In this document: positions 1 through 64,000 of the stretch, one piece after another
Layout: each line of letters opens with the position of its first letter
Numbering within the stretch: the first letter of the stretch is position 1
Source of the DNA: Isurus oxyrinchus
Taxonomy: Eukaryota
DNA: 64,000 nt
NCBI GenBank assembly: GCA_026770705.1
Contig: JANJGN010000052.1
Location: forward strand, 1,116,001-1,180,000
Direction: 5' to 3'
Notes under the pieces: generated by a model
The model's input: only the letters and a program-made list of their open reading frames with translations
Databases searched by the model: none
Told to the model about the DNA's origin: nothing
Translations under genes and position numbers: made by a program

Positions 1-741
1 GAATGTGTGCTTCAAGAATCACTTCATTGGCTGTGAATCAGTTTAGGATCGTCCTGAGGTGGTGAAAGGCGCTATGGAAATGCGAGACTTGCTTTTGTAT
101 TTTGAAAGCAGGTTTCCAAGGATGAGATGGGAACTGAGAGGTAACAACAATCAGCAGCAACTTTCCTATTTTCAAACTTGGTGGGGAATGTGTCACTGAG
201 CTGAATACACTTTCACTCCCAGACCCTTGAATTGCCAACACTGGGGTGTGGGTGATGGAGCAGCCCACAGCTCATGGAACCCTGGCTCATCATTCTCTCA
301 GAGATCTGGGTCACTGATCCCATTGCTCTCTGTGGGAGCTTCCTGTGTACAAACTCACTGCCACGTTAGTGACTATACTTCAAGAATTTCTTCATTTTCT
401 GTGAAATGATTTGAAGTTTGCTGAGGTGGTGTAAGGCGCTATAGGAATGCACATCCTTCTTTTGTCAAATTGTTAGACATTTCAAAAGCATTAGGGAGAC
501 TAATGGGAGTGGATAACCTGATAACATTGATGGACACAGTCAATATATTTAATCATTGATATTAAAGTGAGTAATAGAGGTTGCTTTAGGACTGAATTGG
601 AAGTTATCACCCGGTTATTGAGAATCAGACAGTCTGTTATAATAAACTGTATTTTGTGTTAATATGTAAACGTCACAGTTTGTGTTATTTCCCATTGAGT
701 GTTGTATGTGAATTGTTGAGTAATTATAACACAGCACTTAC

Positions 742-1110
742 CAGAAACGTGAAGCCGGGTTACAGGGTAATAGTTATGGCTCGGACCATTGTCAAATTCT
801 ATTCTGAAAAAATAAGGTCCCGCATCTTCCCGTCTGATGCTGTTTATAATCAGGGAACAGTCGCCATCTTTCAGGTCTCCAGACAGCCGGGTCCGATGGC
901 GGAACCGTGGTAACTCGTGACTGTGATCCTTGGAGTGAAAGGCAATGGGAGCCCGCAATTTGTATTTCTTAATATTTAACCAGATTCCGACTTGTCGTTT
1001 GTTTTCAAAATATGCTGGATAACTGTAATGACATGGAATCTGTACACACGAACCTTCCTGCGCTGTCACCTCTCGTGGAGTGTCACCTTTCCACTCTTGT
1101 AACAGTCCAA
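742..1110 (-). CDS. Siglec-like gene A, V-set (sialic-acid-binding) Ig exon; gene continues beyond the left edge of the window
   Basis: ctccccag/TTGG acceptor and TCTG/gtaagt donor; 369 nt, phase 1-1. Siglec hallmarks: GSCVQIPC, DCSL, GPYFFRIEF with the essential Arg. Confidence 0.9.
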
Positions 1111-2029
1111 CTGGGGAGAGAAATATCAATATTTAACCCTGGATCCTCATTGTTTAAGGAATCTCTGGATCTTCATTGTTTAATGAATCTCTTTGGATCC
1201 TCATTGCCTAAGGGATTATTTCTGATCCAAACCCCATATTGTTGTATTGTTGATTCCAATGCAGCATTGTAGACTGACTTGTCCCCAAGCTCAGCACTGA
1301 CCCTACTCCAGCAGACACTGTGAAACACACTAACAAAGCGCCTCTAGCCTGAGCTCTGCATGTGTCGAGAGAAAGACAAATATACAAACTGAATATTAAC
1401 ACCTTTACACACAGACAGCTTTACCTTCCTTCTCTCTTTCAGTTATCTTGCTCCCTTATTGAAGTATCTAGCAAGGTGAGAATGGACAGGAAGTGTGACA
1501 CTGAACAGCCTGTCTATTCTAGGAGCTGCTGTGTTGTCTTCATGGGAAATTCTGACTAAAATCAGCAATAGACACTAATTTCAGGCCATTGCTGTCAGAG
1601 TCCTAGCCACAAGATAGACTTCATCCCCTGAATTTTGTGTCCAATTTTATACTCAAACTTTCACCTCCGCACACACCCACCCCGACCCCACAAGTCACTC
1701 GCTGACCTACACTGGCTCCCAGTCCAGCAACACCTCGATGTGATTATTTTCACACTTGATTTCCAATCCCTCCATCACTCCGCTCCACTCCCTGTCTCTG
1801 TAACCTACTTCAAACCTACAACCCTCTGTGATCTCTGCACTCCTCCAATTCTGCTGTCAGACAGGGAGTCAGTGTATATCAGTGAGCACAGGGGTGATGG
1901 GTGAATGGGACTTGGTGTGAGTTTGTACACTGGCTCACTGCTGAATCAGTTGCCAATCACAGCTCAATAAGAATGATCTTTTACGAAGACTATTAACCAT
2001 CAATTTGCCCGAGCTGACGATGATATTAC

Positions 2030-2069
2030 CTTGGAGAAGTGACAGGAGGCAGTAATATTTCCCGATCAT
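2030..2069 (-). CDS. Gene A leader (signal peptide) exon, MIGKYYCLLSLLQ
   Basis: ATG in a short exon ending CAAG/gtaata; phase 1 joins the V exon in frame (LLQ-VGLLQEW); conserved across the gene copies. Confidence 0.8.
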
Positions 2070-2519
2070 CGTCCACTCCCAGATATTTCAACAGCTTCTC
2101 ACTCTCAAACTCTGAAAGAGAAAGGAGTTAATGAGACCTCACCTCTTGTCCGACAGCTCTCGAGGGATCAGAACTGCTTTTAGACAATGTCTTCACAGAC
2201 TAATTTGATTCTCTGTGGGATGATAGGTGTTCTGCAGAGAGTTACAAGGCTTTAAGAAAGAAAAACAATGAAGGACTTGCATTTCTATATCGCCTTTCAC
2301 CTGCTCAGGACACCCCAAAGCTCATGTCCCTGCTCTTCCCTCATCCCTTGAGCTAGAAAGATGTTCTGTACAACAGACTTGAGCCTCACACCCAGATCTC
2401 AATAATCAGTAGAAATCTTTCAAAGGCATCAATCATTGGAATCTGTCTTTATAAAGTCACAACATCAACAAAGGACGGTGTTGGTCGTGGAAGTGAATTC
2501 CAATCGTTCCGTTACTTAC

Positions 2520-2660
2520 CCAGGACCTGTCCGACTGCTCGCCTGGGGAGGAACTGCCCACACGCTCTGCTTGGGCTGAATGACCTCTTCCTGTGCTGCC
2601 CCCTCTGTGTATTTAGTGAGAAAGGGTTGATGTGTCTCTGTGAGACAAAATGGGGAAGTA
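2520..2660 (-). promoter_or_regulatory. Gene A putative promoter and non-coding first exon
   Basis: Block repeated upstream of all six leader exons; perfect GG/gtaagt donor; GGGGAAGT and CAGGAAG ETS-type sites. Confidence 0.6.
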
Positions 2661-2857
2661 GTAAAGGAGTGAATAAACAGGCATTAGGAATGAGTGCGTA
2701 ATTTCACAATGCGTTACAACAGAATCAAACTGTTGGCAATTCATCATGACTCTGTGATCTTTCTGTTTGCTGTTTGTTAACTTCAAATTTCTACCATGGC
2801 TCTGAGGGTTTATATTTAAAAATGCTGTTGGAGGATAAATACTAAGCATGTTCTGCA

Positions 2858-3520
2858 CTGTCAGAGGGTCAGTATTGTTGGAGTGCTACCCTGTCAGAGG
2901 GTCAGTACTGAGGGAGTGCTGCACTGTTGGCGCGTCAGTATTGAGGTGTGCTGCACTGATGGAGGATAAGCAGCGAGGGAGTGCTGCTCTGTTTGAGGGA
3001 CAGCTGTGAGGGAGTTCTGCACTGTCAGAGTGTTGGCACTGAGGGAGTGCTGCACTGTCGGCCGGTCAGAACTGAGGTAGTGCTGCACTGTTGGACGGTC
3101 TAAACTGAGAGAGTGCTGCACCCGTTGGAGGGTCTGAACTGAGGGAGTGCTGCACTGCTGGAGGGTCTAAACTGAGGGAGTGCTGCAGTGTCGGAAGGTC
3201 TGAACTGAGGGAGTGCTGCACTGTTGGAAGGTATAAACTGAGGGATTGCTGCACTGTAGGAGGTTCTAAACTGACGGAGTGCTGCACTGTCGGAAGGTCT
3301 GAACTGAGGGAGTGCTGCACTGCTGGAGGGTCTGAACTGAGGGAGTGCTGCACTGTTGGAGGGTCTAAACTGAGGGAGTGCTGCACTGTTGGAGGGTCTG
3401 AACTGAGGGAGTGCTGCACTGCTGGAGGGTCTAAACTGAGGGAGTGCTGCACTGTTGGAGGGTCTAAACTGAGGGAGTGCTGCACTGTTGGAGGGTCTGA
3501 ACAGAGGGATTGCTGCACTG
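2858..3520. repeat. 33-bp tandem satellite (ACAGTGCAGCACTCCCTCAGTACTGACCCTCCG family)
   Basis: Directly visible 33-nt periodicity; the same family occurs in at least nine arrays in the window. Confidence 0.95.
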
Positions 3521-4224
3521 TCTAAAATACATTGCGCAAATTGCACAAAATTGCATCTGATGTCAGTGTCTGATGCACACATGAAGTTCATGCATTTATC
3601 AGGAATATTTCTCTCTCTTTCTGAGCAGCAAGGCAGCTTTGATATCACACCACCTACTGGCAATTGTGTGCAGCTGCAATGTGACGTGTTTACATTGAAA
3701 ATTTCCATTATAAAGATGGGCACAGGAATTCATCTGACTGGAAAAAGTGACAACATGAAGTAATGTCTTTGAGCCAAGAATCTGGCAGCAAAATAAGAAT
3801 TTTAATCCATAAATATCTACAGAACAGGCTGAGCATTTTAATCACTTGAGTAAATCAATGTAATTTTATTCATAACCCAAATGCTTCTTACAATCTATCG
3901 CAGCATGAAAAAGGTGCAGCATTCAGAAAGCACATTCCAATCAGAGAACAGAGTTTAGCAACGTCACATTTCTGTTCATTCCTATTCGACCATGTTGGCT
4001 GCACACAGCCAGACAATGCCGTGGTTATGATGTGTCCACACAGCAGGACTGGGGAGCACCAGGTATAAGGAAAAGTTTCAGCTTGCTGAGGAGAAGAAGG
4101 AGAATCTCTCGTTCCAGGTTTCTCTCCGTACATTAAGAAGCAGGCATGCCGATGTTTCATTGCACTCTGTCTGCTGATGGGAGACAGCTTGGAAATTGTT
4201 GTTTGTGCTGATGGAAAGAATAAG

Positions 4225-4825
4225 CTTTTCATAAATCGAGGGATTGAATACAAACACAGGGAGGTTATGCTGAACATTTATAAAGCTCTGGTTAGGTCAC
4301 AACTAGAGTATTGTGTCCAGTTCTGGTCTCCCCACTTTGGTAAGGCAGTGAGGGTCCTTGAGAGGGTGGGGAGGAGATTGAGCAGAATGGGTCCAGGGAT
4401 GAGGGATTTTAGCTACAAGGTTGGGTTGGAGAAGCTGGGGTTGTTCTCCTTGGAGCAAAGGAGATTGAGGGGGGGATCTGATCGAGGTGTACAAGATGAT
4501 GATGGGTTTAGATAATGTAGACAAAGACAAGCTGTTGCCATTAGCTGATGGGACAAGGACTGGGGGACACAGATTGAAGGTTTTGGGCAGAGGGGGATGT
4601 GAGGACGAACGTTTTTACACAGCGAGTGGTAATGAGCTGGAATTCGCTGCCTACGAGGATGGTGGAAGTGGAGACGATGAACGATTTCAAAAGGAAATTG
4701 GATGGACACTTGAGGGGAAATAAACTCACAGGGATACAGGGATAGAGCGGGGGAATGGGACTGACTGGATTGCTCTACAGAGAGACAGCATGGACTCAAT
4801 GGGCTGAATGGGCTCCCACTGTGCT
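4225..4825 (+). mobile_element. CR1-type LINE 3' fragment
   Basis: RT C-terminal peptide YKALVRSQLEYCVQFWSP...LGLFSLEQRRLRG followed by the gggctgaatgg 3' tail. Confidence 0.9.
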
Positions 4826-4947
4826 GGAATGCCTCTCTGATACGAAGGTGATTCTAACCAGGACACTGACCAGTTTCTTTACTATTTAACCCAAAATCAC
4901 ACGTTATTTGTCCGCACTGACTGACCAGATTGTTGCTGTACAAAGCT

Positions 4948-5087
4948 TCAAACAGTCTGTCGACTTCCTTTCACTGTTTGTCTCTCCCAGACACAGACTC
5001 CAGCGATAGTGATAACCACAGCCACAAGGAATATCACAGCTCGTATTCCCAGGATCAGGATCACGTGCAGAATCTCTCCTCCACTGT
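4948..5087 (-). CDS. Gene B terminal exon: activating-type TM with Arg plus short tail, (Y)SGGEILHVILILGIRAVIFLVAVVITIAGVCVWERQTVKGSRQTV*
   Basis: ttctctag/AC acceptor in phase 1, matching the preceding Ig exon; long hydrophobic run containing one Arg; stop after 12 cytoplasmic residues; same peptide at 28719-28858. This frame is not in the ORF track. Confidence 0.85.
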
Positions 5088-5469
5088 CTAGAGAACACAC
5101 AGAAAGAAATCATCACTGACTCTCCGCTTTCAATCTCTCACTCTGGCTGAACAATCAAGCTTCATATCACTGCAACATTTGCTGTAATATTGGCCCATCC
5201 ACTGGGATTCAATGTGGAATGAATGTTTTCATTGTAAACACTCTAAGAGTGGACAATCGGAACTTTCCCCTTAGCGTGGAACATTGGTGAGAATGGATCA
5301 TTGTGCTGTTGGACTCCCTGTCCAATGTTTCTCTCCATCGCTGTGTACAGGATTGTGCTGTAGAAAATTCTGGAAACGTTTAGTGCAGGGTGGAAATCCA
5401 TCTCGGACGCGTGTGCAAATCAGGCAGGATCGAGATGGACTCCCCCATGAACTTACACCCCCCGCTTAA

Positions 5470-5850
5470 TAAACAGTTCCAATCTTTACCCAGAGAGAGG
5501 GGAGAATGTGGAACTCGCTCCCACTGGGAGTGGTCGAGGTGAACAGTATCAATGTATTTAAGGGGCAGGAGGGTCGGTAACCAGAGGGACACAGATTGAT
5601 GAACCGGAGGGGGAGATGAGGAGAATTTGTTTTGACAGAGCGAGTTGTTGTGATCTGGAAGGTGCTGCCTGAAAGGGCAGTGGAAGCAGATTCAACAGGA
5701 ACTTTCAAATGGGAAATTGGATAAACACTTGAAGGAAGAAGATGGGGGCAAAGTGGAGTGGTGGTTAGTGGATCTGATTGGATAGAACATTGAAAGACCT
5801 GGCACAGGCACAATGGGCTGAATGGCCTCCTCCTGTGCTGTATCATTCTC
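5470..5850 (+). mobile_element. CR1-type LINE 3' tail fragments
   Basis: Degenerate RT C-terminus (FVLTERVVVIWKVLPERAVEA-like) and gggctgaatggcctcctcctgtgctg tail; mirrored at 27960-28335. Confidence 0.7.
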
Positions 5851-6752
5851 CGCTTCCATGATCTCTCCCCCAGTTAGTAACCACTCCAGATCCCTCTTGA
5901 AGGTGACAGAGAGACAGCAACCACCACACCCACTGACAGCACATTCCCGAGGATCCCTACTCTCTGGGAAAAGATGAACTCCCCAACATCCAGCCTATTC
6001 CTGCTTCCTGGAGAGTGTAAACCCTTCCCAGAGCGCGGATGAACCTTTCAATAAACTGTATCATCAAATCTCCCGTTTGATATATGTTAATTTCGATGAA
6101 CTTACACCATATGTAGCAAATTGTGAAGTGAAGTTGGCTGAAAAGCTGGGAGGTGCAAGCTTAAGCACCACAGTGCCACCACTGGTGGGAGGATGTAAAG
6201 ACAGTGTGACGTTTACATAGGATGCCCCCATTATAAACAGGGTCATTGGACATGATGGCAAAACTGAACACTGGAAAGGTGAGAAAAAGAAGTAAGCTCT
6301 TCACTAACAGGAAATCCCTTCCTAAACTTCCTTATCTCTCCCTTTCTCTCAGATACACAAAAAATTTGACACAGGGACTTATAAGGAGGAGTTAGGACAG
6401 GCAAGAGTTACGGATTAGGAAGCTTCTTAAAGGAGGAGAGAGATACACAGAGAGGTGGGGAGTATCAGTTGGAATCTTTGTGCATGTGAGTTTCTGGAAT
6501 AGACTTTGTAATTTGGATATTCTTCGATAAATATGAATGGGAACACATATCCCAGAATCCAGGAGAACTCTCCAGTGCAGTACTGAGTTTGTGTGTGAGT
6601 GTGTCTTTCTGTGTGCTCATGAGTGTGGGATTGTGTGTGTGCATGCACTTTGGGTCTGTACATTTGTGAGTGCTTGTGTGTGTGTGCGTGGGAGAGCATC
6701 TGAGTATATGTGTTCGGAGATGAGAGAAATTTTAAAGTCTGTGTACACTCAC

Positions 6753-7034
6753 ATTCCACAGTAATGGTTAGGAACCCCTCCACTGCTCCATGTTCATTCT
6801 CTGCCACACACTGATATTCTCCAGTATCCCTGGATGTAACGTGAGGAATCACCAACCACAGCTCATTGTTGGAACTTGTTCTGTTCATTGGGACATTAAG
6901 ATGTCGCCACATCAGGTTAGAAGCTGGGAAGCTCTCGACAGAGCAGATTATCACTGTAGAATTCCCCTCAATTATATTGATCGATGAAGCGTTAATCATA
7001 TCTGGAGAAGTAATTGAGAGATTCCGTGGTGCGT
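6753..7034 (-). CDS. Gene B third Ig (C2/I-type) exon
   Basis: ttttag/ACGC acceptor and GAAT/gtgagt donor; 282 nt; ICSVESFPASNLMW...DTGEYQCVAENEHG. Confidence 0.9.
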
Positions 7035-7149
7035 CTAAAAACAAATACAGATCAGTTAACTTACACTGACTGTGAAGCACTTTGAAAGACACTGAGAATG
7101 TGAAAGGTGTGATGTCAATGTAGGTTCTTTCACCACATAGTCCGTAATC

Positions 7150-7510
7150 CAGGCAGACACTTCAGTTCAGTATTGAGGGCGTGCTGCACTGTCAGAGGGT
7201 CAGTACTGAGGGAGTGCTGCACTGTCAGAGAGTCAGTACTGAGGGAGTGCTGCACTGCCAGAGGTTCAGTGCTGAGGGAGTGCTGCACTGTCAGAGGGTC
7301 AGTCCTGAGGGAGTGCAGCACTGTAGGAGGGACAGTACTGTGGGAGTGCTGCACTGTAGGAGGGTTACTGCTGAGGTAAAACTGCACAGTCAGAGCGTCA
7401 GTTCTGATTGACCAGTGCAATGTTGGAGGAGCACTACTGAGGGATCATTATACTATTAGAGAGACAGTAATGAGGGAGTGCTGCACTGTAGAAGGGTCAG
7501 TGCTGAGGAG
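7150..7510. repeat. 33-bp satellite array
   Basis: Tandem 33-nt units. Confidence 0.9.
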
Positions 7511-7545
7511 GCAAAAACGCTGTTATGTGTGTACTATAGGCCTCC

Positions 7546-8057
7546 TGTGATAATGTGGAGTGCCAGGTACCTTTAAGAGAATACAAGTGGATAAACCATG
7601 TGACAGTACTGACCAATCACTGGACAGTGTGGGCCACTGGTTAACTGTAAGTCTAGAGCTGGAGGTGGCTGTGGGAGCAGGCAAGGATTTAGTGCTCTGC
7701 CCTCTGTTACAATAAATAATCAGCTTGTTCTAATGTCGGTCTCTCTTGGTTATTGATAGCGAGCATCAGCTAAGAATAACTCAACAGGTCTGGCAGCATC
7801 GGGGGAGAAGAAAAGAGTTGATGTTTCGAGTCCTCATGACCCTTTGACAGAACTGAGGTCATGAGGACTCGAAACGTCAACACTTTTCTTCTCCGCCGAT
7901 GCTGCCAGACCTGCTGAGTTTTTCCAGGTAATTCTGTTTTTGTTTTGGATTTCCAGCATCCGCAGTTTTTTTGTTTTTATCAACTAACAAGTGTATGTGA
8001 AGGAGTGCAATTCGAATTTAATCAACCAGTGAACTCATAGACTCAAGATATAAAACC
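7546..8057 (+). mobile_element. Solo LTR of a Gypsy-type element, inserted in a CR1 endonuclease region and itself interrupted by a Penelope-like hairpin
   Basis: Homologous to both LTRs of the element at 37738-39725; splits CR1 sequence tactataggcctcc...aaacagtcagggagag. Confidence 0.7.
7765..7980. mobile_element. Penelope-like inverted-repeat (hairpin) remnant
   Basis: Inverted arms caggtctggcagcatc / gatgctgccagacctg; related copies at 18700-18915 and 59736-59870; degenerate hammerhead core in the arms; absent from the paralogous LTR in gene E. Confidence 0.65.
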
Positions 8058-8059
8058 AA

Positions 8060-9765
8060 CAAACAGTCAGGGAGAGATGGACAATCCAACATGTGATCAC
8101 ATTTCAGAGATGTGTAAGAATAACAAAGCAGTAATACTCAGGGATTTTAGCTACCCAAATATTAACTGGGACAGCTTTAGTGAGCAAGGTAGGGAGGGAG
8201 AAAAATTCTGAAGTTGCATCCAGGAGAAGATTTTTAGCCTGTGCATAGAAAGCTCAACAAGGGAGGGGACAGTTCTGGACCTAATATATGGAAAAGCGCC
8301 GGGGAAGTTGGAAAGCGTATCAGTAGGGGAGATAGTGACTGGAACTCAATTGGATTTAGGACAGTTATGGAGAAGGATAAGTTTGTGCTGGGAATAAAAA
8401 TTCTAAACTGGGGAAAGGCTAATTTTACTAAGATGAGATATGATTGGGCCCAAGTGGACTGGGAGAAGCTCTTTGCAGATAAAACTGTGTCAGAGCAGTG
8501 GGAGGCATTCAAGGAGGGAATAGCGAGAGTACAGAGCAGATATCTTCCTGCAAAGACAAAGAGGGAGACCAAGTCTGGAGAACCCTGGAAGACAAGGAAC
8601 ATAAAGGTTTGGATTGAGAAAAAAGAGAAGCTTATGGCAGATACTGAGGGCTCAATACAGCAGAGTCCCTAGAGGAGTATAAATAGTGCAGAGGGGAACT
8701 GAAAAAGGACATTAGGAAAGATAAGAGAGTGCATGAGAAAGCACTGGTGGGTAGAATAAAGCAAAACCCAGAGGGGTTTTTTAAATATGTAAAGAGCAGG
8801 AGAATAACTCGGGAAAGAGTGGGGCTGATTAGGGACCATCGAGGTAATGTGTGTGTGGACCTGGAAGACGTGGGTACAGTCCTCAATGAATACTTTGCAT
8901 CAGTCTTCGCAATGGAAAAGGATGATGCAGGTATAACATCAGGGTGGAGGACAGTGAAATATGAGAGGAAATTAACACAGAGAGAGGAGGTACTAGTGGG
9001 TTTAGCGGCCTGAAAAGTGGATAAATCCACAAGCCCAGATGAGATGAATCCAAAGCTGTTGAGGGAGGCAAGGGGAGAGATATCAGGGGCCCTGGCAGTA
9101 ATTTTCAAATCCTCTCTGGCCACAGGTGAGGTGCCAGAGGACTGCAGGATGGCTAATGTTGTCCCATTATTAAAAAAGGGAGGAAGGGATAGATCAGGAA
9201 ATTACAGGCCAGTCAGTCTAACCTCGGTGGTGGGGAAGTTACTAGTAAGAATTCTGAAGGACAGAATGAATCTGCACTGGGAGAGACAAGGATTAATCTG
9301 GGATATTCAGCATGGATTTGTTAAGGGAAGGTCATGTTTGACAAACCTGATCAAATCTTTTGAGGAGGTAACCAGGAGTGTTGATGAGAGTAATGCCTTT
9401 GATGTGGTCGACATGGGCTGAGGAAGGCATTTGATAAGGTGCCTCTTGGCAGAGAGGCCAAGAAAGTAAGAGCCCATGGGATCCAAGGCAAAGTGGCACG
9501 TTGGATCCAATATTGGCTGAGGCAGGAAGCAGAGGGTGATGGTGGAGGGATGTTTCTGTGACTGGATGTCTGTTTCCAGTGGGGTTCCACAGGGCTCAGT
9601 GCTGGGGCACTTGCTGTTTGTGGTGTATATAAATGAATTGGACTTATATAAAGGGGGAACGATCAAGACGCAAATGGAATTCAACCTGGAAATATGTGAG
9701 GTGATGCACTTGGGGAGGGAGTTGCTGACCAGCATGGACATGATGGGCTAAATGGCCTCCTTCTG
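8060..9765 (+). mobile_element. CR1-type LINE ORF2 remnant (endonuclease-RT), disrupted
   Basis: GNYRPVSLTSVVGKLL, QHGFVKGRSCLTNL, SGVPQGSVLG motifs with stops and frameshifts; near-identical inverted copy at 36035-37735. Confidence 0.92.
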
Positions 9766-9962
9766 TCTATGTGTCTATGAGTCTATGAGTCCATGATGCA
9801 CTGTCGGAGAGTCAGTATTAAGGATGTACTGCCTGTCAGGGGTCACTTTTTACCAGTGAAACACCAATGGTTTGTTGGTAAACAAAGTGCTGTATGTGGG
9901 AGCTTGCTGTGCACATTTGATACTATTCCAGCTAACGTAGAATGAAGGATGTCCATACTTAC

Positions 9963-10259
9963 ATTGCACCGTTAGTACGAGGGTCTGCTCCGATGAAACA
10001 GATGGATATCTCACTCTGCAGCTGAGAGTGTGTCCGTGGTGTTTGAGTGATGGGATCAGGGTCAGAACAGAAGTATAGGTCAGAGTGACACCATGCTGAG
10101 TTACAGTGTTTGAGACTGATCCACGTACGTCAGTGGGAGTGTCCCAGGTTAAGACAGGTGCTGCTGTTCCATTGCACGTTGTGTTGAAGGTGCAGCTTAC
10201 ATCCACACGCTTTCCTGCAATAATTTCAGCAGGGAATATCGTGGGTTTATCTGTGAAAT
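9963..10259 (-). CDS. Gene B second Ig (C2-set) exon
   Basis: gttag/ATTTCACAG acceptor and CAAT/gtaagt donor; 297 nt; DFTDKP...SCTFNTTC (extra Cys for the Siglec inter-domain disulfide)...LSCRVRY. Confidence 0.9.
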
Positions 10260-11574
10260 CTAACACACAGAGAATGGATCCTTTTAGAGAAATATAACGT
10301 GAAGCATCAGTTCAAATAGAAACCACAGTCCCACAAGAGAAAGCACTTTTACAAGGATGATATCAGAACTGAGAGGTTACAATGATCATTAAAGAATTGT
10401 CTATTTTTACACTTGTTGAATCTCTGTCACTCAGATTAATACACTCTCACTCAGTGACCCTTGATTTGACCAGACTGGGTGAGGGTGGAGGAACAGCTCA
10501 CAGCTCGGGGAGAACAGACTCAGCATTTGGAAAAGGATATAGAGACACTGGAGAGGGTGGTAAAAAGCTTCACAAGGATGATCTCAGCAATGTGAGGCTT
10601 TACCTATCAGGAGAGGATGTACAGGCTGGGTCTCTGTTCTCTTGAACAGAGAAGGTTGAGGGGTGACCTCATTTGACCTTTGAAGTAATGAAAGGTTTTG
10701 ATCGAGTAGACATGGAGAGAGTGTTTCCACTCCTCACAATGAACAAAACCAGAGGCTGACAATATAACATCCTCACTAATAAATCCAATGGGGAATTCAG
10801 GAGAAACTTCTTTACCCAGAGAGTGGGGAGAATGTGTGCTTCAAGAATCACTTCATTGACTGTGAATTGATTTAGGATCGTCCTGAGGTGGTGAAAGGCG
10901 CTATGGAAATGCGAGACTTGGTTTTGTATTTTGAAAGCAGGTTTCCAAGGATGAGATGGGAACTGAGAGGTCACAACAATCAGCAGCAACTTTCCTATTT
11001 TCAAACTTGGTGGGGAATGTGTCACTGAGCTGAATACACTTTCACTCCCAGACCCTTGAATTGCCAACACTGGGGTGTGGGTGATGGAGCAGCCCACAGC
11101 TCATGGAACCCTGGCTCATCATTCTCTCAAAGATCTGGGTCACTGATCCCATTGCTCTCTGTGGGAGCTTCCTGTGAACAAACTCACTGCCACGTTAGAC
11201 AGTGACTATACTTCAAGAATTTCTTCATTTTCTGTGAAATGATTTGAAGTTTGCTGAGGTGGTGTAAGGCGCTATAGGAATGCACATCCTTCTTTTGTCA
11301 AATTGTTAGACTTTTAAAAAGCATTAGGTAGACTGATGGGAGTGGATAACCTGATAACATTGATGGACACAGTCAATACATTTAATCATTGATATTAAAG
11401 TGAGTATTAGAGGTTGCTTTAGGACTGAACTGGAAGTTATCACCCGGTTATTGAGAATCAGACAGTGTGTTATAATAAGCTGTGTTTTGTGTTAATATGT
11501 AAACGTCACAGTTTGTGTTATTTCCCATTGAGTGTTGAATGTGAATTGTTGAGTAATTATAACACAGCACTTAC

Positions 11575-11943
11575 CAGAAACGTGAAGCTGGGTTACAGGG
11601 TAATAGTTATGGCTCGGACCATTGTCAAATTCTATTCTGAAAAAATAAGGTCCTTCATCGTCCCGTCTGATGTTGTTTATAATCAGGGAACAGTCGCCAT
11701 CTTTCAGGTCTCCAGACAGCCGGGTCCGATGGCGGAACCGTGGTAACTCGTGACTGTGATCCTTGGAGTGAAAGGCAATGGGAGCCCAGGGAATCTGTTC
11801 CTCATTATTAAACCAGACTCCACCTCGCGGTTGGTTTTCCAGACACGATGGATAACTGTAATGACATGGAATCTGTACACACGAACCTTCCTGCGCTGTC
11901 ACCTCTCGTGGAGTTTCACCTTTCCACTCTTGTGACAGTCCAA
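11575..11943 (-). CDS. Gene B V-set Ig exon
   Basis: ccacag/TTGG acceptor, gtaagt donor; 369 nt open; YFFRIE Arg present; additional Cys in YPSCLE. Confidence 0.88.
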
Positions 11944-12808
11944 CTGTGGAGAGAAATATCAATATTTAACCCTGGATCCTCATTGTCTAAGGGATTATTT
12001 CTGATCCAAACCCCATATTGTTGTATTGTTGATTCCGATGCAGCATTGTAGACTGACTTGTCCCCAAGCTCAGCACTGACCCTACTCCAGCAGAGACTGT
12101 GAAACACACTAACAAAGCGCCTCTAGCTTGAGCTCTGCCTGTGTCAAGAGCAAAGACAAATATACAAACTGAATATTAACACCTTTACACACGGACAGCT
12201 TTACCTTCCTTCTCTCTTTCAGTTATCTTGCTCCCTTATTGAAGTTTCTAGCATGGTGAGAATGGACAGGAAGTGTGACACTGAACAGCCTGTCTATTCT
12301 GGGAGCTGCTGTGTTGTCTTCATGGGAAATTCTGACTAAAATCAGCAAAAGACACTAATTTCAGGCCATTGCTGTCAGAGTCCTCGCCACAAGATAGACT
12401 TCATCCCCTGAATTTTGTGTCCAATTTTCCACTCAAGCTTTCACCTCCGCACACACCCACCCCGACCCCACAAGTCACTCGCTGACCTACACTGGCTCCC
12501 AGTCCAACAACACCTCGATGTGATTATTTTCACACTTGATTTCCAATCCCTCCATCACTCCGCTCCACTCCCTGTCTCTGTAACCTACTCAAACCTACAA
12601 CCCTCTGTGATCTCTGCACTCCCCCAATTCTGCTGTCAGACAGGGAGTCAGTGTATATCAGGGAGCACAGGGGTGATGGGTGAATGGGACTTGGTGTGAG
12701 TTTGTGCACTGGGTCACTGCTGAATTGGTTCCGAATCACAGCTCAATAAGAATGATCTTTTACGAAGACTATTAACCATAAATCTGTCTGAGCTGACGAT
12801 GATATTAC

Positions 12809-12848
12809 CTTGGAGAAGTGACAGGAGGCAGTAATATTTCCCAATTAT
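12809..12848 (-). pseudogene. Gene B leader exon with lost start codon (ATG>ATA)
   Basis: Reads GGACA ATA ATT GGG AAA TAT TAC where paralogs read ATG ATC/ATT; in-frame TAA upstream; donor intact. Confidence 0.75.
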
Positions 12849-13297
12849 TGTCCACTCCCAGATATTCCTTTAGCTTCTGACTCTCAAACTCTGAAAGAGA
12901 AAGGAGTTAATGAGACCTCACCTCTTGTCCGACAGCTCTCGAGAGATCAGAACTGCTTTTAGACAATGTCCTCTGAGACTAATTTGGTTCTCTGTGGGAT
13001 GACAGGTGCTCTGCAGAGAGTTAAAAAGCTTTAAAAAAATAAATCAATGAAGGACTTGCATTTCTATATCGCCTTTCACCACCTCAGGATGTCCCAAAGC
13101 TCATGTCCCTGCTCTTCCATCATCCCTTGAGCTAGAAAGATGTTCTGTACAACAGACTTGAGCCTCACACCCAGATCTCAATAATCAGTAGAAATCTTTC
13201 AAAGGCATCAATCATTGGAATCTGTCTTTATAAAGTCACAACATCAACAAAGGACGGTGTTGGTGGTGGAAGTGAATTCCAATCGTTCCGTTACTTA

Positions 13298-13440
13298 CCC
13301 AGGACCTGTCTGACTGCTCGCCTGGGGAGGAACTGCTCACACGCTCTGCTTGGGCTGAATGACCTCTTCCTGTGCTGCTCCCTCTGTGTATTTAATGAGA
13401 AAGGGTTGATGTGTCACTGTGAGACAAAATGAGGAAGTTG
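13298..13440 (-). promoter_or_regulatory. Gene B putative promoter and non-coding first exon
   Basis: Conserved module; AATGAGGAAGT PU.1-type site at about 13428-13438; gtaagt donor. Confidence 0.6.
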
Positions 13441-13679
13441 CATCAAAGTGACAGAACAGCTCGTGTTTTGAGTTTTTTGAAGCTGTTAACCCTTTGCGTT
13501 CTGGACTTGTGATGATATTTCTGCTCAAAAGCGGAAAGTCATTGACCAGGAATTCTCCTGTGGGACACTGGATTTCGAACCCTCTCTCTCTCTGAGTGAG
13601 AAGGTCGTCAGTTCGAAATTCATTTGGCAAAATTCAGGCTGGCAAACCAGACCGGCACTCGGTGTCAGGACTGAGAGTC

Positions 13680-13976
13680 CTGCACAGTCGGAGAGTCAGT
13701 ACTGAGGGAGTGTTGCACTGTTGGATGGTCAGCACTGACTTAGTGCTGCACTGTCGCAGGGTCTGTACTGCGAGTGTTGCACTCTGGGTGTGCCAGTGCT
13801 GAAGGAGTGCTGCACTGTCAGATGGTCAATGCTGAGGGAGCGCTACACTTTTCGAGCATCAGTACCTAGGGGCTGCTGCACTATCAGGGGCTCATGACTA
13901 AGGGACCACTGCACAGTCGGAGGGTCCGTACCCAGGGAATGCTGCACTGTCGCAGGCTCAGTACCGAGGGAGTGCA
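13680..13976. repeat. Degenerate 33-bp satellite array
   Basis: Diverged gagggagtgctgcactgtc units. Confidence 0.8.
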
Positions 13977-14005
13977 AACTAAAGTAGTGACAAGGGTTGA
14001 ATAAA

Positions 14006-17000
14006 CTGGTGATGAGGTGAAAAACAAGGAAGAAAAATCAAGGAATGAGAGCAAGGGAACTGAAATCCGGCTGTGCCTCACGCAGTGATTATAAATATAA
14101 TTTCCATCCTAATAACCGAAGCAGTCCCCTCGAAGAATGCTGCAGTTTGGAAGAGTTGATCCTTTCGACCCAACGGTGGGCGATTGGTCTCATTATGGTG
14201 AACTCCTTGCGTTCTTTTTCCAAGTGAATGACATTGATGGGGAGGAGAAGAGGCGAGCGACCCTCTTATCCACGTGTGGGAGTAAGACTTAGGGATTGAT
14301 GCGAACTTTAATGTCACCCGGTGCCATGGGTTCAAAAAGTTTAGATGATATAGTGAACCTTGTGAAGATTCCTTCCCAGCCCCAGCCCTCGGTAACGATG
14401 CAACGGTCCAAATTTAACTCAAGAAATAGAGTCCCAGGGGAGGCAGCTGCATGTTATGTGGAAAGTCTGAAAGAGTTAATAGGACATTGTGAGTTTGGTA
14501 AATCTATAAATGATATGCTGAGAGATCAACTGGTGTGCAGTATAAATGAAGATTCGATTCAGAAGAGATTACTGTCTGAAACAGATTTGGATATTCAGAA
14601 GGCTCTGGGAATAGCGCTGGCTATGGAAAGAGCAGTGAGGGACTCGAAAAACATATGGAGAGTGCAAAATGTCACCGTCCTCATGTTGGGTGAGGAGCCT
14701 CAGCCAAGAAGTGCGGGAAAATGTACAGCTCTGATGAGAAGCGGGAAACCTCCACCACTAGCAGCAAATAAAAAGGAATGACTTAGCAGAGAAAACATGG
14801 AATAATGGGAACAGAGGTGAAGCAGACAACATCGTAGTGAATGGAACTTTAAAAAAATCAATTGTTTTTACTGTCATCGAAACAGAGAGCCCATGAGAGA
14901 TTGCAAGGATAGAATCAGGCAGAGTTTCAACCAAGAGAGAAAACCCTGTGAGATCCATAACATAGAAGAGCCTGAAGTAACAGATTCAGATAGTTATTCA
15001 TTGTATAATTTAAAGGTAGGAAGAACAGAGCCAATCTATGTAACAGTGAGGGTGAATGATAGAGCTCTCAGAATGGGGGTGGACACAGGAGCTAACACTA
15101 CGCTAATTGGTGAGCATACTTTCAAATACTGGAATCATGGGGAAAGTCAATTAAATTTGGAAGAAACAGATGACTAACTGAAAACTTACACGTGAGAAGA
15201 CATTCAAGCCAAAGACATAAGCAGGGTTATTATAAAGTATGGAAGTCAATCAGTAAAATGACCCTTGATGATGGGAGCTGGTGAGGGACCAAGCCTCCTT
15301 GGACGAAACTGGCTGAAAGATATTAAGCTGGATTGGTCTGAGATCTTCCAACTGAGAGCCAGTGGGCTACCTGAGCTACTACAAAAATACATCTCAGTTT
15401 TCCAAGATGAACTCGGGGAGATCCAGGGGCTGCAAGCAAAAATTCATGTGGATCCAGACTCTACCCCTCTGATTTATGAAGGCACGGCCAGTACCTTATG
15501 CAATGTGGGAAAAGGCAGATGCTGAATTGGGCAGGTTCTAGAAACTGGGAGTGATACAATCTGTGCAGTCCTCAGAATGGGCAGCACCAATAGTCCCTGT
15601 ACCTGAGCCTGGCCAAAGTGTTTGTGGAGATGACAAGAATTGACTGGAACGGCCTACACGGAGCTGATATGAGCCATGCTTATCAACAATTGGAGTTCGA
15701 GAAGGCCTCCCAGAAGTTTGTCACAATTAATACACACAAAGGGTTGTATCAATAAACCGGTTTGCCTTTCAGAGTCTCCTCTGCAGGATCACAGAGTCTT
15801 AATGGCACAGCAGGAGGCCATTCAGCCCATCGTGTCTGTCCCAGCTCTCCAAATGAGCATCATGACCTAGTGTCATTGCCCTGCCTTTCCCCATGCCCCT
15901 GCACCTTTTCTCTATCCAAATAATCATCTAATGCCCTCCTGAATGCCTCGATTGAACCTGCCTCCACAACACTTCCAGGCCGTGCATTCCAGGCCCAAAA
16001 CTTAGTTGTGTGAAAAAGTTTTTTCTTACGTCACATTTGCAACATCAGTCATGTTAAATGTCAGCGGGAAGGTGGAAAGGAGGCCAGGAAGACAGGAAAC
16101 TGGACATGACTGGCATAGTCATGACAGGAAGCTGACCGTAGGAGAGACGGTATATGTGAAGGATTTTATAGAAGGGCCAAAGTGGTCACCGGGTGAAATA
16201 AATGCAGCGATTGGAACTCTTTCTCACCATGTGAAAGTGGAAGACCGAGTCATATGGAGACATGTGGGTCATATAAGGAGGAGAGAAACAAAGTACCAAG
16301 AAACAATCCCACCAGTCTTCACGGCTGCGTCTATGTCTCCTGTTGAAAGACCTCAGCTGAGAACAGATGTGTCTGAAGGGTCCGTTGTACCTGCAAGAGT
16401 TGAGGAAACAGGTTTGCAGGTGTCCACCGAAGAAGCTGGTGTTGGGACAACATCAGAAAAGGAGACTCCTGACAAAGCATCTGAAGCTGTGGATCTGAGA
16501 CGTTCCAGACGCATAAGGAAACCCCCCAGAAAGACTGAATTTGTAAATTACTGATCTGTGTAAATCATTTGATACTTTGAGAAAATGGTAAAAGTAAGTG
16601 TAAAATGTGTTTCTGAGTAAAGGGGGAGGGTGGTGGTAATCTGATGTGTGATGTACCTTTAAGAAGAAGGTTACAATGGAAGATAACATGAGCTCAGTGT
16701 TGTGGTGTGTTCTCAGAATCAACCTCAGGCCTGGCTAAAAACAGAACTCTACCCATTACAGGGAAACCATCTTTTTTGTTCACAGAGTTAGTCACGTACA
16801 CATTGGGTTATTTAAATTCAAATCTTGTCAGTACATAATCACATAATAAGCATATGTTCCCAGTCCCAGGTACATATCTGCTCCTTACCCAAGCAAGAAC
16901 TGTTTATCTCGTTCTAGCCTGGTGCCGTTTGCCTTTACCTTATCTGTTTACCCTCAGCATCTCTTTATGTCTCTTCTCGAGTTAATCCCTCGTGATCTTC

Positions 17001-17340
17001 AAGGCCTTTCTGGAGAGTTCTGCTGATGTCAGCCCCATGGTGCACAAGGTTCACCTGGAGAATTCTGCTGACCTTTGGTTTTCACTAATAGAAGTCCCTG
17101 TTTAACTCTTATATCAGTGTCCAACAGCCGAGTGGCGCAGGTACCTCAGTAGTCGGTCACCTTTGGTTAGAGCCTGTAATGCAGAGACAGGGCTTGAGTT
17201 GAAAGCACACAAGTGTAGCTGCTGAGTTCCTTTGTAAATAAGCAGAATGTGTTTCATCTAAGAACTGTCTGCTGATCTACTCTGTCTATTGTACCTACTC
17301 AGCCTCTCCAAAACAAGCCTGGATCCATAAGTCCCAACAA
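14006..17340 (+). mobile_element. Decayed Ty3/Gypsy LTR retrotransposon (gag, protease, RT and integrase fragments, probable 3' LTR)
   Basis: PBS-like tggtgatgagg at 14007; gag-like CEFG...LRDQLVC...IQKRLL; protease VDTGA and LLGRNWL; WAAPIVPV-like RT start; integrase C-terminus; polypurine tract aaaggggaggg at about 16619. Right boundary uncertain. Confidence 0.8.
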
Positions 17341-17470
17341 ACTCGTGACCAGCATCCAACAGTATCAATAATTAATGTATGTATTGTGGGTGGAATTTTC
17401 GATTTGGATCAATAATACTAAACACTGATCACTCTGATTGTCACTCTGATCATTTCTGTTTCTATTACAG

Positions 17471-17587
17471 CAGAAAGATGAGAAGGATCTGGAAATGAAA
17501 TCTAACCGCGGAGTCAATCCTGATACAGATGATGATCTTTACGCAAACTGTGAATTTGCTGAGGATTCTGTTTATGGGAATTTATAA
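17471..17587 (+). other. Orphan terminal cytoplasmic exon of an immune receptor, QKDEKDLEMKSNRGVNPDTDDDLYANCEFAEDSVYGNL*
   Basis: Pyrimidine tract and tattacag acceptor; 38 codons to TAA; two acidic-context tyrosine motifs, C-terminal SVYGNL fits the ITIM consensus; AATAAA at 18361. No upstream partner exon recognised. Confidence 0.55.
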
Positions 17588-18699
17588 ACTGAGCAAGAAT
17601 GAGACACACACAGTGTGGGGAGAATACAGAACGGGAGAATCATTCAAAACTCCAATTTACCTTCCTAATATCCACAGGAACTCACTCCCAGGAAATAGAT
17701 TTAAACCTCTTGTTACAATCTGATGGAATTTCTTTGGAATGATCTATCCAGGATGATTGTCTGTGGGTTTCAATTCGAACATCCTCCTTCAGAATTGTCC
17801 CTCACTGTTGGAAACATCCTTCTCTCCAATCTGATTGTAAATGTCTTTAGATATCGTTCGATGATGTACCAGGACAGAACGGACAAATTCAATCCCGTGT
17901 CCTTGATTATGAGTTAATTTTCATTCTGTTATTCACCTTCCTGTCTGTCAGTGTTTACAGAATATTCACCAGCCAGTGTAGATTTCAGGGAATGCAGGAA
18001 CGGTGGATAATTGGAGCAGAAGAGATTGGTAAAATTTACTCAGCATTTTGTAGTCAAATGTATTTTCAGATATATATTTGGATTTTACACTTCATCGTTA
18101 AAGAGCAAAACCATCAGCAATCCCGGAAACAGGGAAACAATTTGATTGGAGATTTGAGAAATTCTCTGCAGCTCAGAGGATAACAGATGTGATACAGTGC
18201 CACCACTGGTGGCAGGACATCATTTCAGCGTGACATGTTTACATTGATGTTGCCAATGAACATAGGAAATTATGATGTGAAAAATTGGTTGCAGGTTTAA
18301 CTTCTTCAATATGTCATGGATGGATGAGACAGCTTTGACAACAGAATGAGATATAGCTGCAATAAACCATCATTTTAGTCTTTCACTCTTGGAGAGTACA
18401 ATAAGCATCCATCCTGAAGGCTGAGTGGATGGGTGGACTGTGCGATGTGTTACAGATCACAGAGACCAACATCCTTGATCCTGGTTCTGCTCTGTGTTTG
18501 ATGAGATACTTGGATAAAAGATTGGGAAAATAAATAATCCTCCGGCATTAACCTGTAACTGGTCTCTCCTTCTGTCAATGTCCTGAGGACAGAATTGGGT
18601 TCGAGGTCCAATCAGACATTCTTTGACTGCCCATTGAATAGGAACAGGAGGAGGCCATTCAGCCTCCTCGAACCTGCTACACAGGAACAAGAGGGCACC

Positions 18700-18915
18700 T
18701 GATACAAAAACAGAAAATGCTGGAGAAACTGAGTAGGTCTGGCAGCATCTGTGCAGAGATAAACAGAATTAGCATTTTGTGTCCTTATGACCCTTCTTCA
18801 GAGTCTATAAGCAAAAACTCTGTTTCTCTCTCCACAGCTGCTACCAGACCTGCTGAGTTAATGCAGCATTTTCTGTTTTTATTTCAGATTTACAGCATCT
18901 GCAGTATTTATTTTT
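18700..18915. mobile_element. Penelope-like inverted-repeat remnant
   Basis: aaaaacagaaaatgctg...ggtctggcagc / gctaccagacctgctgag...cagcattttctgttttt inverted arms. Confidence 0.65.
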
Positions 18916-18919
18916 AATG

Positions 18920-20290
18920 ACAGGAGGACATTCAGCCTCTTGATCCTGTTACACAGGAACAGCAGGAGGCCATTCAGCCCCCTCGAGCCTGTTACACAGG
19001 AACAGGAGGAGGCACATTCAGCCCCTCGAGCCTGTTACACAGGAACAGGAGGAGGCCCATTCAGCCCCCTCGAGCCTGTTACACAGGAACAGGAAGAGGC
19101 CCATTCAGCCTCTTGATCCTGTTACACAGGAACAGGAGGAGGCCCATTCAGCCCCCTCGAGCTTGTTACACAGGAACAGGAGGAGGCCCATTCAGCCCCT
19201 CGAGCCTGTTACACAGGAACAGGAGGAGGCCCATTCAGCCCCCTCGAGCCTGTTACACAGGAACAGGAAGAGGCCCATTCAGCCTCTTGATCCTGTTACA
19301 CAGGAACAGGAGGAGGCCCATTCAGCCCCCTCGAGCTTGTTACACAGGAACAGGAGGAGGCCCATTCATTCCCTCAAGCCTGTTACACAGGAACAGGAGG
19401 AGGACCATTCAGCCACTCAAGCCTGTTACATGAGGACAGGAGAAAGCCCATCAGCCTCTTGAGCCTATTATACAGGAACAGGAAAAGGACATTTAGTCCC
19501 TCAACACCCTTCCACAGGAACAGGAGAGAGTCTCAGCTCCTCGAGCCTGTTACCCAGGAACAGGAAGAGGACATTCAGTCTCTCAACCCACTTACACAGG
19601 AATAGGAAACCCATTCAGTCCCTCGTGCCTGTTACACAGAAAAAGGAGGAGGCCCATTCTGTTCCCTCGAGCCTGTTACACAGGAACAGGAGGAGGCCCA
19701 TTCTGTCCCCTTGAGCCTGTTACACAGGTACAGGAGACCCATTCAGCCTCCACAAGCTTGTTACACAGGAACATTAGGGGCTCCATTTAGCCCCATCAAG
19801 CCTGTTACACAGGAACAGGAGGAGGCCCATTCAGCCACTCAAGCCTGTTAGATAGGAACAGGTGGAGGCCCATTCAGCCCCATGATGCTGTTACACAGAA
19901 ACAGGAGGAGGCCCATTCTGTCCCCTTGAACCTGTTACACAGGAACAGGAGGCGGCCCATTCAGACCATCTAACCTGTAACACAGGAAAACAAGGAGATC
20001 CATTCAGCCTCTTGAGCCTGTTACACAGGAACAGGAGGAGGCCTATTCGGACACTCGAGCCTGTTACACAAGGACAGGGGGAGGGCATTCAGCACCTGGA
20101 GCCTGTTACACAGGAATAGGAGGAGGCACATTCAGCCCTGCCAAAGACTGTTACACAGGAACAGGGGGAGGCTTAATCAGCCACACAATCATGTCACACT
20201 GGAACAGGAGGAGGCCCATTTAGACCCCTCGAGCCTGTTACACAGGAACAGGAGGAGGCCCATTCAAACCCTCGAGCTTGTTGCATATGA
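18920..20290. repeat. Minisatellite of about 43-44 bp (CCTGTTACACAGGAACAGGAGGAGGCCCATTCAGCCCCTCGAG), roughly 30 copies
   Basis: Visible tandem periodicity; the unit resembles the reverse complement of the CR1 3' tail. Confidence 0.95.
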
Positions 20291-20387
20291 ACAGTCGATG
20301 GCCCTTCAACCACATTATTGGCACGCAAAGGGTTAACAGTTTTCTAACAGTGCGAGGCAAAGAGTTGCTTTCTCACTTGGTACCAAG

Positions 20388-20528
20388 CACTTCCTCATTT
20401 TGACTCACAGTGACACATGCACCCTTTTTAATTAAACACAAATAGGGAGCAGCACAGGAAGAGGTCATTCAGCCCAAGCAGAGCGTATGGGCAGTTCCTC
20501 CCCAGGCGAGCAGTCGGACAGGTCCTGG
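20388..20528 (+). promoter_or_regulatory. Gene C putative promoter and non-coding first exon
   Basis: CACTTCCTCATT (PU.1-type) at 20388, adjacent TGACTCA (AP-1-type), GG/gtaagt donor. Confidence 0.6.
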
Positions 20529-20862
20529 GTAAGTAACGGAACGATTGGAATTCACTTCCACCACCAACACCGTCCTTTGTTGATGTTGTGACTTTATAAA
20601 GACAGATTCCAATGATTGATGCCTTTGAAAGATTTCTACTGATTATTGAGATCTGGGTGTGAGGCTCAAGTCTGTTGTACAGAACATCTTTCTAGCTCAA
20701 GGGATGAGGGAAGTGCAGAGACATGAGATTTGGGGGCGTCCTGAGGTGGTGAAAGGTGCTATAGAAATGCAAGTCTTTCATTGTTTTTCTTTTTCAAGCC
20801 TTGTAACTCACTGCAGAGCACCTATCATCCCACAGAGAATCAAATTAGTCTGTGAAGACATT

Positions 20863-21500
20863 GGGCTGAATTTCCAGCCTGTCGAGCGGGTGGGCCTGAC
20901 CCAATCTCCAGCGGGCGGGGAGCCAATCCCCACCGGAGAAGCGGGCCCCGCCGCCATTTTAAGTGGGCGTGCCAATTAAGGCCCACCCAGCGTGATGTCC
21001 AGCGGGAAGCGCTATGCCCTTCCTGTGTGGGCCGGGGGTGGGGGGTGGGTGGTGGGGACATTCCCCAAATGCGAGAGTGCGCTCTGTCACACATGCGCAT
21101 GATAAAGCCCACATCACCCTGAGGCTAAGTGCTGCCTCAGGGAGATCGCTGAAAGGTTTTCAAACAATCAAAATAGAAAAATAAAAAAATCCTCAACATG
21201 TCCCCCTCACGTGACAGTGTCACTCAAGATGGGACATGTTAATAAACTGCACCAAAACTTTAATAAACTCTTTTAAAACCGACATGAATCCTCGTCCCGC
21301 CGGTGGATGAGGTTTCATGTTTTCTCTAGTTGTCGCTGGAGCTCCTGCCCTGCCCACCAGCCTTAAGGTTGGACCGGCAGGTCGGTTCATTGTTTAAATG
21401 TTCCTGTCAATGGCTTCAATTGGCCATTGACAGGTCGGCGGGCCCTCAGCTGAATTCACTGCACCCCTGCCCCCTGCTCACCGACAGCGAAACTCTGCCC
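20863..21500. mobile_element. Non-autonomous DNA transposon (MITE), probably PIF/Harbinger-type, 638 bp
   Basis: Termini GGGCTGAATTT...AAACTCTGCCC (imperfect TIR); 3-bp ATT target-site duplication; the five paralogs retain the empty site (e.g. gaagacattgtctaaaag). Confidence 0.8.
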
Positions 21501-21619
21501 ATTGTCTAAAAGCAGTTCTGATCTCTGGAGAGCTGTCGGACAAGAGGTGAGGTCTCATTAACTCCTTTCTCTTTCACAGCTTGAGAGTGAGAAGCTGATG
21601 AAATATCTGGGAATGGACA

Positions 21620-21651
21620 ATGATCTTACTTCCTCCTGTCAGTTCTCCAAG
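21620..21651 (+). pseudogene. Gene C broken leader exon
   Basis: 8-nt deletion after ATGATC (frameshift) and donor GT>CT (caag/ctaata). Confidence 0.8.
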
Positions 21652-21879
21652 CTAATATCATCGTCAGCTCGGACAGATTTATGGTTAATAGTCTTTGTAA
21701 AAGATCATTCTTATTGAGCTGTGATTGGGAACCGATTCAGCAGTGAGCCAGTGTACAAACTCACACCAAGTCCCATTCACCCATCACCCCTGTGATCACT
21801 GATATTCACTGACTCCCTGTCTGACAGCAACAGAAAATTAAAATCCAGGTCATCCTGTAGAAATCCCTCCAAAATTTTG

Positions 21880-22200
21880 CAACTCTCCCTATCCATGTTA
21901 CCTCCTCCAGCCCATACCAACCTCCCTATCTCTGTAACATCTTCCAGCACATATATTACTCCCTACCTCTGTAACCTTGCCCTGCTCCTACAATCCTCCC
22001 TATCTCAGTAACCTCCTCCAGCCCCTACCACTCTCCCTAACTCTTTAACCAACTCCAGCCCCTATATCCTTCGCTATCTCTGTTAATTTCTCCAGCCCCT
22101 ACAAACCTCCCTTTCTCTGTAACCTCGTCCACCATTACAACCCTCCCTATTTCTGTAATCTCCTCCAGTACCTACAACCCTCCGAGATCTCTGCACTCCT
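21880..22200. repeat. Degenerate minisatellite of about 38 bp (ctccctatctctgtaacctcctccagcccctacaac)
   Basis: Tandem units; single related units occur near 1790, 12570 and 33170. Confidence 0.8.
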
Positions 22201-22747
22201 CCAATTCCAGCATCTTGACCATCCCCCGATTCCCATCATTCCATTATTGGCGGCCGTGCCTTCAGCTGCCTGGGCCCCGAGCTCTGGAATTCAAAATCAA
22301 AATTCAGGGATGAATTAACTCCAATAGTCCATTCCCTGAGAGGCCATGATTACATCACAGCAGCATTCAGAATAGACAGAGGGTCCAGCCCTCACACTTC
22401 TTGCACAGTTTCACCATAACGAAATGAATTAACTGAAAGGTAAACCGTCAGTGTAGAGAGATGAGATATTTACACAGTTTCCCTGTGTATCTTGTAGACA
22501 CTGTGTTGGGTGGAAGACTGGCTTCACTAAACAGGGTCCTGAGGACTATGAGCCAATGTAGAATGAACTTGTCCACTCCTGTGTCCAGGATTCTCTTCTA
22601 TCCATTGTGATACATTGGGGAGATCCCTGTGTGTCCTGTAGATGGTCCACACTGCAGCCACTGTGCCCCAGTGATGGAGGGGGTGGATATCGAGTCTAGT
22701 GGATCTACAAACCATCCAGAGTTAAATATTGATATTTCTCTCCCCAG

Positions 22748-23113
22748 TTGGACTGTCACAAGAGTGGAAAGGTGACACTCCATGAGAGGTGACAGCGCAG
22801 GAATATTCGTGTGTACAGATTCCATGTCATTACAGTTATCCATCGTGTCTGGAAAACCAACCACAAATTGGAATCTGGTTTAATGACAAAGTCCTGATAA
22901 GATTCTTTATAGCCTTTCACTCCAAGGATCACAGTCACGAGTTACCACTGTTCCGGCATCGGACCCGGCTGTCTGGAGACCTGAAAGATGGTGACTGTTC
23001 ACTGATTATAAACAACATCAGATGGGAAGATGCAGGACCTTATTTTTTCAGAATAAAATTTGACAATGGTCCAAGCCATAACTATTACCCTGTAACCCAG
23101 CTTCAAGTTTCTG
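22748..23113 (+). pseudogene. Gene C V-set exon with premature stop
   Basis: CGA>TGA at 22783-22785 in frame; otherwise a Siglec V domain (YFFRIK); 366 nt. Confidence 0.88.
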
Positions 23114-23198
23114 GTATGTGCGGTGTTATAATTACTCAACATTCACATTCAACACTCAATGGGAATGAACACAAACTCTGACGTTTACATAATAACAC

Positions 23199-24243
23199 TG
23201 TTATGACATGGCAGGTGATGTGTGCCAGGTGGAGAGAATCCACAAAGGGAACTTGGCCAAGCTACCACAAAGGTTTTGCCATTTACATTTGTTGAGAGAA
23301 GGCTTATGATGTGAATGCATAAGAATTGAGTCCACTAACACCTTTAGATATTTTAAAATTATATTAAGAAATGTATTAACAAAAGAAGAAACATTCAAAC
23401 ACATACAGAAGATTACAGTTACTTGATATCAGAACAAATTCCAAAATTTCTCATTAACCTAATTTCCAACTACACACCCCCTTGAAGGCAACAATCCCAA
23501 TAAATCTTAAATGGAAATGGGAATCCGGCAAGGTTACTGCAGCACCCACTTGACAGTGTAATTCCAAAGTCTTTTAACACACCTATAAGCACTGGAGCAG
23601 CAAAAGTGAACAGAAACGTTTTACCTAAAAGGATCCATTCCCTGTCTGTTAGATTTCACAGATCAACCCACGATATTCCCTGCTGAAATTATTGCAGGAA
23701 AGCGTGTGGATGTAAGCTGCACCTTCAACACAACGTGCAATGGAACAGCAGCACCTGTCTTCACCTACTGTACCTTTCAAGAAATTCATGTCCCCCTCCC
23801 ACATAACATTCCATCCTTCTTTATGTTGGTTTCTCTCTCTCCAATGTATAAAATCCCATTGTTGCACCTGTCTTGGGAAATACACTTTTCCCATAGTATA
23901 AAAATCTTTCATGTTGTCAATATGGCCCATTCCTTTTGGGAAGAATACACATAATAACCTTGCCCTGGTTATCTTGTTAATTATAAACACCCAACTACCC
24001 TTTGACAATCAAACATTCTCTTTACTGATCTAAAATTTCATTTACAGCTTTTCTGTGGAACCCTCATCCTAGCTTGTCCATCCCCATTTCAGAAGTCTGC
24101 TTTGCACCAAACTCTATTGATAGTTTTAACCTCACAGTTGATCTGACTCGAATTCAATTAAATCAGACCCGCAGACGGAACCATCTACATTCATTCCCAT
24201 AAGCTGACAATATTATTCTGAAAAATATCATAGTTTCATCACA
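23199..24243. mobile_element. Solo-LTR-like insertion (TGTTATGA...TCATCACA) containing a partial copy of the C2 exon
   Basis: TG...CA termini with short inverted repeat; acac/acat flanks consistent with a 4-bp TSD; paralogs have the empty site taacacaaaacacag. Confidence 0.6.
23653..23766 (+). pseudogene. Truncated duplicate of the C2-set exon (5' portion only)
   Basis: Acceptor and DFTDQPTIFPAEII...TAAPVFT, after which homology ends. Confidence 0.85.
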
Positions 24244-24486
24244 ACATAAAACACAGTTTAGTATAACGCAGAGTCTGATTCTCAATAACCGGGTGATAGC
24301 ATCCGTTCAGTCCTAAAGCAACTTCTAATACTCACTTTAATATCAATGATTAAATGTATTCACTGTGTCCATCAATGTTATCAGGTCATCCACTCCCATC
24401 TATCTCTAATCTTAGGGCTGTGATTTCTATTTGAACTGATGCTTCACATTGTATTTCTCTAAAAGGATCCATTCTCTGTCTGTTAG

Positions 24487-24783
24487 ATTTCACAGATAAA
24501 CCCACGATATTCCCTGCTGAAATTATTGCAGGAAAGCCTGTGGATGTAAGCTGCACCTTCGACACAACGTGCAATGGAACAGCAGCACCTGTCTTAACCT
24601 GGGACACTCCCACTGACGTACCTGGATCAGTCTCAAACACTGTAACTCAGCATGGTGTCTCTCTGACCTATACTTCTGTTCTGACCCTGATCCCATCACT
24701 CAAACACCACGGACACACTCTCAGCTGCAGAGTGAGATATCCATCTGTTTCATCGGAGCGGACCCTCGTACTAACTGTGCAAG
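24487..24783 (+). pseudogene. Gene C second Ig (C2-set) exon, open but within a disabled gene
   Basis: 297 nt, intact splice sites, near-identical to the B/E/F exons; no third-Ig exon follows. Confidence 0.8.
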
Positions 24784-24994
24784 GTAAGATCGGACACCCT
24801 TCATTATACATTCGCTGGAACAGTCAAGATTACGCTCAGCAGGATCCCATAGAAAGGTATTCTGATGACAATCAGATAATCTGTCTTTGAGGGAAAATGG
24901 TGACCAGAATACAATTAATAACCGTTTCTGAACATTAACACAGCGGCTTTTATGTCCAGCCAAGGGGCTGATAGAGCAGAGCAGGAATCTCAAT

Positions 24995-25466
24995 GTACTC
25001 ACCCCCTGACAGTGCAGCACTCCCTCAGTACTGACCCTCTGAAAGTGCAGCACTCACTCAATACTGAACCTCTGACAGTACAACACTCCCTCAGTACTGA
25101 CCCTCCGACAGTGCAGCGCACTTTCAGTACTGAACCTCCAACAGTACAACACTCCCTCAGTACTGACCCTCCGACAGTGCGGCACTCCCTGAGGACTGTC
25201 CCACCGACAGTGCAGCACTCCATCAGTACTGACCCTCCAACAGCGCAACAATTCCTCAGTACTGTCCCTCTGACAGTGCAACACTCCCTCAAAACTGTCT
25301 CTCCGACAGATTAGCACTCCCTCGATACTGTCCCTCTGACAGTGTAGCACTCCCTCAGTACTGACCCTCCGACAGTGCTGCACTCCCTCAGTACTGTTCC
25401 TCTGACAGTGTAGCACTCCCTCAGTACTGACCCACTGACAGTGCAGCACTCCCTCAGTACTGACAC
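24995..25466. repeat. 33-bp satellite array
   Basis: Tandem 33-nt units. Confidence 0.95.
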
Positions 25467-25704
25467 TGGGGAATTTCAGTCTACTCTGTGGGGCAGGCAT
25501 CTGCTGAATGGGGTCTTGAACCCCACAAAATTCTAAAACATACTGACTCCCTGAGTTCGGGTGTGAAACCCACTGACCCACAGGAGAAACTCCTGGTCAA
25601 TGACTGTGCACCTGTGAGCAGAAATATCAACACAGGGTCAGGACACAAAGGATTAACAGTTCACCAACATCTCAAAACATGAGCTGCTCTGTCACTTTGA
25701 ACCA

Positions 25705-25844
25705 ACTTCCTCATTTTGTCTCAAAGTGACACATCCACCCTTTCTCATTAAACACACAGAGGGAGCAGCACAGGAAGAGGTCATTCAGCCCAAGCAGAGC
25801 GTGTGGGCAGTTCCTCCCCAGGCGAGCAGTCGGACAGGTCCTGG
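25705..25844 (+). promoter_or_regulatory. Gene D putative promoter and non-coding first exon
   Basis: ACTTCCTCATT at 25705; GG/gtaagt donor. Confidence 0.6.
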
Positions 25845-26297
25845 GTAAGTAACGGAACGATTGGAATTCACTTCCACCACCAACACCGTCCTTTGTTGAT
25901 GTTGTGACTTTATGAAGACAGATTCCAATGATTGATGCCTTTGAAAGATTTCCACTGATTATTGAGATCTGGGTGTGAGACTCAAGTCTGTTGTACAGAA
26001 CATCTTTCTAGCTCAAGGGATGAGGGAACTGTAGATACTTTGGGGTGTCCTGATGTGGTGAAAAGTGCTATAGAAATGCAAGTCCTTTGTTGTTTTTCAT
26101 TCTTAAAGCCTTGTAACTCTCTGCAGAACACCTATCATCCCACAGGGATGATTATTCTGTGAATTATTCTGTGAAGACATTGTCTAAAAGCAGTTCTGAT
26201 CTCTCGAGAGCTGTTGGACAAGAGGTGAGGTCTCATTAACTCCTTTCCCTTTCAGAGTTTCAGAGTGAGAAGCTGATGAAATATCTGGGAGTGGATA

Positions 26298-26337
26298 ATG
26301 ATTGGAAAATCTTACTTCCTCCTGTCACTTCTCCAAG
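26298..26337 (+). CDS. Gene D leader exon MIGKSYFLLSLLQ (intact)
   Basis: ATG, 40 nt, CAAG/gtaata donor. Confidence 0.65.
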
Positions 26338-27198
26338 GTAATATCATCGTCAGCTCGGACAGATTTATGGTTAATAGCCTTTGTAAAAGATCATTCTTAT
26401 TGAGCTGTTATTGGGAACCGATTCAGCAGTGAGCCAGTGTACAAGCTCACACCAAGTCCCATTCACCCATCACCCCTAAACTATCTGTCTCCTGGTCCTA
26501 CAACATCTCAAACTTAAAAGTCACATCTCTTTGTTCAAATGCATCCATTGCCTCACACTGCCTCCTTATCTCTGTAAGCTCCTGCAACTCTCCCAACCAA
26601 AGTCCCAGATCTCTGTGTTACTCCAATTCCGGCCTCTTGACCATCCCCCGATTCCCATCACTCCAATACTGGCGGCCGGGCCTTCAGCTGCCTGGGGCCT
26701 GAGCTCTGGAATTCACTCCCTAAACCTCGGGGATGGGGGAGCTCAGAGGGTTTCATTTTACTGAGAATCACCACGACCACATCACAGCTGCAGTCAGAAT
26801 AGACAGAGAGTCCAGCCCTCGCACTTCCTGCACAGTTTCACCATAGCAACCACAATAAGGAAGTAAAATAACTGAAAGTTAAACCGAAGACAAACCAGTC
26901 GGTGTAGAGAGATGAGATATTTACACAGTTTCCCTGTGTATCTTGTAGACACTGTGTTGGGTGGAAGACTGGCTTCACTAAACAGGGTCCTGAGGACCAT
27001 GAGCCAATGTAGAATGAACTTGTCCACTCCTGTGACCAGGATTCTCTTCCATCCATTGTGAAACCTTGGGGAGATCCTTGTGTGTCCTGTAGATGGTCCA
27101 CACTGCAGCCACTGTGCCCCAGTGATGGAGGGGGTGGATATCGAGTCTATTGGATCTACAAACCATCCAGAGTTAAATATTGATATTTCTCTCCCCAG

Positions 27199-27209
27199 TT
27201 GGAATGTCA
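27199..27209 (+). pseudogene. Gene D V-exon stub at a deletion breakpoint (all Ig exons deleted)
   Basis: Intact V acceptor ctccccag/TTGGAATGTCA fused to sequence homologous to the Ig3-TM intron of gene B (reverse of about 6530-6590). Confidence 0.75.
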
Positions 27210-28718
27210 GTACTCCCTCAGTACTGCACTGGAGAGTTGGCCTGAATTCTGGGATTTGTGTTCCCATTCATATTTATGGAAGAATATGGAAATTACTATT
27301 ACAGACACTCAGATGCATAGAGGCACTCACAGATACTCTCTGCGTCTCCAACTCTCTCTCTCCTTTTAAGAAGCTTCCTGAAACCTAACTCTTTGACGAA
27401 TCACCAACCCAACTCTTCCTTATCTGATTCTGTGTGATTTTCTTTGTGTATCTGAGAGTAAGAGAGAGTTGGAGAGGTTTAGGAAGAGAATTCCTGCTGG
27501 TGAAAAGCTTAAATAATGTTCTCACTATTTCCGTGCACATAATTCCCATTATGTCCAATGCCCCTGTTTATAATGATGACTGCCTATGTAAACGTCACGC
27601 TGCAGTTACAGCCTCCCATCAGTGGTGGCATTGTAGCCCTTAATCCTTGTGTTTCCCAGCTTTCCAAGCAACTCTACTTCCCAGTTTGCTCCACAAGCTG
27701 TGAGTTCATCGGAATTCAATTATTTCTCAAACGGTGGATTTGATGTCATTTTATTGAAAACTTCCTCAGCGCCTCCCTGAAGGGTTTACACTCTCTGGGA
27801 AGCAGGAATAGGCTGGATGTTGGGGAGTTCATCTTTTCCCAGAGAGTAGTGATCCTCGGGAATGTGCTGTCAGTGGGTGTGGTGGTTGCTGTTTCTCTGT
27901 CAACTTCAAGAGGGATCTGGAGTGGTTACTGACTGGGGGAGAGATCATGGAAGCGGAGAATGGTACAGCACAGGAGGAGGCCATTCAGCCCATTGAGCCT
28001 GTGCCAGGTCTTTCAATGTTCTATCCCATCAGATCCACTAACCACCACTCCACTTTGCCCCCATCTTCCTCCTTCAAGTGTTTATACAATTCCACTTTTG
28101 AAAGTTCCTATTGAATCTGCTTCCACCGCCCTTTCAGGCAGCACCTTCCAGATCACAACAACTCGCTCTATCAAAACAAATTCTCCTCATCTCCCCCTCC
28201 GGTTCGTCAATCTGTGTCCCTCTGGTTACCGACCCTCCTGCCCCTTAAATACATCGATCCTGTTCACCTCAACCAATCCCTATGGGAGTGAGTTCCACAT
28301 TCTCCCCTCTCTCTGGGTAAAGATTGGAACTGTTTATTAAGCGGGGGGTGTAAGTCCGTGGGGGAGTCCATCTCGATCCTGCCTGATACGCACACATGTC
28401 CGAGATGGATTTCCACCCGGCACTAAACGTTTCCAGAATTTTCTACGGCACAATCCTGTACACAGCAATAGAGAGAAACATTGGACAGGGAGTCCAACAG
28501 CACAATGATCCATTCTCACCAATGTTCCACGCTAAGGGGAAAGTTCCGATTGTCCACTCTTAGAGTGTTTACAATGAAAACATTCATTCCACATTGAATC
28601 CCAGTGGATGGGTCAATATTACAGCAAATGTTGCAGTGATATGAAGCTTGATTGTTCAGCCAGAGTGAGAGATTGAAAGCGGAGAGTCAGTGATGATTTC
28701 TTTCTGTGTGTTCTCTAG

Positions 28719-28858
28719 ACAGTGGAGGAGAGATTCTGCACGTGATCCTGATCCTGGGAATACGAGCTGTGATATTCCTTGTGGCTGTGGTTATCACTAT
28801 CGCTGGAGTCTGTGTCTGGGAGAGACAAACAGTGAAAGGAAGTCGACAGACTGTTTGA
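28719..28858 (+). CDS. Activating-type TM/short-tail terminal exon of the C/D block
   Basis: Same peptide as 4948-5087, Arg in TM, intact acceptor; AATAAA at about 29928. Confidence 0.75.
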
Positions 28859-28974
28859 AGCTTTGTACAGCAACAATCTGGTCAGTCAGTGCAGACAAAT
28901 AACGTGTGATGTTGTGTTAAGTTGTACTGAAACTGGTCAGTGTCCTGGTTAGAATCACCTTCGTATCAGAGAGG

Positions 28975-29575
28975 CATTCCAGCACAGTGGGAGACCATTC
29001 AGCCCATTGAGTCCATGCTGTCTCTCTGTCGAGCAATCCAGTCAGTCCCATTCCCCCTCTCTATCCCCGTATCTCTGCAAGTTTATTTCCAAGTATCCAT
29101 CCAATTTCCTTTTGAAATCGTTCGTCTCCACTTCCACCATCCTCGTAGGCAGCGAGTTCCAGCTCATTACCACTCGCTGTGTAAAAAAGTTCCTCCTCAC
29201 ATCCCCCTCTGCCCAAAACCTTCAATCTGTGTCCCCCAGTCCTTGTCCCATCAGCTAATGGCAACAGCTTCTCTTTGTCTACCTGATCTAAACCCATCAT
29301 CATCTTGTACACCTCGATCAGATCCCCCCTCAATCTCCTTTGCTCCAAGGAGAACAACCCCAGCTTCTCCAACCCAACCTTGTAGCTAAAATCCCTCATC
29401 CCTGGACCCATTCTGCTCAATCTCCTCCCCACCCTCTCAAGGACACTCACTTCCTTCCCAAAGTGAGGAGACCAAAACTGGACACAATACTCTAGTTGTG
29501 ACCTAACCAGAGCTTTATAAATGTTCAGCATAACCTCCCTGTGTTTGTACTCAATCCCTCGATTTATGAAAAGCT
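28975..29575 (-). mobile_element. CR1-type LINE 3' fragment
   Basis: ORF 29061-29621 LEYCVQFWSP...RRLRGDLIEVYKMM; inverted paralog of 4225-4825. Confidence 0.9.
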
Positions 29576-30269
29576 TATTCTTTCCATCAGCACAAACAGC
29601 AATTTCCAAGCGGACTCCCATCAGCAGACAGAGTGCAATGAAACATCGGCATGCCTGCTTCTTAATGTACGGAGAGAAACCTGGAACGAGAGATTCTCCT
29701 TCTTCTCCTCAGCAAGCTGAAACTTTTCCTTATACCTGGTGCTCCCCAGTCCTGCTGTGTGGACACATCATAACCACGGCATTGTCTGGCTGTGTGCAGC
29801 CAACATGGTCGAATAGGAATGAACAGAAATGTGACGTTGCTAAACTCTGTTCTCTGATTGGAATGTGCTTTCTGAATGCTGCACCTTTTTCATGCTGCGA
29901 TAGATTGTAAGAAGCATTTGTGTTATGAATAAAATTACATTGATTAACACAAGTGATTAAAATGCTCAGCCTGTTCTGTAGATATTTACACATAAAATTT
30001 CTCATTTTACTGCAAAATCTTGGCTCAAAGACATTACTTCATGTTGTGACGATTTTCCAATCATGTGAATTATTGTGCCCATCTTTATAATGGAAACTTC
30101 CCATGTAAACATGTCACATTGTAGTTAGGCACTCCTGCCATTGGGTGGTGTGATATCAAAGCTGCCTTGCTGCTCAGAAACAGCGAGAAATATTCCTGTT
30201 CTAAATTTGAAGTTAGTGAGACAAAGGCATTCGATGCAATTTTGTGAAACTTGTACAATGTTCTTTAGA

Positions 30270-32120
30270 TAGTGCAGCACTCCTTCACTACTGACCCTCC
30301 AACAGTGCAGCACTCCCTCAATACTGACCCTCTGACAGTGCAGCACTACCTCAGTACTGACCCTCCGACAGTGCAGCACTACCTCAGTACTGACCCTCCG
30401 ACAGTGCAGCACTACCTCAGTACTGACCCTCCGACAGTGCAGCACTCCCTCAGTTCTGACCCTCCAACAGTGCAGCACTCCCTCAGTACTGACCCTCTGA
30501 CAGCACAGCACTCCCTCAGTACTGACCCTCTGAATGTGCAGCACTCCCTCAGTACTGACCCTCTGACAGTGCAGCACTCCCTCAGTACTGTCCCTCTGAC
30601 AGTGCAGCACTCCCTCAGGAACAAGACTCTGACAGTGCAGCACTCCCTCAGTACTGACCCTCCGACAGTGCAGCACTCCCTCAGTACTGACCCTCCGACA
30701 GTGCAGCACTCCCTCAGTACTGACCCTCCAACAGTGCAGCACTCCCTCAGTACTGACCATACAAGAGTGCGACACTACCTCAGTATTGACACACCAAGTG
30801 TCCAGCACTTCCTCAATACTGACCCTCTGACAGTGCAGCACTCCCTCAGTACTGACACACCAAGAGTGCAGCACTCCCTCAGTACTGACCCTCCGACAGT
30901 GCAGCACTCCCTCAGTACTGACCCTATGACAGTGCAGCACTACCTCAGTACTAACCCTCCGACAGTGCAGCACTACCTCAGTTCTGACCCTCCAACAGTG
31001 CAGCACTCCCTCAGTACTGACCCTCTGACAGCGCAGCACTCCCTCAGTACTGACCCTCTGACAGTGCAGCACTCCCTCAGTACTGTCCCTCTGACAGTGC
31101 AGCACTCCCTCAGGAACAAGACTCTGACAGTGCAGCACTCCCTCAGTACTGACCCTCCGACAGGGCAGCACTCCTCAGAACTGTCCCTCCAAGAGTGCAG
31201 CACTCCTCAGAACTGTCCCTCCAAGAGTGCAGCACTACCTCAGTACTGAGCCTCCGACAGTGCAGCATTCCCTCTGTACTGACCCTCTGACAGTGCAGCA
31301 CTACCTCAGTACGTACCCTCCGACAGTGCAGCACTCCCTCAGTACTGACCCTCTGAATGTGCAGCACTCCCTCAGTACTGACCCTCTGACAGTGCAGCAC
31401 TCCCTCAGTACTGTCCCTCTGACAGTGCAGCACTCCCTCAGGAACAAGACTCTGACAGTGCAGCATTCCCTCAGTACTGACCCTCCGACAGGGCAGCACT
31501 CCTCAGAACTGTCCCTCCAAGAGTGCAGCACTACCTCAGTACTGAGCCTCCGACAGTGCAGCATTCCCTCTGTACTGACCCTCTGACAGTGCAGCACTAC
31601 CTCAGTGCTAACCCTCCGACAGTGCAGCACTCCCTCAGTACTGACCCTCTGAATGTGCAGCACTCCCTCAGTACTGACCTTCTGACAGTGCAGCACTCCC
31701 TCAGTACTGACCTTCTGACAGTGCAGCACTCCCTCAGTACTGACCCTCTGACAGTGCAGCACTCCCTCAGTACTGACCCTCTGACAGTGCAGCACTCCCT
31801 CAGTACTGACCCTCTGACAGTGCAGCACTCCCTCAGTACTGACCCTCTGACAGTGCAGCACTCCCTCAGTACTGACCCTCTGACAGTGCAGCACTCCCTC
31901 AGTACTGACCCTCTGACAGTGCAGCACTCCCTCAGTACTGACCCTCTGACAGTGCAGCACTCCCTCAGTACTGACCCTCTGACAGTGCAGCACGCCCTCA
32001 GGAACAATACACCAATACTCTACAGTGCAGAACTCCTTTGCTGCTGACCCTCCAACAGAGCAGCACTTCTTCAGACCTGATCCTGCGACAGAGCAGCACC
32101 CCATCAGTACTGACCCCCTG
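30270..32120. repeat. Large 33-bp satellite array with higher-order internal duplications
   Basis: About 55 units; recurring variant units (ggaacaagactct, ctgaatgtgcagc); expanded relative to the paralogous array at 2858-3520. Confidence 0.97.
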
Positions 32121-32331
32121 ATGGTGCCGCATTTGCTCAGTATTTACCCTGCAACAGCACAATTAAATATTAACCCTCGGAGCCATGGTAAAAAACTGAC
32201 GTTACCAAATAGCAAACAACAGAAGAGAAGCATCACAGAATCACAATAAATAGGTCAAAAGTGTGATTATGTTGTAACGCTTTGTGGTATGAAGCACTCA
32301 TTCCTACTGCCTGTTTACTCACTCCTTTGCT

Positions 32332-32471
32332 ACTTCCTCATTTTGTCTCACAGTGACACATCCACCCTTTCTAATTAAACACACAGAGGGAGCAGCACAG
32401 GAAGAGGTCATTCAGCCCAAGCAGAGCGTGTGGGCAGTTCCTCCCCAGGCGAACAGTCGGACAGGTCCTGG
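32332..32471 (+). promoter_or_regulatory. Gene E putative promoter and non-coding first exon
   Basis: ACTTCCTCATT at 32332; CAGGAAG; GG/gtaagt donor. Confidence 0.6.
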
Positions 32472-32920
32472 GTAAGTAACGGAACGATTGGAATTCACTT
32501 CCACCACCAACACCGTCCTTTGTTGATGTTGTGACTTTATAAAGACAGATTCCAATGATTGATGCCTTTGAAAGATTTCTACTGATTATTGAGATCTGGG
32601 TGTGAGACTCAAGTCTGTTGTACAGAACATCTTTCTAGCTCAAGAGATGAGGGAAGAGCAGGGACATGAGCTTTGGGGTGTCCTGAGCAGGTGAAAGGTG
32701 ATATAGAAATGCAAGTCCTTCATTGTTTTTCTTTTTCAAGCCTTGTAACTCTCTGCAGAGCACCTATCATCCCACAGAGAATCAAATTAATCTGTGAAGA
32801 CATTGTCTAAAAGCAGTTCTGATCCCTCGAGAGCTGTCGGACAAGAGGTGAGGTCTCATTAACTCCTTTCTCTTTCACAGCTTGAGAGTGAGAAGCTGTT
32901 GAAATATCTGGGAGTGGACA

Positions 32921-32960
32921 ATGATCGGGAAATATTACTGCCTCCTGTCACTTCTCCAAG
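32921..32960 (+). CDS. Gene E leader exon MIGKYYCLLSLLQ
   Basis: Exon 32881-32960 (tttcacag acceptor, gtaata donor); ATG at 32921 with A at -3. Confidence 0.82.
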
Positions 32961-33853
32961 GTAATATTATCGTCAGCTCAGATAGATTTATGGTTAATAG
33001 TCTTCGTAAAAGATCATTCTTATTGAGCTCTGATTGGGAACTGATTCAGCAGTGACCCAGTGCACAAACTCACACCAAGTCCCATTCACCCATCACCCCT
33101 TTGCTCACTGATATACACTGACTCCCTGTCTGACAGCAGAATTGGAGGAGTGCAGAGATCACAGAGGGTTGTAGGTTTGGAGGAGGTTACAGAGACAGGG
33201 AGTGGAGCGGAGTGATGGAGGGATTGGAAATCAAGTGTGAAAATAATCACATCAAGGTGCTGCTGGACTGGGAACCAGTGTAGGTCAGCGAGTGACTTGT
33301 GGGGTCGGGGTGGGTGTGTGCGGAGGTGAAAGTTTGAGTAGAAAATCGGACACAAAATTCAGGGGATGAAGTCTATCTTGTGGCTAGGACTCTGACAGCA
33401 ATGGCCTGAAATTAGTGTCTTTTGCTGATTTTATTCAGAATTTCCCATGAAGACAACACAGCAGCTCCTAGAATAGACAGGCTGTTCAGTGTCACACTTC
33501 CTGTCCATTCTCACCTTGCTAGAAACTTCAATAAGGGAGCAAGATAACTGAAAGAGAGAAGGAAGGTAAAGCTGTCTGTGTGTAAAGGTGTCAATATTCA
33601 GTTTGTATATTTGTCTTTCTCTCGACACATGCAGAGCTCAGGCTAGAGGCACTTTGTTAGTGTGTTTCACAGTGTCTGCTGGAGTAGGGTCAGTGCTGAG
33701 CTTGGGGACAAGTCAGTCTACAATGCTGCATCGGAATCAACAATACAACAATATGGGGTTTGGATCAGAAATAATCCCCTAGACAATGAGGATCCAAAGA
33801 GATTCCTTAGACAATGAGGATCCAGGGTTAAATATTGATATTTCTCTCCCCAG

Positions 33854-34222
33854 TTGGACTGTCACAAGAGTGGAAAGGTGACACTCCACGAGAGGTGACA
33901 GCGCAGGAAGGTTCGTGTGTACAGATTCGGTGTCACTACAGTTATCCAGCATATTTTGAAAACAAACGACAAGTCGGAATCTGGTTAAATAATGAGAAAT
34001 ACAAATTCTGGCCTCCCATTGCCTTTCACTCCAAGGATCACAGTCACGAGTTACCACGGTTCCACCATCGGACCCGGCTGTCTGGAGACCTGAAAGATGG
34101 CGACTGTTCCCTGATTATAAACAACATCAGACGGGAAGATGCAGGACCTTATTATTTCAGAATAGAATTTGACAATGGTCCGAGCCATAACTATTACCCT
34201 GTAACCCAGCTTCACGTTTCTG
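33854..34222 (+). CDS. Gene E V-set Ig exon (Siglec)
   Basis: 369 nt, intact splice sites; GSCVQIRC, DCSL, YYFRIE. Confidence 0.92.
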
Positions 34223-35533
34223 GTAAGTGCTGTGTTATAATTACTCACCAATTCACATCCAACACTCAATGGGAAATAACACAAACTGTGACGTTTACAT
34301 ATTAACACAAAACACAGGTTATTATAACACACTGTCTGATTCTCAATAACTGGGTGATAGCTTCCAGTTCAGTCCTAAAGCAATGTCTAATACTCACTTT
34401 AATATCAATGATTAAATGTGTTGACTGTGTCCATCAATGCTATCAGGTTATCCACTCCCATTAGTCTCCCTAATGCTTTTTAAATGTCTAACAATTTGAC
34501 AAAAGAAGGATGTGCATTCCTATAGCGCCTTACACCACCTCAGCAAACTTCAAATCATTTCACAGACAATGAAGAAATTCTTGAAGTATAGTCACTAACG
34601 TGGCAGTGAGTTTGTACACAGGAAGCTCCCACAGAGAGCAATGGGATCAGTGACCCAGATCTCTGAGAGAATGATGAGCCAGGGTTCCATGAGCTGTGGG
34701 CTGCTCCATCACCCACACCCCAGTGTTGGCAATTCAAGGGTCTGGGAGTGAAAGTGTATTCAGCTCAGTGACACATTCCCCACCAAGTTTGAAAATAGGA
34801 AAGTTGCTGCTGATTGTTGTTACCTCTCAGTTCCCATCTCATCCTTGGAAACCTGCTTTCAAAATACAAAAGCAAGTCTCGCATTTCCATAGCGCCTTTC
34901 AACACCTCAGGACGATCCTAAATCAATTCACAGCCAATGAAGTGATTCTTGAAGCACACATTCGCCCCACTCTCTGGTTAAAGAAGTTTCTCCTGAATTC
35001 CCCATTGGATTTATTAGTGAGGATCTTATATTGTCAGCCTCTGGTTTTGTTCATTGTGAGGAGTGGAAACACTCTCTCCATGTCTACTCGATCAAAACCT
35101 TTCATTACTTCAAAGGTCAAATGAGGTCACCCCTCAACCTTCTCTGTTCAAGAGAACAGAGACCCAGCCTGTACATCCTCTCCTGATAGGTAAAGCCTCA
35201 CATTGCTGAGATCATCCTTGTGAAGCTTTTTACCACCCTCTCCAGTGTCTCCATATCCTTTTCCAAATGCTGAGTCTGTTCTCCCCGAGCTGTGAGCTGT
35301 TCCTCCACCCTCACCCAGTCTGGTCAAATCAAGGGTCACTGAGTGAGAGTGTATTAATCTGAGTGACAGAGATTCAACAAGTGTAAAAATAGACAATTCT
35401 TTAATGATCATTGTAATCTCTCAGTTCTGATATCATCCTTGTAAAAGTGCTTTCTCGTGTGGGACTGTGGTTTCTATTTGAACTGATGCTTCACGTTATA
35501 TTTCTCTAAAAGGATCCATTCTCTGTCTGTTAG

Positions 35534-35830
35534 ATTTCACAGATAAACCCACGATATTCCCTGCTGAAATTATTGCAGGAAAGCGTGTGGATGTAAGCTG
35601 CACCTTCAACACAACGTGCAATGGAACAGCAGCACCTGTCTTAACCTGGGACACTCCCACTGACGTACCTGGATCAGTCTCAAACACTGTAACTCAGCAT
35701 GGTGTCTCTCTGACCTATACTTCTGTTCTGACCCTGATCCCATCACTCAAACACCACGGACACACTCTCAGCTGCAGAGTGAGATATCCATCTGTTTCAT
35801 CGGAGCGGACCCTCGTACTAACTGTGCAAG
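35534..35830 (+). CDS. Gene E second Ig (C2-set) exon
   Basis: 297 nt, intact splice sites, phase 1-1. Confidence 0.92.
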
Positions 35831-36034
35831 GTAAGAACGGACACCCTTCATTCTACGTTAGCTGGAATAGTATCAAATGTGCACAGCAAGCTCCCACATC
35901 CTTCACTTTGTTTATAAACAAACCATTGGTGTTTAACTGGGAAAAAGTGACCCCTGACAGGCAGTACATCCTTACTACTGACTCTCCGACAGTGCATCTT
36001 GGACTCATAGACTCATAGACACTTACAGGACAGA

Positions 36035-37735
36035 AGGAGGCCATTTAGCCCATCATGTCCATTCTGGTCAGCAACTCCCTCCCCAAGTGCATCACCTCAC
36101 ACTTTTCCAGGTTGAAGTCCATTTGCGTTGTGATCATCCCCCCTATATTTACGTCCAATTCATTTATATACACCACAAACAGCAAGTGCCCCAGCACTGA
36201 GCCCTGTGGAACCCCACTGGAAACAGACATCCAGTCACAGAAACATCCCTCCACCATCACCCTCTGCTTCCTGCCTCAGCCAATATTGGATCCAACGTGC
36301 CACTTTGCCTTGGATCCCATGGGCTCTTACTTTCTTGGCCTCTCTTCCATGAGGCACCTGATCAAAAGCCTTCCTCAGCCCATGTCGACCACATCAAAGG
36401 CATTACTCTCATCAACACTCCTGGTTACCTCCTCAAAAGATTTGATCAGGTTTGTCAAACATGACCTTCCCTTAACAAATCCATGCTGAATATCCCAGAT
36501 TAATCCTTGTCTCTCCCAGTGCAGATTCATTCTGTCCTTCAGAATTCTTACTAGTAACTTCCCCACCACCGAGGTTAGACTGACTGGCCTGTAATTTCCT
36601 GATCTATCCCTTCCTCCCTTTTTTAATAATGGGACAACATTAGCCATCCTCCAGTCCTCTGGCACCTCACCTGTGGCCAGAGAGGATTTGAAAATTACTG
36701 CCAGGGCCCCTGATATCTCTTCCCTTTCCTCCCTCAACAGCTTTGGATTCATCTCATCTGGGCTTGTGGATTTATCCACTTTTCAGGCCGCTAAACCCAC
36801 TAGTACCTCCTCTCTCTTTGTTAATTTCATCTCATATTTCACAGTCCTCCACCCTGATGTTATACCTGCATCATCCTTTTCCATTGTGAAGACTGATGCA
36901 AAGTATTCATTGAGGACTGTACCCACGTCTTCCAGGTCCACACACACATTACCTCGATGGTCCCTAATCGGCCCCACTCTTTCCTGAGTTATTCTGCTGC
37001 TCTTTACATATTTAAAAAACCACTCTGGGTTTTGCTTTATTCTACCCACCAGTGCTTTCTCATGCACTCTCTTATCTTTCCTAATGTCCTTTTTCAGATC
37101 CCATCTGCACTATTTATACTCCTCTAGGGACTCTGCTGTATTTAGCCCTCAGTATCTGCCATAAGCTTCTCTTTTTTCTCAATCCTAACCTTTATGTTCC
37201 TTGTCTTCCAGGGTTCTCCAGACTTGGTCTCCCTCTTTGTCTTTACAGGAAGATATCTGCTCTGTACTCTCGCTATTCCCTCCTTGAATGCCTCCCACTG
37301 CTCTGACACAGTTTTATCTGCAAAGAGCTTCTCCCAGTCCACTTGGGCCCAATCATATCTCATCTTAGTAAAATTAGCCGTTCCCCAGTTTAGAATTTTT
37401 ATTCCCAGCACAAACTTATCCTTCTCCATAACTATCCTAAATCCAATTGAGTTACAGTCACTATCTCCCCTACTGATACGCTTTCCAACTTCCCCGGCGC
37501 TTTTCCATATATTAGGTCCAGAACTGTCCCCTCCCTTGTTGAGCTTTCTATGCACAGGCTAAAAAAGTTCTCCTGGATGCAACTTCAGAATTTTTCTCCC
37601 ACCCTACCTTCCTCACTAAAGCTGTCCCAGTTAATATTTGGGTAGTTAAAATCCCTGAGTATTACTGCTTTATTATTCTTACACATCTCTGAAATGTGAT
37701 CACATGTTGGATTGTCCATCTCTCCCTGACTGTTT
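36035..37735 (-). mobile_element. CR1-type LINE ORF2 remnant
   Basis: Same motifs and shared lesions as 8060-9765. Confidence 0.92.
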
Positions 37736-37737
37736 GT

Positions 37738-49594: not shown

Positions 49595-49790
49595 NNNNNN
49601 NNNNNNNNNNNNNNNNNNNNNNNNNNNNNNNNNNNNNNNNNNNNNNNNNNNNNNNNNNNNNNNNNNNNNNNNNNNNNNNNNNNNNNNNNNNNNNNNNNNN
49701 NNNNNNNNNNNNNNNNNNNNNNNNNNNNNNNNNNNNNNNNNNNNNNNNNNNNNNNNNNNNNNNNNNNNNNNNNNNNNNNNNNNNNNNNNN
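49595..49790. other. Assembly gap (N run)
   Basis: 196 N. Confidence 1.
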
Positions 49791-51029
49791 ACTGCCTTTG
49801 TTAACTCTGCTTTTGGTCATCTGTCCCTAATATCTCATTTTGTGTCTCAGAGATGGATTTATATCTCTAACAATCCCCTGAGGAGCTCTGGGACAGTTTG
49901 CCTCATTAAGTGTGCTATACAAATGCAAGTTGTTGGAGTATCTTGGACCTGCCTCGATTCAGAATGGAACCATGGATACTCCTTCGACAGGGCGTGTGTG
50001 CAACAGGCTCGCAATAAATGCATTGCACGGCAACAACTAAGCATGTCCCTTGATGCTGATGCATCCCAGTCCTGCTGTGTGGACACATCACAACCGAGGG
50101 ACTGCCTGACTGCGTGCAGCCAACATGGCTGAATAGTAATTAGCAGAAATGTGACGTCACTGAACCTTGTTAACATTTTAGAATGTGCTTTCTGAATTCT
50201 GCAACTAGTTCATTCTGTGATAGATTACAAGAAGCCTTTGCATTTTCTATAATATTACATTTATTGTCACAAGGGATTTAAATGCCCAGAAAACTCTGTA
50301 CAGATATATTTTTATTAAATATCCTACTCTGGGACAACCTCCCTGCTCCAATCTGTTAATTCGTGTCATTGCATTTCCCCACCAAATTATGTAAATTCCT
50401 GTGTCCACATTTATCATGAAAATTTCCCATGTAAACATGTCACACTGTGCTTACACTCTCTTGCCAGTGGTGGTGCTGTAGGTGCACCAAATTCTTTCTC
50501 AGAGACTGCAGCACATCTCCCAGTTGTCTTTACAATATTATTAAGATACAGGGAATGGGGACAATCTTCACACTGTGGTTACAATGTTGTTAAGACAGAG
50601 AGCTGGTGAAACCTCCCCCCCTCCACAGAGTTGAGGGCAGGGTCAGTTCTGGCTGTGAGACCCCCACACTCATCCCACGCCCCCTGTTCATTTCTCCATC
50701 CCCGCTCTAACTTAGCGCTTTTACACATGAAGGGCGGGGCCCACAGGAAAGTGTGGAAGGGCTGCCCATCGCAGCTGGAACAAGGAAACTGGCGGGTCTC
50801 CCAGGATAGAATGGCGGAGTGGGGGAGGGGGAGCAGTGGGGTCAATATCCACAACCTCCCCAACACCCCCATCACTGTCACTACCAAGAGGGAACATCAG
50901 TCTCGAGACAGAGGCCAGACTGTGACCAACTGAGACAAACTGAGCCTGAAACCAGCACCAACCAGTGTCCCAGCAAATAAGGTCAGAGTAGGGGAAATGG
51001 GGAAAAGACAGAAAGGTTCTTAATCTGAA

Positions 51030-51775
51030 TGCACGCAAGAGAGAGTCTAACCAAGCCCCTTGACATTCAATGGCAGCACCATCACTGAATCCCCGAATAT
51101 CAACATCCTGGGGGTTACCATAGGCCAGAGAGTGAACTGGACCTGCCACATAAATGCTATGACAGTTAGAGCAGCTCAGAGGCTGGGAATCCTGCGGTGA
51201 GTAACTCACCTCCTGACTCCTCAAATCCTGTCCATCATCGACACAGCACAAGGCAGGAGTGTGAATGGAATACTCTCCACTTGCCTGGATGAGTGCAGCT
51301 CCAACAACACTCAAGAAGCTCGACACCACCCTGGACAAAGCAGCCCCACATGATTGGCTCCCCCTCAACCACAGCAACACTCACTCCCTCCATCGTCAAT
51401 GCACAGTGGCAGCAGTGTGTCCCATCTACAACATGAACTTCAGCAACTCAGCAAGGTTCCTTCAACAGCACCTTCCAATCCCACAACCTCTACCATTGAG
51501 AAGGACAAGGGCAGCAGGCATAGGGGAACACCACCACCTGGAAGTTCCCCTCCAAGCCACACATCATCCTGATTTTGAAATATATCGCCGTCCCTTCACT
51601 GCCAGTTGGTCAAAATCTTGGACTTCCTTCTCTAACTGCATTGTGGGTGTACCTACACCACATGGACTGCAGAGGGTCAGGAAGGCAGCTCACCACCACC
51701 TTCTCAAGGTAATTAAGGATGGGCCATAAATGCTGGCCTAGCCAGTGATGCCCACTTCCCATGGAAGAATGAATA
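51030..51775 (+). mobile_element. LINE 3' portion (RT C-terminus)
   Basis: INILGV...MEYSPLAWMSAAPTTLKKLDT...KAAHHHLLK and a gaat-repeat tail. Confidence 0.85.
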
Positions 51776-51779
51776 TATA

Positions 51780-54720
51780 AAACATAAAGTTGGAACAAAA
51801 TAAATGAAGTTATAGCACAAATAGAGATTAATGGGTACGATAAGATGGACACTGCAGAGAGTTGGTTGCAAGGTGACCAAGGTTGGAAATTGAAAATTGA
51901 AGGATATTTGGAATCTTTGAAAGGATAGGAAAAATGAAAAGGAGGTGGGATAGCTCCCTTAATAAAAGATGAGACCTGTAAAGTAGTGAGAAATGATCTT
52001 GGCTCAGATGTCAAGATGCACAGTCAGTTTGGGTGAATATAAGAAATTACAAGGGAAAGAAATCTCTGATGGGTTGGTTTACACTCCCCCCTGATAGTAG
52101 TTACACTGCAGGGACAGATTATAAATCAATACATGCGGAGGTTTGTGTGAAAGGCACCACAATAATCATGGGAGTTTTCAATCGTCATACAGATTAGACA
52201 ACTCAAATTAGCAAATGTAGCTTTCAGCAATTGTATTCAGGACAGTATTTTAGAACAATGCAATGTGGAACCAACCAGGGAAGAGGCTGTTTTAGTCCTG
52301 GCAATGTTTAATGAGACAAGACTAATTAACATCTCATTGTAAAGGACCCTCAAGGGAAGAGTAATCATACGGTGTTGAAATTTAATATTCAAATTAGAAA
52401 CTTGGTTCTGAAACTAGTGTCATAAACTTATCTAGAGACAATTACAAGGGTTAAAAGCAGAGTCGGCCCAAGTGGAGTGGGACAGCAGGTTAAAGGGGGG
52501 GTGTGTGTAGATGAGGAGTAATAGGCGTCTAAAGAGATGTTTCATAAATTCCAATGAAGATATTTTCCAGTAAGAAAGAAAGAATCTATAAAAAGGATGG
52601 AGCATCGGCGGCTAACTCAGGAAGCTAAGGATGGTATCCAATTCTGAGATAAAGCCGGCAATGTTGGGATGCTGAGTGATAGGCTGGAGATTGGGAATAT
52701 TTGAGAAACCAGAAAAGTGAGGGGAGAAATATAAGGAGGCAGAAATGTTGATATGAGAGTAAACTAGCAAGAACCATAAACAATGACAGTGAGATGTTGT
52801 ACATTAAAATAAGAGAGAAGCTCCAGTAATAATGGGACATATAGAAAATCAGACTGGGGAATTAATAATGGGAAACAAGGAAATGACAGAGACTTTCAAC
52901 AAGAATTTTGTGTCTGTCTTCACAGTAAAAATCTCTAAAACCATCCCAATAGCAGGAGAAAGTCACGGTGCAACAAGGAGGGAGGAACATAAAACAATCA
53001 CTATCACCAGAGAAAAAGTATTAAGAAAACTAATGAGACAAATGCTGACAAGTCCCATGGAGCAGACGGCCTGAATGTGAGGGTCTGAAAGGAAATGGCT
53101 GCAGAGACGGTGGATGCATTGGTTGTAATCTTCCAGAATTCCTTAGATTATGGGAAGGTCCCAGTGGATTGGAAAAACATAAATAAAACACTTCTGTTCA
53201 ATAAAGGGAGGAGGCAGAAAGCAAGAAACCACAGGTCAGTTAGTCTAATATCTGTCATTGGGAAAATACCAGAATTCATTATGAAGGAGGGAGCAGCGGG
53301 ACATTTAGAAAACCATAATTCAATCAGACAGAGTCAACATGGGTTTGTGAAAGGGATATCATGTTTGAAAAAATAATTAGATTTCCTCGAGGATGTAACA
53401 AGTGGATTGGATAAAGGGGAACCTGTAGATGTGGTGTATTAGGGACTATGACACAGCCAAGGGTAAAGGCTGAGTTGTTCAAATCCCAGAGGGAAATTTG
53501 AAACAACTGTCATAACCCAATTTTGCAATTTGTAATTTCGAGATGAAGACTCTGAATTCAGTAGGAATAAGACCACGGAGTCTTGTGGGGGTTTTTCAAA
53601 ATAAAAAAAAATTATTATTAAAACAAATTTAACACATATGCACAGCTATAAATTATGACTACAATAACTTTTTAACAAATCCCCAAATGAAAAACTCTCA
53701 GATAAATCTCTACTATGGCAATAGTCACCCATAGGCATTATGGAGACACCAGGCAAAGCACATTTGACATAGGAATTCTGAATGAGGTTCCTTTGCAAGT
53801 TGGTTGGAGGCTACAGGCTGGTTCGGTCTGAAATGCTCCTGCCTCACACACACAAACTCCTTCCTTTATATAGCTAGCTTTCCCTTTGAATGTAAATTTT
53901 CCATTGTATCACTCGGTCTTCTGAACTCCACCTCTTCTAACAATAAAACCCCCTTTCATAGCACCAATTTCATAGTAAGTTCAAGAAAAAACACATCTTT
54001 TGGATCCTTCTAACTAGGTGCAAGATTTTACCCCCTGTCTGGAATGGTTTATTCAACAATTGCAAATGAACACTTTACTGTTCTCCTCACAATTCACCCA
54101 ATTAACATCTCAAAACTACTAAACATCAAAACACACAGACCAGCTGGCTTTAATCCAATTAAGACACACCCAGACACACACCTATACATGGACCACCACT
54201 AGAATTCTATTTTAAAATATAATTTCCAAGCACATTTTACACACAAATATCTCTTCATGACATTGCATTTCCGAAAGGCATTCGATAAGGTGCCACATCA
54301 AAGGATACTGCACAGGGTGAAATTGGATGGTGTTGGGGGTGATATATTAATATGGATAGAGGACTGGCTAACTGACAGGAAACAGAGAGCCAGGATAAAT
54401 GGGTGATTTTCAGCTTGGTAAACTGTAACTAGTGGAGAGCCACAGGGATCAGTGCTGAGGCCTCAACTATTCACAATCTACATTAGTGACTTGGATGAAG
54501 GGACTGACAGTACTGTAGGAAGATTTTCTGACTGTGTGGTTAAGATAGGTAGGAAATATATAAACTGAGCAGGAAAGCAAGTTGTGAGGAGGACACAAAG
54601 AGGCTGTAGAGCGAGATAAATAGTTTCAGTGAGTGGATAAAAAAAAGAGTGGATGGAATATAAGGAATGAAAATGCCAGGGTGTCCAGCTGATCCTACTT
54701 GTTCTGTTCTTATATTCTTA
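51780..54720 (+). mobile_element. Decayed CR1-type LINE ORF2 interrupted by an LTR-like insertion (about 53446-54262)
   Basis: Endonuclease (ESWLQ, GGGIA) and RT (QHGFVKG, KAFDKVPH, PQGSVL) motifs, with many stops. Confidence 0.85.
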
Positions 54721-54779
54721 TACAGACACAGGGTTTACTGACAGTGCACAGCAAAGTGCTCTTCTCTCAGTTTGCTCCA

Positions 54780-54919
54780 ACTTCCTCATTTTGACTCACA
54801 GTGACACATCAGCTCTTTCTAATTAAATACACAGATAGATCAGCACAGGAAGAGGTCATTCAGCCCAAACAGAACGTGTGGGCAGTTCCTCCCCAGGCGA
54901 GCAGTCGGACAGGTCCTGG
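54780..54919 (+). promoter_or_regulatory. Gene F putative promoter and non-coding first exon
   Basis: ACTTCCTCATT and TGACTCA; GG/gtaagt donor. Confidence 0.6.
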
Positions 54920-55369
54920 GTAAGTAACGGAACGATTGGAATTCACTTCCACAATCAACACCGTCCTTTGTTGATGTTGTGACTTTATAAAGACAGATTC
55001 CAATGATTGATGCCTTTGAAAGATTTCTACTGATTATTGAGATCTGGGTGTGGGGCTCAAGTCTGTTGTACAGAACATCTTTCTAGCTCAAGGGATGAGA
55101 CAAGTGCAGAGACATGAGATTTGGGATGTCCTGAGCAGGTGAAAGGTGCTATAGAAATGCAAGTCCTTCATTGTTTTTCTTTCTTAAAGCCTAGTAACTC
55201 TCTGCAGAGCACCTATCATCCCGCAGAGTATCAAATTAGTCTGTGATGACATTGTCTAAAAGAAGTTCAGATCTCTCGACAGCTGTCAGACAAGAGGTGA
55301 GGTCTTATTAACTCCTTTCTCTTTCACAGCTTGAGAGTGAGAAGCTAATGGAACATCTGCGAGTGGACA

Positions 55370-55409
55370 ATGATCGGGAAATCTTACTTTCTCCTGTCAT
55401 TTCTCCAAG
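55370..55409 (+). CDS. Gene F leader exon MIGKSYFLLSFLQ
   Basis: ATG, 40 nt, gtaata donor. Confidence 0.82.
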
Positions 55410-56597
55410 GTAATATCATCGTCAGCTCGGACAGATTTATGGTTAATTGTCTTTGTAAAAGATCATTTTTATTGCGCTCTGATTGGGCAGTGATTCTGCA
55501 GTGAGACAGTGTACAAACTCACACCAAGTCCCATTCACCCATCACCCCTGTGCTCACTGATATACACTGACTCCCTGTCTGACAGCAGAATTGGAGGATA
55601 GCAGAAGTCCTGGATGGTTGTAGGGGCTGGAGGAGGTTAGAGGGTTAGGCAGGATTGTAGCAGCTAGATCAGAATCTTAATCTTCAGGTGATGTCGGATG
55701 CTGGTCAGTGAGTCATGGGGAGTGATGGGTTGAGCAGTAAATTAGGAATAAACACTGGGAGATGAAGTCTATCCCGATGCTTGGACTCTGAAAGCAATAA
55801 CCTGAAATGTGTGTCTTTTGCAGATTTTAGACAGAATTTCCCATGAAGACCACACAGCAGCTCCTAGAATAGACAGGCTGTTCAGTGTCACACTTCCTGT
55901 CCATTCTCACCTTGCGAGATACTTCAATAAGGGAGCAAGATAACTGAAAGAGAGAAGGAAGGCAAAGCTGACTGGGTGTAAAACTGTCAAATATTCTGAG
56001 TTATCATAATTGTTTCTGATCTGCTGCAGAGTTTAAATTTCACAGAATCTGAGCACTTTGCAGCTCAGAGAGAGACCATTGACTCACTGCCTGAAAGGGC
56101 GGTGGAAGCAGATTCAACAGGAACTTTCAGAAGGGGAACTGGATAAATACTTGAAGGGAAATTTGCAGGGCTGTGTGAAAGGTGCTGGAGAGGAATTGGG
56201 AAATAGTCAGCACATGCACAATGGATCAAACAAGCTCCTCCTGTGTTATATCATTCAACAATCAGACAATTTAAGAACCTTGTCAGCAAATCTTCAGAAT
56301 CCTGCTGAATCACAGATATTTCAGAAGGACAGGGAAGAAGAGGTTTCTGGTATCAGCATTTCATGTGGGGCCCAGTTCAGTTTGAACAAAAAAAATGACA
56401 ACAGCATCTTTGAAAGTCATGAACCCACCACAACGGCACCTCCGACACATGCAGAGCTCAGGCTAGAGGCACTTTGTTAGTGTGTTTCACAGGGTCTGCT
56501 GGAGTAGGGTCAGTGCTGAGCTTGGGGACAAGTCAGTCTACAATGCTGCATCGGAAGCAACAATACAACAATATGGGCTTTGGATCAGAAATAATCC

Positions 56598-56712
56598 ATT
56601 AGACAATGAGGATCCAAAGAGATTCCTTAGACAATGAGGATCCAAAGAGATTCCTTAGACAATGAGGATCCAAAGAGATTCCTTAGACAATGAGAATCCA
56701 AAGAGATTCCTT
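56598..56712. repeat. 28-bp VNTR (ttagacaatgaggatccaaagagattcc), 4 copies
   Basis: About 3 copies in A (1140-1215), 1 in B and 2 in E (33779-33825). Confidence 0.9.
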
Positions 56713-58897
56713 ATTCCATTGGTTGTCTAACTGGGGTCCATGATTTTCCAAGGGGTCCTTGGCAGAATCAAATTATCGAGCAATAGTGTGTAAAATACCG
56801 GAGAGAACGGGAAAGGTGGGATCAATGGAAAACTGTTCACTCTGTTTACACTAATGGGAGTCAGTCTCAGTAATGGAGACCAGGAAACTATCATCGATTG
56901 TCATACACACCCATCTGGTTCACTAATGGCCTTTAGGGAAGGAAATCTGCCGTCTATATCTGGTCTGGCCTACATGTGACTCCAGACTCATAGCAACGTG
57001 GTTCCTCTGAAATGTCCGAGCAAACCATCCAGTTCTCACCATGCTAGAAACTTCAATAAGGGAGTAAGATAACTGAAAGAGAGAAGGAAGGTAAAGCTGC
57101 TCATGTGGATAGATGTCAAATATCCTGAGTGATCATGATTGTCTCTACTCTGCTACAGAGATTATGTCACGGGACATTAGAGATGGGCAGCAAATGCTGG
57201 CCTTGGCAGCGACGCCCACATCCCATGAATGAATACATTTACAAAATCTTATTACTTGGAAGGTGCAAGTGCAGGTTGTTATGATCCTTGAGCAGACCCT
57301 CTCAGCACTGACCCTACTCCAGCAGACCCTGTGAAACACACTAACAAAGCGCCTCTCGCCTGAGCTCTGCATGTGTCGGAGGTGCCGCTGTGGTGGGTTC
57401 ATGACTTTCAAAGATGGTGTTGTTTATTTGTTCAAACTGAACTGGGCCCCACACAAAACGCTGATACCAGAAACCTCTTGTTCCCTGTCCTTCTGAAATA
57501 TCCGTGACTTCAGCAGGATTCTGAAGAGTTGCTGATGGAGGAACAGACACCCAATTTTTTTTCGTAATTTACAGTTAGGAACCAATAATATTTTGTTTCA
57601 AGTAGACGAGGTTTGAGATTTAAGACGCTTGTGAAGAGAATAAAGCTACAAGATTCCATGGCTTTTAAACAAATAAAAATAAACGTTACTGCACCAGCTC
57701 AGAAAGATAAAATAATTCACAATATCCACCTTATACCCTAACATTCTGGATTAATATGAGCTCATGTGAATTAACAGGCAAACTGTGGTCTCACAGCCAC
57801 ATTACTCATTAAATTGTAAACGCGACCAAGATAGAGCCCATGGATTTCACAACAACCCACCCGGACATCAGTGAACACTGTCAGTCAACCAATCTCACTG
57901 AAACTCTGTTTCTCTCATGAGGGATTCCAATCTTCAACTTCGAAGATCTTGCCTTGGAATTCTCTCCAAAAGTCGCTTCAACTCGGATGGCCTCAGTGAC
58001 GTTCCACCTCACAGGGTTTCCATCTCATCTCCTGAGGCTCCATTGCCCTGGATTCCCGACTATATACTCAAGCACCACTAGGTTTAGATGAAATGTTTTG
58101 ATTGACTGGGTAGACAGAGAATGTTCCCTCTTGTGGGCAGGAGAATAACTAGAGGCCGAGTGATTGGTGATTCCTTAAACATTGAAGAGGGAATGAACAC
58201 CAATCAGATTGAATCACATTAGCCAATCAGCTGTGTTGAAGAGCAGACAAGAATGTTAGGCTAATTAGTGATTCATGACGGTGATAATGGGGGGAGTTCT
58301 GAGGGCTCCTAATCCATTGTCCTGTCTTGTAAATCAGCACTGAATGGATCTCAATTGGTGTGTCTTGTAGACACTGTGTTGGGTGGAAGACTGGCTTCAC
58401 TAAGGGGAAGCGGTAGCAGAGAGGTATTGTCACTGGGCTGGTATTCCAGAGGCCCAGGGTGATGCTCTGGGGCCCTGGGTGTGAATCCTATCACAGCAGA
58501 TGAATGGGATTAAAAAGCCTGGTTCACTGATCACCTATAGGGAAGGAAATCTGCCAGCCTTACCCAGTCTGGCCTACATGTCACTCCAAACCCACAGCAA
58601 TGTGGTTGACTCTTAAATACCTCTGATGGACATGGGATGGGCAATAAATCCCATGAATGAATAATTTGAAAAAAAGCTAAACAGGTTCCTGAGGACCATG
58701 AGCCAATGTAGAATGAACTTGTCCACTCCTGCGTCCAGGATTCTCTTCCATCCATTGTGAAACCTTGGGGAGTTCCTTGTGTGTCCTGTAGATGGTCCAC
58801 ACTGCAGCCAATGTGCCCCAGTGATGGAGGGGGTGGATATCAAGTCTAGTGGATCGAAAAAACATCCAGAGTTAAATATTGATATTTCTCTCCCCAG

Positions 58898-59263
58898 TTG
58901 GACTGTCACAAGAGTGGAAAGGTGACACTCCACGAGAGGTCACAGCGCAGGAAGGTTCCTGTGTACAGATTCCATGTCATTACAGTTATCCATCACATTT
59001 GGAAAACCAACCACGAGTTGGAGTCTGGTTTAATAATGAGGAATGGAGAACATCGTCTATAGCCTTTCACTCCAAGGATCACAGTCACGAGTTACCACGG
59101 TTCCACCATCGGACCCGGCTGTCTGGAGACCTGAAAGATGGTGACTGTTCTCTGATTATAAATAACATCAGACGGGAAGATGCGGGACCTTATTTTTTCA
59201 GAATAGAATTTGACAGCAGGAATAGTTACAGCTACTATCCTGTAACCCAGCTTCACGTTTCTG
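58898..59263 (+). CDS. Gene F V-set Ig exon (Siglec)
   Basis: 366 nt, intact; YFFRIE Arg. Confidence 0.92.
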
Positions 59264-59735
59264 GTAAGTGCTGTGTTATAATTACTCAACAATTCACTTT
59301 CAGCACTCAATGGGAAATAACACAAACTGTGACGTTTACATATTAACACAAAACACAGCTTATTATAACACACTGTCTGATTCTCAATAACCTGGTGATC
59401 GCTTCCAGTTCAGTCCTAAAGCAACCTCTAATACTTACTTTAATATCGATGATGAAAAGCATTAACTGTATTATCAGGTTATCCATTCCCATCAATCTCT
59501 CCTGTCCTGTTTAAAAGTCTCACGTATCGATAAAAGAAAGATGTGCATTTCTGCAGCGCAATTTACCACCTCAGGAGGATCCAAATCCCTTCACAGCCAA
59601 TGAAATTATTCCTGAATTGTGGTCACAGATGTTAAACACAGCAGGCAGTTTGTGCACAGCAAGATCCAACAAACCACAAGGTGATAAATCACCCAGATCA
59701 CTGAGGAAATGAGAAGCCAGTGAACTCAAACCTCT

Positions 59736-59870
59736 GGTCTGATGAAGAGTCATACGGACTCGAAACGTTAACCCTGTCTTCCTCTCCACTGATACTGTCA
59801 GACCTGCTGAGTCTTTCCAGCAATTTTTGTTTTGGTTTCAGATTTCCAGCATCCGCAGTAGTCTGCTTTT
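59736..59870 (+). mobile_element. Penelope-like terminal-repeat remnant with a minimal hammerhead-ribozyme-like core (59736-59773)
   Basis: GGT CTGATGA A GAGTC atacg GACTC GAAAC GTTA ACC. Confidence 0.6.
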
Positions 59871-60122
59871 AACTCCAATCTCTGGTCTGAGCCTCTTCTC
59901 TCATCCAGTGTTCTCAATTCACATGTCTCGGAGTGAACGTGTATTAAGCTGAGAGACAGAAACACTACTGCCAAAGAGCAAGAAAATCTTTCCTGATCAT
60001 TGTAACCTCTCAGTTCTGATATCATCCTTGTAAAAGTGCTTTCTCTTGTGGGACTGTGATTTCTATTTGAACTGATGCTTCACATTATATTTCTCTAAAA
60101 GGATCCATTTTCTGTCTGTTAG

Positions 60123-60419
60123 ATTTCACAGATAAACCCACGATATTCCCTGCTGAAATTATTGCAGGAAAGCGTGTGGATGTAAGCTGCACCTTCAACA
60201 CAACGTGCAATGGAACAGCAGCACCTGTCTTAACCTGGGACACTCCCACTGACGTACGTGGATCAGTCTCAAACACTGTAACTCAGCATGGTGTCACTCT
60301 GACCTATACTTCTGTTCTGACCCTGATCCCATCACTCAAACACCACGGACACACACTCAGCTGCAGAGTGAGATATCCATCTGTTTCATCGGAGCGGACC
60401 CTCATACTAACTGTGCAAG
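60123..60419 (+). CDS. Gene F second Ig (C2-set) exon
   Basis: 297 nt, intact splice sites. Confidence 0.92.
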
Positions 60420-60638
60420 GTAAGAATGGACACCCTTCATTCAACATTAGCTAGAAAGCTCTACATAGTACATTGCAAGATCCCACAACTGCATTGTGTT
60501 TAGCAACAAATCAATAGTCTTTAACTGATACAAATTCACCTCTGACACTGCAGCAGTCCCTGAATACTGATTCTCCAACACTGCAGCACTCCCTCAGTAC
60601 TGAGTCTTGTTCACAATGAAATCTTTAATTGTTCTTAG

Positions 60639-60731
60639 ATGCACCACAGAATCTCTCATTTACTTCGCTTGATATGATTAATGCTTCATCGATCAATATA
60701 ATTGAGGGGTTCATAACCATCACTGTGGAAT
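60639..60731 (+). CDS. Gene F internally deleted third-Ig mini-exon (31 codons, in frame)
   Basis: 93 nt = 282 - 189; deletion between GAGGGG microhomologies; both splice sites kept. Confidence 0.6.
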
Positions 60732-60761
60732 GTGAGTTAATGCAAACTTCAACATCACTCC

Positions 60762-60811
<50 letters not shown>

Positions 60812-61411
60812 CAGAAACATACACAATCTCAACTCACAAAAGCACACACACACACATGCATAGACAGACACACGTGCGCACACACACACAAACACACATG
60901 AGTGCGTGCACACACACAGATCCTTATTTTACAGAAACATACACACACAAGCCAACACACACATACACACACAAAAACATGTGGGTTCCTTCTCCTCTCC
61001 CAGTGCTGCACTGGAGTCTCAGTATCAGCTCCGAATCTGTGCTGAAGGAAGGTAAACTCCAGATCATCAAGACACTGAACTGCATGGAGCAACCTCCTGA
61101 ACAGTGAATTGTAGATTTACCCCTCAGTGCTCCATTGATCAAATACAATTCATTGCCTTTGAAGCCCTTGCGGACATCCTGAGGATCTGAAAGGGAGTTT
61201 CCTGCATTCTAGATGGACACCTCCACTGGTGGGAGAATGTAACTGCAGTGTGACAGTTTACATAGGCAGTGCCCATTGTAAATGTGAAATAAGTTCTTAT
61301 CCTGAGGGAATGTACCTGGAAATGCATTCAGACATCAGATACAGAGACATGATGCATGGAGTCTTACTGTGCACTATATTTGCTCATATTAAAATCTTTC
61401 TATGTTTATAG

Positions 61412-61693
61412 ATGCACCACGGAATCTCTCAATTACTTCTCTTGGTGTGATTAACGCTTTATCGATTGATGTAATTGAGGGGAATTCTGCAGTGATAATC
61501 TGCTCTGTCGAGAGCTTCCCAGCTTCTAACCTGACGTGGCGACATCTTAATGTCCCAATGAACAGAACAAATTCCAACAATGAGCTGTGGTTGGTGATTC
61601 CTCACGTTACATCCAGGGACACTGGAGACTATCAGTGTGTGGCAGAGAATGAACATGGAGCAGTGGAGGGATTCATAACCATCACTGTGGAAC
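61412..61693 (+). CDS. Gene F third-type Ig exon, full copy 1
   Basis: 282 nt, intact. Confidence 0.9.
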
Positions 61694-61719
61694 GTGAGTT
61701 ACTGCAAACTTCAACATCA

Positions 61720-61768
<49 letters not shown>

Positions 61769-62368
61769 ACACACATACTCATAAACATACACACACATTC
61801 ACTCATGCACAGAAATATTCACAAAGACACACTCACATATGCGCAAACACATACACACACGCACACACAGACGCATGCGTGCATACTCACACAAACACAC
61901 TCACATGTGCAGAAACACAAACACAAACACATACACACACATGAGGTCCCTCTCCTCTCTCAGTGCCGCACTGGAGTCTTGGTATCAGCTCTGATTCTGT
62001 GTTGAAGGAAGGTAAACTCCAGATCAGCAAGACCCTGAATTGGATGAGCAACTTCCTGAACAGAGAATTGTAGATTTACTCCTCAGTACTCCATCGATCA
62101 AATACAATTCATTCCCGTAAATCCCTTGGCAAAATCCTGAGGATGTGAAAGTTTCTTTCATTCTAGGTGGACAGCACCTCTACTGGTGGGAGAATGTAAC
62201 TGCAGTTTGACTGTTTACATAGGCAGTGTCCATTATAAATTTGACAGTGGAAGTTATAAGGAGGGAAGGTACCCGGAATTGCATACAGACATCAGTTACA
62301 GAGAGATGATGCATGGAGTCTTGCTGTAAATTGAGCTTGCTCACATTAAACACTTGATTTGTTTTTAG

Positions 62369-62650
62369 ATGCACCACAGGATCTCTCATTTACTTCGCTT
62401 GAAATGATTAATGCTTCATCGATCAATATAATTGAGGGGAATTCTGCAGTGATAATCTGCTCTGTCGAGAGCTTCCCAGCTTCTAACCTGACGTGGCGAC
62501 ATCTTAATGTCCCAATGAATAGAACAAGTTCCAACAATGAGCTGTGGTTGGTGATTCCTCACGTTACATCCAGGGACACTGGAGACTATCTGTGTGTGGC
62601 AGAGAATGAACATGGAGCAGTGGAGGGATTCATAACCATCACTGTGGAAT
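62369..62650 (+). CDS. Gene F third-type Ig exon, full copy 2
   Basis: 282 nt, intact. Confidence 0.9.
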
Positions 62651-63396
62651 GTGAGTGCACACAGACTTCAACATCACACACACAAACACAGACACACATG
62701 CAAAAACACTCATGTGTAGACACAAACATGCACGCTTACACACAAACATACGTTCAAACACATACACAGAAACACACACAAACTCAACTCACACGTACAA
62801 TCATTCATGCGCACACGTAGACACACGTATACACACACACTCACTCAAGCACAGATGTACACACAAGACCCACATACACACGCATGCCCACACATGCGCA
62901 GACAGACACGCGCATACACACAAATACAAACTCACTTGTGCAGAAATACACACACACACACAAGTGTGAGCTCCCTTTCCTCTCTCAGTGCTGCACTGGA
63001 GTCTTTGTATCAGCTCTGATTCTGTGTTGAAGGAAGGTAAACTCCAGATCAGCAAGACCCTGAATTGGATGAGCAACTTCCTGAACAGAGAATTGTAGAT
63101 TTACCCCTCAGTGCTCCATCGATCAAATACAATTCACGGGCTTTCAATCCCTTGGGGGCATCTTGAGAGTGTTAAAGGATGTTTGTTTCATTCTAGGTGG
63201 ACAGCAACTCTGCTGGTGGGAGAATGCAACTGCAGTGTGACAGTTTACATAGGAAGTGCCCATTATAAATGTGACAGTATTTTTTCCTGAGGGAAGGTAC
63301 CTGGAAATGCATTCCAACATCAGATACAGAGAGATGATGCATGGAGTCTTGCTGTGCATGCTGCTTGCTCACATTAAAATCTTTATTTGTTTTTAG

Positions 63397-63678
63397 ATGC
63401 CCCACAGAATCTCTCAATTACTTCTCTTGATATGATTAATGCTTCATCGATCAATATAATTGAGGGGAATTCTGCAGTGATAATCTGCTCTGTCGAGAGC
63501 TTCCCAGCTTCTAACCTGACGTGGCGACATCTTAATGTCCCAATGAACAGAACAAGTTCCAACAATGAGCTGTGGTTGGTGATTCCTCACGTTACATCCA
63601 GGGACACTGGAGACTATCAGTGTGTGGCAGAGAATGAACATGGAGCAGTGGAGGGGTTCATAACCATCACTGTGGAAT
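63397..63678 (+). CDS. Gene F third-type Ig exon, full copy 3; gene continues beyond the right edge
   Basis: 282 nt, intact. Confidence 0.9.
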
Positions 63679-63718
63679 GTGAGTTAACGCAAACTTCAAC
63701 ATCACTCACACGCACACA

Positions 63719-63761
<43 letters not shown>

Positions 63762-64000
63762 ACACGTGTGTAAGCACACACATGCATAATTATACACACA
63801 CAGTCATACACGTACAAACACATACACAGGAAAATACACACCCATCTCAAACACACACATATTCATGCCCACACATAGACACACACATGCACATACTCTC
63901 ACTCATGGACAGACGTAGACACACAGACACACGCGCATGCACACACACAGATACATGTGTGCATACACACACAAACACACTCACATGTGCAGTAACACAA

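Follow-up and report, generated by a model that had tools for sequence, protein, structure and literature searches.

The stretch analysed, hereafter the window, comprises 64,000 nucleotides from the shark Isurus oxyrinchus and contains repeated exons of one gene unit with two types of ending. Exons were searched individually, and the reading frames of joined exons were checked by script only. Six leader exons were found, of which four were intact (2030–2069 on the reverse strand; 26298–26337, 32921–32960 and 55370–55409 on the forward strand), one carried ATA in place of ATG (12809–12848, reverse) and one had a 7-nt deletion and a donor changed from GT to GC (21612–21650, forward). V-set exons were represented by five full copies (742–1110 and 11575–11943, reverse; 22748–23113, with an in-frame stop codon, 33854–34222 and 58898–59263, forward) and by a stub of ~10 nt (~27207–27217). 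The first C2 exon was present as four full copies and one fragment, with 95–98% protein identity. Two copies of an activating-type transmembrane (TM) exon (4948–5087, reverse; 28719–28858, forward) were identical at 137/137 nt. The inhibitory TM exon occurred once (40907–41003, forward), followed by two tail exons (82 nt and 249 nt), and this pair of tail exons was present in three copies. An ending could be assigned within the window for only three units; two other units extend beyond it. These counts agree with the sequence-only reading, which had described six copies of a gene unit with two types of ending in a presumed cartilaginous fish; its limits, 742 and 63678, coincide exactly with exon borders, and the host is indeed a shark.

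Of the genes in the window, only the inhibitory unit P2 (32921..43454, forward), which encodes 471 amino acids, is certainly complete and fully intact. In addition to its leader, V-set and TM exons, P2 comprises two C2 exons (35534–35830 and 40243–40524) and two cytoplasmic exons (41725–41806 and 43206–43454). All exon borders were AG/GT, the 471-aa frame was open (377 aa if the second C2 exon is omitted) and the product matched P0024 of the white shark over its full length. The TM segment is uncharged, and the tail, in agreement with the sequence-only reading (roughly 110 aa), has about 111 aa and two tyrosine motifs, (F/L)LYAN(P/T) and TEYAQI. The distal motif fits an ITIM-like sequence, but the proximal motif is not a canonical ITIM, because position +3 is occupied by P or T (YANP/YANT) and not by a hydrophobic residue; in other sharks, the proximal motif is LLYA(N/S)I. 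A Pfam search of the tail exons and of the open reading frame at 41705–42130 matched no domain. The second and third copies of the tail cassette (44626–44707 plus 46274–46522, and 47707–47788 plus 49159–49407, all forward) were both intact; however, three intact cassettes are not proof of selection, since frames of such length can survive ~10% divergence by chance.

Two assembly gaps, whose Ns were left unfilled, lie in or near this gene. The first (40547–40811) lies within an intron, from 22 nt past the donor of C2 exon 2 (40524) to 95 nt short of the acceptor that precedes the inhibitory TM segment, and so interrupts no reading frame. The sequence on its left side matches a stretch that enters a (CA)n tract in the other copies. 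This gap could conceal an additional exon, because the orthologues P0028 and P0014 have an additional Ig domain preceding the inhibitory TM segment. The second gap (49595–49790) lies ~190 nt beyond the stop codon of the third tail cassette and outside the exons.

On the reverse strand, unit M1 has the leader that starts with ATA; an upstream in-frame ATG was looked for and none was found, an in-frame TAA being present instead. Its V-set exon carries the YFFR arginine. The first C2-set exon (9963–10259), which matched Pfam C2-set_2, contains an extra cysteine (SCTFNTTC), ends in the donor CAAT|GT and aligns to domain 2 of MAG and CD33, and the second, I-set-like exon (6753–7034; Pfam Ig_3/I-set) has AG/GT borders and phase 1-1. 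The activating-type TM exon encodes ...ILHVILILGIRAVIFLVAVVITIAGVCVW, with an intramembrane arginine, followed by ERQTVKGSRQTV and a stop codon, so that the tail has 12 residues and zero tyrosines, and it shows 91% identity to the C-terminus of white shark P0001. Apart from the ATA first codon, the frame of M1 is open over 375 or 281 aa, and all splice sites are kept. The neighbouring reverse-strand unit M2 (742..2069) consists of an intact leader (MIGKYYCLLSLLQ) and an intact V-set exon, with ATG present, AG/GT borders and an open frame, and its remainder lies beyond the window; the V exons of M2 and P2 share 91% identity.

Three further units lie on the forward strand. P1 (21612..24783) is a pseudogene, with the deleted leader and its GC donor, the V exon interrupted by a stop codon, a C2 fragment (23652–23768) and a full C2 exon (24487–24783). 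Px (26298..28858) has an intact leader and an activating-type TM exon and has lost its Ig exons: the V exon is truncated after ~10 nt (~27217), and the deletion extends into the intron behind the second C2 exon. Splicing of the Px leader to the TM exon would yield a 59-aa product without an ectodomain. P3 (55370..63678) has a leader, a V exon, a C2 exon (60123–60419) and the second C2 exon four times in tandem (~60638, internally deleted; 61412–61693; 62369–62650; 63397–63678), its ending lying beyond the window.

We consider it likely that the window represents one portion of a Siglec-family multigene cluster of a shark, with inhibitory and activating-type endings. Each unit would encode a Siglec-type V-set domain behind a signal peptide, followed by one or more C2 domains. 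When phosphorylated, the tail with LYANx and TEYAQI would be expected to recruit SH2 phosphatases and to dampen the cell, and the other ending, with an arginine buried in the TM segment and only 12 aa of tail, would be expected to activate the cell by docking with an Asp-bearing ITAM adaptor similar to DAP12 or FcR-gamma. The window itself holds no adaptor sequence. A charged TM segment with a short tail, versus a tyrosine-bearing tail, was found in the exon models of M1 (start codon lost) and P2, and the arginine and tyrosine-free 12-aa tail described in the sequence-only reading were confirmed in both copies of the TM exon. That reading had also proposed paired receptors with shared ectodomains. 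Both endings do occur on similar ectodomains, with identities between M1 and P2 of 97% in the first C2 and 90% in the second C2 domain, but at 84% the V domains are not near-identical; moreover, the pair in the window is imperfect, with ATA for ATG in M1 and the second activating TM exon in the Ig-less unit Px.

Public runs, tentatively taken to be RNA, were matched to the M1 region (4301–10300). In runs X1, X2 and X6, RNA-like contigs carried the activating TM exon directly behind the first C2 exon, and in run X5 they carried it behind the second; the joints fell at the predicted exon borders, and exon depth was ~50–100x intron depth. The junction base in these contigs was G, however, whereas M1 would give T, which points to a paralogue and not to M1. 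It is therefore plausible, although we lean somewhat against it, that the activating arm is dead here, with M1, Px and P1 decaying, the window solely inhibitory and the activating transcripts derived from elsewhere in the genome. The same view is favored by the ATA codon of M1, the absence of any Ig exon from Px, the stop codon and damaged leader of P1 and the white shark orthologue model P0001, which also lacks a signal peptide or normal leader. On the other hand, M1 retains its 375-aa frame and every splice site, start codon aside, and its ATA could reflect allelic variation or a mistake in the assembly. Furthermore, the activating TM exons are identical throughout while their flanks are just 94–97% identical, and a 310-nt contig matched M1's own intron with one mismatch, so that the M1 locus is probably transcribed.

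The assignment of the cluster to the Siglec family draws on the ectodomain. Pfam matched V-set, Ig_CD22 and C2-set_2 on the Ig exons. The V domain matched PDB sequences with E-values from 1e-15 to 1e-11, with Siglec-5 best (2.8e-15), followed by Siglec-8, -7, -10, CD33, MAG and sialoadhesin, and its YFFRIE aligned with YFFRVE of Siglec-5 and YFFRLE of Siglec-8. The V cysteine pattern is SCVQIPC plus DCSL, the cysteines C22, C27 and C85 being invariant or nearly so among 36 sequences, and the extra domain 2 cysteine in SCTFNTTC aligns with the MAG domain 2 cysteine pair (bonds predicted). The V-domain model had a pLDDT of 92.5, and in a Foldseek search ranks 1–44 were all Siglecs (TM 0.80–0.89), the first non-Siglec appearing at rank 45. 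By sequence and modelled fold, the V-set with its F-strand arginine and cysteine pattern, together with the domain 2 cysteine, identifies the window genes as members of the Siglec family, as the cysteine pattern and arginine had first suggested.

The F-strand arginine would be expected to bind the carboxylate of sialic acid. A Siglec fold that no longer binds sialic acid, in protein-binding IgSF receptors descended from Siglecs, would be consistent with dN ≈ dS in codons 31–58, where the V domain varies most. We regard this as unlikely, since the essential arginine is kept in its YFFR context in 5/5 V exons of the window (YFFRIE/YYFRIE) and, as R103, in at least 90% of 36 aligned relatives, and the structures that match best are lectin domains of Siglecs with bound ligand.

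The similarity between M1 and P2 is unevenly distributed. Their DNA is 96.8% identical across 4 kb, apart from a single old patch within the V exon. This exon is a mosaic: dS was 0.34–0.41 in codons 31–58 versus 0.015–0.03 elsewhere. A reading of this patch as positively selected was rejected, because dN and dS are about equal and both high, a pattern that fits an old segment within a homogenised background. The inverted arms of the window are 84–97% identical and share a LINE fragment in the intron. The cluster probably arose as segments were duplicated in tandem and in inverted orientation, with patchy exchange between the copies afterwards. It is very improbable that the repeated units are an assembly artefact, with haplotypes or collapsed or expanded repeats joined into a false inverted duplication, in spite of the two gaps and the numerous 33-bp minisatellite and (CA)n tracts, because the copies differ by 3–16%, far above allelic divergence, with distinct lesions, V types and neighbours, and activating, inhibitory and third-tail genes also adjoin on one orthologous white shark contig.

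Relatives of the family occur in other elasmobranchs. Carcharodon carcharias, Scyliorhinus canicula, S. torazame and Chiloscyllium punctatum all have proteins with the activating motif VILILGIRAVIF. Sharks and rays have inhibitory tails that carry LLYA(N/S)I and TEYAxI, and the family is conserved in at least three shark orders. Close relatives include the 'myeloid cell surface antigen CD33-like' proteins of C. carcharias (P0001, activating; P0024 and P0295, inhibitory; P0026, third tail), and 'Siglec-14 isoform X2' of S. canicula (P0002) is among the closest annotated relatives. These proteins are orthologues or close paralogues, with V exons 89–95% identical and the same three tail types, but they belong to other species and their names were transferred by similarity. 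The family already bears automatic Siglec names in related sharks. The prediction that annotation would label it MAG-like or CD22-like did not hold, as the NCBI names are 'myeloid cell surface antigen CD33-like' and 'Siglec-14/13/12'; nor did the predicted omission of leader and TM exons, as most NCBI models have both. A literature search that covered few subscription journals found no paper on cartilaginous-fish Siglecs, and the whale shark genome paper merely names Siglecs among Ig gene families.

We further compared the family with known Siglecs in a tree of domains 1–2, in which database orthologues (P0001, P0295 and others) were used in place of joined window proteins, and which was built without true MAG, Siglec-15 and sialoadhesin. 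The shark family fell within an elasmobranch-only clade (100), with a trio of shark 'MAG-like' genes as its nearest outgroup, and mammalian CD33-related Siglecs formed a separate clade with frog sequences (98). A search for true MAG with the shark 'MAG-like' protein P0150 gave shark paralogues and mammalian CD22 instead. Activating and inhibitory members were intermixed, with at least three changes of ending type. The placement supports the proposed independent expansion, which is lineage-specific. As for the term 'CD33-related-like', it applies at most to architecture and, given the non-canonical proximal motif, with reservation to the tail motifs, because domains 1–2 group apart from the mammalian clade.

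The resemblance to CD33-related Siglecs (CD33, Siglec-5, -7, -8, -9 and -10) extends along the protein. Their V domains are ~30% identical to those of the shark family, with the same arginine and cysteine pattern, and are followed by C2 domains and then a TM segment. Their tails carry LxYAS(L/I)xF, ~20 aa and TEY(S/A)x(I/V), with motif order and spacing equal in the shark tail, and the two tail profiles aligned with P = 1.6e-4 (hhalign). However, they are not sister to the shark family in the tree of domains 1–2, and the proximal motif of the window is non-canonical as an ITIM. MAG (Siglec-4) gave the top structural score for the shark V domain (TM 0.88–0.89) and the highest Siglec score for both shark C2 exons, but MAG lacks paired endings and is a single conserved gene, with five domains, of myelinating cells.

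The closest parallel in organization is offered by Siglec-5/Siglec-14 and Siglec-11/Siglec-16, neighbouring genes with similar lectin ectodomains (PMC4042635, PMC5701461, PMC6288428). In these primate pairs, one member bears tyrosine motifs of the ITIM type and its partner combines a basic residue in the TM segment with a very short tail; gene conversion maintains or reshuffles their similarity, and activating members are often null or polymorphic. In contrast, the activating TM segments of shark (LGIRAVIF, with Arg) and mammals (VKIL..., with Lys) show no sequence relationship, shark ectodomains are 84–97% identical compared with >99% in primates, and the shark family forms its own elasmobranch clade.

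Reviews count Siglec-1, -2, -4 and -15 as the ancient Siglecs and describe the CD33-related, ITIM-bearing, fast-evolving group as mammalian (PMC9630641, PMC9008986), and paired activating/inhibitory Siglecs have been described in primates only (PMC6288428). The shark cluster follows the same logic, with tail motifs that look homologous to the mammalian ones, an activating exon that is clearly non-homologous and ectodomains exchanged between activating and inhibitory genes. Tentatively, and with considerable doubt, we propose that the CD33-type two-motif tail derives from the jawed-vertebrate ancestor and that elasmobranchs independently invented the activating partner, a portable Arg-TM exon having repeatedly recombined with inhibitory ectodomains. 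On this view, conversion would homogenise the ectodomains and spare an old ligand-loop patch. If this is true, the pairing of Siglecs as pathogen-driven 'decoys' would be a solution that recurs, dates back more than 400 million years and is not specific to mammals. If the features of the shark cluster hold, the recognition of 'self' by inhibitory sialic-acid sensors and the counter-measure against it would both be old and recurrent, and sharks would provide a test case for the paired-receptor decoy hypothesis. The gain is limited, in that the genes were already named automatically and the functions given here are inferred from sequence.

Relics of the third tail type are also present in the window. 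One cytoplasmic exon (STGRGHSAQAERVGSSSPGEQSDRSW; 2520..2597, reverse) matches white shark P0026, and others lie at 13299–13379 (reverse) and at 20448–20528, 25764–25844, 32391–32471 and 54842–54919 (forward). One such relic is located ~450 nt upstream of every leader.

Shark database proteins and the best matches of an HMMER scan with window sequences (1360 proteins at E ≤ 1e-3) were placed back on the window, and every exon border was read. This mapping yielded six receptor units, designated M on the minus strand and P on the plus strand, the number that the sequence-only reading had claimed. The exon models also confirmed the two endings that it described: an activating type, with an Arg-containing transmembrane (TM) segment and a 12-aa tail without Tyr, and an inhibitory type, with a tail of roughly 110 aa (~111 aa in our models) carrying two Tyr motifs.

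P2 is the sole complete gene among the six units; its leader, V, C2, second C2, uncharged TM exon (RDTSKWTVGLFTAGIMLSVLLAEIFIFICVR) and two cytoplasmic exons have canonical splice sites, and its product is 471 aa long. M1 consists of leader, V, C2 and second C2 exons and a terminal exon encoding DSGGEILHVILILGIRAVIFLVAVVITIAGVCVWERQTVKGSRQTV followed by a stop, with AG/GT at all borders. Its open frame of 375 aa (281 aa with the second C2 exon skipped) has ATA as the first codon, and no in-frame ATG was found 5΄ of that codon. M2 retains an intact leader and V exon, the remainder lying beyond the window, and P1 is a pseudogene: its leader lacks 7 nt and has GC at the donor, its V exon contains a stop, and a C2 fragment is duplicated. 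In Px (26298–28858, plus strand), the leader is intact, another copy of the activating exon stands at the end, and the V exon is truncated after ~10 nt and fused to the intron that follows the second C2 exon, a single deletion having taken nearly all of the V exon and both C2 exons. The Px leader and activating TM exon are both intact and compatible in phase, and their joined product would be 59 aa long with no ectodomain. Both ending types of the proposed receptor pair are present, but the activating gene with preserved Ig exons has no start codon in the window. In P3, the leader, V and C2 exons are followed by the second C2 exon in four tandem copies (60638–63678, plus strand), one of them deleted internally, and the unit ends beyond the window. 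Unequal exchange probably causes the stalk to vary in length. A (CA)n tract lies behind each of the four copies, and the first lacks its core (NIIEG runs into FITITVE).

In Pfam, the V exons matched V-set and Ig_CD22, the first C2 exon C2-set_2 and the second Ig_3/I-set. Among PDB sequences, the M1 V exon matched Siglec-5 best (2.8e-15) and also Siglec-8, -7, -10, CD33, MAG (1.9e-13), sialoadhesin (1e-11), Siglec-15 (2e-7) and CD22 (1e-5); in this search GPYFFRIE of M1 aligned with the GSYFFRVE/GSYFFRLE segments that carry the essential arginine. Across 36 aligned sequences from sharks to primates, C22, C27, W44, C85 and D96 were invariant and R103, Y100 and F102 nearly so. The AlphaFold model of the V exon (pLDDT 92.5) retrieved only Siglec lectin domains at Foldseek ranks 1–44 (TM 0.80–0.89, MAG at the top), the first non-Siglec appearing at rank 45 (TM 0.71). 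When the first C2 exon was aligned with the second domain of MAG and of CD33, the two cysteines of its SC.....C pair matched theirs. The units therefore belong to the Siglec family in every feature that sequence can test, and we infer that the shark receptors bind sialic acid.

The closest database protein to the V-exon ORFs was the 'myeloid cell surface antigen CD33-like' of Carcharodon carcharias (white shark; 92% identity), followed by 'Siglec-14 isoform X2' of Scyliorhinus canicula and then by other sharks, skates and rays. By these matches the window is vertebrate DNA from a shark that is close to white shark but distinct from it. The expectation of MAG-like or CD22-like labels was wrong, because public annotation already names these genes CD33-like or Siglec-14/13. 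No paper on a shark Siglec cluster was found in the literature searched, a library without most subscription journals. We computed an IQ-TREE phylogeny of domains 1–2 from 58 database proteins, a set without true MAG, Siglec-15 and sialoadhesin. The elasmobranch family formed a single clade (SH-aLRT 100) containing a shark subclade (99), with shark 'MAG-like' genes as its nearest neighbours; mammalian CD33-related Siglecs and frog sequences formed a separate clade (98), and mammalian CD22 fell on the shark side of this split. The same three blocks were obtained in a V-only tree of 166 rows. These trees bear out an expansion of the Siglec cluster within elasmobranchs. The sequence-only reading is confirmed as an observation and partly supported as an interpretation: the family is CD33-related by architecture and tail, but did not group with the CD33-related Siglecs in these trees.

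On relationship to the CD33-related group, the tails say more than the trees. Shark and ray tails read LLYA(N/S)INF, ~20 aa, TEYA(Q/L/S)IRFQ, and those of mammalian CD33-related Siglecs, with the same motif order and spacing, (L/I)(H/Q)YA(S/T)LSF, ~20 aa, TEYSEIK; intermediate forms occur in bowfin and sevengill shark relatives. A profile alignment brought both motifs into register (P = 1.6e-4), which suggests that shark and mammalian tails share ancestry. In the window and in white shark, the +3 position of the proximal Tyr motif is P or T, off the ITIM consensus.

White shark, two catsharks and a bamboo shark all have proteins with the activating motif VILILGIRAVIF and its short tail, so that this ending spans three shark orders. 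It is joined either to the first C2 domain (database proteins P0001 of white shark and P0002 of S. canicula) or to the second-type C2 (P0019, P0032). The motif is wholly unlike the Lys-containing VKIL motif that mammalian activating Siglecs show in this data set; on sequence grounds, the activating form therefore appears to have arisen independently in sharks. The two activating TM exon copies in the window are identical at 137/137 nt, with flanks 97% and 94% identical.

Contigs from four public sequencing runs guessed to be RNA (X1, X2, X5 and X6) were compared with positions 4301–10300 (M1). The first C2 exon was joined to the activating exon (9964 to 5088) in contigs of X1, X2 and X6 and to the second C2 exon (9964 to 7035) in contigs of X1 and X2, and a 674-nt contig of X5 ran from the second C2 exon into the activating exon and 3΄ UTR. 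Contig depth was ~50–100-fold higher in exon bins than in intron bins. Three or more studies, presumably of RNA, therefore contain both activating isoforms in spliced form. Because the junction base is G, where the M1 donor (CAAT/GT) predicts T, these transcripts point to paralogues; the P1 C2 exon with the Px TM exon, or other pieces of the genome, are possible sources. The M1 locus itself is probably transcribed, since a 310-nt contig fits its own intron with one mismatch.

Self-comparison revealed an inverted duplication, in which 1–6587 mirrors 34963–27217 at 89–92% identity. The M1 V–C2 region mirrors that of P2 (96.8% over 4 kb), and the second-C2 regions are only 84% identical. Because both C2–C2 introns hold the same LINE reverse-transcriptase fragment (7980–9750 and 36055–37816), the M1/P2 duplication is younger than that insertion. 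V-exon differences of M1 from P2 and M2 lie nearly all in codons 31–58, the C to C΄ region (dS 0.34–0.41, dN 0.31–0.37; dS 0.015–0.03 elsewhere). Simple positive selection was rejected, dS being as high as dN; divergence of both in an otherwise homogenised exon is the mark that patchy gene conversion leaves, and the codons are an old segment in a recently homogenised background. The five V exons carry three versions of this segment (11770–11853, minus strand, in M1), namely SCLENQPRGGVWFNNEEQIPW, AYFENKRQVGIWLNNEKYKFW and SHLENQPRVGVWFNNEEWRTS, with high synonymous and non-synonymous divergence, and white shark has a separate orthologue of each. The ending type switches at least three times across the domain 1–2 tree, in which the activating P0001 and the inhibitory P0295 of white shark are mutual closest relatives (88% identical).

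Many exons are flanked by arrays of a 33-bp minisatellite of up to 57 copies (2853–3522, 7167–7508, 24995–25464, 30271–32150, 39759–40098, 42842–43060, 45902–46153 and 48814–49012), which occur on both arms and may favour unequal exchange. A separate 43-bp satellite (32 copies) occupies the centre at 18922–20294, and the long ORFs listed over satellite arrays were dismissed as artefacts. The two arms are separated by a retroelement (14296–16554) whose ORFs resemble gag, protease and integrase.

Two assembly gaps were left unfilled in all models. The first (40547–40811) starts 22 nt past the donor of the P2 second C2 exon and stops 95 nt short of the TM-exon acceptor, so that it interrupts no reading frame. 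In P3 and M1, the sequence homologous to its left flank leads into a (CA)n tract behind the second C2 exon, a plausible cause of the break in the assembly; the gap may nevertheless hide an Ig exon, since the orthologues P0028 and P0014 have an additional Ig domain ahead of this TM. The second gap (49595–49790) lies ~190 nt past the stop codon that closes the third tail cassette.

A unit of ~3 kb with the two P2 cytoplasmic exons occurs in three copies, 88–93% identical, at 41112–49594 (plus strand). All three keep AG/GT borders and open frames, with the proximal motifs FLYANP, FLYANP and LLYANT in order. No AATAAA or ATTAAA was found within 1.5 kb after the first stop; such signals follow copies two and three at about +560 and +605. 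The inversion centre holds an orphan terminal exon of a third tail type (ending in NPDTDDDLYANCEFAEDSVYGN; 17474–17581, plus strand), which resembles white shark P0026 and is preceded by no TM exon on that strand. Relic cytoplasmic exons of this type lie at 2520–2597 and 13299–13379 (minus strand) and at 20448–20528, 25764–25844, 32391–32471 and 54842–54919 (plus strand). Since such a relic precedes every leader, by ~450 nt, the ancestral duplication unit had its start within the tail region of the gene before it.

Follow-up and report, generated by a model that had tools for sequence, protein, structure and literature searches.

Gene organization of the locus

The window (the whole stretch of DNA analysed here, 64 000 nucleotides long) carries genes of a receptor family built from Ig-type exons, and one of these, on the minus strand, ends in the exon at 4948–5087. 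All exons upstream of it (Ig3, Ig2, V, leader and a probable 5′ untranslated exon) have AG/GT ends and compatible phases. The features of the window are as follows.

742–2111, minus strand: leader with ATG and V exon of the next Arg-anchor gene, which runs beyond the window (intact path to the anchor at C52:1110079)
4948–5087, minus strand: terminal transmembrane exon, coding part to the stop (from splice joints and homologues)
5041–5043, minus strand: Arg codon CGA of the transmembrane helix (Arg kept in 21 of 22 sampled copies)
5088–5383, minus strand: end of the intron, with the AG acceptor at 5089–5088; homologous to the intron before the SLAM-like anchor exon on C21 (DNA alignment)
6753–7034, minus strand: Ig3, second C2-type exon, phase 1-1, open (joint to the transmembrane exon in one contig)
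9963–10259, minus strand: Ig2, C2-set exon with the extra Cys of Siglecs, phase 1-1, open (joints 10259/11575, 9964/7035 and 9964/5088)
11575–11943, minus strand: Siglec V-set exon, open, with the sialic-acid-binding Arg codon at 11638–11636 (PDB alignment)
12809–12890, minus strand: leader exon, with ATA at the start-codon position 12848–12846
13299–13383, minus strand: upstream exon, probably untranslated; the same sequence is the first tail exon of the third tail class
21578–21651, 22748–23113, about 24487–24783 and 26256–26337: parts of the second-copy gene (a broken leader, V with a stop, Ig2 and a lone leader, respectively)
28719–28858, plus strand: second Arg transmembrane exon, in a disabled gene
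32879–49407, plus strand: partner-type gene with leader, V, Ig2, Ig3, an anchor without a basic residue (40907–41003) and three tail cassettes
55328–63678, plus strand: leader, V, Ig2 and tandem Ig3 exons of a long partner-type gene, which ends beyond the window in the uncharged anchor at C52:1186143

Entered at 5087 in phase 1, behind an acceptor preceded by a polypyrimidine tract, the anchor exon encodes a short stalk, a hydrophobic helix with an arginine and a 12-residue tail followed by a TGA stop (4950–4948). This agrees with the donors at 6753 and 9963, where the two Ig exons upstream end in phase 1. The tail is free of tyrosines and has neither an ITIM nor an ITAM. The peptide, its coordinates and the presence of a second copy at 28719–28858 on the plus strand are as an earlier note on this DNA had them, the two copies being 100% identical over 140 nt, and the transmembrane prediction proposed there places the arginine within the best 19-, 21- and 23-residue hydropathy windows as well as within the modelled helix of a white-shark relative (P0032). 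The same note had remarked that the plain ORF list shows a different frame; this is indeed so, because a second frame runs through the exon without a stop and includes an ATG a short way upstream. The word ‘hidden’, by which the exon had been described, is nevertheless too strong, as the exon is part of RefSeq models from the white shark, from catsharks and from bamboo sharks, and only the ORF track misses it. Read-through into a longer tail, using a GT located 22 nt past the stop, was considered and rejected: the stop lies at the identical position in all 22 sampled copies (one of which has an additional, earlier stop in the tail), and the models from other sharks end there. No joint from this GT occurs among the joints listed in the contigs described next.

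Splicing of the family

Evidence for splicing comes from contigs of four runs that are probably RNA (their nature is a guess, none being recorded as RNA) and applies to the family as a whole, not being assignable to the gene ending at 4948, hereafter copy 1. In these runs, which represent one sample, the leader is joined to V in three of four, V to Ig2 in all four, Ig2 to Ig3 in two and Ig2 directly to the anchor exon in all four, the shorter sides of the last joint measuring 22–45 nt. The family's acceptor, which the earlier note had allowed might never be used, is thus spliced into, from Ig2 in all four runs and from Ig3 in one run of a related species. The junction of Ig3 with the transmembrane exon, on which that note had placed its emphasis, does exist, having been found in a single contig (one of four runs, related species; shorter side 152 nt, with a 1-nt deletion in the anchor exon), but it is not the main form. 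The commoner joint from Ig2 fits the finding that 15 of the 22 sampled Arg genes contain only a truncated Ig3. In the same kind of contigs, the leader donor at 12809 is also joined back to the acceptor at 13383, which may represent a circle or a tandem copy.

The ectodomain is of the Siglec type

The top 17 PDB sequence matches of the V exon are Siglec-5, -8, -7, -10, CD33, MAG and sialoadhesin (E-values from 2e-15 to 8e-12), and its F-strand arginine, aligned with that of Siglec-5 and -8, is retained in copy 1. Siglecs are characterized by a B–E intra-sheet pair of cysteines in the V domain and by extra cysteines in V and the first C2 domain that form an inter-domain bond. Cysteines that might form such bonds are present in the V exon at positions aligned with Siglec-5, and Ig2 has the extra one. 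The predicted structure of the white-shark two-Ig protein P0032 (pLDDT 85, helix at residues 228–258) has CD33 as its best fold match (E-value 1e-19).

The V domains are of a kind that would be expected to bind sialylated glycans. Among the 55 open V exons sampled in C52:700001–1960000 the essential arginine is kept in 45. The other ten have Thr (six), Ser (three) or Gly (one) in its place; they are mostly the first V of multi-V genes, with CC′ loops rich in Trp and Arg, and may bind non-sialic ligands.

Relatives in other sharks and conservation of the arginine

The V exon has 116 homologues among longer proteins, all the named ones coming from sharks and rays, and the closest (91–94% identity) belong to the white and the basking shark, which makes a lamniform the probable source of the genome. 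Eight of these 116 shark and ray proteins end in the anchor segment, and a protein search with the anchor exon itself gave nine proteins. Compared with 1.84 billion representative sequences, the anchor exon had ten matches, nine of them from sharks; P0133, one of the ten, proved to be a repeat artefact and was dropped. The arginine is invariant in all 14 aligned rows, which come from three orders (Lamniformes, Carcharhiniformes and Orectolobiformes) and differ at other places in the helix; the core LGI-R-A is kept in the three orders and also on unrelated ectodomains, the rest of the helix drifting. Skate-type short-tailed relatives (P0102, P0103) have Leu at the position of the arginine, in the same register. 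Intact open models of the Arg class exist in other sharks (P0032, P0043, P0074).

RefSeq models of sharks called CD33-like or Siglec-12/13/14-like (e.g. XP_041037190.1 from the white shark) share the architecture and the terminal exon, the latter with 76–96% identity, their names being automatic only. Our literature search, which was largely one of non-subscription journals, found no paper on the anchor class, shark paired Siglecs, the array or the exon; the available text of a whale-shark paper has Siglecs in one passing mention (PMC8455134).

A large array with a paired design

Genome-wide, a 25-nt motif that spans the Arg codon occurs 212 times without a mismatch, 64 of these copies lying on the window's 4.17-Mb contig, and 229 times when up to two mismatches are allowed (control, 0), at least one of the 229 being an exon of the SLAM type discussed below. 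For the uncharged anchor there are at least 150 matches genome-wide (338 candidates), and for the V exon 1066 candidates, of which 150 were scored. Arg anchors, uncharged anchors and V exons share one set of 16 contigs, and some of these contigs may be allelic to each other.

The composition of the array was resolved in a sample of 1.26 Mb (C52:700001–1960000), which contains 22 anchors of the Arg class (21 with Arg, one with Gln) and 19 uncharged anchors whose downstream tail exons carry LYAN(I/P/T) and TEYAQI motifs; ten more anchors belong to a third, likewise uncharged class. Inhibitory-type partners with shared V domains are interleaved with the Arg genes in the same cluster; that they would inhibit is suggested by their tyrosine motifs. 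An intact path from leader through V and Ig2 to the anchor is found in six of 22 Arg genes, 15 of 19 uncharged Tyr-motif genes and six of ten third-class genes; three, three and four genes, respectively, have no leader within range, and 13 of the 22 Arg genes are broken. One intact Arg gene is the immediate neighbour of copy 1, starting at 2111; another has its end at C52:1643020.

Full V exons number 67 in this sample, 55 of them open and 51 distinct, with variation concentrated in the BC, CC′ and FG loops. On a tree of 53 of these exons (two open ones with no assigned anchor being omitted) the three tail classes need 22 changes, compared with 22.9 when the labels are shuffled; heads and tails are thus mixed, as expected from recombination or conversion. 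Positive selection on the V loops is not indicated, pN/pS being below 1 in all regions and 0.67 overall (a crude estimate). Nor can the numerous identical copies serve as proof of selection on the anchor, because within the genome the exon (98.9% identity) is no more conserved than the adjoining intron (98.6–98.8%). CpG decay has affected the Arg codon in one of 22 copies and the other three CpGs in three, four and one of 22, numbers too small to be read either way.

The array genes differ in the number of their domains: an Arg-class gene at C52:1863703–1893670 has seven open tandem V exons, and up to eleven tandem Ig3 exons are present in others. Given these tandem exons, reach and valency should vary widely across the array.

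Several peculiarities concern the partner-type genes. In the one at 32879–49407 each of the three repeated tail cassettes ends in TEYAQI, while the first Tyr motif is not a canonical ITIM: the two-exon cassette stands three times in tandem (41721–49407, plus strand), and its last exons have LYANP or LYANT instead of the ITIM-like LYANI, with TEYAQI kept. Such alternative last exons could tune inhibition. The anchor helix of the same gene (40907–41003, plus strand) has a Glu, a feature of three of the 19 sampled copies and also of the white-shark protein P0049; among the relatives from sawsharks and skates, several carry Glu or Asp elsewhere in the helix. A direct pairing of the Arg class with such Glu-bearing partners is unlikely, the two charges sitting at different depths.

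State of the two copies in the window

Although the family is evidently spliced and widespread, the two copies in the window look disabled, and the implication of the earlier note that both make receptors goes too far. The leader of copy 1 has ATA at the start position, being the only one to do so among 48 full-length leaders of the 1.26-Mb sample, 44 of which have an in-frame ATG. No in-frame ATG follows until Ig3 in the three-Ig path, and there is none in the two-Ig path. Because the start ATG is lost, copy 1 (4948–12890) is probably a pseudogene, barring a base error or a non-AUG start. In copy 2 (28719) the leader has an 8-nt deletion and a dead donor, V has a stop, and Ig3 is absent.

A related anchor exon on a SLAM-like gene and possibly on others

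Two of the anchor-exon matches, P0132 and P0134 (the latter named SLAM family member 9-like), have ectodomains of the SLAM/CD2 type. A corresponding gene exists in this genome, at C21:89446588, where a SLAM-like C2 exon is followed by a homologous anchor exon. The DNA of this copy is 68% identical to the window over 437 nt (window 5383–4965), about 300 nt of which belong to the intron; over the ILGIRAVIF core the Siglec and the SLAM-type exon agree in 27 bases in a row. The window gene itself is not a SLAM; what it shares with the SLAM/CD2 family is the anchor exon and the adjoining intron only. The neighbour of the Arg-anchor gene on C21 is SLAM-like too and combines an uncharged anchor with the motif TIYDEI. 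This SLAM-like pair spans C21:89408057–89447636, and another SLAM-like V exon lies at about 89456000. The SLAM-type copy may be dead as well, because it has a stop in the V exon and a Glu in the helix.

Automatic gene models from carpet sharks put the anchor exon also on CD22- and sialoadhesin-like ectodomains. In the present genome the CD22-like gene (C2274) is equipped with an uncharged anchor of its own, and the 16 kb that follow it contain no Arg exon, so the putative graft onto the CD22 type is known from the carpet-shark models only.

The adaptor question

The charged transmembrane residue of Siglec-14 is an arginine, and LILRA is a receptor with an N-terminal transmembrane arginine that uses FcR-gamma/CD3-zeta. 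The shark exon combines such a residue with a motif-free tail, and the arginine would dock with the paired aspartates of an adaptor that carries an ITAM, for which FcR-gamma or CD3-zeta is the most likely candidate. Anchor exons with an Asp were found in the genome for CD3-zeta (L031, on C18) and FcR-gamma (L032 and L033, on C1723 and C1648), and full-length shark FcR-gamma was retrieved from seven species (P0117–P0123). A 2014 survey, in its available text, reported FcR-gamma as missing from cartilaginous fish (PMC4016189). Shark FcR-gamma (P0117–P0123; C1723:88499–90520) has an extra exon, through which the usual ITAM is preceded by another ITAM-like pair, YEEI-x7-YHEL. The ITAM family PF02189, with which we looked for DAP12, had no match in the genome, and the controls were equally blank; this search is uninformative because ITAMs are split by an intron, as stated in the available part of PMC4536121.

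The position of the arginine along the helix is a further indication. It lies 19 residues from the first cytoplasmic charge, compared with 16 for the Asp of gamma/zeta, and the nearest polar residue upstream is eight positions away in most copies. In the SLAM-type copies and in three proteins of the white shark, a Gln or His stands five residues ahead of the arginine, which thereby becomes helix position 5. In the window copy the hydrophobic run begins seven residues before the arginine, and the best 21-residue hydropathy window makes it position 8. FcR-gamma or zeta is favoured because the 19-residue spacing and, in some copies, the polar residue five positions upstream place the arginine in the outer part of the helix. 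As far as the accessible portions of the relevant papers go, FcR-gamma prefers an Arg that lies close to where the helix begins at its N-terminal side, and DAP12 prefers a Lys in the middle, with flanking residues mattering little (PMC1440944), and CD89, NKp30 and NKp46 form the class with an N-terminal Arg, that of NKp46 working with zeta/gamma (PMC13107469). As to the identity of the adaptor, the sequences thus lean towards FcR-gamma/zeta, if not by much; DAP12 or DAP10 has a considerably smaller chance, and the absence of an adaptor, or a different one, is a little less probable again.

Interpretation and alternatives

We think it rather probable that the exon at 4948–5087 is the spliced anchor and short tail of the Arg class of a huge shark Siglec family, and that this class represents the likely activating half of a paired system, working through an ITAM adaptor that is most likely FcR-gamma/CD3-zeta, copy 1 itself being probably dead. 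The Arg class would be the activating half and the uncharged Tyr-motif genes the inhibitory-type half; surface expression, assembly with the adaptor and Syk-type signalling are further steps that we infer. The activating role proposed in the earlier note thus finds partial support at the level of the family, where the exon is used, the arginine is kept in 14 of 14 rows, the tail is free of motifs, partners are interleaved and anchors of FcR-gamma/CD3-zeta exist in the genome, but not for the two copies to which it had been applied.

The same activating role might be exerted via DAP12 or DAP10, as in mammalian activating Siglecs, which we hold to be unlikely. Activating Siglecs, namely Siglec-14, -15 and -16, are all described as DAP12-coupled in the available text of reviews (PMC6288428, PMC13358205, PMC13233462), where the transmembrane residue of Siglec-14 is given as ‘positively charged’ with no residue named, and position 8 of the arginine in the best hydrophobic window comes near the DAP12 Asp at helix position 9 (PMC1440944, as accessible). 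Registers are not strict either, CD89 tolerating a shift of its Arg by one turn (PMC13107469, as accessible). Against this route, DAP12 prefers Lys with type I receptors, a Lys-to-Arg change having lowered assembly of a KIR to 15% (PMC1440944, same portion), and the copies with a polar residue five before the arginine fix the latter in the outer third of the helix. For DAP10, Pfam PF07213 gave a lone weak match in the genome (E-value 0.4) with an internal stop, which is not convincing. It is less probable still that the Arg class signals not at all and serves as a tethered decoy or a receptor for adhesion or uptake, the arginine snorkelling to the outer headgroups or acting in quality control or dimer packing. 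The skate-type relatives P0102 and P0103, with Leu, demonstrate that the short tail exists without the arginine, and the 18 hydrophobic residues after it could nearly span the membrane alone; but four to seven hydrophobic residues precede the arginine, and the preservation of LGI-R-A, arginine included, in three orders and on unrelated ectodomains, in a helix that otherwise drifts, argues against mere tethering, as do the 27 identical core bases between Siglec and SLAM-type exons that are 68% identical overall. The least credible reading makes the Arg class largely decaying debris of duplication, carried along in segmental duplications of inhibitory genes. The 13 broken genes out of 22 and the three more that have no leader in range would agree with it, as would the disabled state of both window copies and the equal conservation of exon and intron; it is at odds with the intact path of six of 22 Arg genes, the spliced forms in probable-RNA contigs, the open models P0032, P0043 and P0074 and the persistence of the arginine across orders.

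Returning to the activating class with an ITAM adaptor, its closest parallels in design are the primate pairs Siglec-5/Siglec-14 and Siglec-11/Siglec-16, which, like the shark family, combine a Siglec V-set domain bearing the essential arginine with C2 domains and, according to the available text of PMC13358205 and PMC6288428, join near-identical heads to one of two endings, either an ITIM/ITSM tail or a short tail preceded by a transmembrane segment with a basic residue. Unlike the two pairs of humans, the shark has over 200 exons of the Arg-anchor type and no fewer than 150 uncharged anchors, with three tail classes, up to seven tandem V exons and an adaptor that is possibly FcR-gamma/zeta and not DAP12. 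The anchor exon has no match outside sharks among the 1.84 billion representatives, and the likeness to the primate pairs concerns their design. In the anchor itself the closest counterparts are CD89, NKp46, NKp30 and TCR-alpha, likewise type I proteins with an Arg in the outer half of the helix and a short tail (accessible portions of PMC1440944 and PMC13107469); the shark anchor differs from them in its Siglec ectodomain, in the longer hydrophobic run before the arginine in most copies and in that its assembly is predicted only.

The mechanism is of a textbook class; less ordinary are the size that the array has reached and the second use of the exon by a SLAM-like gene. Tentatively, and with more doubt than belief, we would go further and regard the Arg anchor exon as a portable ‘on-switch’, copied together with its upstream intron to unrelated Ig receptors (CD33-like Siglecs, SLAM-like and, in carpet sharks, CD22/sialoadhesin-like), each of which might thereby become the activating partner of an inhibitory gene, coupled to an FcR-gamma with two ITAM-like pairs; here it may have seeded hundreds of V-swapping germline paired Siglecs that would signal via FcR-gamma rather than DAP12. 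Known paired Siglecs are so far a few primate genes, and a shark array of hundreds of activating- and inhibitory-type members would push the paired design back to cartilaginous fish and would rank among the largest innate receptor clusters. It would offer a testable case of activating receptors arising when an anchor exon moves ready-made into a gene, and not through separate point mutations in every family, and it provides candidate clients for shark FcR-gamma. The single exon at 4948–5087 has a modest weight of its own, as public models for other sharks already include it and the gene copy to which it belongs is probably dead.

Further observations on the window

The upstream exon of copy 1 illustrates that one exon may have two roles, since the sequence that precedes nearly every leader is used again in the third tail class, as its first cytoplasmic exon; copies lie at 13299–13383 (minus strand), 2521–2604, 20444–20527, 25760–25843, 32387–32470 and 54838–54918. 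A solitary last exon of this third tail class, with two Tyr motifs and no same-strand gene upstream, is found at 17470–17587 (plus strand). Between the head-to-head genes, at about 14100–16500, there is a stretch resembling a decayed gag-pol region of a retrotransposon in opposite sense, recognized by eye. Arrays of a 33-bp minisatellite occur in introns and intergenic DNA (2825–3522, 24975–25467, 30268–32157, 39759–40098, 42839–43067, 45899–46160 and 48794–49022) and could seed unequal crossing-over.
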